Shown here: in pieces, positions 1 through 64,000 of the stretch
How the letters are laid out: every line of letters begins with the position of its first letter
How positions within the stretch are numbered: position 1 is the stretch's first letter
Origin: an uncultured virus (IMG/VR IMGVR_UViG_3300025132_000001)
Lineage: Duplodnaviria > Heunggongvirae > Uroviricota > Caudoviricetes
Virus record (IMG/VR): IMGVR_UViG_3300025132_000001
Reading direction: 5' to 3' (one strand)
DNA: 64,000 nucleotides
Notes under the pieces: generated by a model
What the model was told of the DNA's origin: nothing
What the model saw: only the letters and a program-made list of their open reading frames with translations
Databases searched by the model: none
Made by a program: the position numbers and the translations under genes

Positions 1-990
1 GATCGCACCATCTTCATCATCAGGTACTGCACCAATATGCATAGGATCAATAAATACATTATGGATCTCACCACTATACCAAGAGATATACTTTAAACCA
101 CCTACATGAAGACCTTTAACACATGATTGTGTATCATTAGTGTTAACTTGGTCCCAACTAGCTAGTCTATGAGTACATCCAACTTTAATAAAGTGTCGTG
201 GAGTTCCTCCATATCCATTTGTACCTTCACAAAAGAAAGGGTCACCTCCTTGTCCCATTACAGAAGGCTCAAATAATCTATCTTCTACATTTTCAGGTAG
301 ACCATCTGAATCAATTTCACCTGTATCAGGGTTGAAAGTTCTTTTATATCTTGGTTCTAGTTCTCCAGTTTCTGCATTATACTTATCAAGTATTTCACTA
401 GAAACTTTATAACCATTTAAAAGACCTTCATTAGTAATCTTCATTTGATACATTGCTGCTCTTCTTTCCGCGACTTCTTCACTTAAACCGTGATCTTCCA
501 TAAGCTCTTTCTTTAATTGTGGATGAACATATTGCATATTTACAAAATTAAAAAATCTTGTAGAAAAATCCATTCCAAAACCTCTTGTGGTTTTGTTTCT
601 AAGAATAGGATTTCTTAACCATCTAGTCCACATTTTAACTAAAGGGTCAAAAGTAATACCTTTGTCAACAGATTCAAATATTCTATTAACTAATGCATCT
701 GGCATTGGTATTGATGAAACTATACCATTATGCTTTAAAAAGAATTCGCCTGTTCCTTTATTCACATGAATAAATTCACATTCTGATTCTATAGTTTGTG
801 TATAGTCCATAGCAGCTAAAGGAGCAAAAGATCTTAAAGTTCTTTCATATTCTTCCACAGTAACTGCTTTATTAGCCATATCAGCTAATTCTTGCATTTG
901 TTTATAAACTTTTTCATCAAAGTTTACACAAAACGGGGTTTCCCCATAAGATCCTGAGATCTTGTCATCGATAACGTTTATTGTAATCAT
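1..990 (-). CDS. rIIB: rIIB-like protein (3' end outside window)
   Basis: Not in ORF track; manual translation from ATG at 990 (MITINVIDDK...SCVKGLHVGG...FIDPMHIGAVPDD). The GLH and DP..I..VP motifs fit rIIB; lies directly downstream of rIIA-like gene. Confidence 0.75.
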   Translation of the reverse strand, partial: MITINVIDDKISGSYGETPFCVNFDEKVYKQMQELADMANKAVTVEEYERTLRSFAPLAAMDYTQTIESECEFIHVNKGTGEFFLKHNGIVSSIPMPDALVNRIFESVDKGITFDPLVKMWTRWLRNPILRNKTTRGFGMDFSTRFFNFVNMQYVHPQLKKELMEDHGLSEEVAERRAAMYQMKITNEGLLNGYKVSSEILDKYNAETGELEPRYKRTFNPDTGEIDSDGLPENVEDRLFEPSVMGQGGDPFFCEGTNGYGGTPRHFIKVGCTHRLASWDQVNTNDTQSCVKGLHVGGLKYISWYSGEIHNVFIDPMHIGAVPDDEDGAI

Positions 991-1026
991 TTTTATTTTT
1001 TTTTATTAATTAATAATTAAAAGAAT

Positions 1027-1046
1027 AGGGGGATTTAATATCCCCC
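1027..1046 (-). terminator. Stem-loop after rIIA (terminator or processing site)
   Basis: GGGGGA-TTTAATA-TCCCCC inverted repeat between rIIA stop and rIIB start. Confidence 0.45.
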
Positions 1047-1052
1047 AACTCT

Positions 1053-3833
1053 TTATTTTTCCCATTTAAGTCTATCTTTAGCATCCAAATAAATACGAAG
1101 TTCCTTTTCTAAATCCCCAAGATCATGTGTGTCTTTTTCATAATCTAATGGATTTAAATTTATGCTATCTATTTCTAGTAAAAGAGGAGACAGTGTATCA
1201 GAAAACTCTTTAATTTCTTCATAGTTTTCTATAAGTTCTTCTCTTAAACCAACAGCACCAGGAATATCTACAACAAATAATTCACGGCTTTTAGCAGCGA
1301 TTAAATCTTCTTTATTAGGATCGTTTTCAACACTTTTACAATAATATTGAAATTCTGCAATATTTTCTAAGTGTTTCATTATATCGTCTTTATAATCGCT
1401 CATTATTTGTTTACTTTTAAACAGATCATAATGTTCTACACGAACATCATAACATTGTCTAAATTTTTCAAATAATTCAGGATGTAAAGACTTTAACCCT
1501 GTTAGAAATTTATAATCTTGTATGCCATCTAATTTAGAAGCTGTAAACCATTTTATTAAGTGTTTATCCATTGTATATTCATTTTTATCATTTATTTGTA
1601 AAAAATACTCATCAATATGTTTACAGTTTTCATTCATTGATAAGTACTTAACTGCTTTAGTTGAAACTCTGATTAGTTGCGGAGTGGTAGCTTCGCCTAA
1701 TTTACTTTCATCTGTCCAATCAGGATATTTATCAGAACTATAGTCTAAAAATCGTGTTGGTGGAGCATCATAAAAGAAAACAGGACTAAAACCATCATTC
1801 CATTTCCATCCAGCTCCATCAGGATAAAACTCTGCTTCAATAGGAACTTGACTTAGTAAAGTAACAGCTGCAAATTTAAATTTGTCTTCATCCGCTTTAG
1901 TACCATAGTAAGTAATTCTACTAGTACTAGCTAGATCTTTATACTTAGGCTCAATTTTGTCCCAAGTAAAATATCCATCACCACGTTTGTCGTCAAATCT
2001 TAAACTATAAGCAACCATTCTTTTTTCTATCTCACGCCTTTCTTCTGCAGATAAATTATCAAACTTAGCTTTTTCTTCTGCTTCTTTTATTTTTTCTTTA
2101 TGATCATCAATCCATTCTTGTGGAACTTCATAATCATCATAAGATTTAATAAGAGATGAAGATTTAAGCAGTTGCAAAATCTTTTGTTGCTTACTACTTT
2201 GTTTATTCCAAAGTTGTATAGCTTGTGTTTTTGCATGACCAGCTTGCATAGCCTGAATTTTTAAAGGTAAAGTTGTATCTAGAGTTTCTTCAATAATAAT
2301 AACTTTATTTCTAACGGCATTTTCAAGTATATGTAAATCTTTATACTTATTAAATTCTCCGCTTTTAAGATATACATTATCTTCAGACCAATTATCCCAG
2401 GCTTCTGAAACAGGTCTTTCTAGTACTTCTTTTCTTTCTTTATAACTATATTCATTTTTAATAGTTTTAATAGATAGTCCTTTAAGTACAGTTTTTGCTC
2501 CTCCAAATTTAATATTTTTATCACCAGGAAATTTAGGTGCTATTTGAGTTTTATCTACAATTCTAGATAATCTCCCTAAAACACTATCACTACGTGAATC
2601 ACTTAAAATATTTGAACAAGCAAGTATCCATTTAATAAAATCAGACTCATTTAATTCTGCTTCTATAAGTTCACTTGCTTCATCAGCAGCGTTTTTAATT
2701 ACTTGTTGAACATAAGCTTTAGTAGCTTCATTCCAAATAACTTTCTCACGCGATGGAGTAACATCTACACCTTCTTGAATAACTATCTCTTTACCAGTTT
2801 CAGGGTCTCTCATACTTTGTCTAATAGGACATTTAAATGCAATTGCACCCCATAAAGTTTCCATTTCTAATTCACGGAAGTCTATGTGCCCATAATTAAT
2901 ACCAGTAGTAGCGCCTTTTTCTCTAACCACTACAATATGTGGCCTGTTAAATACATAGCTATCAGAAAGAATCAAGTTTTCAGAATTATGTTGAACTTTA
3001 GCTTGAAAATTTACATCGTTTTCTTCATAAACTGATCCGTCTTCATTATATTCAATGTCTTTAAACTTAATGTTTCCTAAATAAATCAATTGTTCTTCAA
3101 CAGAGTCATAAAATTTACTACGATTGTGTTTTTTAACACCAAATGATACTGTAGTATAATTTTTTTCATCTGTTTTTTCATAATGAACAACAGATCCGTC
3201 ACTAAATGTAACATGTGGATTAATACCATTTTTACCAAACTTAGGTATAATAAAATCAGTTTTGTAATTATAACAATTACATTTAAACCTTTTACCATTA
3301 TGTACAGTTTCAATAGTATAAAAATCTACACCTGTAGATAGTGCAACTTTAGCGCCTAAACCAAATGCTCCAAAGTTCTCAGTTGTATTTCTTTTCGTAG
3401 AATATCCTAACTCAAGAACTCCTTCTAATCTTCTATTACCTATACCAACTCCCCAGTCAGTTACTGAAAATCTATCACAGTGTCCAACTCCAGGTCGTTT
3501 TTCATAAGTAATTTGCACATGATTTCTAGCATGATTTAATGAAGCTATATTATAATAACTTACATCAAAATTACTATCTGTATATGCTTCTCCATGTCTT
3601 TTAATGTAATAGTCTTCTTCTTTTTTCGCGCCACTTAATATTTCCATAGCTATTTCTTTTTCACGCTGAGAGTCACATGCATTTGTAACTAATTCTCTAA
3701 CAGTAGATGAAATAGGTGTAGAATATTGAGTGGCTTGAAGAATATCAAAGACCATTTTTTCGGCTCCTTTGTTAATTCTTTTAGCGATCCCTTCTGAGCC
3801 TTGGATCTCTTTATTAATTGTTTTAATACTCAT
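1053..3833 (-). CDS. rIIA: rIIA-like protein with N-terminal GHKL (HATPase) domain
   Basis: RELVTNACDS, DWGVGI, YSTK and GAFGLGAK motifs; VTPSRE motif; paired with rIIB-like gene. Confidence 0.85.
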   Translation of the reverse strand: MSIKTINKEIQGSEGIAKRINKGAEKMVFDILQATQYSTPISSTVRELVTNACDSQREKEIAMEILSGAKKEEDYYIKRHGEAYTDSNFDVSYYNIASLNHARNHVQITYEKRPGVGHCDRFSVTDWGVGIGNRRLEGVLELGYSTKRNTTENFGAFGLGAKVALSTGVDFYTIETVHNGKRFKCNCYNYKTDFIIPKFGKNGINPHVTFSDGSVVHYEKTDEKNYTTVSFGVKKHNRSKFYDSVEEQLIYLGNIKFKDIEYNEDGSVYEENDVNFQAKVQHNSENLILSDSYVFNRPHIVVVREKGATTGINYGHIDFRELEMETLWGAIAFKCPIRQSMRDPETGKEIVIQEGVDVTPSREKVIWNEATKAYVQQVIKNAADEASELIEAELNESDFIKWILACSNILSDSRSDSVLGRLSRIVDKTQIAPKFPGDKNIKFGGAKTVLKGLSIKTIKNEYSYKERKEVLERPVSEAWDNWSEDNVYLKSGEFNKYKDLHILENAVRNKVIIIEETLDTTLPLKIQAMQAGHAKTQAIQLWNKQSSKQQKILQLLKSSSLIKSYDDYEVPQEWIDDHKEKIKEAEEKAKFDNLSAEERREIEKRMVAYSLRFDDKRGDGYFTWDKIEPKYKDLASTSRITYYGTKADEDKFKFAAVTLLSQVPIEAEFYPDGAGWKWNDGFSPVFFYDAPPTRFLDYSSDKYPDWTDESKLGEATTPQLIRVSTKAVKYLSMNENCKHIDEYFLQINDKNEYTMDKHLIKWFTASKLDGIQDYKFLTGLKSLHPELFEKFRQCYDVRVEHYDLFKSKQIMSDYKDDIMKHLENIAEFQYYCKSVENDPNKEDLIAAKSRELFVVDIPGAVGLREELIENYEEIKEFSDTLSPLLLEIDSINLNPLDYEKDTHDLGDLEKELRIYLDAKDRLKWEK

Positions 3834-4182
3834 AATTAAATCTTTTTTTGTATGCGTTATATAAATATTTTTGACTTCTTGTCAACATTGATTCATGTAA
3901 AGGAAATAATCTTTTTTCAGAACCTGTTAAAATAAAACAACCATATGGTTTTTTTATTTTTGTTAATAAATCTTTAGATTTTTCTTTAATAAAATCTGGA
4001 ATTATATCTTCTCCGTCTTTTTGTTGATCATACCAGTACAAATCATAATATACTATGCCAGAATTTTTATATTGATAATTTTTCCATTCCCCAAATACAA
4101 TAGGGTACCAAAGATTACCAAACACTAATCCAGCAAGAGCGCCAGGTTTTAAACCTTTAACCCATTGGTTCATTGGTGTCAT
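3823..4182 (-). CDS. Hypothetical protein
   Basis: 119-aa ORF tightly packed in the operon. Confidence 0.65.
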   Translation of the reverse strand: MTPMNQWVKGLKPGALAGLVFGNLWYPIVFGEWKNYQYKNSGIVYYDLYWYDQQKDGEDIIPDFIKEKSKDLLTKIKKPYGCFILTGSEKRLFPLHESMLTRSQKYLYNAYKKRFNYEY

Positions 4183-4183
4183 T

Positions 4184-4627
4184 TTATAAATTTTTGATTA
4201 ATTCTATAGTTTCTAATACTTGTTTTTGATTCTTAGGTAAATATAATGTTGGTGATTGCTTGTTTATTTGTTTTTTAAATAATTTCCATTTTAAAGGAAA
4301 TACATCATTTGCATATCCTTTAACTTCTATTATCCACTTTCCGTTTGGATCTACAAAATCAGGTGTATATGTTATTGCTCTAACCTTCATGGTATTATTA
4401 ATATATCCTTGAGGTCTAGGTTCAATACTATCACCTTGATAGTGAAATCCATCCATAAGTACAAAAGTCTTTTTTTCGTAAAGAGATTTTATACCTGCAG
4501 CTTCTAACTTTTTATAAGTAAATAGTTCTAATTTAGATCTAAATTTTATACCTTTATAAGTTGTAGCAGTTGCATTTCTAATTTTTCCCTTAGAACGGGA
4601 GTTCCGACGCTTCTTCATAATTTTCAA
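4184..4627 (-). CDS. PD-(D/E)XK nuclease, DUF1064-like
   Basis: GIKFRSKLE, YTPDF and IIEVKG motifs. Confidence 0.8.
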   Translation of the reverse strand: MKIMKKRRNSRSKGKIRNATATTYKGIKFRSKLELFTYKKLEAAGIKSLYEKKTFVLMDGFHYQGDSIEPRPQGYINNTMKVRAITYTPDFVDPNGKWIIEVKGYANDVFPLKWKLFKKQINKQSPTLYLPKNQKQVLETIELIKNL

Positions 4628-5642
4628 TACTTTTAGTTATATTCTCAGACATAAATTCTTCAGCTATATCTATGTTATAGTTTTTAATTAAATCTGATAA
4701 GTCTTTACTCTTATATGATTCTTCTATACATATACTTTGAACATGATCTGAAAAATATCTTTCTTTAATTTTATTTGCCATAGTCTGGCCAGGATTATTT
4801 TCATTTTCAAAATCATTATCATAAAGTAATATAATACATTCAAATTTACTTTTGAGATCTTTTATTAATTTCTCTTCAGGCATTTGCATTTCACTTTGCA
4901 GTGCAATTGCTGGATGCCCCATTTGATATAAACACATTACATCTTTTAACGATGATGTTATTATAACATATTGAGTGTGCCAATCAGCTTCTAATTGTTT
5001 CCAACCTTGAATCTGTTTAGCTGTTGTATTACTCATCCATTTAATTTCAGAGTAAGGAGAATAAATTTTATACTTTGGTCCATATTTATATGCATATGTA
5101 ATGTCATTACAGTGAAATCTATTTTCATTAATCCAATAATGACTAATAGGTTCTACATTAAAATGTTCTAAAGTAAATTTAGAAATACCAAAAGGTGCCC
5201 AAAATGCAGCATCTTTGTTATTCCATTTTCTTCGTTTTTTCTTTATTATTACTAATGGTTTAGCTTCAATTTTTTTATTGTAAGTTAATCCCATATATCC
5301 CATAGTAAATTTAATTTCATTTTGTTTAGAACTTAATCCTAAACAAAAATCCATATCTACTATTCTTAATGCACTATAAAAGTCACATTTATATTTAGCT
5401 TTAATAAATGAAAAACAATTAAAAGTATGTTCTGATCTTCCAAAGTCTTTATATAATAATCCTCCATTCCATTCAATAATTGAAACAGTAGGATTAGAAT
5501 CTTCCCTTAAAGGGCTACAAAACTTTTTACCAAGACGCTCGAATTGTGGACAATAATATCTAAATATATCATACTCACTTATCCGTGCAAGTATAACATC
5601 TGAATGAAGATAATCTTCACTACTTCTACTTTTTATTGCCAT
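4590..5642 (-). CDS. DNA primase (TOPRIM, crAss-like)
   Basis: Degenerate Zn-finger-like N-terminus (CSPLRED.NPT...YKDFG); ITSSLKDVM and LYDND TOPRIM-like motifs; KDLSD C-terminal motif. Confidence 0.8.
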   Translation of the reverse strand: MAIKSRSSEDYLHSDVILARISEYDIFRYYCPQFERLGKKFCSPLREDSNPTVSIIEWNGGLLYKDFGRSEHTFNCFSFIKAKYKCDFYSALRIVDMDFCLGLSSKQNEIKFTMGYMGLTYNKKIEAKPLVIIKKKRRKWNNKDAAFWAPFGISKFTLEHFNVEPISHYWINENRFHCNDITYAYKYGPKYKIYSPYSEIKWMSNTTAKQIQGWKQLEADWHTQYVIITSSLKDVMCLYQMGHPAIALQSEMQMPEEKLIKDLKSKFECIILLYDNDFENENNPGQTMANKIKERYFSDHVQSICIEESYKSKDLSDLIKNYNIDIAEEFMSENITKSIENYEEASELPF

Positions 5643-5654
5643 AATACTAAATTT

Positions 5655-5740
5655 AAAGAAAAAAGGAATGTGGGCTGTAGTGCGTTTACGTGTTATCTAC
5701 AGTTTTTGTTAACAACGCCCCCTCTCACATTCCCCTTTCT
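5655..5740 (-). ncRNA. Candidate small structured RNA or terminator
   Basis: GGAATGTG (5665-72) pairs with CACATTCC (5726-33), enclosing a CTGTAG/CTACAG stem; U-tract follows on the minus strand. Confidence 0.35.
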
Positions 5741-5755
5741 ATTATAATTTAAAAA

Positions 5756-5783
5756 GTATAAGGATGAGTAAGCATCCTTATAC
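5756..5783. repeat. Perfect 11-bp hairpin
   Basis: GTATAAGGATG-AGTAAG-CATCCTTATAC. Confidence 0.8.
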
Positions 5784-5883
5784 AAATTGATTTTAAATAG
5801 TTGCCTATCAAAAATTAAGGGGGGACAACTATTTACCTTCTTACTAAGGATCATGAATTACCCCCAAAAAAGAAACTGAGTCT

Positions 5884-6645
5884 TTAAACCCAATCCTTAT
5901 CTTCATCAGCCTCTGCAAATGCAGGAGCACTATCTTCATCAGGAGCTGTTACAGCTAACTGAGGTGAAAAAGTTCCCCACTCTAGATTTGTATGAAATTC
6001 TGCATTAAATGAACCATACTCATCATTAAGATTTCTTACAAATAAGTCATCTCTTTGTGGCTTTACTCTTCCAAAATGTTTAGTGTAAATAGTTTGATAT
6101 TTACCATCTTTTACACCAACGAGAACCCTTGCTTGATTGTTAGCTAACGCTCCAACTAAACTTTTTAATTCTCCTACATCTCCTTTTACCATCTTAGCGA
6201 TAGTATCAAAAGATACGTCATCACCTGAAGCTACATTAGCCCAAGCTTTAACAAAATTAATTAATGTTTCTTCACCACCAAATGCATGTCTCTGTCCTTC
6301 AGCTTTCCACCAATCATATGTTGGTGCTGCTTCTGACCATGTAGTTTGACCAATGTTATTAATCCATTGATGTTTACCACTTTGAGAAATTCTTGGTTGA
6401 TCAGTCATTAATATTTCCAATCTAGTAGTTAGATCAGAATTCTTCATCCAGAATACAATTTTAAAATATTCTGTTCCGTTCAGTTCTAAGAAATAATTAG
6501 GTTCTGATTTAACATTAATATCTAATGCATGTAGCTCTGCCATTGTAGGGTTTACTGCCATTACATTCATATTAGTTAGACCAGAGTATAATTTTACTCC
6601 TGATCCCATTACTTCTTGTTCACTTGAATTACTTTTTATTGCCAT
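5884..6645 (-). CDS. Replication-module protein, possibly ssDNA-binding
   Basis: 253 aa; acidic C-terminal tail (EADEDKDWV); between AAA ATPase and primase. Confidence 0.6.
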   Translation of the reverse strand: MAIKSNSSEQEVMGSGVKLYSGLTNMNVMAVNPTMAELHALDINVKSEPNYFLELNGTEYFKIVFWMKNSDLTTRLEILMTDQPRISQSGKHQWINNIGQTTWSEAAPTYDWWKAEGQRHAFGGEETLINFVKAWANVASGDDVSFDTIAKMVKGDVGELKSLVGALANNQARVLVGVKDGKYQTIYTKHFGRVKPQRDDLFVRNLNDEYGSFNAEFHTNLEWGTFSPQLAVTAPDEDSAPAFAEADEDKDWV

Positions 6646-6787
6646 TTTTATTAATATTTTTGTTTATAAATTTATTTTCTATCTGTGTACATATATAAAA
6701 GCCCCATACAGCTCCTAGTATCATAAATATTACGATACAACCTGCTAACATGGGGACTTCTAAACATATTTGTTTTACTGACTCCAT
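6629..6787 (-). CDS. Small membrane protein (52 aa)
   Basis: Manual translation MESVKQICLEVPMLAGCIVIFMILGAVWGFYICTQ...; fills the gap, one hydrophobic segment. Confidence 0.5.
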   Translation of the reverse strand: MESVKQICLEVPMLAGCIVIFMILGAVWGFYICTQIENKFINKNINKNGNKK

Positions 6788-7194
6788 TCGTCATCAGTAT
6801 CTTGATCATACTCTGTCAATTCTTCTTCATTCATATATTCAGGATTAGACTTAACTTCAGCATTATCTATTTTAGCATCGTGCATCTTATCTTCATTATA
6901 TGTATCTTCATCTTCTTCTTCTTTAATTTGATCTTCAAGATCCATTTGATTAGGATTAATAGTATCATCAACAAACTCAAAAGATAATTTTCTAATTTTC
7001 TTAGCTTTTTTACCTTTTAATGCAGGATGTTTAAACATTTGAGTTACTTCCCATCCTTCTAAATTGTATTTTTCTTTAATACCATCTCTACCTATACCGT
7101 TTTCTAGATCATCTATAATCATAGTTGTTGTTATTTTTTGAGGTGTTACAGCCTCAGTTGTACCCATATCTGGGTTCACACGTGTTTCTATCAT
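6775..7194 (-). CDS. Hypothetical protein with acidic tail
   Basis: 139-aa ORF; possible HTH-like N-terminal half. Confidence 0.7.
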   Translation of the reverse strand: MIETRVNPDMGTTEAVTPQKITTTMIIDDLENGIGRDGIKEKYNLEGWEVTQMFKHPALKGKKAKKIRKLSFEFVDDTINPNQMDLEDQIKEEEDEDTYNEDKMHDAKIDNAEVKSNPEYMNEEELTEYDQDTDDEWSQ

Positions 7195-7210
7195 TGTTTA
7201 TTTTTTTAAA

Positions 7211-7909
7211 TTAATCTATAAATATTTGTTTCCATTCAAAAGGCATTGTTTGCCCTTTTAAGTGATCACATCGTGATCCTGCAACTGTATCGTCAAGAGA
7301 ATTAAATGATATCATAGTGGTATCATCTTCTCTATATATATAACCAATAGCATCTGCATTAGCACAAGTAATCTGCTTGATCTTACCAGTTAAATCAAGG
7401 TCCTTTACAGCAACCTCTTTACCTTTCTTCTCAAGCATTTTATCCTTTAAGTGTCCAACTAAGATTATATGATCCGCTAATGTATTCAATCTGTCAATCC
7501 ATTTTTTATATGCTATTCTTAAATATAAATAGCCAGCGCCGTTTGGCAGGGATAAGACTGATGCACCAGGGTTCTTTTGTTCAAAGTTTTTACCCATTGG
7601 AGTTCTCATATAAATTTGTTTACCTTCAGCTTCACACCATTCCTCTAATTTAGAAATAGTATCAATAGCAACATATTTATATGGTTTGCCTTCTTTAGAA
7701 ATTGCTTTACCAACTTCTGTTAGTTCTTGTAAATTATTTACTTGTAGTTTTAAAGCACTAACCATGTCAGAGCCTTTCTCTAAATCAATAATTAAACAAT
7801 TATCTAGTTTAGAAAGCATTGTTGTTTTCCCAATTTTGGGAGGGCCATAAATGACCATGTTTTTAGGCGACTTTCTTGAAGCCGCAATTTTACTTTTAGG
7901 TAATTCCAT
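7211..7909 (-). CDS. AAA_24 / Sak4-like P-loop ATPase
   Basis: YGPPKIGKTT Walker A; IDLEKG; VAIDTI Walker B; ILVGH. Confidence 0.85.
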   Translation of the reverse strand: MELPKSKIAASRKSPKNMVIYGPPKIGKTTMLSKLDNCLIIDLEKGSDMVSALKLQVNNLQELTEVGKAISKEGKPYKYVAIDTISKLEEWCEAEGKQIYMRTPMGKNFEQKNPGASVLSLPNGAGYLYLRIAYKKWIDRLNTLADHIILVGHLKDKMLEKKGKEVAVKDLDLTGKIKQITCANADAIGYIYREDDTTMISFNSLDDTVAGSRCDHLKGQTMPFEWKQIFID

Positions 7910-7911
7910 AT

Positions 7912-8871
7912 TTAATTCTTTTTTCTTTCAGTTATTGTAAATGTTGACATCTCCGCTTCATACGGTATCATGCCTAATAATCCATCTCTATTCTTTTCAA
8001 TATGACAAGCAAGTAATCCTACAGGATCTTCATTACAATACATATCTTCTATACCATACAAATCGTTTGGTCTATTAAGTATCATAACTACATGTGCATC
8101 TTGACCAATACTATCACCACCAAATATATCTGATAGCAATGGTTGGTATTGATTTTTAGCACGGTGTTCTTGTTCTATATTTCTATTTAATTGAGAAAGT
8201 AATATATTAACTACTCCCAATCTAGATTGCATCCACATACACCCTTTAGAAACTGCATTAAGTTTTCTTAATTCTGTTTCCTCAGCGCCTGGAATTAACC
8301 TTGAATGATCATATAAGTTTATTACGTGTGTTTTAGGATGTTGGTTGAATACGTCAATGTTTGCTTGTTTTATAAATTCTATACTTCTTGGAATATTGTT
8401 AAAATATATATTATATCTTTTTAGTTTATCTACTCTATTAGCATATGTTTGAAAGTCTACGTGAGATAATTTGTCATCAACTGATAACAGATCTGCCATT
8501 TGTTTTTTAACATCTTTAGCAGCTGTTCTCATAACTTGTTGATAACCTGGCATCTCAAATGTCCAGTATAATACAACTAATCTTTTATCTTGATTACTAT
8601 CAAGTATATCAAATACTAGTTGATTACTAAAAGCTGATTTACCTACACCAGGTCTTCCAGCTATCACATAAAGCTTTCCTCTTTGTAATCCTCCAAGTAA
8701 ATTTCTATTTAGTCTAGGCCATTTAGTAAGTAATACATCTCTCTTACCTTCCATTGCATTTTTTACAATGGAGACAGATTGATTAACGGCTTTGTCTATT
8801 TTTTGAAATCCTTTCTTTTTGAACACATCAGAGGAGCCTTGTGGTCCGTTGTTGTGTTGATTGTTTTGCAT
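7912..8871 (-). CDS. dnaB: DnaB-like replicative helicase (C-terminal domain)
   Basis: AGRPGVGKS, FEM, LSQLNR, P.LSD and KNRDG motifs. Confidence 0.9.
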   Translation of the reverse strand: MQNNQHNNGPQGSSDVFKKKGFQKIDKAVNQSVSIVKNAMEGKRDVLLTKWPRLNRNLLGGLQRGKLYVIAGRPGVGKSAFSNQLVFDILDSNQDKRLVVLYWTFEMPGYQQVMRTAAKDVKKQMADLLSVDDKLSHVDFQTYANRVDKLKRYNIYFNNIPRSIEFIKQANIDVFNQHPKTHVINLYDHSRLIPGAEETELRKLNAVSKGCMWMQSRLGVVNILLSQLNRNIEQEHRAKNQYQPLLSDIFGGDSIGQDAHVVMILNRPNDLYGIEDMYCNEDPVGLLACHIEKNRDGLLGMIPYEAEMSTFTITERKKN

Positions 8872-9388
8872 CGTTAATGTCTATTTCATCATACTTTTCC
8901 CAAGTATGGTTATTAATCCAAGTTTCCAAATTCTGTAAGTAGCCAAGGTTATCCCTATCTACTAGCAGTTGCTTCTGCAATAATAGCATAATTTCTTTAT
9001 GTTTATGCTTTTTATTGTTAACAATTTTACGATATTTATTCTTTGCTTTTAAATTGGATTTAGATCCAGGATTTTTAGCATGTAGAATTCTAACGCCTCT
9101 TGTTGGAGAAGCAACTTTCATCGGGTAAGCAGCAACAAGTTCAGCAAACATGTGATCAAAATTACAGTCAAATAAGTCTGTGAATTTTTCAGTTACATAA
9201 TAAGTAGTTATAGCATCGACTAAATCTAAAACTACCCAACCGTCTTGTTGCAGCTTGGCCCAATCAGGATTTAAATTAATAGGTTCAAAATATCCATAGC
9301 CTTTGCGCCAGATTAAATATAATGCTAAATAATCATTAGCATCTAATTTAATTTCTTCTAACAACTTTAAGTCTAATTCTATTTTCAT
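8828..9388 (-). CDS. Putative replication initiator (phage O-like C-terminal motif)
   Basis: FAELVAAYPMK and YLQNLETWINNHTWE resemble the F..FW..YP.K / TWLN..RW pattern; immediately upstream of DnaB. Confidence 0.5.
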   Translation of the reverse strand: MKIELDLKLLEEIKLDANDYLALYLIWRKGYGYFEPINLNPDWAKLQQDGWVVLDLVDAITTYYVTEKFTDLFDCNFDHMFAELVAAYPMKVASPTRGVRILHAKNPGSKSNLKAKNKYRKIVNNKKHKHKEIMLLLQKQLLVDRDNLGYLQNLETWINNHTWEKYDEIDINDAKQSTQQRTTRLL

Positions 9389-9407
9389 ATAAGTAAAGTT
9401 TTATTAA

Positions 9408-10598
9408 TTATAAATCACTTACTCCAGATACCCAATTAACGTTATCTAGAGTTTTTACAGCATTCTTTAGCCATTTTTCTTCTTGGCTATCTTTAATATA
9501 TAAAATAACAATCTTTCCGATTTTATTCTCTTGAAATCTAATAAGTCTACCAACTCTCTGTATCATAGATAAAGATTTGCTGGTGATCCCGCAGATTATG
9601 CCCATATCAGCATCTGGAACGTCAAAACCGTGGTTCAGAGCTTTAGTGGAACAAAGTACACTGATTTTATTATTTTTAAATTTCTCTATAGCTTCCTTTT
9701 TAGCCTTCTTGCCTATCCCTGAGTGATACGACAAGGCTAAAGGATGTATAGCAGAACATAATTTATCAGTAAAGTCATTTGCTCCACTAAAAACAAGCAT
9801 TTTACGATCTATATTTTTAAAGACAACGTCTTTCATTACAGATACTTTATTAGCTGCAAAGTCCACAATCTTTTTCCGTTCTCTGATCGCGCGGTAAAAT
9901 TGTGAAGCAGCTTGCTTGTCAGTTCCAGAGGCAGTTCTATCAGACATAATTCTGCGAGCCTCATTAAACGCATCAAATTGTCCTAGTTGGTATTTCCAAT
10001 AAATAAAACTATTGTTGATCTTTTTATAATCATCTAGTTCATCTGTTGTCAAATCAACTGGCACACAGAACAATTCATACGGGGATATTAGTCCCAAGGT
10101 AACACATTCATCAAGTGTTATTTTATATATTAAAGGTGCAAGTTTAAAAAGAAGAGACTTGTATTCAAGTTCTTCTGGTAAAGTTGCTGTCATACATAGT
10201 AGTCTATCATAAGAATTATTTTTAAAGAATTTACGATATTCAGGACTCATACCTAAATGAGCCTCGTCACACACAACAATTGTGTATGACTGATCTTGCA
10301 ATTTATATGCAGACTGATAACATAAAATATCAACGCGATCAAGTATATCTGAATAACCCCATTTGTGAAATTCCTCAGTAAATTGATCTTGCAATTGAGT
10401 GGTAGGCACCAACACTAAACCAGTGCCTACTATATTTCTTCTTAATGTTTCTCCAATAGCTAATATGCCTACACGAGATTTACCAAATCCAGTACCTGCT
10501 ATTACAGATCCTTTAAATCCAGCTCTTGCCCATGCGTTTATTGCTTTTTTTTGTTCGATATTTTTCTTTTCTATCATATTAGTCATTGTAAGTATCAT
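9408..10598 (-). CDS. Superfamily 2 DExH helicase
   Basis: GTGFGKS, DEAH, MTAT, GFDVP and QRVGR motifs. Confidence 0.9.
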   Translation of the reverse strand: MILTMTNMIEKKNIEQKKAINAWARAGFKGSVIAGTGFGKSRVGILAIGETLRRNIVGTGLVLVPTTQLQDQFTEEFHKWGYSDILDRVDILCYQSAYKLQDQSYTIVVCDEAHLGMSPEYRKFFKNNSYDRLLCMTATLPEELEYKSLLFKLAPLIYKITLDECVTLGLISPYELFCVPVDLTTDELDDYKKINNSFIYWKYQLGQFDAFNEARRIMSDRTASGTDKQAASQFYRAIRERKKIVDFAANKVSVMKDVVFKNIDRKMLVFSGANDFTDKLCSAIHPLALSYHSGIGKKAKKEAIEKFKNNKISVLCSTKALNHGFDVPDADMGIICGITSKSLSMIQRVGRLIRFQENKIGKIVILYIKDSQEEKWLKNAVKTLDNVNWVSGVSDL

Positions 10599-10601
10599 AG
10601 T

Positions 10602-10880
10602 TTATCCATTTGATTCATATTCTATTATCATCTCTTCAAGATTAGTTAGGTCCTGATCCGACTCAAGTATAAAAGGTAATACATCAACAGTAACTTTTCT
10701 TCCATTTTTGGATTTAAGTTCTGCCCATATTTTATCTACTTCTACTGTAGCTGGATACCCAGGATATCCTGTCCCATCTCCATAATTAGTTACTTCTTCT
10801 TCAGCAGGATAGTATCTATAAATAACATCCATGCTTGACTCATATAATTCTAAGGTGTATAATTTTTTTTTGTGTTTCAT
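10602..10880 (-). CDS. Hypothetical protein
   Basis: 92-aa ORF in operon. Confidence 0.65.
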   Translation of the reverse strand: MKHKKKLYTLELYESSMDVIYRYYPAEEEVTNYGDGTGYPGYPATVEVDKIWAELKSKNGRKVTVDVLPFILESDQDLTNLEEMIIEYESNG

Positions 10881-10885
10881 AAGCT

Positions 10886-11290
10886 CTATAATTTTTTAAT
10901 TTGGTTTTCTAATATTTCAATTCTTGTTAACATGTTATTAATACATTCATACATATCATTTTCAACATATTCATTGTTGTCCATGTATTTTTTTGCTTTA
11001 TCATATAATATTCTATAATCAAAATAAGTTTTATATAACATGTCGTGGCTTTTTAAATGATGTAGCACACTTGCGTGATCTCTATCAAAATAACTGCCTA
11101 TTACAATAGCAGGTAATTGCATCTTTTCTTTTAGTAGCACATAACATACACGTCTTGCATCAACAAGATGTCTATGCCTTGTTTTAGACATTAAGGTTTT
11201 AGTCTTTATGCCTAAAGCTTTTGCCACTGAATTGATAGTATGCGTAGCCTCTTTATGTCTTGGGCTAGCTTCATTAACTTCATATTTCAT
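10886..11290 (-). CDS. DnaA C-terminal (domain IV)-like HTH protein
   Basis: SKTR...VDAR...IGSYFDRDHASVLH matches the DnaA domain IV signature; no AAA+ domain. Confidence 0.8.
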   Translation of the reverse strand: MKYEVNEASPRHKEATHTINSVAKALGIKTKTLMSKTRHRHLVDARRVCYVLLKEKMQLPAIVIGSYFDRDHASVLHHLKSHDMLYKTYFDYRILYDKAKKYMDNNEYVENDMYECINNMLTRIEILENQIKKL

Positions 11291-11312
11291 ATTTAATTAT
11301 TTTTAAATAAAT

Positions 11313-11423
11313 AAAAAGGGACACCTTGGGGCTCTGTCAAATGTTATCCTTTTGACTACCCAGGCCCATAACGCCAGTGTCATGATTAACGTAGACTCCA
11401 CATTCTTTAGAGAATCCCTTTTT
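11313..11423 (-). ncRNA. Candidate multi-stem RNA element after polA
   Basis: AAAAAGGGA/TCCCTTTTT closing stem with internal CCT(T)GGG/CCCAGG and GTCAAA/TTTGAC stems; GC-richer than flanks. Confidence 0.4.
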
Positions 11424-13302
11424 ATTTTTGCCAGTAATCACTGATGTTTACTTCAGCTTTTAATAGGCCATTTGTAACTATTTGTTTTGCAGCTAATTCC
11501 ATTAGTTCTTGCATTTTATCAGTCCATTTATTTAAATAACTTTCTTCACAAATAGTATCTATTTGATCATGAACAGTCATTACAATCTTTACAGGACATT
11601 TAGTTATATTAATATATTCCCTAATTAATATTAACGCAAGCTTAGTCATATCTGCAGAAGCACCTTGAATAGGAGTATTTTTACTTGCACGTTCAATAGT
11701 TCCTAATTCTTTTTTTGATTCTACATTATTCCATATTTTAGGATACCAACTGTCAAACCATCGTCTCCTATTATAAGGAGGAAATGTTTTAATGTATCCA
11801 TATTTCTTACCAAAGGTTGCTAACTTATCTAGAAAGCCTCCAATAGAAGGAAACGCATTGAAATATTGTTTAATCAAATCTTTAGCTTCATTCATTGTAA
11901 TGTTTAAAGTATCAGCTAATTTATGTGGTCCCATACCATAAGCTAAACCAAAGTTAATAGTCTTAACATTAGTTCTTAAACTCTTATGTTTTTTACAATC
12001 ACATTTTTCTTTAGCATCATTTACATAATATGCACAATCTTCTTCAGCTACATCATACCACTGCTCTCCATATACAAGTTCAGCACATACAGAATGCAAA
12101 TCTTGTCCCTTTTCTAGTGCTTCAATCCAAACAGGATCTTTGCTGCCAAAGGCAATGACGTTTAACTCTTGACTACTATAATCAGCAGACACAAATTTCC
12201 ATCCTGCAGGTGCAATAAAACAATTTCTAAAACTATTATCAGCAGGTATTTGCTGCATATTAGGACCACTACTACTAACTCTACCAGTATCTAAGATCTG
12301 ATGAAAGCTAGTATGTATTCTACCATCACTTTTAAAGTTATCAAAGAATGCTTCTCCATAAGATGTACACAATTTCATAGCTTCTTTATATTTGATATAA
12401 TCATTAATTAAATCTATTCTATATCTATATTTATACATCTGTTTAGCATTAACATTCTCTAGTTTTGGTACAAGACATTGTAACACCTCTAACACTTGTT
12501 TAGGTGAGTCCCAATTAATATTTATCTTTCTTACATCTGTTGTAAATAAATCAGCTTGAACATATCTAGGTACAAACTTCTTTAACTGTGGATTATTTAT
12601 AATATGTTGATCTAAATTATCATGCAATGTAGTTGCTTTAGTTTTATTAGTATTATTTAATTCTAACCATTTCTCTTTATCTAAATCTAGTCCATTATAT
12701 TCTATATCAGCAAATGCTAATACAGCTTTGTTTTCTAATTCTAATGTGTTTGTTAATTTATATTTTTCAATAAATGGTTGTTGTCTATTCCTAATAGAAA
12801 TTAAATACTCTACATCTTTAGCTCCATATTTTATTTGATCTTCAGTAAAAGGTGTATTTACTCCAAATGTTGTTCTTATGTTTTTATCTAATGTTTTATT
12901 AAAATATTGCTCTACCAGATTCTTTAGTCCATATCTTTTATTCTTTCCACAAGTAATTACTTTCTCTGCTAACATTGTATCATATACGTTGTTTAGTTCT
13001 ATACCAAACTGTGATTTAATAAATAAATAGTCAAATTTAGCATTATGTAATACTTTTATAATCTCTTTGTTCTCTAATAAAGGTTTTAAGGGTAATATGT
13101 CAGTCGTTCTAACATCTATTACAAATTGACATTCATTGTCGCCTATTTGTAACATAGTTATTTTATTGCCAGTATAGTCTAATCCATCAGTCTCAGTATC
13201 TATAGCTAGCACCGATTTGTTACTACAATATTCCAAAACATTTTGAATTTTACCCCCCTCAAAACATTCTGGAATATTTGTAGCACTGATGAATACTATC
13301 AT
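11422..13302 (-). CDS. polA: DNA polymerase family A with 3'-5' exonuclease
   Basis: Exo motifs DTET, HNAKFD, YGAKD; TGRVSS; motif A DYSSQEL; motif B RTNVKTINFGLAYG; motif C VHDQ. Confidence 0.95.
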   Translation of the reverse strand: MIVFISATNIPECFEGGKIQNVLEYCSNKSVLAIDTETDGLDYTGNKITMLQIGDNECQFVIDVRTTDILPLKPLLENKEIIKVLHNAKFDYLFIKSQFGIELNNVYDTMLAEKVITCGKNKRYGLKNLVEQYFNKTLDKNIRTTFGVNTPFTEDQIKYGAKDVEYLISIRNRQQPFIEKYKLTNTLELENKAVLAFADIEYNGLDLDKEKWLELNNTNKTKATTLHDNLDQHIINNPQLKKFVPRYVQADLFTTDVRKININWDSPKQVLEVLQCLVPKLENVNAKQMYKYRYRIDLINDYIKYKEAMKLCTSYGEAFFDNFKSDGRIHTSFHQILDTGRVSSSGPNMQQIPADNSFRNCFIAPAGWKFVSADYSSQELNVIAFGSKDPVWIEALEKGQDLHSVCAELVYGEQWYDVAEEDCAYYVNDAKEKCDCKKHKSLRTNVKTINFGLAYGMGPHKLADTLNITMNEAKDLIKQYFNAFPSIGGFLDKLATFGKKYGYIKTFPPYNRRRWFDSWYPKIWNNVESKKELGTIERASKNTPIQGASADMTKLALILIREYINITKCPVKIVMTVHDQIDTICEESYLNKWTDKMQELMELAAKQIVTNGLLKAEVNISDYWQK

Positions 13303-13490
13303 CAGTTTTTTAAATTATTTAAATGATTTTCCATCACCTCTATTATTGCTAAGGCTCTGTCTAAATCATATGTTTTATCTCTATAAGAAAATTCCTTATT
13401 TCCTATAGCTTTAGCTTCTACTGTGGCTAATTTAAATCCATTGTAATCTTTATCCTCGATTAAATGATTAATGTCTTTCATTTTTCCCAT
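13302..13490 (-). CDS. Hypothetical protein
   Basis: 62 aa; stop overlaps polA start. Confidence 0.65.
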   Translation of the reverse strand: MGKMKDINHLIEDKDYNGFKLATVEAKAIGNKEFSYRDKTYDLDRALAIIEVMENHLNNLKN

Positions 13491-13494
13491 GGTA

Positions 13495-13740
13495 TTATTT
13501 TTTAATATATTTGAGTGGAATACTTTTACTTTCTATTATTCCTGTTGGTTTCCAATTATCTTTAGGATATTTAAATCCAAAATATAATTGAAATGTTACA
13601 TCAGAATTAATAATTTTAGGTATGTCCCATTGTTTTTCTGTTCTTAAATAGTTTCCCTCACTGTCGTAAACATCTGTTTCTTTTATAATAGTTTGATGTT
13701 TTGAAAAGTGTGTGTGTAATACTTTAATTTCTTTTCCCAT
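13495..13740 (-). CDS. Hypothetical protein
   Basis: 81-aa ORF in operon. Confidence 0.65.
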   Translation of the reverse strand: MGKEIKVLHTHFSKHQTIIKETDVYDSEGNYLRTEKQWDIPKIINSDVTFQLYFGFKYPKDNWKPTGIIESKSIPLKYIKK

Positions 13741-13751
13741 ATAATATAATT

Positions 13752-13781
13752 TAAAAAGGGACAGTTAAACCATCCCTTTTA
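13752..13781 (-). terminator. Intrinsic terminator
   Basis: AAAAGGGA...TCCCTTTT hairpin with U-tract on the minus strand. Confidence 0.55.
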
Positions 13782-13940
13782 GTTATTGCATCGTAGCGTA
13801 TAAGTATTTGATATCCAAGTAGTTAAAACATCTTATACACAAATTATTTATATTTGTTATAGTAAATATACTAATTTTTATTATAATAAACTATTTATAA
13901 CAAATATTTTTATTATCGGTACACTAAAAGATATAGAATA

Positions 13941-13988
13941 GGTATATGTAAGCAACATAGATTATATCTAGAGGTTGCTTACAATACC
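13941..13988. repeat. Long imperfect hairpin
   Basis: GGTAT-A-TGTAAGCAAC ... GTTGCTTACA-ATACC. Confidence 0.75.
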
Positions 13989-14013
13989 ATTTACATAATT
14001 ATTAACTAAGAGA

Positions 14014-14598
14014 TTATATGAAGTCTCCTCCTATCTCTTCTCCTGTTGTCATATTTACTTTAACATCAGCAGCAATTGTAGTTGCATCTGGTTGTAAAAT
14101 AGTATGAGTAGGATCATCATCAGACATTATTACTTGAGTATTACTATAAATATAGTTACCTTCATGAGTAATAAAGTCTCCATCTTTACCTTTTCTTTTA
14201 GCAGCAGTTAGATAATTTTCCGCTTGCCATTCATTAGCTTCTGTAGTTTCTAATATTTGAATTCTACAACGTGTTCCACCTATTGTAGGATTTAATATAT
14301 TCATATATAGATACTCTCCTTTGTCAGTCATTTCCCATCCTGCAGTAGGACCAAAATCACATCCAAAGTATTCAGTAGCATCAGCTGGTTCAGCAGTTAC
14401 CCATGCTCTTCGTGCACTTGAACTAAATCTTTCATCTGATTTATTTAACATTCCAAGTATATTTTGTGCTTTACCATTGTTAATTGCTTCAGCAAATTCT
14501 AAGTGTAATTTACCTCCAGTTACTTTTCTTGCTGATACTAATAAAGTTTCTCCTGGTTTTAGAGTGTCAAGAGCACCACTATTTAATTGATTTGTCAT
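14014..14598 (-). CDS. Hypothetical early protein
   Basis: 194-aa ORF with A-rich leader. Confidence 0.75.
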   Translation of the reverse strand: MTNQLNSGALDTLKPGETLLVSARKVTGGKLHLEFAEAINNGKAQNILGMLNKSDERFSSSARRAWVTAEPADATEYFGCDFGPTAGWEMTDKGEYLYMNILNPTIGGTRCRIQILETTEANEWQAENYLTAAKRKGKDGDFITHEGNYIYSNTQVIMSDDDPTHTILQPDATTIAADVKVNMTTGEEIGGDFI

Positions 14599-14634
14599 TT
14601 TTTTATGATTTTTAAAGTTGAAATTAATTATTTA

Positions 14635-15039
14635 TTATTGTTCCCATACACCACCATTATCAAGTGAGTCTTTAAACTCATCTAATAATTCTTGTCCAAA
14701 GTTTAGATTTCCTTGTGTCCAATCCATCATATGTTTTGATCCAAGGAAGTGCCCAATCCAAAATACGTCCATTAAACATTTTGGTTCTAAAGCATATAAT
14801 AGTTTACTTACTTTCTTAGGATTAGTATTGTCTTTTACATTGACATACTCTTGCTCAAATGAGTGTTGTAGTTTATCCATAAATCCTTTAGAACTTCCAA
14901 ATATTATATCATAGTCATCTGTTGCAAGATTTACTAATTCAAAATCATGCAAAGCTTTATAATATAAATCTTTGAATTTGTTAGTGTCGTCATTGATGAG
15001 TTTCTTCACATCATCGGGTGAAATCTTTTTACGTGCCAT
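14635..15039 (-). CDS. Hypothetical protein
   Basis: 134-aa ORF; leader resembles that of the downstream gene. Confidence 0.7.
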   Translation of the reverse strand: MARKKISPDDVKKLINDDTNKFKDLYYKALHDFELVNLATDDYDIIFGSSKGFMDKLQHSFEQEYVNVKDNTNPKKVSKLLYALEPKCLMDVFWIGHFLGSKHMMDWTQGNLNFGQELLDEFKDSLDNGGVWEQ

Positions 15040-15164
15040 AAATGATTTTTTAAATGTTAATAAATAATGTTGTATAATTTTAGTTTAAAGCCCACATACC
15101 ACGTCAAGGTATTATACACATGTGAGAACTACGATTGTTAGAAGGTTCGTAGTCAACCTTATAT

Positions 15165-15464
15165 TTAGTCATTATCTAGTTGTTCTCCTCTAGTTATTGC
15201 ATCCATAAATTCTTTTCTTGAATCTCCGAATTCACTTATATGCCCATAATTTATTTTAGCATCATATCCTAACTCATGTAATTTCTCTAGACATTTTTCT
15301 AAAGCATTTGATATTAGTTTATAATCTCTTTCTAGATCACTGTATATAGATTGGTATTCATATATAATTTTCATTTTATTACCATTTTTATACTTATTTT
15401 CATCAAGTATTTCTTGCATTACTACTTTTGTATTCTTTCTTGCATGTAATTGTTCATGTTCCAT
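15165..15464 (-). CDS. Hypothetical protein (start revised to ATG 15464)
   Basis: MEHEQLHARK...; the longer start in the track overlaps another plausible ORF. Confidence 0.55.
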   Translation of the reverse strand: MEHEQLHARKNTKVVMQEILDENKYKNGNKMKIIYEYQSIYSDLERDYKLISNALEKCLEKLHELGYDAKINYGHISEFGDSRKEFMDAITRGEQLDND

Positions 15465-15612
15465 TTCTATGTTTATTTTTACGGTTATACTTCTTTTTAT
15501 TTTTATGTGGTTTAGATCTAATGTCCATTCCATGATTGTTAATAGCATCAAGATGACTTTTTCGTCTAATTCTTGATGCTATCAACTTTTTGTCCTCATC
15601 ACTGATTTTCAT
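15454..15612 (-). CDS. Small basic protein (52 aa) with ArfA-like motif
   Basis: Manual translation MKISDEDKKLIASRIRRKSHLDAINNHGMDIRSKPHKNKKKYNRKNKHRNGT; ATGA-coupled to upstream ORF. Confidence 0.55.
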   Translation of the reverse strand: MKISDEDKKLIASRIRRKSHLDAINNHGMDIRSKPHKNKKKYNRKNKHRNGT

Positions 15613-15767
15613 ATCAGTCTATTGATAACAGGACTGGTGACATTAACGAATCTATCACACCATTTAGCATAGGATTTATTACCTATGAATAAATTTGATT
15701 CTAAATACATTTCAAAATCTCTTTGAAATTGTTTATAAGCTCTGTTCCATTTTTTACTCTCCTTCAT
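15609..15767 (-). CDS. Small hypothetical protein (52 aa)
   Basis: Manual translation MKESKKWNRAYKQFQRDFEMYLESN...; fills the gap. Confidence 0.5.
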   Translation of the reverse strand: MKESKKWNRAYKQFQRDFEMYLESNLFIGNKSYAKWCDRFVNVTSPVINRLI

Positions 15768-15948
15768 GTGTATTAGGTTTAATTTGATTTATTAATTGAT
15801 TAAAATTATGATCTTCTATTTCTTTATTCATTTGTTTTATGTCTTCATCACTGAATAATTTGTGTTTTGTACATAAATATGATATAATAGTAGCATCTTC
15901 TTCATTAAGTTTACCACAGTTAAATAGGAATTTTATTAGTTCTAGCAT
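15754..15948 (-). CDS. Hypothetical protein
   Basis: 64-aa ORF. Confidence 0.6.
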   Translation of the reverse strand: MLELIKFLFNCGKLNEEDATIISYLCTKHKLFSDEDIKQMNKEIEDHNFNQLINQIKPNTHEGE

Positions 15949-15954
15949 TGTATT

Positions 15955-16203
15955 TTATTTTAAAATGTTAGTAAATTGGTATCCTACTATTGGCTCACCT
16001 TTTCTGTTCTTGCTTCTAAGTTTAATACCTTTTTGTTTTAAACTACTCATTATTCTTATAGCTTGTAACATATAAGTTAGATGAACTATCTTACCTTGTT
16101 CTGTTACTTTCTTTGGTTTGTCAAGTGTAAATGATAAAGTATTATAGATTTTATTATTGATTTTCTTAGCGTTGTCTATGTAGACTGTTAATCTCTGCTT
16201 CAT
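15955..16203 (-). CDS. Hypothetical protein
   Basis: 82-aa basic ORF with A-rich leader. Confidence 0.6.
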   Translation of the reverse strand: MKQRLTVYIDNAKKINNKIYNTLSFTLDKPKKVTEQGKIVHLTYMLQAIRIMSSLKQKGIKLRSKNRKGEPIVGYQFTNILK

Positions 16204-16319
16204 GGTTTTAAAGTTTTTAATGTTAATGTTTTAATTTATTTTCTAATTATTTATGCTATTATGCTTAATTTCCAACTTGAATACATATTATTATTATATA
16301 AATAATTATCATACTTTCA

Positions 16320-17170
16320 ACGTAGTATGTAAACGTTAGTCTTAGGATGTGAAGGAATTGAACCTTCAAACTATCATTTGCATTAACTGCTTCGTGTTTA
16401 TCTATTAGATCCACAGATAAGTTAAATGTTTTTTATAATCTCAAACCATTTCAGGTTTCCTAAATTACTTTATAATAGTTGTAACCATACCATCTTTGTT
16501 TTAAACAGTTTACTCTGTTATAATAAATAGTACATGAGTGATGAGCAAACTACTCTCACAATGATGACTCTTGGGTCTTCCCCTTGCTGTGTCATTAACC
16601 CTATGCAGATGATTAATCTTTATACTTATACTCAATTAACAATGATTAGTTGCCAATATCATACATCATATAGTTCTGTTAAGAACTTCATAAGTTGTCA
16701 GGACTTTGAGATGGCCCTATAACATTAATGTTTTCAAAGTAAGTTGTTTATATTACTTTGTTCATCATACCTCTGTTTATACACTACATACGACAATACA
16801 ATCATTTGATTATACTATCAGGCATCATACCAAACAGAGTGCACTAGCCCCTTTGATTCAGGTTTATTGTGCGACACTCAGGATACTTGGCAGCTAACCA
16901 TTTGTATCCTTTGTACTATTTTTAGATTAAATGGGAAATGGTTAGGTTGCTACACATCTTTGATATCTTCTAACAATGTATTACGTATTGACTTTCGTCT
17001 TCAAATACATTAGATATACAACTGTTTGTTGTTGATGCTGAATTTACACTAACCAAATCCCTTTTGTGTTATATATTACTATCAAAGTAATATTGTACTG
17101 TGGCAATTTGTTTAAGAAAGCCACTAATATGACCAGATTCACGCTCTTGCGACTTCCTTAAACAATCTTC
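16320..17170 (-). ncRNA. Candidate large structured non-coding RNA region (strand inferred from flanking genes)
   Basis: No credible ORF over about 850 nt; dense nested inverted repeats, including a tRNA-like T-arm on the minus strand at 16351-16367. Confidence 0.45.
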
Positions 17171-17180
17171 ACCTAAATTT

Positions 17181-17203
17181 AAAAAAAGGGGAATTTATTC
17201 CCC
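17181..17203 (-). terminator. Intrinsic terminator
   Basis: Minus strand GGGGAAT-AA-ATTCCCC-TTTTTTT overlapping the stop of 17195..17563. Confidence 0.65.
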
Positions 17204-17563
17204 CATACTGGCATTGACAGCGTCATTGACAGTAGCATTAAAACTGTTTACAGCTTTAATGTTCTTTGTTGCAACGGTGAGATCACCGTGACAACCTTTA
17301 AAAGACCAATAGTCTTTTGAAGCAGTTTTACCTTTAGACCAGGTAAAACCTTTAGGCGTATATTTTATACGACATGTCTTACCGATCTCTACATCGGTAG
17401 ACTTGTTAACTGGTATTATGAATTCATTCTGAATACCAGGCATTGTTGGGTCAATTGATTTGAACCCAGCAATGAACCAACGAGGTTTGGGTGTACCATC
17501 CTCGTTTGTACCAGCTGTTATCTCTGTAGAGAGGATAACAGCGTCGAAAGTTATTTCTTCCAT
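17195..17563 (-). CDS. Putative OB-fold protein (DUF3127-like)
   Basis: EIGKTCRIKYTPKGFTW...DYWSF loosely resembles small OB-fold ssDNA-binding proteins; first gene of the leftward unit. Confidence 0.45.
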   Translation of the reverse strand: MEEITFDAVILSTEITAGTNEDGTPKPRWFIAGFKSIDPTMPGIQNEFIIPVNKSTDVEIGKTCRIKYTPKGFTWSKGKTASKDYWSFKGCHGDLTVATKNIKAVNSFNATVNDAVNASMGE

Positions 17564-17599
17564 AGCTTTAGACTTTTTAATTTTTAATTAATAATTATG

Positions 17600-17705
17600 T
17601 AAATGCGGGGGTACTTGACCCGCAATTACTAGGTGGGGTGACTTTTGGAGTTGGTTCACGCTCTCAAAGATCCTCCCCAAAAAAATTTTTTTAACAATTT
17701 TTTAA
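17600..17705. other. GC-rich strand-switch element
   Basis: GCGGG-GGTACTTGA-CCCGC hairpin, G/C runs and an A8/T8 palindrome at the divergence point. Confidence 0.5.
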
Positions 17706-17749
17706 CAAGTTATTAACATTCGTATAACATTAGATGTGTATATTGCAGT

Positions 17750-17824
17750 ATGAAAAGAATAGATATTTCAAATTATTTATATATTTTTATTATAATAGTT
17801 GCATTTATTGCAGGATTGTTGTAA
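17750..17824 (+). CDS. 24-aa hydrophobic peptide
   Basis: MKRIDISNYLYIFIIIVAFIAGLL; preceded by promoter-like TATATTGC. Confidence 0.4.
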   Translation: MKRIDISNYLYIFIIIVAFIAGLL

Positions 17825-17829
17825 TATTG

Positions 17830-18060
17830 CAATGGAATCTTAGATCACCCTAGAGGGCCAAAAGGTAGTTATAGGGTCAGAAGTTGGGTTTACGAGTTAA
17901 TTTATTAACCACGGTTGTCCCCAATAATTCCACAAAATGCTTTGATATAAAACTTAGGTGGGAGTAATACTATAGGCTGAAAGAAATGTACCCATGTAGG
18001 CTAAAAACGGTAAGTAGAAATTCAAAGTTAAACTAATTCTCAAGGGGATACCTATATCCA
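17830..18060 (+). ncRNA. Candidate two-domain structured RNA
   Basis: Nested helices TGGAAT/ATTCCA, ACCCTA/TAGGGT, TTGGG/CCCAA, CTTTGA/TCAAAG, ACTTA/TAAGT; elevated GC; no ORF. Confidence 0.5.
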
Positions 18061-18083
18061 TAACTCAAGTAACATTTAATTTA

Positions 18084-18254
18084 ATGCCTACACATAAGAA
18101 AATAGTAAAGATTTCTGAAGAAGATTATCATAGACTTAAAAAGGACTATGGCACCATTCTAGATCTATACATACAAGATAATAATTATTATGTTATTGCA
18201 GAGATAAAAGAATTAAAATCTCTAAATGTTAACTTAGACGTTCCATTTTATTAA
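18084..18254 (+). CDS. Small hypothetical protein (56 aa)
   Basis: Manual translation MPTHKKIVKISEEDYHRLKK... Confidence 0.55.
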   Translation: MPTHKKIVKISEEDYHRLKKDYGTILDLYIQDNNYYVIAEIKELKSLNVNLDVPFY

Positions 18255-18260
18255 TAAAAG

Positions 18261-18293
18261 TTTGTAGATATAAAAAAAATTGTTATATATTTG
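18261..18293 (+). promoter_or_regulatory. Bacteroidota primary-sigma promoter
   Basis: TTTG-N21-TATATTTG upstream of groES; matches the -33/-7 consensus. Confidence 0.75.
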
Positions 18294-18320
18294 TGTATAT
18301 AACTAAAATATTAATAGACT

Positions 18321-18608
18321 ATGTCGAAACAAACTTTAAAAAACTTTACTCCCACAAGAGATTGGGTAGTAGTAGAAGATCCTAGACAAAAAGAATCTGA
18401 AAGTGGTATTATATTACCAGAAGGTGTATCATCCAAATTACAATCAAACGTTTCTAAAATTTTAGCTGTAGGTCCAGAGTGTAAATCTGCATCTGTAGGA
18501 GATATCGCTATGATCAATCCTACAACAACAGGTAATATTATAGAAATAGGTAATATATCATATGTAATGATTCCAGAGCATTTTTGTATGGGAATATTTA
18601 AACAATAA
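18321..18608 (+). CDS. groES: Co-chaperonin GroES (Cpn10)
   Basis: PTRDWVVV, SGIILP mobile loop, ILAVGP, VGD; 95 aa. Confidence 0.9.
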   Translation: MSKQTLKNFTPTRDWVVVEDPRQKESESGIILPEGVSSKLQSNVSKILAVGPECKSASVGDIAMINPTTTGNIIEIGNISYVMIPEHFCMGIFKQ

Positions 18609-18612
18609 AATT

Positions 18613-18792
18613 ATGGAAGAAATATATTTAATTTCAGATATGGTTGACTGGAAACAAGATTTTTTTAAAGATATGTATGGAGAGCATGTGTATGGAATAT
18701 CTAAAAGTGGATCTATTTTATATAATAATGATAATAAAAAAGTTTCTGATCGCGTATATTATACATATTTAACAAAAGAAGAGACTGTATAA
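18613..18792 (+). CDS. Small hypothetical protein (59 aa)
   Basis: Manual translation MEEIYLISDMVDWKQ...; TAATG overlap with next gene. Confidence 0.6.
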   Translation: MEEIYLISDMVDWKQDFFKDMYGEHVYGISKSGSILYNNDNKKVSDRVYYTYLTKEETV

Positions 18793-19037
18793 TGAAAGGT
18801 ACTGTTACTATCAGTTTAGAAGATTATAATAAATTAATTGATAAAGGTAAAACTGTTGCTGATAAAGAAGAAGTTGTTTTAAGAACAGCTAAAGAATTAT
18901 CTGTCTTTTTATCTTTTTTAGCTAGTAGGGAAGATTTAGAGAAGTATGTTACACAATTTAATTTACAATCTAAAACAAGTAAAATAACTTTTCAAGGTAC
19001 TAGAGCTATGATAGAGTTTAGAAATGCTAAGGACTAG
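18792..19037 (+). CDS. Hypothetical protein
   Basis: 81 aa; TVTISLEDY N-terminus. Confidence 0.7.
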   Translation: MKGTVTISLEDYNKLIDKGKTVADKEEVVLRTAKELSVFLSFLASREDLEKYVTQFNLQSKTSKITFQGTRAMIEFRNAKD

Positions 19038-19200
19038 ATTTAGAATACATGACTTTGATGAATTTATGGACACTTGGTCAGGATTTAATGATAAATTAAC
19101 TGTTTTTAAACAATTTGATATTAACAATATAGTGGAAATAAATACTTTTATAGGAAATAAATATTTTGAAATAGAGATAGTCATAAATAAAAAAATATGA
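19024..19200 (+). CDS. Small hypothetical protein (58 aa)
   Basis: Manual translation MLRTRFRIHDFDEF...; ATGA-coupled to next gene. Confidence 0.55.
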   Translation: MLRTRFRIHDFDEFMDTWSGFNDKLTVFKQFDINNIVEINTFIGNKYFEIEIVINKKI

Positions 19201-19520
19201 AGGTAACATTAAAAATAAATAGTAATTATAAATATTTACAATTTTGGAATAGTGTATTTAATTTAACTGCAAAAGAATTACAAATACTTGCTAAATTTAT
19301 GGATATTAATAAAGGAACAAATTTATGTTCTCATGATAATAAAGTAAAATTAGCAAAATACTTTAAAATAGATGATCCAAATAAATTAAATAATTATGTT
19401 AAAAGATTTAAAGATAAAGGTGCTATTAAATTAACTAAAAACAATAATTATGTTTTACACAAGATCCTTAAAAAACAAGATTCCTTATCAGTTAAAGTGG
19501 TGTGGGATAGCAGATCCTAA
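19197..19520 (+). CDS. Putative winged-HTH DNA-binding protein
   Basis: LTAKELQILA...LAKYFKI...LNNYVKRFKDKGAI pattern. Confidence 0.55.
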   Translation: MKVTLKINSNYKYLQFWNSVFNLTAKELQILAKFMDINKGTNLCSHDNKVKLAKYFKIDDPNKLNNYVKRFKDKGAIKLTKNNNYVLHKILKKQDSLSVKVVWDSRS

Positions 19521-19612
19521 TTTTTTAATATGTATATATGAAACTAAATTATGTATGATAGAAATAGTAACTGACACAAAAGGTAAATATTTAACAAGTA
19601 GAATTATAGACA

Positions 19613-19864
19613 ATGAACATATTTAAATTAAGTATACAATTTGCAAAAGAACTAAGTGCTTATATTAAAAAAGGTGCTCCTAATGTAACTCTAGATGAGT
19701 ATGAGGAAAGATTAAAAATTTGCTCGGAATGCCCTGAAAAAAAAGATGGAACACATTATAGTACTTGTGGATTGTGTGGATGTAATATAGAAATAAAAGC
19801 TAAATGGGCAACATCAACATGTCCTCATAAACCATCTAAATGGCCAGAAATAAAAAAGAAATAA
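19613..19864 (+). CDS. Cys-rich metal-binding protein (DUF6171-like)
   Basis: RLKICSECP...CGLCGC...K...CP...KW. Confidence 0.7.
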   Translation: MNIFKLSIQFAKELSAYIKKGAPNVTLDEYEERLKICSECPEKKDGTHYSTCGLCGCNIEIKAKWATSTCPHKPSKWPEIKKK

Positions 19865-20079
19865 TATATTTCTTAGCAAATAAATATGATCTTCCTATTA
19901 AAACAATAGAAGATATAATTGATGTACAATTTAAATTTGTAGGTAATATAATGAGAAGGGGACATTTTGATACAATTAGATTACCATACTTTGGAAAATT
20001 TACTGTAAATAAAAATAGAGTAAAACATATAAATAAATTAAAAGATGCCGCTACAAGACGATCTAATAACGATAAATAA
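19840..20079 (+). CDS. HU/IHF-like DNA-binding protein
   Basis: NKKEII...IRLPYFGKFTV. Confidence 0.7.
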   Translation: MARNKKEIIYFLANKYDLPIKTIEDIIDVQFKFVGNIMRRGHFDTIRLPYFGKFTVNKNRVKHINKLKDAATRRSNNDK

Positions 20080-20554
20080 TAAAGTACCTGTGCCTACAGC
20101 ATATTCTTTGTTAATAAAAGAATTCAAAGATCTTAGTTTAAAAGAATTAGGTTACGTATATTTCATGTGTGATCACAGATCGCCTTATGCTGTATATGAA
20201 TGGGATAGACGTTATGAAGAAGTAACAGACAGTTTAGGGATAAAAAAGATCTCTACAAAAGTAGAAGTGGCATGTGATAAGTACAACGAATTAATAGAAA
20301 CTTCTGCAGTTAAATTATTAAAAGCTGCAAGAGAATCTGTAAAAAAACTAGAGGTTTATCTTAGAACTGTAGACCTAACTTTAACTGATGACAATGGAAG
20401 ACCAATTTTTCATGCTAAAGATTTAGTAAATAATTTAGAAAAAATGGGAAAAGTTGTTGATGGATTAACTAGGTTAGAAGATATAGTTAAAAAAGAAGAA
20501 CAAGCTAGCAATTCCACAAGAGGTGGGGTTGAGGTAAATAAATATAGTCAATAA
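20045..20554 (+). CDS. Conserved crAss-like protein, candidate terminase small subunit
   Basis: Helical 169-aa protein upstream of TerL with a TRGG C-terminal motif; function inferred from position. Confidence 0.5.
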   Translation: MPLQDDLITINNKVPVPTAYSLLIKEFKDLSLKELGYVYFMCDHRSPYAVYEWDRRYEEVTDSLGIKKISTKVEVACDKYNELIETSAVKLLKAARESVKKLEVYLRTVDLTLTDDNGRPIFHAKDLVNNLEKMGKVVDGLTRLEDIVKKEEQASNSTRGGVEVNKYSQ

Positions 20555-20569
20555 TTAAAATTTAAAACA

Positions 20570-20725
20570 ATGATAAAATTTTATAATGCATGGGGACCTA
20601 AAAAACAGGTCGATAAATTTGAAATAACTTTAAGATTAAGTATTTTAACTATTTTTGAAGTAAGTTATGATATTTCAGATAAAAAGTTTAAATTAGTACT
20701 TTTAAATTACGGTATATCAAATTAA
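20570..20725 (+). CDS. Small hypothetical protein (51 aa)
   Basis: Manual translation MIKFYNAWGPKKQVDKFEITLRL... Confidence 0.55.
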   Translation: MIKFYNAWGPKKQVDKFEITLRLSILTIFEVSYDISDKKFKLVLLNYGISN

Positions 20726-20726
20726 C

Positions 20727-21101
20727 ATGTACAATTATAATGCAAAATGCGTAAGAGTAGTTGATGGAGACACCATCGACGCAGAAATAGATCTAGGCTT
20801 TGATGTTAAAATTCAAAAGCGAATAAGACTTGCTGGAATTAATGCGCCAGAGTCTAGGACTAGAAATAAGGTTGAAAAGAAATTAGGAATAGCTGCAAAA
20901 GAAAGATTAATAGAAATCTTAGATGGAGCTGCTAATCATTTTGAATTAGAATCACAAGAACTTGGCAAATATGGTAGAGTTCTTGGTAAACTACAAATAG
21001 ATAAAATTTCAGGCAAAGATGTAATAACTAAAGTCTGTGTAAATGATCTATTAGTTAAAGAAGGTCATGCCGTAGAATATGATGGAGGTAAAAGAAAATG
21101 A
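20727..21101 (+). CDS. Thermonuclease (SNase-like)
   Basis: RVVDGDT, RIRLAGINAPE, KYGRVL and LVKEGHA motifs. Confidence 0.9.
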   Translation: MYNYNAKCVRVVDGDTIDAEIDLGFDVKIQKRIRLAGINAPESRTRNKVEKKLGIAAKERLIEILDGAANHFELESQELGKYGRVLGKLQIDKISGKDVITKVCVNDLLVKEGHAVEYDGGKRK

Positions 21102-21372
21102 CATGGACTTTTTAGAAGATTTAGATTTGTATAACAGGGCAATGGAAAATGCATATTATATTATCACAGGTAAAAAAACTTTAGATGATTTATTAAATGA
21201 TCTTGGTGAAGGTACTGCAGATGATATTGCACTCCCTTTTGATCCTATGCGAGAAGATGGTAAAACAACTGATGTAGTAGAGATGCTAATAGATTATTAT
21301 GAGCAACATGAAGATTATGAAAAATGCGCAGAGCTTACAAATATAAAAACAAATGCTTCAGAATACAGATAG
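21079..21372 (+). CDS. Hypothetical protein with C-terminal UVR-like motif
   Basis: YYEQHEDYEKCAEL. Confidence 0.6.
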   Translation: MMEVKENDMDFLEDLDLYNRAMENAYYIITGKKTLDDLLNDLGEGTADDIALPFDPMREDGKTTDVVEMLIDYYEQHEDYEKCAELTNIKTNASEYR

Positions 21373-23317
21373 GATAAGGCGGTCTGCTTTAAGATTTCAA
21401 AAAGAAGGATATTATACAACGGCTTTACCTGGTACCAAAGATTATTATGATTATTGGGACGAGGAAAGAAAAAGATGTCTCTATGGTTATACTATAGATG
21501 ATTTAACTGTAACAGGATTTCATTATTTTTATTTAAATTTTTGTCCTATAGATAGAGCTGTAGATGAGCTATTACCAGATGGTACTGTTCAATCTAAAAG
21601 GGAAAGAACATTTCCTGCTTTTTATGATGGGGATTGGAAATATTTTAATGAGATAGATAAAGCAAGAAAAACCAATCAACATATGATTGTGTTAAAAGCA
21701 AGACGTAAGGGATATTCTTATAAAGCTGGGGCAATGCTTGCTAGAAATTATTTCTTTGTTCGTAATTCTAAAAACTTTGTATTTGCTAGTCAAAAAGAAT
21801 ATTTAATTGGAGATGGTCTTTTATCTAAAGCATGGGATTTTTTATCTTTTATAGATGATCATACTGCATGGACTCAACCACGATTAAGAGATCGAGAGAT
21901 GTCTAAACAATCAGGATATAAGAAAAAAGTAAATGGAGTTGAAATTGAAATGGGAATGAAATCTCAAATCATAGGAGTTTCTCTTAAAGATAATCCAGAT
22001 AAAGTAAGGGGTAAAGCAGGAGAGTTGATATTCTTTGAAGAAGCAGGATCTTTTCCAGGATTATTAAAAGCATGGGAAGTAGCAATGCCAACAATGCGTC
22101 AAGGCGCTAAAACATTAGGATTAATGGTTGCGTTTGGTACAGGTGGTACAGAGGGTGCAGATTTTGAAGCAATGGAAGAAATTTTTTATAATCCTGAAGC
22201 TTATGATTGTATGGTATATGATAATATATGGGATGAGGGTGCTATGGGAAGTAAATGCGGATATTTTATTCCTATACAACAAAACTTAGAAGGATTTATT
22301 GATGATGATGGAAATTCTAAAGAACCTGAAGCTGTAACTTATGAAGAAGGGATGAGAGAGAAAAAGAAAATGGCTGCAGATTCTAAAGCTTTAGATCAAT
22401 ATGTAGCGGAACATCCATTTTCTCCACAAGAAGCAACATTACAAATTACAGCAAATCTCTTTGATGTATCTTCGTTACAAGCACAATACAACAAAATAAA
22501 GGCACATGGTTTACACTCTCTTGGTACCACTGGCGAATTGTATTATGGGAAGGAAGGTGATGTTAAATTTAGGCCTTTACCAACTGCAGCACCAGTATTA
22601 CGATTCCCGCATAGAAAAGGGGATGACAACTCTGGTGCAGTTATAATTTATGAATCTCCATATAAAAATGAACATAAGCAAGTACCTATGAATATGTATG
22701 TTATTTGCCATGACCCTTATGGACAAAATCAATCTGCAGATTCTACATCTTTAGGTGCAGCTTATGTATTAAAAAGGCCAAATAATATATCTAGGCCTGA
22801 TGATCTGATTGTTGCAAGTTATGTAGGTAGACCTAATACATCAGATGAATTTAATAGAAATTTATTTATGCTAGCTGATTATTATGGATGTAAAATAGGA
22901 TTTGAGAATGATCGTGGAGAAGTAATAGCTTATGCAAAAAGACATAGAAAATTGCATAAATTACAAGAGGAATTTGAGATGTTAGATAAAAAAGATTTAA
23001 GATCTAAAACAGTAAAACGTCAATATGGTATGCATATGACAGAACAAAGAAAAAGACAAGGAGAAATATATATTAGAGATTGGTTAATATCTCCCAGAGG
23101 TTCTGATGAAGAAGGTGAAAAGCTTTTAAATTTACATAAAATATATGATCCTGCTTTACTTCAAGAATTAACAAAATTTAATCATCAAGGTAACTTTGAC
23201 CGAGTTATGGCATTAATGATTGGTATGTTTCATACAAGAGAATTATATAATGCGGAAATAAAAGAAGTTTTATCAGATAGATCTGCAGATGATTGGTTTG
23301 ATAGAAATTTCCAATAA
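21353..23317 (+). CDS. terL: Terminase large subunit
   Basis: KARRKGYS Walker A, FFEEAG Walker B, FGTGG, ICHDPY nuclease motif, GNFDRVMA. Confidence 0.92.
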   Translation: MLQNTDRIRRSALRFQKEGYYTTALPGTKDYYDYWDEERKRCLYGYTIDDLTVTGFHYFYLNFCPIDRAVDELLPDGTVQSKRERTFPAFYDGDWKYFNEIDKARKTNQHMIVLKARRKGYSYKAGAMLARNYFFVRNSKNFVFASQKEYLIGDGLLSKAWDFLSFIDDHTAWTQPRLRDREMSKQSGYKKKVNGVEIEMGMKSQIIGVSLKDNPDKVRGKAGELIFFEEAGSFPGLLKAWEVAMPTMRQGAKTLGLMVAFGTGGTEGADFEAMEEIFYNPEAYDCMVYDNIWDEGAMGSKCGYFIPIQQNLEGFIDDDGNSKEPEAVTYEEGMREKKKMAADSKALDQYVAEHPFSPQEATLQITANLFDVSSLQAQYNKIKAHGLHSLGTTGELYYGKEGDVKFRPLPTAAPVLRFPHRKGDDNSGAVIIYESPYKNEHKQVPMNMYVICHDPYGQNQSADSTSLGAAYVLKRPNNISRPDDLIVASYVGRPNTSDEFNRNLFMLADYYGCKIGFENDRGEVIAYAKRHRKLHKLQEEFEMLDKKDLRSKTVKRQYGMHMTEQRKRQGEIYIRDWLISPRGSDEEGEKLLNLHKIYDPALLQELTKFNHQGNFDRVMALMIGMFHTRELYNAEIKEVLSDRSADDWFDRNFQ

Positions 23318-23318
23318 C

Positions 23319-23392
23319 AAGTGGTATAGTTATAATAATATATATAATATATATTAAAAGTATATAATAACGAAAAAATTTTATTATTTTTG
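23319..23392 (+). promoter_or_regulatory. Late promoter with upstream AAGTG/TATATAATATATA motif
   Basis: TATTTTTG -7 element at 23385-92; upstream motif shared with 31094-31166. Confidence 0.6.
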
Positions 23393-23397
23393 TAGCT

Positions 23398-25770
23398 ATG
23401 AGTACGTATAAAGAAATCCCTAGACAAAAACTTCCTTTTAGTAAAAAAGGTAAAAAATGGAGAGAGTCCTGTGTTGAAGCTTATATTAATCTTTCTAATA
23501 TAGGTGGATATAATGGTGGATTTACTTCTAGACGTGACGATTTAAAAAGATTATACGATTTTTATAATGGAGTAATAGAAGATACTGAATATGAATATGT
23601 ATTAAAACCATATGGTAAAACTCGTAAAAATTTCCCTTCTAAAATGCGTAATTATCCTATAATCAAACCTATTATTGATTTATTATTAGGAGAAAAAACA
23701 AAACGTCCTTTCAATTATACAGTTTCTGTAACTAACGCAGATACTATTTCTGAAAAAGAAAAAGCTCGAAGTGAATTAGTATTAATGTCCTTACAACAAC
23801 AATTTGTTAATAAAATGAATGAAGGAGGTATGGACACAGGAGTACCAAGTCAAGAAGCTGAAATGCCTCAACACATTGTAGAATTATTTAATAAATCTTA
23901 TGTTGATAATAGAGCAAGTATGGGGCAACATGCTATGAATTATATTCTACAACAACAAGAAGTACATGATAAATTACAAAAAGCTTGGTTTCATTTTTTA
24001 GTTTCTGGAGAAGTATTTACAGAAAGAGGAGTTAGAAATGATGAGCCTTTTTATGATATAATTAATCCTATGAATGTAGACTACGATCTAGATCCAGATT
24101 TAGAATTTGTAGAAGATGGTGATTGGGCAGTAGTAAGAAGATATTCTCATGCATCTACATTAATAGATAAATATCATCAATATTTAAATGACGCTCAAAT
24201 CAATCAATTAGAAGAGCCTGATCAACATAATGCTGATTCTTGGATGATGCATAAATCACATACTCCAGATAAAGATCCATGGAGAAGTAAATTAATTGAA
24301 GCTATTACAGTATACTGGAAATCTAGAAGAAGAGTTGGATTTTTACAATACATGGATCCTAATACAGGACAATTAGAAGAAATAGAAGTTCCAGACGGTT
24401 TTAAAATGCCTGCAGAATTAAAACAGCAGGGTGCTATGTTAACATGGTTATGGGTTAATGAAGTATGGGAAGGCACACGAATCGATGGAGACATTTATAT
24501 AAATATAAACCCAGTGATCAATCAAAGAGGATCTATTGACAATCCCTCAAAATGCAAATTACCTATTAATGGTCGAAGGTACTCAGACATTAATGCATCT
24601 AATATTTCCCTAGTATCACTGGGTATCCCATACCAATTAAATTATAATATCTATAAATATAGACTAGAATTAGCAATTGCAAGATCTAAAGATATTATAG
24701 CTCAATTTGATATTAACATGATTCCTAAAAAATGGGACATGGATAAATTTATGTATTACGTAGAAGGTACAGGTATTGCATGGGTGGATTATAATAAAGA
24801 AGGAATTCAATTATCTCCACAGCATCAATCTGTATTAGATATGTCAATTAAAACAATTGAACAATATATAGTTCTTCTTAATGCTATTATGGAAGAATGG
24901 GAAAAATTATCTGGAGTTAATAGACAAAGACAAGGACAAGTTGGGTCTTATGAAGGTAAAGCAACTTCACAACAAGCTATTGTACAATCATCTCATATTA
25001 CAGAAGATATGTTTAGAAAGTTTGGAAGAATGGAACAAAGAGATTTACAAGCTATGTTAGATTATTCTAAAGAAGCATGGTTAACAGGTAAAAAATCAAT
25101 GTATGTTATGCCTGATGGAACAACAGACTTTTTAGATCTTGATACATTAATGCATATGGAAGCAGAATATGGAATATTTGTTAGCGATTCAGGTGCAGAA
25201 CAAGATAAGTTAATGCAAGCACGACAATTATCTCAAGCAATGATTCAAAATGGAGTTCCAGCATCTACAGTATTAGATATGATGGAGGCAGGATCATTTA
25301 CACAATTAAAAGATAAAATTGCTAAAGCAGAAAAAACTGTTCAAGAATTAGAAGCTCAACAACAACAAGCTCAACAACAAATGCAAGAACAAGCTTTAGC
25401 AGCAAAAGCAGAAGAGCAAGCAAAAGAATTTGAAAATGATGATAAGGACAGACAAAATAAAATGACTATTGCTGAACTTCAAGCTGATACTCAAATTAAA
25501 ATTGCAGAACTAAAAGCTGATGTAGATCTACAAGAATTAGATGCTTTAAGACAAGCTAATGATAATAAACATGTTGTAGAAAAAGAAAAAATTTCAGAGC
25601 AACGTAGAACATCTCAAGCAAAAGAATCAACAGATAGATCTAAAGCAGAAAATGATAAAGCAAAAGTAGATGTACAAAGAGCAGCAAATAAAGATAAACG
25701 AGCTACAGATAAAGCAAAAATTGAAGTAGAAAAAACTAAAGCTAAGTCACAAAATAGTAAACCTAAATAG
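23398..25770 (+). CDS. Portal protein
   Basis: 790 aa after TerL; YPII.P.IDLLLGE, WVNEVWEG and KLP motifs; Q-rich coiled-coil C-terminus. Confidence 0.88.
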   Translation: MSTYKEIPRQKLPFSKKGKKWRESCVEAYINLSNIGGYNGGFTSRRDDLKRLYDFYNGVIEDTEYEYVLKPYGKTRKNFPSKMRNYPIIKPIIDLLLGEKTKRPFNYTVSVTNADTISEKEKARSELVLMSLQQQFVNKMNEGGMDTGVPSQEAEMPQHIVELFNKSYVDNRASMGQHAMNYILQQQEVHDKLQKAWFHFLVSGEVFTERGVRNDEPFYDIINPMNVDYDLDPDLEFVEDGDWAVVRRYSHASTLIDKYHQYLNDAQINQLEEPDQHNADSWMMHKSHTPDKDPWRSKLIEAITVYWKSRRRVGFLQYMDPNTGQLEEIEVPDGFKMPAELKQQGAMLTWLWVNEVWEGTRIDGDIYININPVINQRGSIDNPSKCKLPINGRRYSDINASNISLVSLGIPYQLNYNIYKYRLELAIARSKDIIAQFDINMIPKKWDMDKFMYYVEGTGIAWVDYNKEGIQLSPQHQSVLDMSIKTIEQYIVLLNAIMEEWEKLSGVNRQRQGQVGSYEGKATSQQAIVQSSHITEDMFRKFGRMEQRDLQAMLDYSKEAWLTGKKSMYVMPDGTTDFLDLDTLMHMEAEYGIFVSDSGAEQDKLMQARQLSQAMIQNGVPASTVLDMMEAGSFTQLKDKIAKAEKTVQELEAQQQQAQQQMQEQALAAKAEEQAKEFENDDKDRQNKMTIAELQADTQIKIAELKADVDLQELDALRQANDNKHVVEKEKISEQRRTSQAKESTDRSKAENDKAKVDVQRAANKDKRATDKAKIEVEKTKAKSQNSKPK

Positions 25771-25776
25771 TAGCCT

Positions 25777-28700
25777 ATGGATGCAATGGAATTATTAAAG
25801 CGTGCTATTGCTGAGGGTACTAATTATTCTGAATTAGTTCAACAAGTTAAAGTTGCGCAAACACCTTCAGAACAACAGCAAGGATTAAGAGGAGCTCCTC
25901 AAGGTACTTCTATGGTTTTTCCCCAATCCAAAGGTAATTTCAATACTAAGGGGATGGACTATTCCATCAATATAGATAAATTTGACAATAAAGGAGATTT
26001 AGTTCAATCTTATAGAAATGTACCTCCTGGTATAGATAATTTACCTATGGGACCAAAGACAGGTACTGTTATTGAAACTCCAGCAGAAAATCAAGATATT
26101 GCATTTGCAAAAACAGGCGGTCCTGTTAAAAAATTTCAAACAGAAGGTGTTATTGAAGGAGATAAAGAAAGTAGTGTAGAAGGACTAACTTTTAATTATC
26201 CAGAAGAAGAAACAACAGAATTATGGCAACCAAACGAATATTATAAAAAAAGATTTGGTAAAGATTTTAAGTCTACATTATTTTTTGGTAAACATTTGAT
26301 GCAAATGAATAATTGGATAAAATCCAATGATAAAGAAAATTTATTATATAATAAAGATGCTATACAAGATGAATTAAACTGGATACGGAATTATATTCAA
26401 TCTCCTAAATATTTAGAAAGGCTAGGTAAAGAATTTCCTGATTACACACAAGATCAACTTACAGAAGAAATGAATGCTAGGCTTAATAATATTAATAACG
26501 TTAATATAACTTTTGAGGATCAATTAGCTGGTGGTAAGGCTTTAGGAGTATATTGGCCAACAGAAGATAAAGGTAAAAGATTAAATAATGCTAATGTACA
26601 TGATCCATCATCATGGGTAGATAGAGAAATAAATGAAGAGAAAGCTGGTACTATAGGATTACAAACTGGGTATCATCAAACACCTGGAGACGAATCAGTA
26701 GGTCTACATGAAATAGATCACCAAGTTAATGATGGAGGTATGAGAATTCCAGCTTCTACAGAAAAGTTAATTCATGATAATACTACTCCTATGGGGCAAG
26801 GTGGATACCAAAGTCCTGAAGGTTTGCAATTTGGTTATGTAAATACTCCTACAGAATATATAGCTAGACAAACGGCAATTAGAAAATTATTACATGATGA
26901 AGGTATTTATGATTCAAATACTGAAGATTTTACTATTGATCATTATAATAAAATGTTAGAAAATGGTAGGCTAGTAAATAATAAACAATTACATGATTTG
27001 ATAGGAGATCCTTTAGGGCGCAGTGGAATGTGGGATGAAGAAGTAGGAGATTTTATACCTATGGGAACTATAAAAGGATCTGGAGAAAATTGGGAAGAAG
27101 AAAGAAGAAATAGCTTCATTGAAATGATGAATAATATAGCTATGGATCAAGATACGGATGAAAGTTTTAATTATGCTAATCAAGCTAAAACTGGAGGCCC
27201 TATTAAATATCAAACAGAAGGTACGGTTAAAAAAGATTATAATATTGATAATATATTAAATGTTTTACAAAATAAAAATTTTAAAGAAAATATCAATACT
27301 TCTTTTAATCATTCAAGTATATCAGATGGATTACCTCATGATAATGTAGGAACAGGTAGCACTAGACTTATAAATTATGAACAAGATGTAAATCATTTAA
27401 CTACAACTTTAGAACAACAAAAAAAAGCACGAGCTGAACAAATAAGACTTAGAGAGAAGCAAAAACAAATGTATATGTCTACAGGCATGTCAGAACAAGA
27501 GGCTGAAAAATTACTGTCAAATCAAGCTAGCCAATATCAACAACAACAAAACGTGAATCACTCACAGGCTGAATTTAGAGCCCCGCAATATCCTCCTCCA
27601 GTAGTTCAAAAATATACACCTACTTTTATGCCTCCTGCATTAGCGATAGGTTCTCCTGGTAGACAAAATCAATCTAACCGATTTTATACATATCATGGAT
27701 TACAAGATAATTTGAATTATAGTTTAGATCATGGATTATTTAATAGTGAAGCAGAATGGGCAGATCATATGAGAGATAGTTATGAAGGTTTTGAAAACAC
27801 TGTGCAGATGCTTAATCCATTAGCAGGAGGAGAAATGTTATTAGAAGGAATTGCAAATCAAGATCCAACACAAACAAGTTTAGCGGCGCTTAGTTTTATG
27901 ATTCCAGGTAATTTTGAAGGAAGTGCAATAAAAAGATTATATAAAGGTACAAAAAATAAAGCTAATAATTTGACTGCAAATTTCTCAAATATGCTTGGAT
28001 TACCATCTAATAAACGTCTTGGAAACACTAATCTGTTTATAGAGAGGCCAGGGGGTATAAATAATTTCTTAGTAAATAATATAGAGAGATATACAAAAAA
28101 AGCTGATTATCCATTTACAGTAGCAAATATTAATAATTCTAAAATTTTAGAAGGTTCTAAACATTTCCCAAGAAATAGACATCAGTTTATGAATTTTGAC
28201 GCTAAAGTTAATGTTCCATCTGGAAACCGAATGGGTATGAATCTAAGTAAACATTTTGGTCCAGATGGTAATCCATATTATTCAATGGGTATATCAAATT
28301 TTTATGGTAATCAGCGATTAGCAGGACAAACTATGTCTGAGTTAAATAAATTTATTCCTCAATATGGAGTTATAAAACAATATCCAATGGGATCTCTTAG
28401 TACAGATTCATGGGGTTTAAATTTAGGTAGGCTTAATAAACCTAATAAGTGGGGTAATGTAACACAGCCAAATGATTGGGTAACCTTTAATAGAATGGGT
28501 AATATGTCTCTGCCTTCACATTTAAGGCATGATCTACCTCACAATCTTGGGCTACAAGCTTTTACAAAAGGCCAAGCAGAGTTTTATAAAGATCAATTAA
28601 CTGGTTCAATGCTTAATAGACCAAATGTTGTTAAAAGTTTTGGGGGAGAACAAAATATACAATCATTTTTACCAAGATTACGTACTTATGGACAAAATAA

Positions 28701-31095
28701 AGCAGAAATAAATTTATTAAATCGCGCTAATCAAAGTTTACGACATATGGGTCCTGGCCAAGAAGGTTTACCATCTTTATATAGAATTGAACTTCCTAAT
28801 GTAGGAATACAAAAACTAACTAAACAATTAGGTGGGCCTTTACAATTTAGAACGGGAGGAGCAAAAAGAAAAGCAAGAAAAACACGTTGGGATGAAGATT
28901 TAAGACAAAATGTACAAAATACAGAAAATCTTCCATTAGTAAAACCAGCAGCAGCTTCTAGTGATTCTGAAAAAAGAAATTATTGGTTAAATTTATATTC
29001 TAATAAAAATTTTATTCAAAGAATTTTAATGCCTGATAAAGATCGTGGTAGAGAGTATATGCATCCTTCAACAGGATTAAAAATGAGCCATAATTTATAT
29101 AGAGAAGGAAATGTAATTTTTCCTTTAGTTGTAGAAGATGCATATGGAATTTTAGGAAAAGGTCCTGGACAATTACATTATTTTATTGATGAGAATGGGC
29201 AACCTGATGTTGAAAAAGCTAAACAATATGCAGCTGCAACTAAAGAATATATGCAAACAGATTCAGAAGAAGAGGCAGTATGGTTTGTAGAAAATTATCA
29301 AAGTGGTGAATATAAAAGAGCAACAGGTAATAGAAAATTATTAACGGGAGGACTTTTAAAAGGGTATAAATCAGAGCAGCCTATTTTAAAATATCAAACA
29401 GAAGGAGTTGTAGAAGAAGAAGATTCATACACACATGATTATAGTGATACGTTTTTTAATTTTTTACAACAGCAAGAAAATAATATAACTGATAGAGATA
29501 AAGATTATTATAATTGGGGATACTATACTAGAAAAGCAGATAAAAATAAAGGTATAACAGAAAAACGATTTTATCCACATACATCTGTTGAAGGAGGAGC
29601 TAAAACAATAGGTTTTGGACATAAAATAAAATCAGGTGAAGATTTTAGTAAAGGTCTTACTTGGGCAGAAGCAGAAGAATTATTAAGAAACGATATTTCT
29701 GCTCAACAACAAAGAATGGAAAATCGATATGGTACAAAATCAGATGGGCCTTATAACTGGTTTAAAAATTTAAGTCAAAATGAATATGATCTTCTTTTAA
29801 ACTATGAATTTCAAGTTAGAAATTCTTCAGTAGGACATGTAGATTGGGAAACATTAGATAGAGATAAAACAAAACCTAATAAAACTCAAGGAGGCTCTGG
29901 AACTTATCCTAATTTAATTAAAGCAATTGTTGACGGTAATTATGAAAATATATTAAAAGAATATAAAATAAAAGGGTTAGATACTAGAAATCAAGCTTTA
30001 TTAACTAATTTTATTGAACCATTAAAAAATACTTTTCATTATAGAGATGATAAACGTATTACTCAATCTCAATGGGATATGGCTATGCAAGCTAAAGACA
30101 ATGAAGATTCTTGGTTTAGTCAATTTTATACTTTAGAAAATCTTTCAGATTGGCATGATAAACAAGAAGATAAAAAAATAGAAAAAAAGAAAAAAGGAGG
30201 AATATTAGATAATATAAATTATGAACAAAAAATTGAAAAATATTTATCCCAAGGTAATACTAAATTAGCAGAAAAGGCAGCTAAATTAAAATATGAAAAA
30301 GAAAATTTTGATACAGGAGGATTTATATCTGTAACAGATCATGTTCCTAATTTAACTAAATGGCGTAGTTTACGTAATCAAAATGATTCTGTACATCCTT
30401 TAGTTGTTACAGCATTACAAGAACTAGAAATGATTTATCCTGAAGCTTTTGACGGCGTTCAGATTTCTAGTGCTCATAGAGATGCAAATTGGAATGAAGA
30501 AATAGGAGGACAACCTCATTCACGACATTTATCAGGATTTGGATTAGATTTAGTTGGAGATGGATGGAAAAATTTAAGTAATGTTTTAAATAATAGTCAA
30601 GATCCTAATATTATTGCTTGGAAAAATAAATGGACATCAGACAAACACCAAAATTTAGGAAGAGGAGTAATAGATGAAGGTAATCATTTACATTTAAATT
30701 TTGTAACACCGTCTGGATATTCAAATGATATAAATACAAATCCACCTTCACCATATTCAACTTCATATGGCATTCCAAGTTACATGAATTTAGATACTCA
30801 AACAAAAGATGAAGATGAGTATGAAAATATTTTAGATGGATATATAAGTAGTACTAATGTATTATCGTCTTCTATGTTAAGATCTCAACCTAATAGAGAA
30901 TCTAACACAGAACCTATAATAAAACCTAGAGGACACAGTAAATCTCCATTTCAATTTAGTACGTATAATTCATTAACTGAAAACTATTCATGGAATGATC
31001 CTCAGTTTTTAATGGCGTTAGGAAATAAATATGATCAAGAAAAAGCATTAAAAGAAAAAATAGCTCAAGAAACTTTAGAAAAAAATAAAGAATAA
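25777..31095 (+). CDS. Modular virion protein (zincin, lysozyme-like and peptidase M15 modules)
   Basis: HEIDH...PTEYIAR; EGGAKTIGFGH; SSAHR...SRHLSGFGLD...HLH; modules separated by xxGG/YQTEG motifs. Confidence 0.75.
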   Translation: MDAMELLKRAIAEGTNYSELVQQVKVAQTPSEQQQGLRGAPQGTSMVFPQSKGNFNTKGMDYSINIDKFDNKGDLVQSYRNVPPGIDNLPMGPKTGTVIETPAENQDIAFAKTGGPVKKFQTEGVIEGDKESSVEGLTFNYPEEETTELWQPNEYYKKRFGKDFKSTLFFGKHLMQMNNWIKSNDKENLLYNKDAIQDELNWIRNYIQSPKYLERLGKEFPDYTQDQLTEEMNARLNNINNVNITFEDQLAGGKALGVYWPTEDKGKRLNNANVHDPSSWVDREINEEKAGTIGLQTGYHQTPGDESVGLHEIDHQVNDGGMRIPASTEKLIHDNTTPMGQGGYQSPEGLQFGYVNTPTEYIARQTAIRKLLHDEGIYDSNTEDFTIDHYNKMLENGRLVNNKQLHDLIGDPLGRSGMWDEEVGDFIPMGTIKGSGENWEEERRNSFIEMMNNIAMDQDTDESFNYANQAKTGGPIKYQTEGTVKKDYNIDNILNVLQNKNFKENINTSFNHSSISDGLPHDNVGTGSTRLINYEQDVNHLTTTLEQQKKARAEQIRLREKQKQMYMSTGMSEQEAEKLLSNQASQYQQQQNVNHSQAEFRAPQYPPPVVQKYTPTFMPPALAIGSPGRQNQSNRFYTYHGLQDNLNYSLDHGLFNSEAEWADHMRDSYEGFENTVQMLNPLAGGEMLLEGIANQDPTQTSLAALSFMIPGNFEGSAIKRLYKGTKNKANNLTANFSNMLGLPSNKRLGNTNLFIERPGGINNFLVNNIERYTKKADYPFTVANINNSKILEGSKHFPRNRHQFMNFDAKVNVPSGNRMGMNLSKHFGPDGNPYYSMGISNFYGNQRLAGQTMSELNKFIPQYGVIKQYPMGSLSTDSWGLNLGRLNKPNKWGNVTQPNDWVTFNRMGNMSLPSHLRHDLPHNLGLQAFTKGQAEFYKDQLTGSMLNRPNVVKSFGGEQNIQSFLPRLRTYGQNKAEINLLNRANQSLRHMGPGQEGLPSLYRIELPNVGIQKLTKQLGGPLQFRTGGAKRKARKTRWDEDLRQNVQNTENLPLVKPAAASSDSEKRNYWLNLYSNKNFIQRILMPDKDRGREYMHPSTGLKMSHNLYREGNVIFPLVVEDAYGILGKGPGQLHYFIDENGQPDVEKAKQYAAATKEYMQTDSEEEAVWFVENYQSGEYKRATGNRKLLTGGLLKGYKSEQPILKYQTEGVVEEEDSYTHDYSDTFFNFLQQQENNITDRDKDYYNWGYYTRKADKNKGITEKRFYPHTSVEGGAKTIGFGHKIKSGEDFSKGLTWAEAEELLRNDISAQQQRMENRYGTKSDGPYNWFKNLSQNEYDLLLNYEFQVRNSSVGHVDWETLDRDKTKPNKTQGGSGTYPNLIKAIVDGNYENILKEYKIKGLDTRNQALLTNFIEPLKNTFHYRDDKRITQSQWDMAMQAKDNEDSWFSQFYTLENLSDWHDKQEDKKIEKKKKGGILDNINYEQKIEKYLSQGNTKLAEKAAKLKYEKENFDTGGFISVTDHVPNLTKWRSLRNQNDSVHPLVVTALQELEMIYPEAFDGVQISSAHRDANWNEEIGGQPHSRHLSGFGLDLVGDGWKNLSNVLNNSQDPNIIAWKNKWTSDKHQNLGRGVIDEGNHLHLNFVTPSGYSNDINTNPPSPYSTSYGIPSYMNLDTQTKDEDEYENILDGYISSTNVLSSSMLRSQPNRESNTEPIIKPRGHSKSPFQFSTYNSLTENYSWNDPQFLMALGNKYDQEKALKEKIAQETLEKNKE

Positions 31096-31166
31096 GTGCT
31101 ATATAATAAAGAATATATATATAATATATATATAATTGTAATTAATATAAGTAAATAGTAAATTTG
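31094..31166 (+). promoter_or_regulatory. Late promoter for scaffold-capsid operon
   Basis: TTG (31136-38)-N20-TAAATTTG (31159-66), plus upstream AAGTG motif. Confidence 0.7.
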
Positions 31167-31184
31167 TAAATAAAATAAATAATT

Positions 31185-32324
31185 ATGGCAGATGCAACAG
31201 ATAAATTAAGTATTGAAAACATCTCATTTGATGATATGATCAGTGAGGGTCTTGAAACACAACCAGAAGTAAGTGAAGCAAAAGTAGCTGAACCTGTAGA
31301 ACAACCGACACCTTTGGAAACTAAGGAAGAAGTTACGCAAGCTGAATCAGAATTAGACTCTGATGCAGTAGAAGAAAAACAACCAGAAGAAGCTACAGCT
31401 CTTGAAAAAGAAGAAGTGGCTCCTATTGATTCCCAAGTGGAACCACAACAAGAAACAGTTGAAAATCCAATAGATGAGTCAGCAACAGTAGTTTCGGGAG
31501 TTTTAAATAGATTGGGATATGAAGTTGATAAAGAATATGATGATACAGAAGAAGGATTAGTTGAATTAACTAAAGATGTAGGAGCTCAATTAGCTCAAGA
31601 TCATATGAAACAATTAATGGATGAATTTCCATTAGTAAGGCAACATCTTGAATATGTAATGTCAGGAGGAGAGTCCTCTAATTTTATGACGCAGTTTGAT
31701 CCAAGAGCTGATTATGCTCAAATCAAAGTACATGAAAAAGATTTGCCAATGCAAAAAATGTTAGTTGGTAATTATTTTAAAATGAAAGGACATGATGATG
31801 CTTTCATTAAAGATATTTTAGAAGACTATCAAGATGGTGGAAAACTTTTTGGAAAAGCAGAGTTAGCTCAAAAAGCATTAGTAAATGCACAAAGACAAGA
31901 AAGGCAAACTATGTTACAACAACAACAAGTTCAAGCACAAAAACAAAAGCAGGAACAAAGAAAATTTTGGGATGGAGTTTATGATACTATTAACACATCT
32001 AGTGAATTTGCTGGAATAACAGTTCCTGAAAGAGATAAGAAAAAGTTCTTTAAATATGTATCTGCGCCTATAAACCAACAAGGTTATACGCAAAGAGATC
32101 TAGATCATACTAACGCTAATATGGAAACTAAATTAGCAATTGACTATTTAATGTTTAAAGGATTTAAATTAAATGATATAATAAAAGCTAAAGTTGGCAC
32201 AACTAAAGCAAAAGACCTAAAAGCTAGGATAACTAAACACCAAGAAAAGGTTAAAAGCGCAAAAGGGCCAACTAGAAGAAATACTGGATTTGATATAGAG
32301 GATCTTGATCTAACAGTCATCTAG
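31185..32324 (+). CDS. Putative capsid scaffolding protein
   Basis: Acidic disordered N-terminus and coiled coil; directly upstream of major capsid gene. Confidence 0.65.
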   Translation: MADATDKLSIENISFDDMISEGLETQPEVSEAKVAEPVEQPTPLETKEEVTQAESELDSDAVEEKQPEEATALEKEEVAPIDSQVEPQQETVENPIDESATVVSGVLNRLGYEVDKEYDDTEEGLVELTKDVGAQLAQDHMKQLMDEFPLVRQHLEYVMSGGESSNFMTQFDPRADYAQIKVHEKDLPMQKMLVGNYFKMKGHDDAFIKDILEDYQDGGKLFGKAELAQKALVNAQRQERQTMLQQQQVQAQKQKQEQRKFWDGVYDTINTSSEFAGITVPERDKKKFFKYVSAPINQQGYTQRDLDHTNANMETKLAIDYLMFKGFKLNDIIKAKVGTTKAKDLKARITKHQEKVKSAKGPTRRNTGFDIEDLDLTVI

Positions 32325-32376
32325 TAAAAACCCTGGTTTGAAGGTAAAGGGTCCTTCGTTTTAAAAATAATTAAAA

Positions 32377-33795
32377 ATGCAAGTAGTAAAAACGTTTTAT
32401 AACGACGCGCAAATGACTGATTCAAATAGTCTATCTGCAGCATTAATGGAAAAACCTACTGAGCTTTCACCAATTATAACACATTTGGCTGGTAAAGAAG
32501 ATCGTAAGTTTCCATTAACTATGTTGACAGAGGGTGTCGGAAATACTAAATCTATTGATAGATATGAGTATGAATATCGTGTGAAAACACACGAAATTAA
32601 TGTAAGGCCAGTTACTGTAGCAAATGCTGGTGATAAAGGTTTAGAGCCTTTTACATTAACATTTCCAGATAAATGGTTTATTTTTCCATATACTTTGATT
32701 TCAGAATCGGGTGTACAATGTAGAATTATGTCAGAGCCTGTAGCAAGTACTGATGGAGTTGGATATACATACACTCTTCAAGCAATTGCTTCTGATGGAA
32801 CTGCATCAGTTCCTGAAGCTGATTGTGCAGCTGGAGCTTTATGGGGAATGTTGTACGCAAATGTTGGAATGGACTTTTCTAGAGGTAATGCTTCTAATTG
32901 GTCTGCACCAGGATTAATCAGAAACAAAATTGGTACGGTTAGAAAATCATACCACTTTGCAGGTAATGCAAAAGATTATGTTGCTGAATTTAATCTTCCA
33001 ACAAAAGGTGGAAAGCAAACAAAGTTGTGGATGGATTATGAAGAATACAGACACATGTTAAGATTTAAAGAAGAATGTGAATTGTTATATTGGTATGGTG
33101 AAAAAACTTATGATGCAAATGGTGTTACATCAATGCATGATGAGAATGGTCAACCAGTTATTACAGGACCAGGTTTACTTCAACAAATTATTAACAAAGA
33201 TTCTTATTCAACATTAACTGCTGAAAAGTTAATTGATACTGTAGGTGACATGTTCTATGGTATGACTGATGCTCAAGATAAAGTAATTACACTTTTTACA
33301 GGTATTGGTGGTGCTAGAGAATTTGACAACGCGTTGAAAAATCATCAAGGTGGTTTTGCTAACTGGACAATTAATGCTGATAGTAAATTTATTACTGGAA
33401 CAGGTCGATCATTAGGAATGACTGGTTACTTTACTTCTTATGACCATATAGATGGTTACAAGATTAATGTAGTTAAGAATCCTATGTTTGATCATGGACC
33501 AGTTGCTCAAGCTAGAGCTAAACATCCTACTACAGGTTATTCTTTAGAATCTTACAGAATGGTATTTGTTGATAATTCAAATTATGATGGACAGAATAAT
33601 GTTCAAATGATCAACAAGAAAGGACGTGAGATGCTAAGATGGTGTGTAGCTGGATCAGTAGTCCCTAGAGGATTCGACGGTAATGGCTCAAGAGCATCTG
33701 ATATTGATGGAGCTTCTGTACACATGCTTAAAACAGCAGGTATAGTGCTTCGAAGATTTGATACTTCTCTTGATATGGAGTGTGTAGCTTCATAA
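32377..33795 (+). CDS. Major capsid protein (crAss-like)
   Basis: 472 aa; TDSNSL N-terminus, GPGLLQQI, LFTG.GG, NPMFD; position after scaffold. Confidence 0.88.
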   Translation: MQVVKTFYNDAQMTDSNSLSAALMEKPTELSPIITHLAGKEDRKFPLTMLTEGVGNTKSIDRYEYEYRVKTHEINVRPVTVANAGDKGLEPFTLTFPDKWFIFPYTLISESGVQCRIMSEPVASTDGVGYTYTLQAIASDGTASVPEADCAAGALWGMLYANVGMDFSRGNASNWSAPGLIRNKIGTVRKSYHFAGNAKDYVAEFNLPTKGGKQTKLWMDYEEYRHMLRFKEECELLYWYGEKTYDANGVTSMHDENGQPVITGPGLLQQIINKDSYSTLTAEKLIDTVGDMFYGMTDAQDKVITLFTGIGGAREFDNALKNHQGGFANWTINADSKFITGTGRSLGMTGYFTSYDHIDGYKINVVKNPMFDHGPVAQARAKHPTTGYSLESYRMVFVDNSNYDGQNNVQMINKKGREMLRWCVAGSVVPRGFDGNGSRASDIDGASVHMLKTAGIVLRRFDTSLDMECVAS

Positions 33796-33812
33796 TTGAG
33801 GTATCATGACCC

Positions 33813-33892
33813 GACTATGAGTTGCATCGTAGTCTATTTATTTAGTTTCCAAGGAGTCAGAGGGCCTAGCCCTTTGGCTTTGCGGGACTAAA
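33813..33892 (+). terminator. Tandem hairpins after major capsid gene (stabiliser or attenuator)
   Basis: GACTATGA/TCGTAGTC (33813-34) and TTTAGT...AGTCAGAGGG-CCTAG-CCCTTTGGCT...ACTAAA (33841-92). Confidence 0.6.
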
Positions 33893-33949
33893 TTAAAACT
33901 AACTAAATAACAAAAATTGTTATTCTTAAACTGTAAAAGAACTTAAAAT

Positions 33950-34750
33950 ATGAAAAAAATAATGTTACGTAGGAAAGAGGTTATGAATCATCTTCCTAAA
34001 GAAGTAAGAGCTACTGCAATAACTAAATTAGGTAGCGTATATGTAAATCGTCAACCTTTAAAAGGTGTAGAAGGCGAAGAAGCAAAAAAATTAATGAATG
34101 GAATGCTAGATGTAGGCCCTGATCATGCAGATTGGCCAAAGTATATAAAAACATTTTGGGCAAATTTAACAATTAAAGTTCCATTTGAAGGAATTGAATT
34201 TGAAGTAGGAGTAGATAAAGATGGAAAGCCTTTTAATCTTGATCATTACTTAAAATATAGGTTTGCATTAAAGCATCCTTATGTTGCAGATTCTGAAAAA
34301 GAGTTAAAAGGTAAACAAAGTTTTTATTTTGTTGATGCTGAAAAAGATGTTAGAGATAAAAATAAAAAGGTTAAAATTAGAAAAGAAGCTGATAAAGAAT
34401 TTATTAAAGCTTCAGCTGATGAGAAAAAAATGGATATGTTAATTAGATTATTGTCTAAAACAAATCCATCTAAATTAACCAGAGATCAAAAAGAAAATAA
34501 TCTTTATGATCTTAAAGATAAAGAACCAGCTAAATTTCTTAAACTAGCAATAGATAAAAATTTAGAAATGAAAGCTGAAATTGATGAAATGGTTGAGTTT
34601 GGAGTTCTAAGAAAAGTAGGAAATCAAGTAATTTATATAGATGAAGTACTTGGTGAAACTACAGATGATACAATAGTATATCTTAGAAATAAAAAGAACT
34701 CAGGAACTTTAACTATTTTACGAGCTAAACTTAAAGAAGCAATTGTATAA
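33950..34750 (+). CDS. Conserved crAss-like protein downstream of capsid gene
   Basis: 266 aa; PFNLDHYLKY..ALKHP.VA motif; synteny. Confidence 0.7.
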   Translation: MKKIMLRRKEVMNHLPKEVRATAITKLGSVYVNRQPLKGVEGEEAKKLMNGMLDVGPDHADWPKYIKTFWANLTIKVPFEGIEFEVGVDKDGKPFNLDHYLKYRFALKHPYVADSEKELKGKQSFYFVDAEKDVRDKNKKVKIRKEADKEFIKASADEKKMDMLIRLLSKTNPSKLTRDQKENNLYDLKDKEPAKFLKLAIDKNLEMKAEIDEMVEFGVLRKVGNQVIYIDEVLGETTDDTIVYLRNKKNSGTLTILRAKLKEAIV

Positions 34751-34753
34751 AAT

Positions 34754-35704
34754 ATGACAGCAGCGGAAATGCATGAACACGTTATGATGCTCTTGGATAA
34801 GATTAATTCTTACCAAGCAGATACTTTATTAGCCAATGAAATTGATTTGGCTTTAAATATGGCACAACTAGCGTTTGTAAAAAATCGTTTCCAAAGATAT
34901 AATAAGTTTGGAGCTGGGTTTGAAGAATCTCAAAAAAGAATTGATGATTTAGCTCCACTTATTAGAACTACTACTATTAGCTTATATGAATTACCTTATA
35001 ATCAAGGTAATTTTGCTACAGAAGCGGGAGGAGGTTTGTTAGCAGATGCTTTTCCAAACGCGTCTCAGTTAGTATTAACTGGTGATAAAAGAATGTGGAG
35101 AGATGTTTATAGAATTTCTATGAATGAAGATATAGCAAATACAGGTAATAACTTGTTAGGTACAGATCGTGTATCTCCATATATGTTTTTAATAAGTGCT
35201 AGAGCACGTGTTAATTATATAAATTGTAAAAAGGATTTAGAAGAAGGAGTTGACTATTCATTAACAGATGTTGATGGAGATGGTGTAGTTGCAAGAAGAT
35301 CCCAAGAAACATTAACTGGTTTTGGTACTAGTTTAAAAAATAAAGTTGTAAAATGTAAATATGTTCAAAATGATGATTTATTTACACTGTTTGAAGATCC
35401 ATTTAATACAACAACCTTAAATACTCCATTTTATTCTTTTTCAGGAGCAAATGAAGTAATTTTTGGGGATTTACAATCAGGAATTACTAACTTGGAAATA
35501 TATACCGATGATACGTTCTTTACTGATGCGATCTTCATTAGGTATATTAAAAGGCCAAATTTTATTACTATAAATCAAACTGATTGTGAGCTTAGTCCTC
35601 ATGTTCATATTGAAGTAGTAAATATGGCTGTTGATATATTGTTGGAGGGCACTAGCGATCCGCGGTATAAATCACATCAGACTGAAACGTTGAAGTCTGA
35701 TTAA
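34754..35704 (+). CDS. Putative head-tail adaptor / ring protein
   Basis: MT..EM, EID.ALN.AQ, FEESQKRIDDL, YIKRP and H.EVV.MAV motifs. Confidence 0.65.
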   Translation: MTAAEMHEHVMMLLDKINSYQADTLLANEIDLALNMAQLAFVKNRFQRYNKFGAGFEESQKRIDDLAPLIRTTTISLYELPYNQGNFATEAGGGLLADAFPNASQLVLTGDKRMWRDVYRISMNEDIANTGNNLLGTDRVSPYMFLISARARVNYINCKKDLEEGVDYSLTDVDGDGVVARRSQETLTGFGTSLKNKVVKCKYVQNDDLFTLFEDPFNTTTLNTPFYSFSGANEVIFGDLQSGITNLEIYTDDTFFTDAIFIRYIKRPNFITINQTDCELSPHVHIEVVNMAVDILLEGTSDPRYKSHQTETLKSD

Positions 35705-35734
35705 TTTATTTATTAATATTTAAAATTTAAAAAA

Positions 35735-36766
35735 ATGGCAAGACAAATTTTTGTGCAAAAAGCTAACGGTGCTAGCACAACTCCAAATGAAGCAGCAAAT
35801 GCTTTTCACGCAGGTGATGCAGGTTTAGTTGGTGTATGGAGTGTAACAGCAGGCGCTTATCTTGATGCAAATTTTATAAGCTCGGCTGGAGCAATGATTC
35901 CAGATGAGTTTCAAATAACTCAAGTACATGGAGATAATACTATACCTTCAGCTACTAAAATTATTAAAAAGGCTAACGTATCTAAAATTACAGTTAGAAT
36001 GGCAGATGCTGCTGGTATAACAGTTGCTACTACAGCTACTGATACTGTATCTTCTGCTGCAAATAGTACTTCATATTATTATAAAATAATTCAAAAATCA
36101 CCAGTAGGAGATTGGAGAGCTAATTATGAAGATTTTGTAAATCCACTTGCAAGTTCTGCAAGTACTTATGACAGAGTAGGTAAAATATGGAGCGCTGAAT
36201 TTACTACTGATGCTACTGCAACTGCTGCAGAATTAAGAGATGGTATTGTAGCAGCTATTAATGCTTTAGGTAAAGATTGTCCAATGACTGCAACTTCGGC
36301 GTCAACTGCAAATCTTACTGTTGCGGCTCCTGCAAATTCAGGATTAGTATTTGAAGTAGTTTCAAATGTACCAGGTGTTGTAAATGCTACTTTTGCTCCA
36401 ACATTATCAAATGGATCAGGGTATGTAGCAGCTGCAATGGAAAAAAGATTTGGAGCTTATCAAACAGGTATTACAAATCACTTACATTTACCAAAAAATG
36501 TACGTTATGCAGATACTTCTAAGCTTTATGATGTAATTACTTTTCATTTAGATGGAGGAACTGCTGGATTACCAAACAACCAAAACTTTTCTTTAAATGT
36601 GCCAGGTGGCGATGAAGAAAATATAGTTGAATGGTGGATAGATTCACTTTGGGTAGATGGCTCATCTTTATTTGATGCTATCTTTGCTGGTGCAGGTGCA
36701 GGTGCTGTTGATATGGATGGCGCTGCTAGTGCTGGTACTGAAAGAGTTCTTTATTTAAGAGCTTAA
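35735..36766 (+). CDS. Structural protein (possible auxiliary capsid protein)
   Basis: Ala/Thr-rich 343 aa followed by a strong terminator. Confidence 0.55.
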   Translation: MARQIFVQKANGASTTPNEAANAFHAGDAGLVGVWSVTAGAYLDANFISSAGAMIPDEFQITQVHGDNTIPSATKIIKKANVSKITVRMADAAGITVATTATDTVSSAANSTSYYYKIIQKSPVGDWRANYEDFVNPLASSASTYDRVGKIWSAEFTTDATATAAELRDGIVAAINALGKDCPMTATSASTANLTVAAPANSGLVFEVVSNVPGVVNATFAPTLSNGSGYVAAAMEKRFGAYQTGITNHLHLPKNVRYADTSKLYDVITFHLDGGTAGLPNNQNFSLNVPGGDEENIVEWWIDSLWVDGSSLFDAIFAGAGAGAVDMDGAASAGTERVLYLRA

Positions 36767-36779
36767 TATACTTTTTATT

Positions 36780-36817
36780 ATATTGTGGGGGAGACTACTC
36801 TCCCACAATATTTTTTT
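36780..36817 (+). terminator. Intrinsic terminator
   Basis: ATATTGTGGG...CCCACAATAT followed by T-run. Confidence 0.85.
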
Positions 36818-36839
36818 CTAACTTTTAAAACTTATAACT

Positions 36840-37319
36840 ATGGTTCTTAGTGTTAACCAAGCAGGCACTGAAATCTCTATTACAGGAGGTGAAGCTAATG
36901 CAGCTGTCACAGTATGGCAAAATTCTTTTGGAACTCCTTTAACAGGGACTTCTGTTACATTAAGTGGCGCAGGAGCTGCCACAGTTACTGGATCTAATTT
37001 AGGTTTAGGGGCTTCTACAGTATTAAATGGAGTATGGAAATTTTTTGATACTGTTAATCCACCTGTAGGTATTTTAGTTTCAAACAGTGTTGACTGCTGT
37101 TTAGCTAAAAAAATGGACGCATATTTAACTGATTCTACATGTTCGTGTGGAAAATGTAAAAATGAGTTAGAAACAATGGCAGAAATTTATTTATTACTGC
37201 AAACAGCAAGAGCAAGTTTAAGTATGGAACCTAATCCAGAATTTGCTAATGCTTATATAAAATACGCGAAGGCGAATACTTTATGCACAGATACAACGTG
37301 CAAATCTTGTAGTTGTTAA
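36840..37319 (+). CDS. Structural protein with Cys-rich C-terminus
   Basis: DCC, CSCGKC and CKSCSC motifs. Confidence 0.6.
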   Translation: MVLSVNQAGTEISITGGEANAAVTVWQNSFGTPLTGTSVTLSGAGAATVTGSNLGLGASTVLNGVWKFFDTVNPPVGILVSNSVDCCLAKKMDAYLTDSTCSCGKCKNELETMAEIYLLLQTARASLSMEPNPEFANAYIKYAKANTLCTDTTCKSCSC

Positions 37320-37321
37320 TT

Positions 37322-39145
37322 ATGATTGGAAATGATATCTTTTTTTGGGAAAACTTAACTGAAAAGGAATTTGCTTGTCCATGTTATTTGCATGGATCAT
37401 CAGACGGCATTTATAATTGGGGCTCTTATCAATCAGAAGAGGCATCTTTTTTACAAGGAGGCTCAACTGAAGTTCTAGGTGGATGTAATATAGTAAACTC
37501 AGGTAATATATTTAATCAAGGAGGGCCGTCAGTTTTATACAATGAACCAACAGAAGAATGGTGGTTATCATTTGGGGTTGAACCTGAACCAATAGGAGGC
37601 GGTCCAAATGATTTTACAATTGGATTAGCCCCTGGCATATTAATACCTAATGGGATTACAATAACAATTGATTTAACTTTAAAAACAACTTCTTGTATTC
37701 CGCATAGATTTACTTTAAGTCTTGCACCATTAGATGCTGCGGGAACTGGAAGAGGATTTGCAAATCTTGGATCTTTAACAAGTGTACTTGCTGTAAATGA
37801 TTTTGCCACTTCTGCTATGACAGGCGTAACTGGATGTTCATCTTTAGGAGCAGGAAATTTTGCTACAAATGGGGAAGAAACAATTGTTACTGATACATTT
37901 ACAAATAGTACAGGAAGTGGCATAGTAAGATGGTTAGTTCTTAATGATCTTTCTGTAACTGGTGGATTAACCGCAAGTTCTAATGTACATATTACTAATA
38001 TCCAAGTAACTTATAGCATGTATGGAGCAGATAGTAATAATACTCCTCCTATATTTTCAGCTGACATTACAGCAAATAGTAATATAGCAAGTCCTAATGG
38101 AGCAATAGCAATTGATAATACTATCACTGATATGAATGATGCCAATTGTTGGTGGTGCTGGTCAGATAGATTTGTATTTCAAGGGACATCACCTGATAGA
38201 ACAGGATTATCTCATGGTTGGTACGCATTAAAAATGTTTAGTTTTACTGAACAAAGATCATATCCTATTCAATTAATGAATGTACCTTATTATAACGCTG
38301 CTAATATTTTAACAGGAGATGGAGATTTTAATCACTGGTATAGAGCGGGAATATATTCTAAAAAAGGAGATCAACTTCATGGAGATATTTCAAATGGAAA
38401 AAAATCAAACGCTTTAAATTTACTAGCAATAGATATTATTAAATATTTATGGGAAAAAAGTGGTGCTTTAGATGCGTGTATGACTGATGGATATATAGAT
38501 ACTTTTGAAAACTATTTAACAGAAGAATTTAATACTTGTACAGCAAGTGGTAATTTAGGATTTTTAGGTCCATATAATAGTTTTATTCCTAACCCACCTG
38601 AAATATCAGGGGATGTAGATTTAGAAGGATTTGTTCCTGGTATACCACCAATGTTTAGTGAAAGTGATTGGATAACCGATGGAGAATGGGCTGGGATGCC
38701 TGCACAAGGAATAAATGAAGCGTCACTTTGGAAAGCTGAAGGTTTAGTTTGGAACAAAGGAAGTGACGGATTTTTAAATAATAATGGAAATTGTTGTTAT
38801 GGTTATGTAGACTATCCATATCCTTCATATGTATATCATAATAAACGAATTTGGGAACCTAGATCAGAAACGTCTGATACTAGAACTCAGCCAGGATCTT
38901 TTTTAGGAGCAAGTCATTGGAAGTTAACTAAAGCTTCTTCTAAACGATCTGTAAAAAATAACTTAGAAATTTTGAAATTAAAAAGAAAAAGTAATATATT
39001 TGAACTTGAAAGAGATGGAATGCCCTCACGAGGAGCAGCACTTCTATCGTTAAACACTTATGGAGGAGACGATTCACAATATATTACTTTGGAAAATACA
39101 AAGTTATTAAAACCAGAAAAGTCTAAAAATAAATTAATTGTTTAA
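37322..39145 (+). CDS. Putative tail-associated protein with C-terminal CBM5/12-like motif
   Basis: YPYPSYVYHNKRIW...TQPG....SHWKL; ATG start at 37322 preferred over TTG 37313. Confidence 0.55.
   Translation: MIGNDIFFWENLTEKEFACPCYLHGSSDGIYNWGSYQSEEASFLQGGSTEVLGGCNIVNSGNIFNQGGPSVLYNEPTEEWWLSFGVEPEPIGGGPNDFTIGLAPGILIPNGITITIDLTLKTTSCIPHRFTLSLAPLDAAGTGRGFANLGSLTSVLAVNDFATSAMTGVTGCSSLGAGNFATNGEETIVTDTFTNSTGSGIVRWLVLNDLSVTGGLTASSNVHITNIQVTYSMYGADSNNTPPIFSADITANSNIASPNGAIAIDNTITDMNDANCWWCWSDRFVFQGTSPDRTGLSHGWYALKMFSFTEQRSYPIQLMNVPYYNAANILTGDGDFNHWYRAGIYSKKGDQLHGDISNGKKSNALNLLAIDIIKYLWEKSGALDACMTDGYIDTFENYLTEEFNTCTASGNLGFLGPYNSFIPNPPEISGDVDLEGFVPGIPPMFSESDWITDGEWAGMPAQGINEASLWKAEGLVWNKGSDGFLNNNGNCCYGYVDYPYPSYVYHNKRIWEPRSETSDTRTQPGSFLGASHWKLTKASSKRSVKNNLEILKLKRKSNIFELERDGMPSRGAALLSLNTYGGDDSQYITLENTKLLKPEKSKNKLIV
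38971..39002 (+). promoter_or_regulatory. Internal Bacteroidota-type promoter
   Basis: TTTG-N20-TATATTTG inside the 3' end of the CDS, upstream of the fibre gene. Confidence 0.6.
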
Positions 39146-39163
39146 CTTTATAAAAAATATAAA

Positions 39164-40408
39164 ATGAGAATATCTCAATTATCCACATTAGCAAAAAATA
39201 CTGTAAGTTCTACAGATTATCTTTTAACGGCTAATACATCTACAAATACTAATAAAAAAACTTTAGTACAAAATCTTTTTCCAACTATAACAAATCATGG
39301 ATCTACTGTAGGAGCGGTTTCCGTTATTAGTGCAGTAGCAAATAAAAATGAATATACTTTAAGTAAAATTAAAGTAGGAAGTGCAAAATTAGCTATTTCT
39401 GGAGGTGGTGGTGGAGCTGATATTTCTATTGATTTAGGAACAGTTAATTTTTCTGATTTAACAGGAACTGTAACAAATGCACAATTAGGAGGATCTATTG
39501 ATTTAACTAGTAAAGTAACAGGAATATTACCTATTGCTAATGGGGGTACAGGATCTTCTGGAGCAACATATTGTAGTCTTACAGCAAATGTAACAGGGAC
39601 CTTACCAGTAGCTAATGGAGGTACAGGTTTAACTTCCTATACTGCAAATAGAATAGTTTATGCTTCAGGATCTGGGACATTAGGGCAATTATCTACTGTT
39701 GGTTCTGCAGGACAATTTTTATTAGGAACTGGATCTAAACCTATATGGGCATCTCCTAGCAATACATCTTCAATATCTTGGGCTACTACTGCATCAGCAA
39801 TTGAAGCTAATGTAATAGCAATTCCTGCACTTTCAGGAAATATTGGATGGGCTGTTGGTGGTGGACGAGAAGTTAAACCAGCAAATAATGGATCAGGAGC
39901 AGGAGACGCATTGACAATTGCAGCTGGTACATCTACACATTCTAGTATTGGTGGTCAATTAAATTTAAATGCAGGTGGCGGAGGTGCAAGTACAGGTGGT
40001 GAAATAAAAATAAAATCAGGTGGAACAGCAACAGGAGCTGGTAACTGGGGAGGTACAATTACACTTCAACAACAAGGAAATAATACAGCAACTATTACAG
40101 ATGTTGTAAAAGTCTATCAAACTAAAGTTGGTATTTCTAATAATCAAGCAGCCTCTATAGTTCCTTCAGCACAATTAGAAGTAGAACAAAGTGATGGCGG
40201 ATCTGCTTTAGCAGTTTTAAAATTAGATCAAGATAATACAGCAGGTGAGTTTATTCATTTTGAAGGTCAAGACGGAGCAGCTGCTGCACATTCAATTTCA
40301 ACTTTGCATGGTACTTTTCCTAATCATACAAATGCTAACGATGGATGGATAAGAGTTAATGTTAACGGTACGGATAAATGGATACCATATTTCCATACCC
40401 CAGCATAA
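39164..40408 (+). CDS. Tail fibre protein
   Basis: RISQL N-terminus; repeated G.LP.ANGGTG; Gly-rich; ends GWIRVNVNGTDKWIPYF. Confidence 0.75.
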   Translation: MRISQLSTLAKNTVSSTDYLLTANTSTNTNKKTLVQNLFPTITNHGSTVGAVSVISAVANKNEYTLSKIKVGSAKLAISGGGGGADISIDLGTVNFSDLTGTVTNAQLGGSIDLTSKVTGILPIANGGTGSSGATYCSLTANVTGTLPVANGGTGLTSYTANRIVYASGSGTLGQLSTVGSAGQFLLGTGSKPIWASPSNTSSISWATTASAIEANVIAIPALSGNIGWAVGGGREVKPANNGSGAGDALTIAAGTSTHSSIGGQLNLNAGGGGASTGGEIKIKSGGTATGAGNWGGTITLQQQGNNTATITDVVKVYQTKVGISNNQAASIVPSAQLEVEQSDGGSALAVLKLDQDNTAGEFIHFEGQDGAAAAHSISTLHGTFPNHTNANDGWIRVNVNGTDKWIPYFHTPA

Positions 40409-40445
40409 AATTAAATAAATATTAATAAATTAAAACTATAAAAAA

Positions 40446-40853
40446 ATGCAACAAACTATAAAAACTACTAATCAAGAATTAGTAGAAATGTTACAAGGAT
40501 TGTACAATGTACAACACTTAAAAGGATTAAAATTTGCTTTAGTTGTTTCTAAAAACATTAAAGTATTAAAAGACGAGCTTTTTGATCTTGAAGAAATAGC
40601 TAAACCAACTCCAGAATTTCTAGAGTTAGCTAATCACGTAAAAGAACTAGAAGCTAATAAAGATACTAAAGCTATTAAAAAACTAGAAAAAGACAATAAA
40701 GAACTAGTTGAAGAACGTAAAAAGCAAATTGCAGAATTGCAGGAGATAATGAAAGAAACAAGAGAATTATCATTGTTTCCAATTGATGAAAAGTTATTAC
40801 CTGAAGATATGAATGCTAACCAATTGACTGGTATACAAACATTAATTAACTAA
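40446..40853 (+). CDS. Hypothetical helical protein (possible fibre chaperone)
   Basis: 135 aa, directly after the fibre gene. Confidence 0.6.
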   Translation: MQQTIKTTNQELVEMLQGLYNVQHLKGLKFALVVSKNIKVLKDELFDLEEIAKPTPEFLELANHVKELEANKDTKAIKKLEKDNKELVEERKKQIAELQEIMKETRELSLFPIDEKLLPEDMNANQLTGIQTLIN

Positions 40854-40855
40854 CA

Positions 40856-41905
40856 ATGAAAAAACTAATATTTTTCTTTATTTTATTAAGCACAATTTCA
40901 AGTGCTCAAATAGAAAATTTCTTTAAATATTCTACCTTTTATACGTCATTCAATACAAATTCATCTTTTGTAGAAAGAGATGATTATATTGCTGTAGATA
41001 AAGGATATGAAAATGTAACTGAAGTTAATCCCTATGATTACAATTTAACTATAGGGATAAGAAAAATTGCAAGATTTGACTATGAATACAAAGTTAAAAC
41101 ATGGTATTATGGTACTGAAAAAGCTGTTGCAGATAATGTTACTATTGGTAATAGCGTTGGTTGGGAGTATTTATTTAATTATTCGTTTATACGTAATCGT
41201 GGTGATAAGTTTACTGATCAAAATTATTGGATTAGATACCTTGGAAATAAATGTGTAACTAAATTTCAGTATAAAGATAACCAAAGAGTAAATTTACAAT
41301 ATACTTCTTTTGATACAAGATTTAGAATAAATTCAGGTAATTGGGATTTAACTCTTGGTGGAGTAATGCGTATTCATCCAACATATGGTGTAAATCCTAT
41401 AGAAGATTTTTGGGTGCCAGGAGAGTCAACATTTCAAGAACTAGCACAAGATTTTGGTTATGCTCCAGAACAATGGGTTCAAGGGTTTTATGTAGATCAA
41501 AATTGGTACGATGTTAGTGGTGGAGACTCGGTGTTAGTTGCTACCTCTAATGACGAGTTCTTTAACCACTATTTTGGTGATGCAGTTGCTGATTATAATG
41601 AACGAGAGCTTGAAAAATTAGGAATGCAAAAAGAACTTAGTGTAGTTTTAGGATTAGCATACTATAAATATACCCCAAAATTTTGGATTCATATGTGGGC
41701 AAATGTAATGCCTTATCATTATGGACTAGATGATTATTCTTATTCTTATAACAATGCAGTAGATATGCTTGAATGGGATGCAGGAATAGTTACAGGATTA
41801 AGAATTAATAAACATTTAGGATTATTTGTTGAAGGTACTCATATGAAGTATTGGGGCAAGGAAATTTTTGATGTTAAATTTGGGTTTAACTATTTAATAT
41901 TTTAA
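40856..41905 (+). CDS. Putative outer-membrane beta-barrel protein
   Basis: Signal peptide (...ISSA|Q); alternating aromatic/hydrophobic strands; ends KFGFNYLIF. Confidence 0.65.
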   Translation: MKKLIFFFILLSTISSAQIENFFKYSTFYTSFNTNSSFVERDDYIAVDKGYENVTEVNPYDYNLTIGIRKIARFDYEYKVKTWYYGTEKAVADNVTIGNSVGWEYLFNYSFIRNRGDKFTDQNYWIRYLGNKCVTKFQYKDNQRVNLQYTSFDTRFRINSGNWDLTLGGVMRIHPTYGVNPIEDFWVPGESTFQELAQDFGYAPEQWVQGFYVDQNWYDVSGGDSVLVATSNDEFFNHYFGDAVADYNERELEKLGMQKELSVVLGLAYYKYTPKFWIHMWANVMPYHYGLDDYSYSYNNAVDMLEWDAGIVTGLRINKHLGLFVEGTHMKYWGKEIFDVKFGFNYLIF

Positions 41906-41908
41906 AAT

Positions 41909-42682
41909 ATGAAAAGAATTATATATATACTAGTATTGTTTATAGGCTCGTTTGCTTATGGACAATTTGATTTTCAACAATTATGTTTAGATTGTGCTGA
42001 ACAAGAAGGTTATTATTGTGGAGATGATCCAGCTAACTGGACTCAATATGCTCCTAATGGATGTGTACAAACATCTTGGTTAAATGATGGATGGGAAGAT
42101 TGTGTAGATGCGGGAGATGAAAATGATGCAGTTCCAACATTACCATTAGATTGTGTACCACCTCCACCAGATTGCGATACAGTATATGTAGATATAATAG
42201 AATATATATTTGAAACAGATACAGTAGAAGTTGAAGTTCCTTTTTATATTTATGAAACAATACTTCAAATAGATACAGTATATAATACAGAATATATAAC
42301 TCAAATTTTAATAGATACAGTAGAAGTAGAAACTTTTGTTCCTGAATATATATTTGTAACTGATACAGTATACATATACGAAGATGTATTAGATACTTTA
42401 TTTGTAGATGTAATTGAATATGTAGATGTATTAGTATTTGATACAATTATAGAAATAGAATATGTAGAGTTTTTTACAACTGATACTATAATTGAATATG
42501 TAGATGTTATATATACGGAATATATTGATTGTGATACAGGGATGCCTTGTAATTCAAGTATTTCTGAAATTATAAAAACTTCTGAGTTAGATAATATAAT
42601 GTATAATTTATTAGGACAGGCAATAAAAGAACCTGAAGGAGTATATATACAAAATGGTAAAGTTAAATATAAATTACAATAA
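41909..42682 (+). CDS. Secreted protein: LDL-receptor-A-like module, DTV repeats, T9SS-like C-terminus
   Basis: Signal peptide (...FAYG|Q); CVQTSWLNDGWEDCVDAGDE; many DT(V/I/L) repeats; MYNLLGQ...GVYIQNGK. Confidence 0.6.
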   Translation: MKRIIYILVLFIGSFAYGQFDFQQLCLDCAEQEGYYCGDDPANWTQYAPNGCVQTSWLNDGWEDCVDAGDENDAVPTLPLDCVPPPPDCDTVYVDIIEYIFETDTVEVEVPFYIYETILQIDTVYNTEYITQILIDTVEVETFVPEYIFVTDTVYIYEDVLDTLFVDVIEYVDVLVFDTIIEIEYVEFFTTDTIIEYVDVIYTEYIDCDTGMPCNSSISEIIKTSELDNIMYNLLGQAIKEPEGVYIQNGKVKYKLQ

Positions 42683-42894
42683 TGAATATATTTAAAGACA
42701 CTAATGATTGGAATGAAAAAGCTATCGTAGGATTTATAGCTTTTTTAATTATGGTTGTAGTTATGATCATAGATTTAGTTACTGGAGCAGTGGGAGCTGA
42801 TTTAGTTATTAATGAATTTGTATATGATTCATTTGTATGGGTAGTATTAGGATGTTTTGGAATTAGTGGAATTGAAAAATTTGCTAAAAAATAA
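42682..42894 (+). CDS. Small two-TM membrane protein (holin-like)
   Basis: Two hydrophobic segments; ends GIEKFAKK. Confidence 0.55.
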   Translation: MNIFKDTNDWNEKAIVGFIAFLIMVVVMIIDLVTGAVGADLVINEFVYDSFVWVVLGCFGISGIEKFAKK

Positions 42895-44843
42895 TGGCTA
42901 GTAAATTTGATAAAAATTCACAACAACACCCAGGACGTTATATTGGCGTACTTAAAGAAGAGGCAGTAGTCAATACCGCAGGGAATGGATTAGACGTAAC
43001 TCAAGGGGGTGAATTTAGTTTGGATTTAAAATCAAATGGAGGATTAGTTATAGAATCTACAGAATTAGCAGTAGATCTTGCAGCTAGTAGTATTACAGGA
43101 TTATTAAATGTAGGAGATGGTGGTACTGGTCAAAGTACAGCACAAGCAGCAATAGACGCTTTAACACAAGTAAGTGGTGCAAGTGCTGGTGAAGCTTTAA
43201 TAAAAGACGGTAGTGGAAATGCAACCTGGGCTGCACAAACAAATACTACATATACAGCAGGAGATGGTTTAAATCTTTCTGGTACTACATTTAGTACAGA
43301 TATTAAAGCAAATAGCGGAATAACAATAGATAGCACAGAATTATCAATGGATCTTGGAGCTTCTAGTATTACAGGTACTTTGGCTGTAGGAGATGGTGGA
43401 ACTGGAGCTAGTAGTCTTACAAGCGATGCTATATTAACTGGAACAGGCACTAATCCTATTACAGCTGAAAGTTCTTTGACATACACAAATAGTAGCGGTA
43501 TTGGCGGTACTAGCACTCTTACAATAGGAGAAACGAATTCAGGTACAAGGAGAATTGCAACGCCACCAAAAGCAAGTAGTCAGAATGGAGACTTACTTGC
43601 TCTTAGTATTGGAAATTGTGGAGCAGGAACTAATATGAGAGGAGGTCTTATGGAATTTTATAGTGGAGGGGCTACAGGAAATATGACGGCTGGACATTAT
43701 ATGTTTTATGGAGCACCAATGAGAAATCCTGCAGGAGGATCACAAACTTCACAAGTAGTAGAGCAAATGTTTCTTTTTAGAGAGAATGCAGGAGTAGCGG
43801 ATGCTACTCATTTAAGATTATTTTCTCCTAGTGATTCTAGAAATTATTTAGATGTTATAATACAAGATCCTGGGCTAACAACAATAACAACAGTTGATAC
43901 CACTGGGCCAAGTGGAATTGGAGCAGATCTTAAACTTTTGGCAGATGGTGCACTTATATTACAATCAACAGGCGCATCTAAGGATATAACATTAGATTCA
44001 GCAGAAGACATAAAAATAGATGCTGATGGTGGTAATATAGATTTTAAAAATAATACAGCACATTTTGCTAAATTAACTAATTTACTTAATGGTAGAGGAC
44101 AGTTAGATCTTTATGGCGGATCGTGTGGTAATCAATCTTGTGGCGCGCAGATAGATTTTTATGAAGATACAGGAGCAGGTAGTAATCATATTACATTAAA
44201 AGGTGCTTGGTCAGGTGCTGGATTAGGATCAGATAAAACAATCAGTCTTCCTAATGCTACTGGTACAGTTGCTTTAACGAGTGATATACCAGGTGATATA
44301 GTGAATACAAAACAAATAATGCAATCAAGAGATGGCTATGCTTCTATTTTTGCACTTTTTTATGGATTAAAATGGTATAATGCATCAGGAGGAACACAAA
44401 GTTGGGGAGTTGGCTCAGTACCAAATCTTGATACTTATACTGCTCAACAAAAGGGGTTTGTATATACTAGAGGGCCTTTAGTAACAGCTGTATCAAATAT
44501 GAAAATTTATAAAGTGTATATGAATTTTTTTTGGTATAGTAAACAGCCAGGTGTTTGTAATAGTGCTAGAAACATGGAATTTTCATTTCATAAAGCTACA
44601 CATGCTAATAACTCTCAAGCTGAGCATACATTATCAAGTGCAATAGTAGCTACTAATTTAAATGCTGCTTATGCTTGTGATACACAATATAATTTAGTTT
44701 TTGAACTTGCTGCTGGTAGTGGTTTTACTTTAAATGCTGGTGATTCATTACATATGTTTATGAGATGTCCTTCATATAATAGCAGCACAATAATATTTGG
44801 GCAGATAGTAGGACAAATATATGTAGAATATAAATACGTTTAA
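42894..44843 (+). CDS. Tail fibre / receptor-binding protein
   Basis: Duplicated AG.GL...STEL..DL.ASSITG.L.VGDGGTG unit; LPNATGTVAL motif. Confidence 0.7.
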   Translation: MASKFDKNSQQHPGRYIGVLKEEAVVNTAGNGLDVTQGGEFSLDLKSNGGLVIESTELAVDLAASSITGLLNVGDGGTGQSTAQAAIDALTQVSGASAGEALIKDGSGNATWAAQTNTTYTAGDGLNLSGTTFSTDIKANSGITIDSTELSMDLGASSITGTLAVGDGGTGASSLTSDAILTGTGTNPITAESSLTYTNSSGIGGTSTLTIGETNSGTRRIATPPKASSQNGDLLALSIGNCGAGTNMRGGLMEFYSGGATGNMTAGHYMFYGAPMRNPAGGSQTSQVVEQMFLFRENAGVADATHLRLFSPSDSRNYLDVIIQDPGLTTITTVDTTGPSGIGADLKLLADGALILQSTGASKDITLDSAEDIKIDADGGNIDFKNNTAHFAKLTNLLNGRGQLDLYGGSCGNQSCGAQIDFYEDTGAGSNHITLKGAWSGAGLGSDKTISLPNATGTVALTSDIPGDIVNTKQIMQSRDGYASIFALFYGLKWYNASGGTQSWGVGSVPNLDTYTAQQKGFVYTRGPLVTAVSNMKIYKVYMNFFWYSKQPGVCNSARNMEFSFHKATHANNSQAEHTLSSAIVATNLNAAYACDTQYNLVFELAAGSGFTLNAGDSLHMFMRCPSYNSSTIIFGQIVGQIYVEYKYV

Positions 44844-44844
44844 T

Positions 44845-45426
44845 ATGAGTTTGACAGGTAAAAAATATGAAAAGTTCTATGAAACAACAGGAACTGGAAC
44901 TGATAAAATAACTTCAGATAATCTAACTATTGCTGAAGCAGTTTGGGATATGGATAGAGCTCTTGGTATGAAATATCATCTTGATAATTTAGAATTAGCA
45001 CCGCTTATATTTCAATTACAACAAATGCAAGATGAGTTAGATTATCTTAGATCAGAGATATCAACTAACAAAGGTAAGACTGGAATATCATCTAGTCAAG
45101 CCAGTGCTATTACAGCTAATACAGCTAAGACAGGTATAACAAATAGTCAGTCTACTATGATAACAGATAACCTGGCAGAAGCTAAAAGACTTGGTGGTCT
45201 TATTGACACTAACACTAGAAGTACAACAAACAACGCTAGTACAATATCAGCCTTAGTTGCTAATAAGTTGGAGGTTACGCCAAACTTAAACGGCAGTAAT
45301 CAACAAAGATTAACGTGTGGAGTTACGGAAAAACGTGGTGCTTATATGTTAAACTTTACATATCAAGACGTGGACAAAATTAGTGGTAAGGTACTTATAA
45401 AAACAGGATCAATACAATTAATATAA
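44845..45426 (+). CDS. Coiled-coil fibre-like protein
   Basis: QQMQDELDYLR and SQASAITANTAKTGI motifs. Confidence 0.6.
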   Translation: MSLTGKKYEKFYETTGTGTDKITSDNLTIAEAVWDMDRALGMKYHLDNLELAPLIFQLQQMQDELDYLRSEISTNKGKTGISSSQASAITANTAKTGITNSQSTMITDNLAEAKRLGGLIDTNTRSTTNNASTISALVANKLEVTPNLNGSNQQRLTCGVTEKRGAYMLNFTYQDVDKISGKVLIKTGSIQLI

Positions 45427-45427
45427 T

Positions 45428-45745
45428 ATGAAATTTAATTATATAAATATAACTAGTAGTGGAACGTCAGTGCAAATTCTTAGCCCTGCAGTAGCTAATA
45501 GTAAAAAAATTAATACTATGGAAAGGTTATTAATATGTAATAATCGTGGTGCAGATATAGGAGCAAATTTATATTTAGATAATGGTTCTGCCCAATATTC
45601 TATTTTAACTCAATGTGTAATTCCTCAAGGTACTACATTAGATGTTTTACATGGTGTACCTTTTCAATATGAAGAATCCTATGGGTTAAAATTAACTTTA
45701 ACAGATGCTGCTCATAGAGCAACTATAATATTTAATCAACAATAA
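45428..45745 (+). CDS. Small beta-rich structural protein
   Basis: 105 aa; LLICN...IPQGTTL pattern. Confidence 0.55.
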   Translation: MKFNYINITSSGTSVQILSPAVANSKKINTMERLLICNNRGADIGANLYLDNGSAQYSILTQCVIPQGTTLDVLHGVPFQYEESYGLKLTLTDAAHRATIIFNQQ

Positions 45746-45753
45746 TTAAAAAA

Positions 45754-46101
45754 ATGGCACAAAAAGAATTATCAGAAGACAGTAAATTTCAAATAAGTGT
45801 AAAAACTTTAGTAGGAATCGTAGTAGGTGTAGCTACCGTGATTTCTGCATATTTTGGGTTAATGAGTACTATAAATTCTAAATTTGTAGAACTTGAAGAT
45901 AAAGTAGAAAAAGCTTTAGAATTACCTAAACCAGGAACAGGAACCTATATGATAGATATGGGAGATCCTGCAGCTACACAAACTTGGCCACCAACTCGTA
46001 TGGAATTTAACATGAAAGATGAGATGGCACGTCAAAAAATTGATCGCGTGATCAAAGATTTAGAAGAACTACAAGAAGAAGTAAAAAATTTAAAACCTTA
46101 A
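45754..46101 (+). CDS. Single-TM coiled-coil membrane protein
   Basis: TM segment TLVGIVVGVATVISAYFGL followed by coiled coil and ELPKP. Confidence 0.65.
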   Translation: MAQKELSEDSKFQISVKTLVGIVVGVATVISAYFGLMSTINSKFVELEDKVEKALELPKPGTGTYMIDMGDPAATQTWPPTRMEFNMKDEMARQKIDRVIKDLEELQEEVKNLKP

Positions 46102-46105
46102 AACA

Positions 46106-46486
46106 ATGAAAAATTTTATAACACTTATCGCCTTTTTTATAGCAAGTTTGTGTTCTGCTCAAGGACAATCTTTTTTAGATTCAAAAGATTTTGATAAAGA
46201 GATTAGCAGAGGAATTATAGTAGTAGAATTTTGGGCGGCTTGGAATGATGCAAATGCTGTACAATGGTTACCAAATTTAAAAGAATGTGAAGTATATAGA
46301 GTAGATATAGGTACTCATATGGATATACAAACAGAATACGAAATTACATCTATACCTACGGTTATTATATTTAATAATGGTAATATAGAAGAAACTTTTA
46401 ATGCAAACATTATGTTTCAATTAGAGGCAAATAAAAAAGATGTTCAAGCAAAAGTAGATGAAATAATATTAAAACAATTTGAATAA
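46106..46486 (+). CDS. Exported thioredoxin-fold protein lacking CxxC
   Basis: Signal peptide; VVEFWAAWNDAN in place of VDFWA.WCxxC; cis-Pro motif ITSIPT. Confidence 0.8.
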   Translation: MKNFITLIAFFIASLCSAQGQSFLDSKDFDKEISRGIIVVEFWAAWNDANAVQWLPNLKECEVYRVDIGTHMDIQTEYEITSIPTVIIFNNGNIEETFNANIMFQLEANKKDVQAKVDEIILKQFE

Positions 46487-46620
46487 TGGTAAAACGATCA
46501 CTATTCTCATTTGTAGAAAAGAAGAGGAAAAAAAGACCTGGTATACATGCTAAGTCTAAAACCTCTAGACTGAAAAACAGTCGAAATTATGTTAAACTTT
46601 ATAAAGGACAAGGAAAATAA
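46486..46620 (+). CDS. Small basic protein (44 aa)
   Basis: MVKRSLFSFVEKKRKKRPGIHAKSKTSRLKNSRNYVKLYKGQGK; coupled to both neighbours. Confidence 0.65.
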   Translation: MVKRSLFSFVEKKRKKRPGIHAKSKTSRLKNSRNYVKLYKGQGK

Positions 46621-47100
46621 ATGAAATTAGAAGTAATACGATTTTCAAGTGAGGCTGATAGTACATCAGGCCTATTATTTGATGTCACAAACGAAAGAAA
46701 ATTTTTAGCTTATACATTAGAAGATGAACACAGAGATGCAAAAAATGAAAAAGTCATGCACGAAACTAGAATTCCTGCAGGCACATACAAAGTTATTCTT
46801 AGAACAATTGGTAGAATTCATAAAAACTATACTAAACGTTTTGCTGATATTCATAGGGGGACTTTGCATGTTATTAATGTTCCTAATTTTAAGTATATTC
46901 TTATTCATTGTGGTAATACTGACGAACACACGAGTGGGTGTTTACTTGTGGGGGACTCACAAACAAACAACCAAGTCAAGAAGGACGGTTTTATAGGTCA
47001 ATCAACTAATGCATATAAAAGAATATACCCACCTATTGCAGAAGCTATAGAATGTGGAGAGGAAGTAACAATTACATATGTAGATTACGACGCAATATAA
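46621..47100 (+). CDS. DUF5675-like putative endolysin (L,D-transpeptidase-like His/Cys motif)
   Basis: YTLED, TRIPAGTY, ILIHCGNTDEHTSGCLLVG. Confidence 0.75.
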   Translation: MKLEVIRFSSEADSTSGLLFDVTNERKFLAYTLEDEHRDAKNEKVMHETRIPAGTYKVILRTIGRIHKNYTKRFADIHRGTLHVINVPNFKYILIHCGNTDEHTSGCLLVGDSQTNNQVKKDGFIGQSTNAYKRIYPPIAEAIECGEEVTITYVDYDAI

Positions 47101-47101
47101 T

Positions 47102-47560
47102 ATGGGTAAAATTACTACACATACTATAACTTTAGATCAAACTGCAGGTAAAACTTCAGCTATATTGGCAAATGGAAAAGAATTTGAAATAACCCAATTA
47201 ATGATAACCTGCAGAGGATCTGGTAATTTAGATTTATTTCTGCGAAAAGAATATAATACTGCGACAAGTTCAGGAGCAACTAAAGATGCTACAGAATTTT
47301 ATTTGTATGGAAAATTACCTATAACAGCATGGTCTCCTAGTACGAGGTTATTGCCAATTACTCACATAAGTAAAGCAGGAAGTGATATAATAAAACAATC
47401 AAATCATGATCCACTTTATTTTTGTTTTTCTGTTCCTACATCTTTAATTATATCAATTGGAGGAGGAGGGTGTGTAGTAGATATTATTTATAATGTAAAA
47501 TATTATAATACTAATAAGGATAAAAATAAAAAAACTTATAACAATGAAACTAATAAATAA
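47102..47560 (+). CDS. Hypothetical protein
   Basis: 152-aa ORF. Confidence 0.6.
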   Translation: MGKITTHTITLDQTAGKTSAILANGKEFEITQLMITCRGSGNLDLFLRKEYNTATSSGATKDATEFYLYGKLPITAWSPSTRLLPITHISKAGSDIIKQSNHDPLYFCFSVPTSLIISIGGGGCVVDIIYNVKYYNTNKDKNKKTYNNETNK

Positions 47561-47936
47561 AATATTTGGTGGGGGTGCTGAAAAATTAATAGACTCTGTT
47601 GGCGGAGTTCTTGATAATTTAAGTACAACTAAAGAAGAAAAATTAGAGGCCAAAAGAAAAATGAAAGAACTTATGGCTAATTACCAAATGGAAATGGAAA
47701 AGCAAGTAAGTGCTAGGTGGGACGCTGATATGAAATCAGACTCATGGCTAAGTAAAAATGTACGTCCTATGACACTCATTTTTGTATTAGTGTGTACAAT
47801 GCTTTTAATTTTTATCGATGCTGGAGCTATCAATTTTGTGGTAGAGGATAAATGGACTGATCTTTTACAATTAACTCTAATCACAATAATTGGAGCATAT
47901 TTTGGAGGAAGGTCAGTAGAAAAACTAAGAAAATAA
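47544..47936 (+). CDS. Holin (GTA 3TM holin-like)
   Basis: RWDADMKSDSWLSKNVRP, hydrophobic segments, AYFGGRSVEK. Confidence 0.8.
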   Translation: MKLINKIFGGGAEKLIDSVGGVLDNLSTTKEEKLEAKRKMKELMANYQMEMEKQVSARWDADMKSDSWLSKNVRPMTLIFVLVCTMLLIFIDAGAINFVVEDKWTDLLQLTLITIIGAYFGGRSVEKLRK

Positions 47937-47951
47937 ACTAAATAAATAAAA

Positions 47952-49082
47952 ATGACTAAAGATCAAATTAAGGCTTTTTTGAGAGACAAGCCTGGTTACC
48001 TTAAAGAAGGAGCTGAACGTCTTTCTGAACGATTAAACTGCAGTATAGAAGCTTGTAAAAATGCTTTAAAAGAAGCAAGAATAGAAGCAAAAGGAAATGA
48101 CTTTGATTTAGATAATGTAAATACAACAGAACTTACAGGATTTAAAAAGTTTTTAAAAGAAAATGGAATTGCAGAAGAAGAAGTTAGTTCTGTAAAATTT
48201 TGGCAGAATATGAGTGGAGATAACAGGTTTTCTGTTGTAGTAAAAGGTGAGGACAATGTAATGAAAGAAACAAAAACTCAAATTATTGAGTTACTTGAAT
48301 CTTTTAGTCCTAAAGTTGAAAAAGAATATAAACCTGTAGAAGACCCTGTTGTATATGAAGTTTCATTACCTGATATACATTATGGAAAAATTGATGGGCA
48401 GACTTTAGATGAAGCAGAAGATTTGTACATGGATACTATAAAAGATCTAATGAATAAAGCTTCAGGACTAAATATAGAAAGGATTTTGTTACCAATAGGA
48501 AACGATGGTATGAATTCTGAAGGATATTCTAGAGCTACAACTAAAGGCACTCCTCAACAAGACTCTGCCCCATGGCAAGAAACTTTTGTTGGGTATTGCA
48601 ATTTAATTGTAAGAGCCGTTTCATTTTTAGCTTTAAGAGCACCAGTAGATGTGGTTGTTATACAAGGTAATCATGATTATGAAAGAATGTTTTATGCAGG
48701 TGAATTTTTAAGAGCATTCTTTTTAAATGACGAAAGAGTATTAGTAGATAATAATTATGACGCTAGAAAGTATTATGAATATGGAACTAATATGATTATG
48801 TTTACTCATGGAGACAAAGAAAAACCTGCAGAAATGCCACTTATAATGGCAACTGAAGAACCAGAAATGTTTGCAAGAACAAAGCATAGAGAGGTTCATT
48901 GTGGGCATCTACATAAAGAGATGATTAACGAATATAGAGGAATTAAAGTAAGATTTATTCCTTCTATATGTGGAAACGATGAATGGCATAAAATGAAAGG
49001 CTATGAAGCTAAAAGAACGGGTCAAGCTCATATATGGAATAAACAACGTGGATACGAAGGTTATCTACAAACAAATATATAA
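47952..49082 (+). CDS. Calcineurin-like metallophosphoesterase
   Basis: DIHYG, GND, GNHD, THGD and GHLH motifs. Confidence 0.85.
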   Translation: MTKDQIKAFLRDKPGYLKEGAERLSERLNCSIEACKNALKEARIEAKGNDFDLDNVNTTELTGFKKFLKENGIAEEEVSSVKFWQNMSGDNRFSVVVKGEDNVMKETKTQIIELLESFSPKVEKEYKPVEDPVVYEVSLPDIHYGKIDGQTLDEAEDLYMDTIKDLMNKASGLNIERILLPIGNDGMNSEGYSRATTKGTPQQDSAPWQETFVGYCNLIVRAVSFLALRAPVDVVVIQGNHDYERMFYAGEFLRAFFLNDERVLVDNNYDARKYYEYGTNMIMFTHGDKEKPAEMPLIMATEEPEMFARTKHREVHCGHLHKEMINEYRGIKVRFIPSICGNDEWHKMKGYEAKRTGQAHIWNKQRGYEGYLQTNI

Positions 49083-49084
49083 TT

Positions 49085-49780
49085 ATGACTTTAAATGAAA
49101 TTGCATATAATATTTTAAATCTTGTGAGAGCAGGACGATCAAATAATGATGATTCTATATCTTTAGAACAAATTAAATTCAATATTTTACATTATAGAGC
49201 TATGTTTATACGTAGAGATTTTGCTCGTAATGGTAAAATTACTAGGCATTTAGAACAAGACTTAAAATGTTTACCTTTAACAACTGTAGACACAAATAAA
49301 TGTTGTAGTGGATTTAATATGGGATGTAATATTAGCAAAACTATAATGCCTATACCCAAAACAGTTAGATTTAATTTTAAAGAAGCAATTACATTTGTGG
49401 GGTTACCTGATGGTATGGAAAGAATACAATTAATTGAGCCTTATATGGCTAAATTATCCTCTTATGCAAAATATACAGGATCAAATAGAAAAGCGTTTAT
49501 GATTGAAGATTTTATGTATATTTTAAATGCAGAGGGAATGACAAATATTAATGTTAGGGGGGTATTTGAAGATCCGAGAGATTTGGCAATTTTTGATTGT
49601 GATGGTCAGGATTGTTATAATGATAATTCAGAATTTCCTTTACCTATGGATATGATACAATTAATTACAACAGGTATGGCCCAAGGAGAATTACAATTAT
49701 TAGCGGGAAGTTTTAATGATTCATTAGGAGATAGATCTCAAGATAAACCAACAGCTCCACCAACTAAACAAGAAGCATAA
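49085..49780 (+). CDS. Putative tail ring protein
   Basis: MTLNEI.Y, RGVFEDP and FPLP..M motifs; tail operon context. Confidence 0.6.
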   Translation: MTLNEIAYNILNLVRAGRSNNDDSISLEQIKFNILHYRAMFIRRDFARNGKITRHLEQDLKCLPLTTVDTNKCCSGFNMGCNISKTIMPIPKTVRFNFKEAITFVGLPDGMERIQLIEPYMAKLSSYAKYTGSNRKAFMIEDFMYILNAEGMTNINVRGVFEDPRDLAIFDCDGQDCYNDNSEFPLPMDMIQLITTGMAQGELQLLAGSFNDSLGDRSQDKPTAPPTKQEA

Positions 49781-50262
49781 TGTATAATATTACAGACATA
49801 TATGAATATTTTGATCTTACTTCAGAATTAGAAATAAGTAAATTATTATTTAAAGATATATGCAGTGAGTTTAACATTATGGTTATAGATTATATATTAG
49901 AGGGCGGAAAATTTAATATGGGCAATAATTTGTCGTATATTAGCATACTGCGAATTGAAAGAAATAATTCAAAACCCGCAATTGACTGGGGAGAAAGTAA
50001 TAAATACAAAAGAGAATTATTAACAGAGGGCAAATCTTTATATAACGCAGAGACAGGAAAAGGTGAAAAATGGCATATCTATTATACAGATTCTGAATAT
50101 TGTAGATATTATTGGAATAAATCAGGATGTAAAATTTCAAATAAATCTGTATATAAATTTATTCCTACAAGAGGATTAAAAGGTAATAAAGAAAAATTAA
50201 CGGCTTTGCTAAAGAATGATGATTTAGCATATTTAAAATTTAAAAAGCATGGCAATATATAA
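49780..50262 (+). CDS. IHF/HU-like protein of the tail module
   Basis: ILEGGKFNM...L..I.I; IDWGES; precedes tail tubular gene as in crAss-like phages. Confidence 0.6.
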   Translation: MYNITDIYEYFDLTSELEISKLLFKDICSEFNIMVIDYILEGGKFNMGNNLSYISILRIERNNSKPAIDWGESNKYKRELLTEGKSLYNAETGKGEKWHIYYTDSEYCRYYWNKSGCKISNKSVYKFIPTRGLKGNKEKLTALLKNDDLAYLKFKKHGNI

Positions 50263-51115
50263 AAACATATCAAGTAAAAATATCATCAATAAGATTATGA
50301 GAGATCTTAAACCTAGTGATGATAATTGGATTGACGATGCAATAGAATGGATAGGCGAAGCTTTAGAGCATATTGGTGCTAGTCCACAATTAGATACTAA
50401 AAATTGTGTTTTAACTGTTTCTGAGTATAAAACTTTATTACCACATGATTTTTATTATATGAATCAAGTGGCTCAAAATACAAAAGTATCTGCAGATATA
50501 GCAAGTGAAATAGATACAATATCTACTCAATTAACAGAAATTAAAGCGTTAATAGATGCTAATCCTAATCAAAATTTGTATAATCAATTACAAGCTTTGG
50601 CTTCAAGAATGATTGTATTAGAGAATATGTATTTTAAAGATGAAGAATCTATGAATCCTATTCCATATGGTACTACAACATTTATGAAATCAGAAGATTG
50701 TGAAGATTGCTCAGAAAATTTTTTACAAGATTGGTATATTATAGAAAATGGATTTATTAAAACATCATTTAAATCAGGTAAAATTTGTGTAAGTTATAAA
50801 GCTTTTCCACTTGATGAAGAATGCTATCCAATGGTTCCAGATGATGTAAGTTATAGAGAAGCTATGTTTTGGTATGTTTATAAACAATTATTATTAGGAG
50901 GTTTTGATAAACCTAATAATCAAATTAATTATCAAATGGCCGATCAAAAATGGAAATATTATTGCACGCAAGCTAGAAATGCAGCTAATTATCCAGATAT
51001 TGATAGGATGGAAAACTTTATGAATCAGTGGGTAAGATTGATTCCAAATTTAAATAGAGCTAATAATAATTTTGAAGAGCTTGCAAAAAGAGAAAATAAT
51101 TATAGAGGATTATAA
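50249..51115 (+). CDS. Tail tubular / ring protein
   Basis: IEWIGEALE.IG, LP.D, Y.A.PLDE..YPMVPD; directly upstream of stabiliser gene. Confidence 0.7.
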   Translation: MAIYKNISSKNIINKIMRDLKPSDDNWIDDAIEWIGEALEHIGASPQLDTKNCVLTVSEYKTLLPHDFYYMNQVAQNTKVSADIASEIDTISTQLTEIKALIDANPNQNLYNQLQALASRMIVLENMYFKDEESMNPIPYGTTTFMKSEDCEDCSENFLQDWYIIENGFIKTSFKSGKICVSYKAFPLDEECYPMVPDDVSYREAMFWYVYKQLLLGGFDKPNNQINYQMADQKWKYYCTQARNAANYPDIDRMENFMNQWVRLIPNLNRANNNFEELAKRENNYRGL

Positions 51116-54100
51116 TGGCAAAATATGTAAAAGGTTTAAATAAAGATACAGGGTATGTAGATCAGCCCGACGGTTCATGGAGACATGCCAAAAATGCTAT
51201 TGTTGATAGACAGGCAGGTGGTATCTCTAATGAAGGAGGGATTGAGAGACATTTATTATTACTTTTACAAGGACATTTAGCTGCAGGAACAATTACATCT
51301 CAAGTAAGGGAAAGGGTAATTGGTAAAATTGAAGTTTCTGATGGACGTGTAATTATTTTTACTGTTACTAATAATCCTGCAGTTAATCTTAATGACTTTC
51401 CTTTTGGAGATAATCAATATAGTACTATATACGAATATAAAAATGAAGTTTTAACTTCTGTTTTAGAAACGTGGCCAGAAGGTGTTAATAATTACTTAAA
51501 TCTTGCACAATCAGGAGGTGCTACTAATAATGGCATTGATTTTAATTTAAAGTTTAATATAAATAATCCTATTGAGGGTACTTATAAATTTAGTGCAGAA
51601 GGAGATTTATTAATATATTGGACAGATGATTTAAATCCTCCAAGAGCTTTAAATGTATCGAGACAATTACGTACTAATAATCCTAAAAGAATTTATAATA
51701 AAGATCCCCAAAATACGCCTAATGATACTTATGTAGACAGGCTTAATCTTTTTCCTCATTCAGGACCTGTACCATATCTTGATCCAAATAAAGAAATTGA
51801 TAACGTTACATACCCATCTATTTCAGCAGGAGGAGGACTAGTTTCAGGAGCGTATCAATTAGCTTTAGCATATGCTGATATAGATGGAGTAGCTACTAAT
51901 TATTTAACAGTATCTAATCCTGTATATATTGTGTGTGCTAATGAAGGAGTTCGTCCTATTGAACGATATGATGGATGTCCCCCAGGATCTCAAACAGGAA
52001 AATCTGTTACTTGGATAGCAGACAAATTAAATACAGATTACGAGTACCTTCGACCTGTAGTTATTCAAACTGTAGATAATGTAGAAAAAGCATTTAAATT
52101 AAAAGACCTTGCTATTGAAGAGTCTGGTACTCTACAAGTAACTTTTACAGGATTAGAAGGTTTTGAATCATCTTCTGTAGAAGAGGTTATAATTGATGCA
52201 GTAGCATATGAAAAAGCTAAAACTCTAACACAACTAGATGGTATTTTATATTTAGGAAATTTAGAAGGAACGCAAGATGTTGGGTTCCAGCCATATGCTA
52301 ACAATATTAAATTAGAAGCTCAAACTAAAACAATTCGAGGATTTGATCCTTTTGAAATAAGTGTTGACAATTTAACAAATGGGTATAAAAGTACAACTCC
52401 TTTTCAAGATCTTATTTCTCAAGGAGCAATGAGTACTGATACTATTTCAGGGCCTAATTATTATAATTTAGAAAATGGATACAGATCTACTCGTTGGAAT
52501 GTTAATCATAAAGGGTATATGAGAGATGAAGTATATGCTTTTTATATTGCATTTATAATGAAAGATGGAAGTTTATCTTATGCTTATCATATACCTGGAA
52601 GAGAAGAAGTTATAAACGAACGTAAATTTATTGAAAATAGTACAGACTACCCATTAACAATGGCAAGTTGGATGCAAGCACATGATGCTAATTCTTGTAG
52701 TATGTCTAATTATGACAATTTACAATTTTGGGATTTAGATCAAGGAGCAGCTAATTTTGGAAATATAAATTTTCAAGATCCAGAGTTATATAATATGACA
52801 AATGGTTTAGGCCGTCGTTTTCATTTTTATGAATATAGTTATGATTTCTGGGATGCTGAAACAAGGCATATGAATTATTGGGAAAATAGAAGTGAACGAT
52901 ATCCTGATAATGTCAATTTTATAACTAAAAATATTCTTTTAACTGGACAAGATCAAATAATAGGTGATAAAGATTTAAGAAATGAACCTGTAAGACATCA
53001 TCATTTTCCATCTAATGAAAATCAAACTTATAAAGCAATAGGGGAATTAAATACAGGATTAGCTCCTGGAGAAACTAGTTTTACTCCTACAGGAGGAGTT
53101 AGATCAGGTAAATTTGCAGGTATACATCGGTTTTGGTCTGCAGATGAAACTTGGATGCAGGCTCCAACTGCTTTTGCTGTAGGTCATATGCCACATCAAT
53201 GGGTTAATGCAAATAATTTTATATTTCCTGATACTACTATGTTTGAATTAAGTGCTGGAACAGATAGCATGCCTGAAGTTGGAACATGTGTTTTTTGTCA
53301 AGTTGGTGGAGGATATGGAGATGCAAGTTATGATGGATGGGGTGGAAATGGATGTAATGGATGGGTGTATGGAATGGTTGTTGATAGTGGTCAATATTTT
53401 ACAAGTGATGGCGACTGGCTTTCAATGGGAGTTTCTCAAGGGCTTTTTCAACCAGGTCAACCGTTAACTAGTATATTAGGTGATGGGTTTTATTCAAATA
53501 ATATTTTAAATACTAATAATAATAATAGTTTATTAAATGGAAGAAAAGGTATTTTATTGGAAACTAATGGTGGGATTCAATTAAATTTATCTGGCAGTAG
53601 ATGTGGGTGTAGTGAAATTCCTGCTGATATTTTAATAGAAGCTACTGGAAGTGAGGGTAACCCTTGCTCTGGAAGTCCAAATCCTATGAATGATCCTATT
53701 ACTGGAGACTATCAATGTGCTGATGGAGGACTTGAAGCTTTAGATACTACAATAGAAAATCCTTTTGGAGGGCACAATGCTACACGTTGGAATTGTAATG
53801 CAAGTGCGAATGATCTTACTCCTTTTAATCCAAATAGTACTCAATCACAAGGTAATTGTTATTGGTTAGGAGAAACAGAATCTGTAGAAACAGAGTTAGA
53901 TGAAGGTTATATGTCCAGAGACATTAAAGTTTTAGGATTTAATTTACATGATGTAAAAGTTCCACAATCTATTGCAGATAAAGTACAAGGATTTAGAATT
54001 TATTATGCTAACCGTGGTCATCAAAATAGACGTGTATTAGGTCAAAATCCTGTTATTCCTATGGAAAGGCAAAAAGGATTATTAGCTTTATGTGGAGGCT

Positions 54101-57027
54101 CATCAAGTGTAGATTGGTTTGCTGATGATATGGATTGGCTAAATACTGAATTTGATACAAATTTTCAATTACAAAGTTTTACTAGGTGGATTAAAGCTTG
54201 TATTCCAAGAGAGCCAGGATGGTATATGCATGATAATGCGGCGGACCATGCTGATTCTAGTCAGCATAGTCATATGACTCTTCCTCAAGACGGTCCAAAC
54301 CCAATTAAAATGTGTAGTTATACAGGACTATCTTTTCATGATTTTTATTTATTAAATGGACATCATAGTATTGCGCATGCCACACATTTAAAAATGGAAT
54401 ATATTTTAGAAACATATGGGTTTAGAGGTATAAAATATTCTTTAGATTTTTGGACTAATTATCAAATTAATGAAGAAGGACAAACTATAATTTCTCAGAT
54501 AATGCAGATGGGACAAAGTGTAAATGAACAAATTCAAACTGCTTGTGCACGAAGAATATTTTATAGTGCTTTTCAAATTGCAGATACATTTTGGTCTCCA
54601 CATTATAACGATGATAGTACTAAAATGCAAAATGTTAGTGGAGGGTTTTTAAATAGGCCTATTAAAGAAAATGCTAAAAATTATATTCGTGGTAATAGTT
54701 ATTTTAAAGCTTCTTCATTAGGATTTGGGCATGAAATTGATAATGATGGAGGAGAATCTAGTATAGTATTACAATTAGTCCGACATAGAGGATTGCCTTT
54801 TTTACCTATAAGTAAAGAATTTATTGAGTTTATATGGACAGGTTCACAAGATCTGAATTCTATGGACGATGGTTTAGAGAAAGAAATTCCTCATTTGCAT
54901 GAGGATCATGGATTTATATATCAAACAAATTTACACGCTTTTAAAGTAGATATGTATAATACTATAGATGCTAATGAATTAGTTTGGACTGGATATGAAA
55001 TTACAGGCCCTGAATTTAGAAATCATTTTGTGGCAACAGATGATATAGGAGCTGGAACAACTCATTCAACTACAGCTGTTTATCCTGAAGGTATTTTTGG
55101 TGGGGATACTTTTATATGTAGATATGCATATAGATCTACTTGGCAGGCTATAAGTGATTCACAATCAGAAACACAATATAAATTTAAAGGAGGAAGATCA
55201 GGATATATGACAATTGTTGAGTCTACTGATAATATTAATTTTAGACATTCAGGGGAAAAAGCGTCAGGTGCAGATTTATATGCTCCAAATGCGTCTCTTG
55301 TTGATCTTATAAGAGTAGATCAACAAATTGATTTAACGTTTAATGCAGGAGATGTTAATACAGGAAATATTAGATATAATGAAGATTACTCTAAATTAAA
55401 TACTCTTAGAACTGCTATTCCTTTACCAACATCTAATACAGATTTAAGTAATTTTCCAACTAGAATACAAAGAAGTACTAAAGATGACGGTTCTTCTATG
55501 TTAGATAGTTATAGATTGTTTTTAGCAAATGAATTTAAAGATCTACCTAAAGATAAAGGAGACTTATGGAAAGTTACTCCATATAACAATCAGTTATATT
55601 TCCATATGGAAGATACATTATATCAAACTAAAGGTAAAGATGCTCTAGAATTAAAAGATGGATCAGAAGCATTTGTTGGAAGTGGAGATATTTTTCAAAA
55701 AGATCCTGAACAAATTTTTCAAACATATTATGGATATGGAGGTACACAATCTCAATTTGCAAATATTGTAACTAGACACGGATATTTCTTTGTTGATCAA
55801 ATGGCTAGAAAAGTATTTTTATTAGCTGATAAACTTATGGATCTTAGTGCTGCTGGTTTAAGACACTGGTTTAAACATAATATACCATATGGATTAGAAG
55901 CTTTTGGATTAGACGTAACAAATACTACTTACAATGTAGATAATCCTTTAAGTATGGGTTTTACTTCTACGTGGGATCCTGAAACTAATAGAATTCTTTT
56001 AACTAAAAATGAATTAGCTCCTACACAAATATTTAGCTATCTATCTGAACAAGGTAATACTGTGGAGAATGTTGGATTTATTTTACCAGGGCAAATTAGA
56101 TTTAATCCAGATACAGGAACTTTTGAACAAGCATCATTTGGAGGAATAACTTGGAATGAAATACCTTTAAATCCTGAAGCAGTGAATGGAGGTTTTGCTC
56201 TCAATGGGGTTGATACATCATTTGCTGCTGTATTAGCAGAAGGGCCTATGGATTGTCAAGCAGAGATAGACGCTTCTGGATTTATATGGACTTGGATAGC
56301 GTCTTTAAATGTATGTGTTTCACTTATCCAAAATCAAAATTTATTTGAACAAAAAGGATGGACAGTATCTTTTTATCCTGAATTAGCAATTTGGGTATCA
56401 TTTCATGATTATACTCCATCTGTTTATATGTTATCTGGAGAACAATTGTTATCAGCAAATGGAACAGCAGATCAAATTGATATTCATAATACCACTGATT
56501 ATGGTACTTTTCGAGGGGTAACTTTTCCTTTTGAATTTAATTTTATACATGGTGAAAATTCAAATGAAACAAAAACATTTTCAAGTTTTAGATATCATGC
56601 CGATGTTTGGAATGTAGCTAATGCTAGTCTATTATCAGAAAATGCAACTAAAACTAAAATACATGATCAAGGATTTACGTCTTTTTATGTATATACGAGC
56701 GTACAAAACTCAAATGAACAAGATTTAGTCTATTTGGCTAATATTAGAAAAACAAGTAATGATTGGAAAGTAAATAGATTTAGAGATCTAGCAAACTTAG
56801 ATGAATCAGGACCTACTATACAAGTTTTTGATAATATACCTATGTTTATAGAGGACGGTATGAACGAAACAATTAATCCTTTATTTATTGATTTAACTAA
56901 ACCTGCAGCTCAACAGAGAAAATTTGTCGATAAATGGATAGGAATTTGTTTAAAATATGATAATATCTCAAATAATTTGTTAACTTTGTATTCTACAGAC
57001 GTGGAAGTACGTAAATATTTCCGTTAG
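51115..57027 (+). CDS. Tail stabilisation / muzzle protein (P22 gp10-like)
   Basis: KGLNKD, YWTDDLNPPR.LN, YMRDEVY, RHH.FP, FGGDTFI.RY and WVSFHDY.P motifs. Confidence 0.8.
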   Translation: MAKYVKGLNKDTGYVDQPDGSWRHAKNAIVDRQAGGISNEGGIERHLLLLLQGHLAAGTITSQVRERVIGKIEVSDGRVIIFTVTNNPAVNLNDFPFGDNQYSTIYEYKNEVLTSVLETWPEGVNNYLNLAQSGGATNNGIDFNLKFNINNPIEGTYKFSAEGDLLIYWTDDLNPPRALNVSRQLRTNNPKRIYNKDPQNTPNDTYVDRLNLFPHSGPVPYLDPNKEIDNVTYPSISAGGGLVSGAYQLALAYADIDGVATNYLTVSNPVYIVCANEGVRPIERYDGCPPGSQTGKSVTWIADKLNTDYEYLRPVVIQTVDNVEKAFKLKDLAIEESGTLQVTFTGLEGFESSSVEEVIIDAVAYEKAKTLTQLDGILYLGNLEGTQDVGFQPYANNIKLEAQTKTIRGFDPFEISVDNLTNGYKSTTPFQDLISQGAMSTDTISGPNYYNLENGYRSTRWNVNHKGYMRDEVYAFYIAFIMKDGSLSYAYHIPGREEVINERKFIENSTDYPLTMASWMQAHDANSCSMSNYDNLQFWDLDQGAANFGNINFQDPELYNMTNGLGRRFHFYEYSYDFWDAETRHMNYWENRSERYPDNVNFITKNILLTGQDQIIGDKDLRNEPVRHHHFPSNENQTYKAIGELNTGLAPGETSFTPTGGVRSGKFAGIHRFWSADETWMQAPTAFAVGHMPHQWVNANNFIFPDTTMFELSAGTDSMPEVGTCVFCQVGGGYGDASYDGWGGNGCNGWVYGMVVDSGQYFTSDGDWLSMGVSQGLFQPGQPLTSILGDGFYSNNILNTNNNNSLLNGRKGILLETNGGIQLNLSGSRCGCSEIPADILIEATGSEGNPCSGSPNPMNDPITGDYQCADGGLEALDTTIENPFGGHNATRWNCNASANDLTPFNPNSTQSQGNCYWLGETESVETELDEGYMSRDIKVLGFNLHDVKVPQSIADKVQGFRIYYANRGHQNRRVLGQNPVIPMERQKGLLALCGGSSSVDWFADDMDWLNTEFDTNFQLQSFTRWIKACIPREPGWYMHDNAADHADSSQHSHMTLPQDGPNPIKMCSYTGLSFHDFYLLNGHHSIAHATHLKMEYILETYGFRGIKYSLDFWTNYQINEEGQTIISQIMQMGQSVNEQIQTACARRIFYSAFQIADTFWSPHYNDDSTKMQNVSGGFLNRPIKENAKNYIRGNSYFKASSLGFGHEIDNDGGESSIVLQLVRHRGLPFLPISKEFIEFIWTGSQDLNSMDDGLEKEIPHLHEDHGFIYQTNLHAFKVDMYNTIDANELVWTGYEITGPEFRNHFVATDDIGAGTTHSTTAVYPEGIFGGDTFICRYAYRSTWQAISDSQSETQYKFKGGRSGYMTIVESTDNINFRHSGEKASGADLYAPNASLVDLIRVDQQIDLTFNAGDVNTGNIRYNEDYSKLNTLRTAIPLPTSNTDLSNFPTRIQRSTKDDGSSMLDSYRLFLANEFKDLPKDKGDLWKVTPYNNQLYFHMEDTLYQTKGKDALELKDGSEAFVGSGDIFQKDPEQIFQTYYGYGGTQSQFANIVTRHGYFFVDQMARKVFLLADKLMDLSAAGLRHWFKHNIPYGLEAFGLDVTNTTYNVDNPLSMGFTSTWDPETNRILLTKNELAPTQIFSYLSEQGNTVENVGFILPGQIRFNPDTGTFEQASFGGITWNEIPLNPEAVNGGFALNGVDTSFAAVLAEGPMDCQAEIDASGFIWTWIASLNVCVSLIQNQNLFEQKGWTVSFYPELAIWVSFHDYTPSVYMLSGEQLLSANGTADQIDIHNTTDYGTFRGVTFPFEFNFIHGENSNETKTFSSFRYHADVWNVANASLLSENATKTKIHDQGFTSFYVYTSVQNSNEQDLVYLANIRKTSNDWKVNRFRDLANLDESGPTIQVFDNIPMFIEDGMNETINPLFIDLTKPAAQQRKFVDKWIGICLKYDNISNNLLTLYSTDVEVRKYFR

Positions 57028-57056
57028 ATGTAGATTAATTTATAAAAATTTATGTT

Positions 57057-59216
57057 ATGGCACAAGCACCTTTTCAAGAAAGAGACCCTGATATTCTCGA
57101 CGGCGTAAAATCTTATACCGTAAAAAAGGGGGACAATTTAACTAGATACGCATCTAGGAATAATACTACTATTGAGGAACTTATGAAACTTAATCCTCAT
57201 ATAAAAAATAAAGATAAAATATATATTGGAGATCAAATTATTCTTCCAGGTAAATGGAATGATGATGGTTCTGAATTTGTAGATACTAATGAGATTGAAA
57301 CAGATATAGTAAATGCAACTGAAATTACTGATAATCAAAACAATAATACTAACGAAGTACGAGAAGAAATTATTACTAATTTAAATAACAGACAAGATAT
57401 TCCAGTATCTGATACTCAAGCAAATTTTAATGCTTTAAAAGCAGATAAAAAATTAATCAGAAGACAAGGTCTTAAAAATACATTAGAATTTTTTGATCCT
57501 ACTAATACGCATGATGAGAGAATGCAAAACATTGCAACTAGACATGATACTAAAATGGCTAGAATTCAGAATAGATGGGCTAGAAGAGCTGCTAGACAAC
57601 AAATGCGTAAAGAAAGAAAAGATCTTAGAGGTAATAGTATTATCAAAGATCTTCGTTCAATGAATCCTAGACGATTAGAGCGTTTAGATGCTCAAAATGA
57701 AAGAAAGCATGAGAAGTTTGGAGAAAATGCTTTTGAAGGAAATTGGGCAGATTTATCTTTTGCAGAAAAACAAAAGATAAGAAAAGACCAAAGACAAGTA
57801 AATAGATTATATAGAGACGCTGAAAGAGAAGAAAGAGAAAGTACAAGAGGCCCTGGAAATATATTTGGAGGCGCCACTGGTGATGGTTTTGCACGATTAT
57901 CACAAACGAGAGAAGATAATAGAAATCTACGAAAGTCAAATAGAGATGCTAAAATGAGAGAAAAGTATAATATAGATGGAGTAGATTGGGAAGGAAATTG
58001 GGGAGATTTATCTAGACAAGAGAAGAGAAATATAAAAAGTGATTATAAACTTTTTAGTCAAATGGATGCAGATATTGCAAAATATGATGAAGAAGATAGA
58101 CAAAAAGCGTTACTGCTACAACAAGAAAATGATTTAAATAATGTTCTTCAATCACCATCAATGCAACAAGGATTAAAACAAGGAGGAATGTTAAATTATG
58201 GTTATGGAGGTAAAATGATGAATTATAATTATGGCGGTCCTTTAAAGTATGCAAGTTATGGAACTAATGAGTTACCTGATGCTTGGAAACCTTCAAGTCA
58301 AATTGCATACAATCAAGGAGTACAAGAAGTTATGGATGCTTCAAATCAAAGTGCTATGAATACTTCACAAGTAGTTAATCAAAAGTTAATGGAGGTAGAG
58401 GATGCTAATACATCTCCTGGAGTAGCTTCTGAAATAGCACAAAATGTTACAAGTATAGCAGAACAATATCCAAATTTTGCAAATAAATTAAGTACACCAT
58501 TTTCAAATTTAAAAAATTATGGTACTTTTAAAAGTCCTGATAATCCATTTTTTCAACAAAGTAAAATGCCTAGATGGTTAGCTAAAGATCTAGCACAAAA
58601 TACAACAAGTAATGCTGGTGCTAATATAGCAAGTAACATGGGTACTGAGAATTTAATTATGGGTTCAGAAGGTATGGCAGATCCATTACTTTCACAAATG
58701 GCAGCTGAAGGAAGACATGTATTACCTGAAGTTGTTTTAAATGAAGGGGCAAATATAGCTGCTGACGCAGGAACAAGTGTAGCTGGAGATGTTGCCACTG
58801 AAGGAGCAAAAGCAGGAGTTAATCCTACAGTTCCTTGGTCACTAGTTGGAAATTTAGCAGGAAAGGGTATTACTGCTTTGTCTGATGATCAAAATCCTAC
58901 AACAATGAATTTTGGTGAGACTGCAGGTACTGTAGTAAGTGGTGCTTCTACTGGAGCAGGGATTGGTAGCATGCTTCTGCCTGGAATAGGAACAATTGCT
59001 GGAGGTCTTATAGGAGGACTTTGGAGTGGATTAAGAGGTAAAAAGAAAAGAGATGATGCTAGAGACGAATACCAAGAAGTTTACGATGAGTATGTACAAC
59101 CAATGATGGCTAATCAAGGAGCTTTAAATAAAATGTCTAAAACTTATTGGGGAACAGATACAGGTAGAAGACTAGTTAGAAAAGGTGGAACTTTAAATCG
59201 TAAGTTATATGCATAA
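57057..59216 (+). CDS. LysM-containing putative ejected protein with glycine-zipper segment
   Basis: YTVKKGDNL...ELMKLNP...IYIGDQIILP (LysM); GAGIGSMLLPGIGTIAGGLIGGL. Confidence 0.75.
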   Translation: MAQAPFQERDPDILDGVKSYTVKKGDNLTRYASRNNTTIEELMKLNPHIKNKDKIYIGDQIILPGKWNDDGSEFVDTNEIETDIVNATEITDNQNNNTNEVREEIITNLNNRQDIPVSDTQANFNALKADKKLIRRQGLKNTLEFFDPTNTHDERMQNIATRHDTKMARIQNRWARRAARQQMRKERKDLRGNSIIKDLRSMNPRRLERLDAQNERKHEKFGENAFEGNWADLSFAEKQKIRKDQRQVNRLYRDAEREERESTRGPGNIFGGATGDGFARLSQTREDNRNLRKSNRDAKMREKYNIDGVDWEGNWGDLSRQEKRNIKSDYKLFSQMDADIAKYDEEDRQKALLLQQENDLNNVLQSPSMQQGLKQGGMLNYGYGGKMMNYNYGGPLKYASYGTNELPDAWKPSSQIAYNQGVQEVMDASNQSAMNTSQVVNQKLMEVEDANTSPGVASEIAQNVTSIAEQYPNFANKLSTPFSNLKNYGTFKSPDNPFFQQSKMPRWLAKDLAQNTTSNAGANIASNMGTENLIMGSEGMADPLLSQMAAEGRHVLPEVVLNEGANIAADAGTSVAGDVATEGAKAGVNPTVPWSLVGNLAGKGITALSDDQNPTTMNFGETAGTVVSGASTGAGIGSMLLPGIGTIAGGLIGGLWSGLRGKKKRDDARDEYQEVYDEYVQPMMANQGALNKMSKTYWGTDTGRRLVRKGGTLNRKLYA

Positions 59217-62200
59217 AAGAAAATTATATAAAACAGCTGGTATTCGCCAATTACCTGGTGGAGTAGAATATAATGTTCCTGGAACTAATTTAACTAGGTT
59301 TGAAGGTAACTTACATGATAATGGAGGTATCTTATTAAATCAAGATGCTGAAGTTGAAGGAGGAGAAACTAAAGGAACTGTTACAATGGCAGGAGGCAAT
59401 CCAACTGAGTATATATTTTCTACATTTTTAAATATGGACGGTACTAAAGGATATAATGATGGTAAAGAAACTATTGCAGATGCAAGTGTAAAAATTGCTA
59501 AACAAGGAGGAGATTTAAATCAATTAGCTAAATTTCAAGAAAAATTAGCAGGTAGAGATGGTACTAGAATAGCTAGAAATGGTGGTCCAATTAATTATCA
59601 AACAGAAGGTGTAGTAGAAGATGATCAACCTCAATTTAATTATCCAGGAGAGCAATTTATAGACGAAGACAGTAGTTATTGGAGTTACTATACAGCAGAT
59701 GAAAGTAAACACGATTGGGAAGGAATGGATGTTCAAACAGGAATGAGGTACATGCAAGATTCTAAACTAACAGATTATAGTTGGATATTACCTTCAGAAA
59801 TTTTAGCTGCAGGTGGTACAGGATCTGGCAGTAATTATAGATTTACTGGAGCATCTGAAAAATGGACTGAGTTTTATAATAATTTAGACTCTAATGATAC
59901 AGAGCAATTTTTTCAAAAAATGGCTATGACTCATTTAGAAGATCATGGTGCTCATAATGCTTGGGAAGATTTTGTAGGATATCCTTATATAGCAGACAAT
60001 ACAAATCCTATGCCTCATATGAAATATAAAACATCTTTAGCAGTTGATTTAAAAAATGACTATGAAGAAATGTTAGCTGCTCAAGGAGATCAAGTTGCTT
60101 TATTTAATAATGATTTTAATGGGGGTCCTATTTTAGCTACTAAAGAAGCTTTAACTGAAGATGAGATTGAAGTAATACGACAAGAACGTTTAACTGCAAT
60201 TAGTGTTGCGTGGGATGATATGGAAGATTATGAAAAATTAGTTGTTTATGATAATTTAAAAGAATTTGCACCTGATGCAATTACAGATAGACAGCAAGGA
60301 TGGTATAATGAATTATCAGGAGATTTATGGCAAATGACAAAACCTCTTTATCAAGATTTTCAAAATTCAAGAAATGCGTATGTTAGTGGAATGTCTCATG
60401 CAGAAGATCCTACACAACAAGATATACTTGGAACACAGCCTGGGCAAATAGGTAGTACAGAAGGTATAGGGGCAGGAACACAGCTTACAGCTAATATAAT
60501 TGATATATTAGGATTAGATACAAAGTATTTTGATTCAGGATCAATTCAAGATTTTACTTATGATCAATGGATGGCATTAGGCATGCCTCAATCTTATGAA
60601 GAATTAGGTATTATACCTTTAACTACATTAATGGATCCAGATAAAATATTTACTGAAAATGGTCAGACAAATGATGCTTATATTTTAGATATAATTAATC
60701 AACATCGTCCTGAAGATGTGGCTGATATGACAGAGCAGCAATATATGCAAGCGGGAGTTGGTAAGAATTTATTTAGATATATAACAAGTATACCAGGAGC
60801 GGTAAAATATGCTCGTACTCACGGATGGAAAAATCTTTGGGGAGGAATGACAAAAGGTAAAGCTTATTTTAAAAATGCTAGAACAAAACAATGGACACAA
60901 CATCCTGCAAGTAAACAGTTTCAAAATAAAAATTTTAAAAAACCAAAAGTAAAAACTAAAACTTATCCTGATACAGTTGGTGGATTTATAGATAAACAAC
61001 TTTCTAGAGATGGATTTTTAGCAGCCCATTGGAAAAAAATTCTAGGTGGAGGTGCAACAATTTGGGGTATTTGGCAAGCAGGTAAGGATATAGCAGATAT
61101 AGGGCCTGGAGAAGTAGAAGATAGTGAAGGTTATACACCAGGTGGAGGAGATCCTAATTTTCATCCAAATTATATTAATATAATTGATATTAATTCAGAT
61201 GGGTTTGATAATGCTGTGTTAGATTCTTTACAAGGTGTTATAGAAGATTCAGGAGTACAAGAAAATCCTGGGTATGTCCCGCCATTAAATTTTGAACAAA
61301 AACGTTATGGAGGAGAAGTATATGATACAGGAGGAGATATGAAGCCAATATCAATTACTGGAGATTATCAATTATGGGATGGTACCGTATTTTTTAAAGG
61401 TGCAGATGGTAGTTTAATGGCATTTACAACTCCAGAAGAATATGAAGCACACCGAGCAGAAAGAGGTTTAGAAACTGACTATGAATTTAAAGATATGGTA
61501 ACTTTTGAAGATGATAATTTATCTGATCAAGAATTACTAAGCTTTATGGACGCAGCAGATTTAGTATCAAAAGGCCATAAATATAAAGCTGCGCCTTATT
61601 ATCAAGAAATAGCTGGAAGAGTAACTAGTGGGGAATCACCTGATAATACAAATCCTAATCCTAATAATAATACTAATCCTAATCCTAATAATAATACTAC
61701 TACTGATAGATCTCAAATTCCTACAACAAATGTAGCTTCTGATGTGTATTATCAAGGAGATGTTTATGGAGATATTGCAAAACAACAAGGTAAACAAACA
61801 TTTGAATTTGCAGATGGTAATACCATAGATCTATATGGAGACGAGCATTTATTTGGACAAATTTCTGCAGGCGGAGTAGACGCATGGGGAACAGATTGGT
61901 TTAAAAATGCAAATCCAGAAATATTATCAGCTGCTGGTATCACTAGTTTTGCAGATTTTAAAGATCCTGCTAATATTTTAGCATATCAAAAAGCTTGGAA
62001 TCAAGCAAATCCTAATAATCTTATTAGAGAAGATAGCTTTTTTGGAGAACAAACTACTAGAACTGCATTTGCTCCTACAGAAGTAAATGAAAATAATCCA
62101 CCAGATGAAACTCCTCCAGGAGTACAATGGAAATCTCCAAACGACTGGAGATGGTTAATACCAGCAGTAGGGGCAGCGGCACAATTAATTGGGCCTTTAA

Positions 62201-62799
62201 AAGCAAGAAATTTAAAACCTCGTTTTACTAGTGCAATGATGCAACCAAAAACAAGTTTAGAAAGAGTTGATATGAATCAACAAAGATCGGCAAATACAGC
62301 TGATTTAAATGCTTTAAAAACTTATGTAGGTAATAATGTAGGAGGACCTGCTTCTATGGCAAATATACAAGCTGCATTTGCTGCTAAACGAAGAGCTGAT
62401 GCTGAAGTATGGCAAAAAGAAAATGAAATGAATGCAGGTATTGCAAATGCAGAATCAAAAATAAATGCAGAAATTGTAGCAAATAATGCTAAAAATGCAT
62501 TAGCTGCAAATACTTTTAATGCTGAAGCGCTTACTAGAAACGACGAAACTAAATTAGCTGCTTGGGACGCAATGGGTAATAGAATAGGTGGAATGGCTAA
62601 AGATTGGTTAGGATATTTAGCTGAAAGAGATAAAGCGAGAGCAATAGCTGGACCAGAAATGTACGATAGAAATTTATTTTTTGCTGCAAATCCACATTTA
62701 GATCCAACTTCAGAAGAAGCTGCAACTGCTCTTAATGAATGGAGAAAAGGTAAAAAACAAAATACTTATAAGATGTTATATAATAAAAATTGGACATAA
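59209..62799 (+). CDS. Large putative ejected (cargo) protein
   Basis: GNLHDNGG...EVEGGE N-terminal domain; GG/YQTEG motifs; PG-binding-like YQKAWN...DSFFGEQT; Ala/Asn coiled-coil C-terminus. Confidence 0.65.
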   Translation: MHKRKLYKTAGIRQLPGGVEYNVPGTNLTRFEGNLHDNGGILLNQDAEVEGGETKGTVTMAGGNPTEYIFSTFLNMDGTKGYNDGKETIADASVKIAKQGGDLNQLAKFQEKLAGRDGTRIARNGGPINYQTEGVVEDDQPQFNYPGEQFIDEDSSYWSYYTADESKHDWEGMDVQTGMRYMQDSKLTDYSWILPSEILAAGGTGSGSNYRFTGASEKWTEFYNNLDSNDTEQFFQKMAMTHLEDHGAHNAWEDFVGYPYIADNTNPMPHMKYKTSLAVDLKNDYEEMLAAQGDQVALFNNDFNGGPILATKEALTEDEIEVIRQERLTAISVAWDDMEDYEKLVVYDNLKEFAPDAITDRQQGWYNELSGDLWQMTKPLYQDFQNSRNAYVSGMSHAEDPTQQDILGTQPGQIGSTEGIGAGTQLTANIIDILGLDTKYFDSGSIQDFTYDQWMALGMPQSYEELGIIPLTTLMDPDKIFTENGQTNDAYILDIINQHRPEDVADMTEQQYMQAGVGKNLFRYITSIPGAVKYARTHGWKNLWGGMTKGKAYFKNARTKQWTQHPASKQFQNKNFKKPKVKTKTYPDTVGGFIDKQLSRDGFLAAHWKKILGGGATIWGIWQAGKDIADIGPGEVEDSEGYTPGGGDPNFHPNYINIIDINSDGFDNAVLDSLQGVIEDSGVQENPGYVPPLNFEQKRYGGEVYDTGGDMKPISITGDYQLWDGTVFFKGADGSLMAFTTPEEYEAHRAERGLETDYEFKDMVTFEDDNLSDQELLSFMDAADLVSKGHKYKAAPYYQEIAGRVTSGESPDNTNPNPNNNTNPNPNNNTTTDRSQIPTTNVASDVYYQGDVYGDIAKQQGKQTFEFADGNTIDLYGDEHLFGQISAGGVDAWGTDWFKNANPEILSAAGITSFADFKDPANILAYQKAWNQANPNNLIREDSFFGEQTTRTAFAPTEVNENNPPDETPPGVQWKSPNDWRWLIPAVGAAAQLIGPLKARNLKPRFTSAMMQPKTSLERVDMNQQRSANTADLNALKTYVGNNVGGPASMANIQAAFAAKRRADAEVWQKENEMNAGIANAESKINAEIVANNAKNALAANTFNAEALTRNDETKLAAWDAMGNRIGGMAKDWLGYLAERDKARAIAGPEMYDRNLFFAANPHLDPTSEEAATALNEWRKGKKQNTYKMLYNKNWT
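61645..61698 (+). repeat. 24-bp in-frame tandem repeat (NTNPNPNN x2)
   Basis: AATAC(A/T)AATCCTAATCCTAATAAT twice, plus a partial copy. Confidence 0.85.
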
Positions 62800-64000
62800 T
62801 GAAATATAAATTTCAACAAGGAGGCGGGTTTAATTTTCAACCATATCAATCAGTATTTGAGCCAACAGGAAAACTGGAAATTGCTCAATATATGCGTGAA
62901 AAATATGACCAAACTAAAGAAAACAGAGATTTAGTTTCAAGGGCATTAGCTACATTTGAAACTTCTCCTGGAGACGCACATTTGGTTACTAAAGCTACTG
63001 ATCATATTAATGAGCTTCTTGCTGGAGTAGATGCAACTGGTGCATATGAAAAAGCAGGAGCTGTAGTTTCTGAAGCATATAATTATTTACTTAGCGATAA
63101 AGGATTAACGTTAGCAAAGCGATCTCAAGATATGCGTAATAAAGAACTTGCTTGGCAATCTGAATATCAAATGAAAAATCCTGGAGCACGTGTTTTAGGA
63201 TTTGGAGACGAAGCATGGAAAACTCATGTTTCTTATAAAACAAATGATGATGGTAGTATATATGAAAATATATATCGACCTACTAATGAAATACAAGCTG
63301 ATTATTCAGCTGAAATGAATAATATGTTAAAACGTATTGGCCAGTCTGTAGACGCATCAGGTAATGCTATGGGAATTACTCAACAAAATGCAGACATGAT
63401 AGGAGAATTAATGTTTAATTCTTATTTAGGTGATATGGCTGAAGAAGCACAATCTGGAGAATTTGATTATAATAATGTCACTTTAACTGGATCTGATGTA
63501 GGTATGCAAGATTATAAAAGATTAATGGAGATAGATTTAAAGCATATTGCTAATATGGAAGAAAGACATTTAGCTGCAATTAGTGATATTAAAAAAAGAA
63601 TTAAGTTTACTACACAACAATGGGTAAATCAAACTGCAATGTCTCAAAATTTAAAAGTAGATGGAGTTATACCGCATGATGAAATTAATGATTTAACTAA
63701 ATCAGAAACAAATGTTTCAGTTGATGCTAGTAAAACAGTTGATGCTATATTAGATAATAATGCAAATACATTAGATGTTCTTGATAATCCAAATATGACT
63801 CAATTAAGTAAAGAGGAGGCTTTGGTTCAGTATAATATACAACAATCTCTTAAAAATAACTTTAGAACAAATGCTTTAAAAACTGGATTATCTTCACAAG
63901 GTATTGATGCAGGACAAACTAATCAAATTATTGACGAGTTTAATTTTTATGAAGGAACTGGAGAAGGACAATTATTTGAAGGTCATGAAGAACTATATAT
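62799..64000 (+). CDS. Large putative cargo protein (runs off window)
   Basis: TAATG-coupled start; MKYKFQQGGGFNFQPYQSVF... Confidence 0.7.
   Translation, partial: MKYKFQQGGGFNFQPYQSVFEPTGKLEIAQYMREKYDQTKENRDLVSRALATFETSPGDAHLVTKATDHINELLAGVDATGAYEKAGAVVSEAYNYLLSDKGLTLAKRSQDMRNKELAWQSEYQMKNPGARVLGFGDEAWKTHVSYKTNDDGSIYENIYRPTNEIQADYSAEMNNMLKRIGQSVDASGNAMGITQQNADMIGELMFNSYLGDMAEEAQSGEFDYNNVTLTGSDVGMQDYKRLMEIDLKHIANMEERHLAAISDIKKRIKFTTQQWVNQTAMSQNLKVDGVIPHDEINDLTKSETNVSVDASKTVDAILDNNANTLDVLDNPNMTQLSKEEALVQYNIQQSLKNNFRTNALKTGLSSQGIDAGQTNQIIDEFNFYEGTGEGQLFEGHEELY

Follow-up and report, generated by a model that had tools for sequence, protein, structure and literature searches.

Of the phages in the human gut, crassviruses are the most abundant, and their protein cargo amounts to megadaltons. 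The capsid-targeting sequence of phage T4, and the prohead-protease sites of T4 and phiKZ-like phages, are signals with Glu as the last residue, and the prohead protease that cuts them is known. The core precursors of adenovirus and the polyproteins of ASFV are processed at Gly-Gly sites by clan-CE proteases, and the adenovirus sites have the form (M/I/L)xGG. In polymorphic toxins, a junction motif (e.g. VENN in CdiA) marks the point at which variable modules are exchanged. The cargo-loading peptides of encapsulins address cargo to the inside of an HK97-fold shell. In cryo-EM of the Bacteroides crassvirus PhicrAss001, the cargo protein gp45 (C1) is bound to sites on the tail, the portal and the capsid (Bayfield et al., 2023; PMC10172136). 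Large polyvalent proteins, which combine unrelated enzymatic domains, are rapidly shuffled and belong to virion modules, have also been described, and zincin-like peptidases were proposed to process them (Iyer et al., 2017; PMC5512222). The available text of that paper describes the domains, and a search of it found neither a junction peptide nor crAss.

The window analysed here is a stretch of 64,000 nucleotides from an uncultured virus. Pfam identifies Crass_capsid (E = 6.5e-80), CrAss_Ring_1 (1.6e-55), CrAss_Ring_2 (8.2e-29) and crAss_MUZ (8.6e-38), and PHROG identifies the portal and terminase, so that the genes below lie in a Crassvirales virion module. The gene for a 1772-aa protein (25,777–31,095; all features given here are on the plus strand) has the portal gene (phrog_6547) on one side and a scaffold-like 379-aa gene, then Crass_capsid, on the other. 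We refer to its product as the post-portal protein; it is a polyvalent cargo protein with a head domain followed by modules that are separated by a short peptide, or tag. The tag recurs in two post-muzzle proteins and at the start of the following ORF. The initial annotation had placed such a motif in four giant virion proteins. All the peptides that it quoted are present and correctly located; the four carriers comprise the 1772-aa, 719-aa and 1196-aa proteins together with the incomplete following ORF, and the 1970-aa muzzle protein is without a copy. A literature search found no description of the tag. We read it as the form that a conserved seam-and-end tag, borne by the internal (cargo) proteins of crassviruses, takes in this lineage.

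The strong form of the tag is K-x-GG-P-h-x-[YF]-QTEG. Judged by sequence, this is the local form of a broader unit, [Y/F/M]-[Q/K/D]-x-G-G, which lies in a basic context and is often doubled at a spacing of 3–4 residues. The fixed points are the GG, the aromatic-Q pair and the last G, with QTEG a flavour of the lineage and not the core. In a six-frame translation of the window, QTEG occurs four times in one frame and is absent from the other five. All four copies are in frame, are preceded by Y or F and are confined to two proteins; in three of the four, GGP lies 2–3 residues ahead of QTEG. A loose regular expression for the full motif matched the 1772-aa ORF three times, the 1196-aa ORF twice and a 649-aa ORF (42,894–44,843) once. 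There were no matches in the other 58 of the 61 ORFs examined, including all 22 minus-strand genes.

The post-portal protein shows the arrangement most fully. Its head, or carrier, domain (aa 22–104; 25,840–26,088) is common to 157 IMG/VR relatives. An AF2 model, built from an alignment of 54 sequences, has a pLDDT of 79–92 and is predicted to adopt a DUF192 fold; the match is clear (Foldseek, 3m7a with E = 2.3e-4 and 3pjy with E = 5e-4; TM (target) 0.51–0.57, rmsd 1.8–1.9 Å). With Pfam, DUF192 (PF02643) scores 20.8 bits, below the cut-off of 27, and 26.7 bits for relative P0015. Tag copy 1, FAKTGGPVKKFQTEGVIE, is a strong copy (aa 110–127; 26,104–26,157). It lies inside a segment (aa 107–152) with a pLDDT below 50 and no secondary structure in the AF2 model; the tag itself has a pLDDT of 34–38, versus ~90 in the adjoining domain. 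The expectation that structure prediction would place the motif in a disordered linker was borne out for this copy, and tag sites, to go by this one modelled copy, are predicted to be floppy linkers. AF2 did not dock the tag in cis onto the head domain. An FNYPEE element follows (26,191–26,208). As had been pointed out, FNYP lies downstream of two copies: there are two FNYP in the window, each 16–20 residues past a copy. One relative has FNYE, and the element is not general.

Copy 1 is followed by a module (26,158–27,180) with HEIDH at aa 311–315 and a downstream P-T-E, identified with jackhmmer and alignments as a candidate zincin-like metallopeptidase. Homologues found with jackhmmer are in P0011 and L029/L034/L036, with two in P0019. 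In an alignment of four homologues HEIDH is accompanied by an invariant downstream P-T-E, and all four (identity 21–25%) are flanked by tags on both sides. The module has no Pfam match, and the confidence of its AF2 model (mean pLDDT 39.5) is too low for a fold to be read. Copy 2, QAKTGGPIKYQTEGTVK, is again strong (aa 469–485; 27,181–27,231). Copy 3 is a weaker variant, TKQLGGPLQFRTGG (aa 1015–1028, with GGPLQFRTGG at aa 1019–1028; 28,819–28,860), followed by a basic run. Next is a module without assigned function that is common to relatives (aa 1054–1185; 28,936–29,331); with BLASTP it is 41% identical to aa 1616–1775 of L004/L007, and tags flank both. Strong copy 4, LTGGLLKGYKSEQPILKYQTEGVVEE (aa 1189–1214; 29,341–29,418), precedes a phage-lysozyme-like module (29,593–29,730; Pfam Phage_lysozyme, E = 9.7e-4, 19.9 bits, below the cut-off of 22.3). 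Two weaker units, KKKKGG (aa 1471–1476) and FDTGG (aa 1511–1515; together 30,184–30,321), stand ahead of a Peptidase M15 module (30,403–30,567; Pfam Peptidase_M15_3, 24.7 bits, cut-off 23.2; phrog_894 endolysin). Homology to the M15 module of L006 begins at aa 1516, directly after FDTGG. The DUF192 fold, the candidate HExxH module, the lysozyme-like module (below cut-off) and Peptidase_M15_3 bring at least two unrelated activities together on one polypeptide. The window carriers thus resemble the polyvalent proteins of Iyer et al. (2017), as far as the available text describes them (PMC5512222), in size, virion-module location, combination of unrelated enzymatic domains and rapid shuffling. 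In a complete related genome, G002, a neighbouring 1842-aa protein has a Pfam ART-PolyVal domain. Unlike the polyvalent proteins described there, the window carriers are organised by a conserved DUF192-fold carrier domain and a seam tag.

The two post-muzzle proteins correspond to one protein elsewhere. The 719-aa LysM protein (57,057–59,216; Pfam LysM) is encoded directly after the muzzle gene, as is gp45 of PhicrAss001. Its aa 574–711 align to aa 295–432 of a single 1054-aa post-muzzle protein of genome G003, and aa 5–135 and 1016–1155 of the 1196-aa cargo protein (59,209–62,799) align to aa 546–669 and 865–1008 of the same protein. These alignments make the pair the front and back halves of a split C1-like cargo protein, and the point of gene split or fusion coincides with a tag unit. 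The LysM protein has three to four tandem degenerate GGxxxYxYGG units (KQGG-MLN-YGYGG-KMMN-YNYGG-PLK-YASYG, aa 374–402; 58,176–58,262), which are weaker copies, and a C-terminal unit, RKGG with TLNRKLYA and then the stop, in which RKGG is nine residues ahead of the stop (59,178–59,213). The 1196-aa protein begins with a degenerate unit, YKTAG (aa 7–11; 59,227–59,241), that aligns with YKQGG in G002 and YQRGG in G003. Its homologues P0002, P0003 and P0016 have 4–5 tags each, and the N-terminal unit is absent in P0002 and P0003. This decay in split forms argues that the tag is not needed on every module. Further along are a strong copy, IARNGGPINYQTEGVVED (aa 121–138, with FNYP at aa 143–146; 59,569–59,646), and a weaker variant, QKRYGGEVYDTGG (aa 697–709, with YGGEVYDTGG at aa 700–709; 61,297–61,335). 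The next ORF, which leaves the window, starts with the unit MKYKFQQGGG (62,799–62,828) and is homologous to a 753-aa protein of G002 located after the C1-like gene. KKKGG and RKGG had been listed among the copies. Their frequency alone is not above chance; we count them because they match the general unit of relatives.

gp45 has a similar layout. Its basic N-terminal leader ends in F-D-T-G-G (aa 17–21), x-x-GG units follow at aa 260, 371 and 559, and its C-terminus is EYTGG-TKKAKGG with a basic tail. These features are kept in 39 IMG/VR relatives, with [FY]xxGG at aa 16–21. The window proteins share the C1-like position, a basic leader with x-x-GG and a C-terminal GG with a basic tail, and both gp45 and the LysM protein have a Gly-rich hydrophobic stretch followed by basic residues. 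gp45 differs in that its window counterpart is split over two genes and has a LysM domain and extra modules. Pfam PF25725 (crAss_CARG1) matches gp45 itself at 2.3e-66 and has no match (E up to 1) in the 719-aa and 1196-aa proteins or their G002 and G003 homologues. BLASTP of gp45 against the window proteins gave no match. A comparison of the N-terminal domain of the 1196-aa protein with the portal-binding domain of gp45 using hhalign was weak (probability 38%, E = 3.3e-4, 53 columns), and a resemblance between these domains is suggestive only. The tag is not mentioned in the searchable text of the gp45 paper (Bayfield et al., 2023; PMC10172136).

Relatives allow conservation of the unit to be assessed. 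The double motif occurs 57 times in 72 distinct post-portal proteins (1.16 per 1000 aa) versus 9 times in 507 neighbouring ORFs (0.05 per 1000 aa), a 23-fold difference among relatives that are not independent samples; shuffled sequences averaged 2.0 and never exceeded 6. For the three-genome comparison the cargo class was set by gene position after the matches were known, and it contains 8 matches in 4,087 aa versus 3 in 15,874 aa elsewhere in the window, 10 versus 2 in G002 and 12 versus 5 in G003 (Fisher p 3e-4 to 5e-4). Rarity outside virion proteins, which the initial annotation had made a test of its proposal, is therefore seen as enrichment in the cargo class of three genomes, and the replication genes are without the tag. 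The unit takes four settings. It directly follows the DUF192-fold head domain in 67 of 71 proteins. It lies between passenger modules (HExxH peptidase-like, lysozyme-like, M15 peptidase and modules without assigned function). In cargo proteins, N-terminal copies are 6–22 aa from Met. Finally, it stands ahead of short basic C-terminal tails: GG is found in the last 25 aa of 29 of 60 relatives versus 6 of 296 control ORFs, and a short basic tail follows in 24 of the 60. Minimal relatives of 149 aa consist of the head domain, YKKGG and a basic tail only.

Module borders coincide with the unit. In relatives, homology stops directly after GG, and 29.6% of homology-block ends are within 10 aa of the motif, versus 7.3% for random positions. 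In a phage with an 86% identical capsid protein, the motif-flanked modules are differently ordered. The proposed shared signal at module borders is upheld, as a selected peptide at the borders of virion-module proteins in crAss-like phage. Such breakpoints, and the disordered context of the tag, would also be expected of a partnerless flexible Gly-Gly hinge, if junctions were tolerated only in linkers and cassettes copied linker ends along with them. Minimal and extended relatives do look like insertions between YKKGG and xGG-VLYNKAYTKK. Tag copies are more alike within a genome (53.5% identity) than between genomes (38.7%; 0 of 2000 label shuffles reach this difference), which could reflect cassette duplication. 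However, the window copies differ in their codons, so that it is the peptide that is conserved in the repeat and the copies are not recent duplications. Furthermore, linkers do not normally keep aromatic-Q/K-x-G-G, a spacing of 3–4 and a basic context across domains that are 21–60% identical, or across unrelated families, and a hinge would serve no purpose 6–20 residues after a start codon or 9 residues ahead of a stop. We consider a passive seam unlikely.

The basic flanks of the units could instead point to DNA. Basic, Gly-rich, aromatic units and poly-basic tails might bind the packed genome much as RGG boxes do and organise the cargo against it instead of against a protein partner. C-terminal basic tails among relatives, such as RRRGGMIDRRKKRRKRK, and an 81-aa, very basic poly-Lys protein of G002 with three units fit this. 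Conversely, the net charge of several window copies is 0 to -2, and the conserved Q, the aromatic residue and the genome-specific flavours are unexpected for non-specific DNA binding. In the PhicrAss001 structure reported, the N-terminal part of gp45 is located within the tail and so at a distance from most of the DNA (PMC10172136). A role in DNA contact is very unlikely.

The Gly-Gly could also be where the cargo is processed. Either a protease associated with the virion or, after ejection, one of the host would cut at or beside it, trim basic leaders and tails and free the modules as separate enzymes. Tags in disordered linkers between modules of separate activities, homology blocks whose starts or ends are only a few residues away from GG, leader-like N-terminal copies, the GG and short basic tail of 24 relatives, fused and split genes that join at units, and the 81-aa protein with three units are all as expected. 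Tag-flanked HExxH modules are present in the largest carriers (those of the window, L006, L007, L029/34/36, P0011 and P0019; in P0019, three modules have HE..H-like motifs), and a zincin-like peptidase is what Iyer et al. (2017; PMC5512222) proposed. Against this, most motif-bearing relatives are without an HExxH module; jackhmmer found no homologue of the window module in G002 or G003, where units are present. Pfam, which may miss a divergent prohead protease, gave no match to S78/U35/S80, ClpP or S49 peptidases, nor to clan-CE cysteine proteases (C5/C48/C57/C63), in 39 window proteins or pieces and 45 of the 62 G002 ORFs of at least 70 aa (the longer ones, with every ORF of at least 130 aa except a 4329-aa giant); many of the modules are without a family. 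Of the modular cargo-delivery system first proposed, the modular side with its common tag stands, in the shuffled modules and the block ends at the motif, and for the protease side no family was found. Residues as different as E, G, K, T, N, A and S stand ahead of the last Gly, Pro directly follows Gly-Gly in five window copies, and units are kept at termini where cutting would remove only 6–9 residues. PhicrAss001 virions give bands of 150, 270 and >300 kDa (PMC6235969), so the cargo of that phage is not generally chopped; the giants that run full length have no strict unit, and the bands are therefore no test of cutting at units. The searchable text of the PhicrAss001 papers does not mention cleavage or proteolysis. 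Processing is possible but doubtful.

Known signals are comparable in part. Like the tag, the T4 capsid-targeting signal is short, common to unrelated internal proteins, near the N-terminus and linked to packaging; unlike T4 and phiKZ signals, the tag has a fixed Gly-Gly and aromatic residue, has internal and C-terminal copies too, and comes without a protease gene that Pfam could find. Adenovirus and ASFV also have GG in basic, DNA-associated internal proteins, with short basic end peptides set off by it. These are eukaryotic viruses that encode and package a cysteine protease, whereas none was detected here by Pfam, and the likeness is an analogy only. Toxin junction motifs and encapsulin peptides are likewise short peptides, marking an exchange point or addressing cargo, but differ in sequence, carriers and context.

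We favour an uncut, multivalent docking or handling tag, read by a putative common partner (probability roughly 0.4). Its carriers are most likely packed into the particle and injected, to judge from their position by the portal or after the muzzle and from the proteomics reported for PhicrAss001 gp45-46 (PMC10172136). One partner in the particle would read the tag, and the genome-specific flavours of the tag imply such a partner. Internal proteins, and every module within them, would be recruited by the tag to the cargo zone of the procapsid and kept there like beads on a string, to leave in order and unfolded via the portal and tail. We propose that modules are gained, lost and reshuffled exactly at tags because a junction that loses the tag is not tolerated. 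In our reading, an uncut handle is favoured by the length of the doubled unit (~13 residues, longer than a usual protease site), the Pro after GG, end units where cutting would free nothing (the LysM protein and the 149-aa relatives), the lack of a protease match in the Pfam searches and the gp45 layout. Other observations count against docking, among them the decay of the N-terminal unit and the AF2 result described above. Tags at every seam, even between two cell-wall enzymes, fit a cut polyprotein at least as well, and the basic N-terminal leaders and C-terminal tails that adjoin GG look like propeptides.

A broader proposal unites both roles. Aromatic-x-x-Gly-Gly may be a universal Crassvirales peptide code for internal proteins, at once an address that loads any module and the cut site at which a putative particle-borne protease would mature the cargo, by removing its basic leaders and tails and by splitting polyvalent proteins into separate enzymes. 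We consider this doubtful. If true, phages would have an equivalent of the adenovirus-type Gly-Gly maturation, and proteins of choice could be loaded into crAss-like particles by means of the tag.

The tag is common to cargo proteins of marine and gut crassviruses, and is a concrete target for the study of how cargo is chosen, packed and released; it can be mutated because it is present in the culturable PhicrAss001. It would account for the fast swapping of enzymatic modules in these phages. It is also a simple sequence marker with which injected, unannotated proteins of uncultured crass-like phages may be predicted.

The initial annotation described a recurring motif at the module boundaries of large virion proteins, and every peptide that it quoted was found in the window translation. 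In its window form the motif reads K-x-GG-P-h-x-[YF]-QTEG. By six-frame translation, QTEG occurs four times in one reading frame and not at all in the other five; it is preceded by Y or F in all four instances and by GGP in three. A loose pattern for the full motif was compared with 61 window ORFs. It matched the 1772-aa protein (25777–31095, plus strand) three times, the 1196-aa protein (59209–62799, plus strand) twice and a 649-aa protein once. The remaining 58 ORFs, including 22 minus-strand genes, gave no match. Gly and Pro codons vary from copy to copy. Thus, conservation is at the peptide level, and recent DNA duplication or gene conversion was rejected as the source of the copies.

The genes concerned occupy defined positions in this crAss-like phage genome (GC content ~31%). 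Pfam profiles identify the Crass major capsid protein (32377–33795), tail ring proteins 1 and 2 and the muzzle protein (51115–57027); PHROGs profiles identify the terminase (21353–23317) and portal (23398–25770). The 1772-aa ORF follows the portal gene, and the muzzle gene is followed by those for a 719-aa LysM protein (57057–59216, plus strand) and the 1196-aa protein, and then by a truncated ORF (from 62799). In PhicrAss001, according to the available portion of PMC10172136, the post-muzzle positions encode cargo proteins gp45 and gp46 and RNA-polymerase proteins. A staphylococcal-nuclease-like gene (20727–21101; 5.9e-11) lies immediately upstream of the terminase gene. The GC skew switches sign near 16–18 kb, where minus-strand replication genes meet plus-strand virion genes. 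The structural module also contains a lysis-type cluster of small genes (46106–47936) encoding a thioredoxin with a signal-peptide-like start (46106–46486), a DUF5675 protein (46621–47100; E 1.2e-25) and a holin-like protein with three transmembrane segments (47544–47936).

The 1772-aa post-portal protein begins with a head domain for which a DUF192 fold is predicted (3m7a, 3pjy). Papers on DUF192 added nothing of use. An alignment of this domain was used to search IMG/VR; 157 relatives were found and 80 loci were retained. These post-portal proteins range from 118 to 2257 aa. Conservation is confined to the first ~105 residues and stops at [Y/M]-[Q/K]-x-G-G; among 54 sequences, 90% or more keep both Gly residues. 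Of 71 distinct proteins, 67 have such a unit behind the head domain, and 30 have a doubled one. Minimal forms, of 149 aa, consist of the head domain, YKKGG and a basic tail; in longer relatives, modules lie between YKKGG and xGG, and the tail is the same. Where the C-terminus is complete (60 proteins), 29 have GG within the last 25 residues, compared with 6 of 296 control ORFs, and 24 of the 29 have at least three Lys or Arg residues downstream of it. In IMG/VR relatives L017, L019, L026, L033 and L078, the tail past the GG ends in a peptide with Cys (such as …KCKYGCW, …KSNSCW and …GGYWCQ). In several unrelated carriers (L034, L029, L062, L132/L133 and gp45 aa 371–395) a unit is followed by a short conserved element, GG-(I/D)-x-I-K-x-x-N-(R/K)-G-(K/R)-F-T-A.

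Among 72 distinct family proteins, which total 49,177 aa, the doubled motif was counted 57 times; 507 other ORFs, totalling 179,970 aa, yielded 9 occurrences. In shuffled sequences the average count was 2.0 and the highest 6. Seven of the nine outside occurrences are a single orthologous site in a scaffold-like protein and one is in the window 1196-aa protein. A 379-aa acidic protein (31185–32324; pI 4.69) with a Glu/Pro/Gln-rich start of ~100 residues is likely the window scaffolding protein. It contains one YQDGG and, in every relative, lies between the polyvalent protein and capsid genes, the position of PhicrAss001 gp31.

Homology between family members tends to end at the tag. Of 587 block ends, 29.6% are no more than 10 residues away from a tag, compared with 7.3% of random positions; these counts derive from related sequences and are descriptive only. 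The ends concentrate 0 to +4 residues past the last Gly and are mostly those of head domains. Record G001 (IMG/VR contig L004/L007) has a capsid protein 86% identical to that of the window. Its post-portal protein (2257 aa) has seven motif copies. By BLASTP, it shares motif-flanked blocks with the window protein in a different order; the block containing HExxH is first in the window protein and fourth in that of G001. Structure prediction was informative for the first copy. With a 54-sequence alignment, AlphaFold2 modelled the head domain (aa 22–104) with block pLDDT values of 79–92; the tag falls in a stretch (aa 107–152) predicted to lack secondary structure, with pLDDT of 34–38.

Units are also found in other cargo proteins. 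This was seen in two relatives with near-complete genomes, G002 (88.5 kb) and G003 (80.3 kb). Units occur in post-portal and post-muzzle proteins, at the beginning of a giant protein of 4329 aa and in an 81-aa poly-basic protein, and are absent from the replication genes. Cargo-class proteins, a class set by gene position after the hits were known, are enriched for a five-residue pattern in the window, G002 and G003 (Fisher p 3e-4 to 5e-4). The single 1054-aa post-muzzle protein of G003 aligns with the back of the LysM protein and with both ends of the 1196-aa protein. Hence, the two window genes correspond to one gene that has been split, and the split point is at units. The 81-aa protein of G002 (L086:18416–18661, minus strand), whose gene has the ring 1 gene on one side and a gene of the ring-protein region on the other, is almost entirely three units (SYKKGG, KKKGG and RYQTGG) around poly-Lys; the window has no counterpart. 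In G002 a neighbouring protein carries a Pfam ART-PolyVal domain, which provides a tie to the polyvalent proteins described in the available part of Iyer et al. 2017 (PMC5512222). This 1842-aa protein (L085:5762–11290, minus strand), encoded downstream of the giant, matches the ADP-ribosyltransferase domain at 3.1e-17 and is a candidate effector for injection against the host.

PhicrAss001 gp45 resembles these proteins at both termini. It starts MAKKKIKRRGKMPPNIFDTGG and ends EYTGGTKKAKGGKVRTKKKKGLTYG, and units also lie at aa 260, 371 and 559; the one at aa 559 comes directly after the portal-binding domain (aa 425–552). In 39 IMG/VR relatives, [FY]xxGG at aa 16–21 and the GG with basic tail are kept, even with differing flanks. 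The Pfam CARG1 model (PF25725) did not match window proteins, and profile comparison of the 1196-aa protein with gp45 was suggestive only.

Neither the 1772-aa nor the 1196-aa protein had a match among GenBank phages, and IMG/VR contained no relative of the latter. Three homologues of the 1196-aa protein from a large protein database (P0002, P0003 and P0016) share only its end domains, yet have four to five motif copies. A strict DNA pattern retrieved three IMG/VR stretches: an identical fragment, a spurious 39-aa frame (L003) and a real relative (L004). A profile of 12 motif instances, run against 1.84 billion representatives, returned only six proteins with E up to 1e-3; the motif is too short for a survey of this kind. 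One of the six, the bacterial Ig-repeat protein P0018, was rejected as a chance look-alike within a folded repeat. The cultured Flavobacterium phage FpV4 group, reached via the muzzle protein, lacks both a DUF192 post-portal gene and a clear unit. Hence, not every phage with a muzzle carries the tag.

What the tag does was weighed in part by comparing copies. Identity is 53.5% within genomes and 38.7% between them, a difference reached in none of 2000 permutations. This likeness favours recognition by one shared reader over a passive hinge, and a mere seam between modules is unlikely. Contact with DNA, by units that sit in a basic context, is less likely still. Our leading, tentative reading, with a probability of roughly 0.4, is that the tag may be an uncut docking or handling signal. 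The 13-residue doubled form, the Pro past the GG and the terminal units with nothing to release argue for this, as does the failure to find a protease family with Pfam.

Cleavage at Gly-Gly ranks a close second, as a possible but somewhat doubtful role. It would fit the leader-like and tail-like contexts of some tags, and the HExxH modules that tags flank. In the window protein this module (aa 128–468) lies between the first two copies; AlphaFold2 of aa 100–500, both tags included, gave a mean pLDDT of 39.5 with an alignment of only four sequences, too low to read the fold or the setting of copy 2 from it. The module is tag-flanked in all four homologues (21–25% identity), and P-T-E downstream of HExxH is invariant. 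One homologue, in L007 (aa ~1440; 13562–14914), reads NEITH, which probably leaves it inactive; the same protein has two further HExxH modules, both intact. The proposal that the module is the cognate protease is weakened by its absence from most carriers and from both complete relatives. In the portions available, neither PhicrAss001 paper (PMC10172136, PMC6235969) mentions a tag or cleavage, and the 2018 paper (PMC6235969) reports virion bands from 15 to >300 kDa. We found no literature on proteolytic processing in Crassvirales virions.

Two neighbouring window ORFs (40856–42682) have signal-peptide-like starts (MKKLIFFFILLSTISSAQ... and MKRIIYILVLFIGSFAYGQ...), and an 826-aa protein of G002 carries a C-terminal sorting domain of the T9SS (Por_Secre_tail, 1.4e-9). 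This suggests that the host belongs to the Bacteroidota and exports phage proteins. As for the tag, the motif first noticed in the window extends to a general unit beyond it. Cutting and loading, the roles proposed in the initial annotation, are unproven and stand as candidates drawn from sequence. That interpretation is thus supported in part: what holds is a cargo system built of modules that share a tag.

Follow-up and report, generated by a model that had tools for sequence, protein, structure and literature searches.

The 64-kb stretch of DNA analysed here (the window) comes from an uncultured marine crAss-like phage and encodes a set of exported and membrane proteins that matches no characterised system. 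As far as sequence comparison can tell, its deeply conserved core consists of a predicted outer-membrane beta-barrel (BARREL), a small membrane protein (TM115) and a thioredoxin-fold protein (TRX), with a predicted secreted cargo, the DTV protein, being on the same grounds a replaceable member. The explanation that we prefer, and put forward tentatively as somewhat short of probable, is that of a lipoprotein-free envelope module of the lysis cassette, acting at lysis; part of the same reading is that the module would be a self-contained, horizontally mobile, phage-only unit of marine Bacteroidota phages, crAss-like and other. No description of the module was found in literature searches, and it may represent an undescribed route of opening or remodelling the host outer membrane. 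The genes and their context are as follows:

40856..41905, + strand: BARREL, 349 aa, leader MKKLIFFFILLSTISSA followed by Gln, predicted 12-stranded outer-membrane beta-barrel
41909..42682, + strand: DTV protein (cargo), 257 aa, leader ending in FAYG followed by Gln, LDLa-like head, sequon stalk and conserved tail
42682..42894, + strand: TM70, 70 aa, two hydrophobic segments by hydropathy
42894..45745, + strand: fibre insert, outside the module; a tail-fibre-like 649-aa gene with 193-aa and 105-aa genes
45754..46101, + strand: TM115, 115 aa, a single TM (about residues 17-40)
46106..46486, + strand: TRX, 126 aa, leader ending in LCSA followed by Gln, thioredoxin fold
46486..46620, + strand: g44 (context), highly basic peptide of 44 aa, encoded between the TRX and candidate lysin genes
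46621..47100, + strand: DUF5675 protein (context), candidate endolysin, C82 / L,D-transpeptidase-like; Pfam PF18925 E 1.2e-25
47544..47936, + strand: holin (context), phrog_3427 holin E 2.9e-28; Pfam GTA_holin_3TM 24.3 bits, cut-off 24.8

The five module genes lie on the + strand at the coordinates first given for them. The block originally delimited also took in 42894-45745, which comparison of related loci identifies as a tail-fibre trio interrupting the module and not as a member of it. In most of those loci BARREL-DTV-(2TM)-TM115-TRX is contiguous within ~2.5 kb and the fibre trio lies elsewhere; only loci like that of the window have it between TM70 and TM115. The fibre genes are a lineage-specific insert that splits the module.

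Linkage was counted in 57 loci with at least 4 kb of sequence downstream of the barrel gene. The DTV protein and TRX were each present in 57/57 and TM115 in 53/57, tblastn recovering the latter in three of the four apparent misses. TRX directly followed TM115 in 68/68 loci, its start overlapping or abutting the TM115 stop, and BARREL lay directly upstream of the cargo gene in 58/77; the TM115-TRX pair was found ~8 kb off on the opposite strand in 5/57 loci and in a sixth locus, L054. Pairwise-distance matrices of the module proteins correlated with r of 0.62-0.79, the peak being TM115-TRX. Barrel identity across relatives was 63-82% (TM70 median 81%), and in eight loci where TerL is only 22-36% identical to that of the window the barrel is 65-77% identical. 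The co-occurrence across phages anticipated by the sequence-only reading thus holds, the unit travelling across very different backbones. Fused forms of the module proteins were searched for and none was found. A distant barrel clade (~41% identity) keeps BARREL-TM115-TRX in 25/25 loci with enough flank, in the order barrel-TM115-TRX-endolysin-holin, and an M15 endolysin and/or holin adjoins the trio in 23/31 loci. The DTV HMM matched in 0/25 loci of this clade, which encode instead a different secreted protein ending in the same tail; the tail motif occurs there in 20 ORFs, every one of them directly after TRX.

Three exported proteins with Bacteroidota-style Q-rule leaders had been proposed from the sequence. 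When all ATG-started ORFs of at least 60 aa in the six frames of the window were scanned with a regular expression for an n-h-c signal peptide with small-x-small before Gln, exactly these three, BARREL, the DTV protein and TRX, were returned. Among homologues drawn from 80 related viral loci, a K/R-hydrophobic-small leader followed by Gln, divergent in sequence, was recognised by eye in 78/78 barrel, 77/77 DT-protein and 72/72 TRX sequences. A stricter expression matched 54/78, 75/77 and 72/72, respectively, missing leaders with Pro in the h-region (e.g. LLPLLSFG followed by Q); it also matched 32/969 other ORFs of at least 100 aa. Judged by this family-wide retention, the signal peptides of the three families are evolutionarily real. 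The two small membrane proteins noted in the same block are TM70, with two hydrophobic segments, and TM115, with one TM, and inner-membrane, periplasmic and outer-membrane locations are all represented in the set by prediction, as had been supposed.

That the first of the exported proteins is beta-barrel-like is supported by several concordant results. The AF2 model of BARREL (middling pLDDT of 71.6, pTM 0.68) contains 12 long strands; VIA aligned it to 12-stranded outer-membrane barrels with Z of 10-13 (EstA barrel 13.3, KdgM 12.8, NanC 12.5), the best Foldseek matches were outer-membrane barrels and the ESM look-alikes were OMP clusters (0.93-0.94). Its C-terminus, GFNYLIF, is a beta-signal, the terminal Phe being present in at least 90% of 48 sequences. 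With a Sec signal peptide, an even number of modelled strands and an aromatic C-terminal beta-signal, BARREL is a predicted outer-membrane beta-barrel, presumably inserted by the host BAM machinery. It also contains a conserved helical insert of ~80 aa (residues 175-257). No Pfam, PHROG or NCBIfam family (the Pfam scans including 26 barrel-family members) and no specific OMP family was matched, and no cellular homologue was found; the barrel is phage-only.

The thioredoxin fold ascribed to TRX was likewise upheld, by Pfam PF00085 (34.7 bits, cut-off 23.5, E 1.9e-8) and by 192 thioredoxin/PDI profile matches in the PDB, in which WNkaN aligned on WCGPC. Residues W46, N47, N50 and P84 are invariant in 37 sequences (alignment A2), so that the fold is retained with its cis-Pro loop (P84). 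A role as thiol oxidoreductase was rejected, the catalytic CxxC being missing and W-N-x-x-N invariant in its place. Because W-N-x-x-N replaces W-C-x-x-C, TRX is, by its sequence, a redox-dead protein, predicted to be periplasmic; the fold and cis-Pro loop without the catalytic cysteines suggest a binding or chaperone role.

TM115 consists of an invariant N-terminal KELSEDSKF, one TM, a Pro-rich (Pro/Gly) linker, a conserved TRMEFxMKD and a C-terminal amphipathic helix. The short N-terminal peptide is its most conserved stretch and is probably cytoplasmic, an N-in topology being inferred from a weak charge bias. An N-terminal TM, two helical segments joined by a linker and a location in a holin/endolysin cluster give it the look of a bitopic inner-membrane protein with i-spanin-like architecture. 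It matched phrog_20984 (E 6e-8; 18/27 members) and, weakly, the Rz-like spanin phrog_739 (11/27 members, best E 0.011); in the pelagiphage Jormungand the full-length phrog_20984 member has a holin-like gene on one side and TerL on the other. By hhalign the probability was 37% for the pelagiphage protein; a gut crAss protein reached 83%, over a coiled-coil stretch only. No ORF embedded in TM115 was found.

The module lies among lysis genes. Within 5 kb of it an endolysin-type gene was present in 52/57 loci and a holin in 36/57. The endolysins are of three types: M15 (Pfam 1.7e-12, phrog_894 1e-27), f30 (phrog_33083 2.8e-13) and DUF5675, the DUF5675 gene of the window sharing its slot with the M15 peptidase (f14) and f30 endolysins of relatives. 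Homologues of the DUF5675 protein are annotated as 'putative transpeptidase' or 'L,D-carboxypeptidase/transpeptidase', and passages of a preprint describe it as C82-like (bioRxiv 10.64898/2026.04.11.717860). The window holin gave tblastn matches to an annotated holin adjoining an endolysin in Vibrio and Nonlabens phages. Homologues of g44 were found in four loci; in the gut crAss phage cr111_1 the DUF5675 gene is followed by a basic ORF of another kind, 65 aa long.

The window had been said to lack a lipoprotein o-spanin, and this was confirmed with a lipobox expression validated on 6/6 f69 positive controls: the scan of the window returned only one spurious antisense ORF of 29 aa, and that of the 100%-complete, 87.9-kb relative G001 nothing credible. 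An o-spanin is a small outer-membrane lipoprotein with a lipobox whose gene lies within, overlaps or comes after that of the i-spanin. TRX, the gene after TM115, was considered as an o-spanin and rejected, since it has an SPI|Q leader and its Cys is not conserved. A proline-rich, o-spanin-like lipoprotein of 53-63 aa lies between BARREL and DTV in 6/80 loci. Among the functions named in the sequence-only reading, the lysis context tentatively favours non-spanin outer-membrane lysis over superinfection exclusion or surface remodelling.

In the explanation that we prefer, the module would act at or after holin triggering and breach or loosen the outer membrane, a step that in other phages is the job of Rz/Rz1 spanins or a disruptin. 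Its parts, binding one another, would connect inner membrane, periplasm and outer membrane. TM115, its periplasmic part being coiled-coil/amphipathic, would be the inner-membrane anchor; TRX would serve in the periplasm as adaptor or chaperone, BARREL as an outer-membrane anchor replacing the lipoprotein, and the tail of the cargo as a docking element. The cargo would be a fourth, swappable member whose head varies and whose ~41-residue tail is kept, with a small 2-TM protein often added. Predicted locations, folds, conservation, synteny and lysis context all argue for this explanation, as do the absence of a canonical outer-membrane disruptor, the i-spanin-like architecture of TM115 and the o-spanin-like lipoprotein inserted in 6/80 loci. 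Against it, none of the module proteins has a homologue among proven lysis proteins and the links of TM115 are weak; a beta-barrel could not obviously drive membrane fusion as spanins do; the module is far more conserved than is usual for lysis proteins, and the conservation of TM115 peaks at its N-terminal peptide, unlike that of i-spanins. In addition, TM115-TRX can lie ~8 kb away on the other strand, the location among late and lysis genes may reflect timing alone, and the cargo looks built for the surface, bearing O-glycosylation sequons as well as a tail similar to short T9SS signals. The stalk of the cargo ranges across the family from absent to ~200 aa (alignment A4), and hence would not be a fixed periplasmic ruler. 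A bolder version, which we consider rather unlikely, is that lipoprotein spanins have given way in marine Bacteroidota phages to a new machine for opening the outer membrane, composed of a BAM-inserted 12-stranded barrel as anchor, a redox-dead TRX adaptor, an inner-membrane coiled coil and a tail-docked glycosylated protein, and exchanged as a mobile cassette, along with endolysin and holin, between phage lineages that are unrelated.

The cargo deserves separate consideration. Its head (residues 20-84) is LDLa-like, Cys-rich and carries a putative calcium cage. LDL-receptor class A modules have a six-Cys pattern with a calcium cage D-x-x-x-D-x-x-D-x-x-D-E. The LDLa label given to the head earlier scored short of a family assignment (Pfam PF00057 17.3 bits, below the 24.1 cut-off), and the head can be called LDLa-like only: a profile search of the PDB gave 26 matches, mostly LDLa modules, with E of 0.009-0.9, in which the aligned stretch is the cage, NDGWEDCVDxSDE. 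In place of the Cys of 'CDG' stands Asn or Ala (alignment A4). The acidic stalk (residues 85-215; 25% D+E, no K/R) is predicted to be disordered, AF2 pLDDT being ~75, 22 and 75 for head, stalk and tail, and holds eight D-T-[VIL] motifs. According to part of a published account, the Bacteroidota O-glycosylation motif is D-S/T-A/L/V/I/M/T, nearly fully occupied in non-cytoplasmic proteins (PMC12871550). The DTV protein, predicted to be non-cytoplasmic, has 3.11 such sequons per 100 aa, ~10x the mean of the window (0.32), and the family a median of seven (range 1-12). The 'DTV repeats' of the earlier description are present, their reading being revised: the best reading, from sequence, is that Bacteroidota O-glycosylation sequons are arrayed along a stalk predicted to be disordered. 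The C-terminal tail of ~41 aa is conserved. Its motif was found in 70/77 family members and, on two unrelated heads, in no other protein of the 111 loci (0/1571 and 0/501 other ORFs). 'Short' T9SS CTDs, as described in part of Ye et al. 2025 (PMC11969387), comprise 40-51 aa from cleavage site to C-terminus in proteins whose N-terminus bears a signal peptide, and run from motif B (Y, invariant G, basic residue) through 1-6 aa to motif D (GxY and I) and a basic motif E. The tail (alignment A4) has Y232, G236, I239 with K/R, 3-4 aa, G-x-Y246-I247 and K-x-K, a comparison made with the verbal description and not with the authors' HMM. TIGR04183 and PF18962 had no match on the DTV protein or its last 60 aa (E up to 10), nor in four module-bearing viral records (E up to 1); the control genomes were equally without a hit above cut-off, and the test is a weak one. 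The PorP/SprF model PF11751 matched neither the four viral records nor 26 barrel-family members, again a weak test given control genomes without a positive.

These properties bear on the main rival, a possible, though less likely, explanation by surface display or remodelling, namely that BARREL, alone or with the host T9SS, exports the glycosylated cargo, a calcium-cage head on a mucin-like acidic stalk, and anchors it on the infected cell or on debris as a generic shield against superinfection or against progeny loss by re-adsorption, with TM115 as inner-membrane tether and TRX as periplasmic chaperone. The enrichment of sequons, the fit of the tail to the published outline of short CTDs, its confinement to module cargo and the position of BARREL immediately before the cargo gene are all consistent with this. 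The module is kept whatever tail fibres the phage has, as a receptor-independent shield predicts, and there are precedents for Q-rule proteins and T9SS cargo encoded by phages in passages of two reports (PMC10367356; PMC7468147). On the other hand, the three T9SS-related models gave nothing, weak as those tests are, and exclusion genes are usually early and not located between endolysin and holin. Surface display also leaves the need for an inner-membrane coiled-coil protein without explanation, and no member is less constant than the cargo, whose place is taken by another protein in the distant clade while BARREL-TM115-TRX persist.

TM70 brings in control of lysis timing, which we regard as quite improbable. 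Here TM70 and TM115 with periplasmic TRX would be an antiholin or holin regulator and envelope sensor in the style of T4 RI/RIII or a pinholin-antiholin pair, BARREL giving the sensor access to the outside. In TM70 35/70 positions are invariant, including Asp31 in TM1 (alignment A6), and size and two TM helices fit a class II holin or pinholin, so that it is holin-like by architecture only; no PHROG or Pfam family was matched (E up to 0.01). The protein is present in only 39/81 loci, which speaks against such a role; elsewhere the slot is filled by a different 2-TM protein, f48, which weakly matches a holin family (phrog_9987, E 0.0017). The invariant N-terminal peptide of TM115 suggests that a partner lies on the same side of the membrane, the window encodes an RIIA-like protein (phrog_612, E 6.6e-17) and, in cr111_1, TM and coiled-coil 'lysis regulatory' proteins adjoin DUF5675. 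Pfam and PHROG searches revealed no homology to known antiholins, and timing control has no obvious need for an outer-membrane barrel or a secreted glycoprotein. Least probable is that BARREL is a phage-supplied porin with periplasmic binding partners raising late nutrient or ion uptake: its best structural matches include the substrate-specific 12-stranded KdgM, NanC and Tsx, and phage-encoded porins/OMPs in BFVD are weakly similar to the model (E 1e-4 to 1e-2), but the location is a lysis cassette and not a group of metabolic genes, the partners belong to no transporter or binding-protein families and its long conserved loop may act as a plug.

Returning to the envelope module acting at lysis, several known systems resemble its parts. 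In TonB/Tol-type trans-envelope links a protein anchored in the inner membrane extends by a Pro-rich linker toward a barrel in the outer membrane. In the way it may work, the module is similar, TM115 having a Pro-rich linker that would reach toward such a barrel and TM70 an invariant intramembrane Asp (D31); no homology to TonB, ExbB/D or TolQ/R/A was found in any library searched, and energy coupling by the module would be pure speculation. Redox-inactive thioredoxin-fold domains are known from PDI (b/b' type). Like them, TRX has kept the fold and the cis-Pro loop and lost both catalytic cysteines; unlike them, it has invariant Asn at both Cys positions and is a stand-alone phage protein predicted to be periplasmic. 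Phage OMPs (lambda Lom; the BFVD porins/OMPs) are likewise Sec-exported outer-membrane beta-barrels whose genes lie among those for tail fibres and late proteins. Lom-type proteins have 8 strands and work on their own as lysogenic-conversion factors, whereas BARREL has 12 predicted strands, occurs in phages that encode replication genes of their own and is linked without exception to TM115, TRX and lysis genes.

T9SS systems offer a further parallel, in that an outer-membrane barrel gene adjoins the cargo gene and the Q-rule and O-glycosylation sequons are Bacteroidota-specific traits. Flavobacterium has cargo/PorP-SprF barrel gene pairs (the SprB/SprF analogy). As in the short-CTD cargo described in part of PMC11969387, the DTV protein combines a Sec signal peptide with a ~41-aa tail whose motifs and spacings can be read as those of the description; in contrast to T9SS cargo, the module is without a TIGR04183, PF18962 or PF11751 match, its barrel is phage-only and its tail occurs only on module cargo. 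Disruptin (phiKT gp28), presented in part of a preprint as a single small cationic peptide providing a non-spanin outer-membrane step in a spanin-less phage (bioRxiv 10.1101/515445), shares with the module that the latter is a candidate non-spanin answer to the same step; the module is multi-protein, and g44 is the nearer look-alike in the window. Two-component spanins (lambda Rz/Rz1, T7 gp18.5/18.7) share only weak PHROG matches with the module, which is far more conserved, has as its outer-membrane member a predicted 12-stranded barrel and no lipoprotein, adds a thioredoxin-fold protein predicted to be periplasmic and a secreted tail-bearing cargo, and does not have membrane fusion as an obvious outcome. 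Like them, it sits in a lysis cassette beside holin and endolysin, includes in TM115 a small protein, predicted to be bitopic in the inner membrane, whose helical periplasmic segments are separated by a Pro/Gly linker, has a next gene that overlaps or abuts the stop of that protein, and would offer an anchor in the inner membrane and another in the outer membrane.

The window, with a G+C content of ∼31%, carries a replication block on its minus strand and, on its plus strand, one long block with terminase, portal, major head protein, very large virion proteins, tail fibres and lysis genes. Its large terminase is ∼41% identical to those of gut crAss-like phages, and searches with this protein retrieved 159 records, among them phages of Bacteroides, Flavobacterium and Cellulophaga. 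No near-DNA match was found among 50,697 GenBank phage records; the sequencing runs containing the stretch were marine metagenomes (five marine DNA runs, with no RNA run among those listed). The DT protein of the window (see below) has a database record on a contig of 86,840 bases. The late block includes five genes, located exactly where a sequence-only reading had put them, which are here referred to as the module.

Genes of the module in the window, and associated genes in related viral loci (L numbers)
40856–41905: BARREL, predicted outer membrane (OM) beta-barrel; AlphaFold2 model from 48 homologues, pLDDT 71.6, pTM 0.68
41909–42682: DT protein, exported; Cys-rich head, D-T-[VIL] stalk and conserved 41-aa tail
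42682–42894: TM70, two transmembrane (TM) helices; 35 of 70 positions invariant, including Asp31 within TM1
45754–46101: TM115, invariant KELSEDSKF at the N-terminus, one TM helix, Pro-rich linker, TRMEFxMKD motif, amphipathic helix
46106–46486: TRX, exported; true thioredoxin fold, 192 PDB matches
L029:2432–2623, also L001, L026, L030–L032: proline-rich lipoprotein, lipobox LxxGC|S
L007:11268–12095, L010:7460–7780, L045:12383–12598 and others: MAFKM(K/S)GF proteins

BARREL, the DT protein and TRX had been proposed to carry Sec leaders followed by Gln. A regular expression for a signal peptide ending in small-x-small|Q, applied to all ATG-started ORFs of at least 60 aa in the six frames of the 64 kb, retrieved exactly these three ORFs. 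According to PMC5837995 and PMC10653852, Gln after the cleavage site is a rule for signal peptidase I substrates that is specific to Bacteroidetes. For comparison, 110 relatives were found and 80 related viral loci kept; in the homologues from these 80 loci the leader sequences drift freely, while the K/R-hydrophobic-small pattern and the Gln are kept in all. A stricter expression matched 54 of 78 BARREL, 75 of 77 DT and all 72 TRX proteins, as well as 32 of 969 other ORFs. Together, the leaders and the terminase relatives place the host of the phage in the Bacteroidota. All three proteins, being Sec-exported, were rejected as virion components. TRX and BARREL were also rejected as lipoproteins, since lipobox-like Cys residues occur only in eleven TRX variants (L005, L014, L020, L034, L044, L053–L057; IFAC or FGC ahead of the SPI|Q site) and ten BARREL variants (L009–L019; leader LLISC-ATPKKCCA|Q); either protein may be lipidated in some lineages, the Cys not being conserved across its family. 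One group of relatives encodes a further Q-rule secreted family (126–145 aa, weak DUF5674 match; L028:17833–18270 and about 14 other loci) on the minus strand, close to the holin and to a resolvase-like gene; this family has no counterpart in the window.

The BARREL model, which is of middling confidence, comprises twelve long strands joined by hairpins and a helical insert at residues 175–257. A conserved, basic turn on the periplasmic side (residues 69–101), modelled with low confidence, is a predicted docking site. The top matches of an unfiltered structural search were 12-stranded OM barrels (EstA, Z 13.3; KdgM, 12.8; NanC, 12.5; NalP, 11.9; Tsx, 11.5; LpxR, 10.9; OMPLA, 10.3; FapF, 10.2), and Foldseek agreed with the OM barrel matches. 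The protein ends in GFNYLIF, the last Phe being present in at least 90% of the sequences, and its protein-language-model look-alikes are OMP clusters, all of which bears out the earlier description of a beta-barrel-like protein. BARREL has no sequence family in Pfam, PHROG, NCBIfam or the PDB, and no consistent Pfam family was found across 26 members. A lipid-cleaving enzyme similar to OMPLA, LpxR or PagL was considered and dropped: the fold matches include barrels of this kind, yet the candidate His residues are not invariant in distant relatives.

The thioredoxin fold suggested for the third exported protein was confirmed by a domain match as well as by the PDB matches. Both catalytic Cys positions are occupied by invariant Asn (W46-N47-x-x-N50), with the cis-Pro retained, and because of this replacement the predicted protein cannot be a thiol oxidoreductase. 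A search for fused TRX forms, in itself weak evidence, found none. TM115 would cross the inner membrane once, and its predicted build is that of an i-spanin; the Pro-rich linker is shorter in 93-aa variants, and the TRMEFxMKD motif ahead of the amphipathic helix is conserved. The protein matches phrog_20984 (E 6e-8), the full-length member of which is encoded in a T7-like pelagiphage, flanked by a holin-like gene and that of the large terminase, the place of gp18.5 in T7. This link is weak; hhalign comparisons with pelagiphage and gut crAss TM/coiled-coil proteins were also weak.

When all ORFs of the 80 loci and the window were clustered, BARREL occurred in 81 of them, the DT protein in 78, TRX in 73, TM115 in 72 and TM70 in 39. 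Of the loci in which at least 4 kb follow BARREL (57), every one has the DT protein and TRX, and 53 have TM115, so that these genes co-occur across phages; the four TM115 misses are artefacts of antisense-ORF picking, three of them recovered by tblastn. The common order, BARREL-DT-(2TM)-TM115-TRX, spans ∼2.5 kb. The DT gene lies directly 3' of BARREL in 58 of 77 loci, and TRX directly 3' of TM115 in 68 of 68 (at most 10 nt apart in 64, with a 32-nt overlap in four). This adjacency persists even where the TM115-TRX pair is found ∼8 kb off on the opposite strand (5/57 loci and a sixth, L054). The sequence-only reading had treated 40856–46486 as one cassette; positions 42894–45745 do not belong to it, as the fibre trio encoded there divides the set only in window-like loci. 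Pairwise-distance matrices of four families (66 loci) correlate with r of 0.62–0.79, highest for TM115-TRX, which counts as consistency only, since common ancestry alone could give the same values.

In eight loci with a terminase gene in the flank, the terminases are 22–36% identical to that of the window and the barrels 65–77%; the upstream neighbourhoods of the module are of at least four different kinds. The module thus appears either to be exchanged among distant phage lineages or to be constrained far more than the hallmark genes. An SNase-like small nuclease gene, which in the window precedes the terminase (20727–21101; PF00565, 5.9e-11; phrog_452), recurs in 18 related loci between the DT gene and TM70 or after TRX, and may be tied to module mobility. 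The very basic small proteins starting with MAFKM(K/S)GF (families f77, f110 and f111) are repeatedly inserted among module genes in relatives.

A distant clade of 31 loci, in which the barrel is only ∼41% identical to that of the window, has the order (TM70)-BARREL-TM115-TRX-secreted protein-M15 endolysin-holin. In all 25 loci with enough flank TM115 is directly 3' of the barrel and TRX is present; none of the 25 has a match to the DT protein. A different secreted protein of 169–196 aa directly follows TRX in 20 of 26 loci. This alternative cargo (L096:8971–9480 and 19 other loci of L088–L118) contains a conserved DSYGDGWNGAYL domain, has no Pfam family, and ends in the tail motif of the DT protein. 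A regular expression for the tail matched 70 of 77 DT proteins, and another 1,571 ORFs from the first 80 loci gave no match. In the 31 distant loci it matched 20 ORFs out of 521, every one directly after TRX. As the distant clade keeps the trio and swaps the cargo, the conserved core consists of BARREL, TM115 and TRX, and the fourth member is a secreted protein with a variable head and a constant tail.

The DT protein had been described as a secreted LDLa/DTV-repeat protein. Its secretion and D-T repeats were upheld; the head can only be called LDLa-like, its calcium cage falling below the Pfam threshold, with PDB LDLa matches that are marginal but consistent. The stalk contains 25% acidic residues and lacks Lys and Arg, is predicted to be disordered (pLDDT ∼22) and ranges from 0 to ∼200 aa in relatives; Foldseek with the DT model gave no significant match. 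D-(S/T)-(A/L/V/I/M/T) is the general O-glycosylation motif of Bacteroidota, reported to be nearly always occupied in non-cytoplasmic proteins (PMC12871550). The window DT protein has eight such sequons (family median 7), a density of 3.11 per 100 aa, compared with 0.32 in the proteins of the window, and the stalk is accordingly best interpreted as a glycosylated linker resembling mucin. Its alternative use as a divalent-cation chelator stripping LPS was ruled out by inference, because Mg2+ and Ca2+ of seawater would saturate it. The tail agrees with the description of 'short' T9SS signals given in PMC11969387. The T9SS models TIGR04183, PF18962 and PF11751 matched neither the proteins nor four module-bearing records, a weak negative as the controls also gave nothing above cut-off. 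We do not class the DT protein as T9SS cargo. It may function in a similar way, or the barrel of the module may be what its tail docks to.

The gene 3' of TRX encodes, depending on the locus, an M15 peptidase (Pfam 1.7e-12; phrog_894 endolysin, 1e-27), the f30 protein (phrog_33083 endolysin, 2.8e-13) or, in the window, a DUF5675 protein. DUF5675 has been named a lysin candidate, a C82-like peptidase (bioRxiv 10.64898/2026.04.11.717860); its homologues are annotated as transpeptidase/carboxypeptidase, and no PDB sequence match was found. Within 5 kb, 52 of the 57 loci have an endolysin-type gene and 36 a holin gene (phrog_3427, 2.9e-28). The earlier remark that the window lacks a lipoprotein o-spanin held: a lipobox scan which recovers six of six control lipoproteins (f69) returned from the window just one antisense 29-aa ORF and nothing credible from G001, a relative of 87.9 kb that is 100% complete and shares the layout. 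No ORF is embedded within TM115. The proline-rich lipoprotein, of 53–63 aa and o-spanin-like build, is encoded between BARREL and the DT gene in 6 of 80 loci and is absent from the window.

Several other features of the window concern lysis or late expression. Between TRX and DUF5675 (46486–46620) lies a gene for a 44-aa peptide with 15 Lys/Arg, possibly a cationic peptide similar to disruptin or else a protein that binds nucleic acid; its homologues adjoin DUF5675 or BARREL in four loci, and the gut crAss phage cr111_1 has an unrelated basic 65-aa ORF after DUF5675 (L087:5431–5628). A 926-aa protein with a GHKL ATPase domain (PF13589), encoded on the minus strand at 1053–3833, matches the RIIA lysis-inhibitor PHROG 612 (6.6e-17). 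Two late proteins contain cell-wall-active pieces, one of 1772 aa (25777–31095; M15 peptidase and lysozyme-like stretches) and one of 719 aa (57057–59216; LysM and transglycosylase-like matches); both probably degrade the wall as ejected or virion-borne proteins, separate from the lysis cassette. A strong plus-strand terminator-like hairpin at 36780–36811 (14 pairs, then a T run) follows the gene ending at 36766, and no comparable plus-strand terminator occurs from 36811 up to 50000, a pattern consistent with a single long late transcript over fibres, module and lysis genes. A sigma-70 promoter scan, which found fewer sites than in shuffles, gives no information.

Neither BARREL nor the DT protein has a tblastn match in GenBank phages, where TRX gave only two weak thioredoxin matches. 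A single-protein scan of genome contigs found no relative, and hence no cellular homologue at that scan's sensitivity, and the P0009-type barrel has no relative among viral contigs. The BARREL family comprises 239 clusters at 50% identity and the cargo family at least 1,608 at 90%, by which counts the module is abundant; the members listed are all metagenomic, marine where a habitat is stated, named no further than 'hypothetical protein' and without a Pfam family. By these data, the module is a phage-only, mobile envelope set linked to lysis genes, and its phages lack lipoprotein spanins.

We tentatively favour a role of the module in the OM step of lysis. This reading draws on location, fold, conservation and gene context, all determined computationally, and we infer that the parts would bind one another and act on the membrane. 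Its main rival is that the module displays a glycosylated surface protein; the sequon-rich stalk and the constant tail of the cargo would suit display, the steady company of endolysin and holin genes suits lysis, and we regard display as somewhat unlikely. Control of lysis timing is quite improbable, and a service in uptake, weighed against the linkage to lysis genes, is very improbable indeed.

Bacteroidota phages, crAss-like phages included, are among the least understood for the OM step of lysis, a step which to our knowledge is understood solely for spanins and one disruptin. Should the outer membrane be opened by the module, this would represent a new principle of lysis and offer a tool to lyse Flavobacteriia, fish pathogens included. 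If it instead plants a glycoprotein on the cell, this would be a new phage-driven surface conversion via phylum-specific host systems, namely the Q-rule, O-glycosylation and possibly T9SS. Under either reading, a five-gene set recurring across unrelated phage backbones becomes testable. Literature searches on crAss-like phage lysis, marine crAss-like OM proteins, phage barrels and spanins in Bacteroidetes, disruptin and phage T9SS cargo turned up no account of the module. A spanin gene is reported to be absent in ∼15% of phages of Gram-negative hosts (bioRxiv 10.1101/515445), and there are precedents for individual components: Q-rule proteins in Porphyromonas phages (PMC10367356), T9SS cargo in a cryoconite phage (PMC7468147) and phage-borne porins (BFVD).
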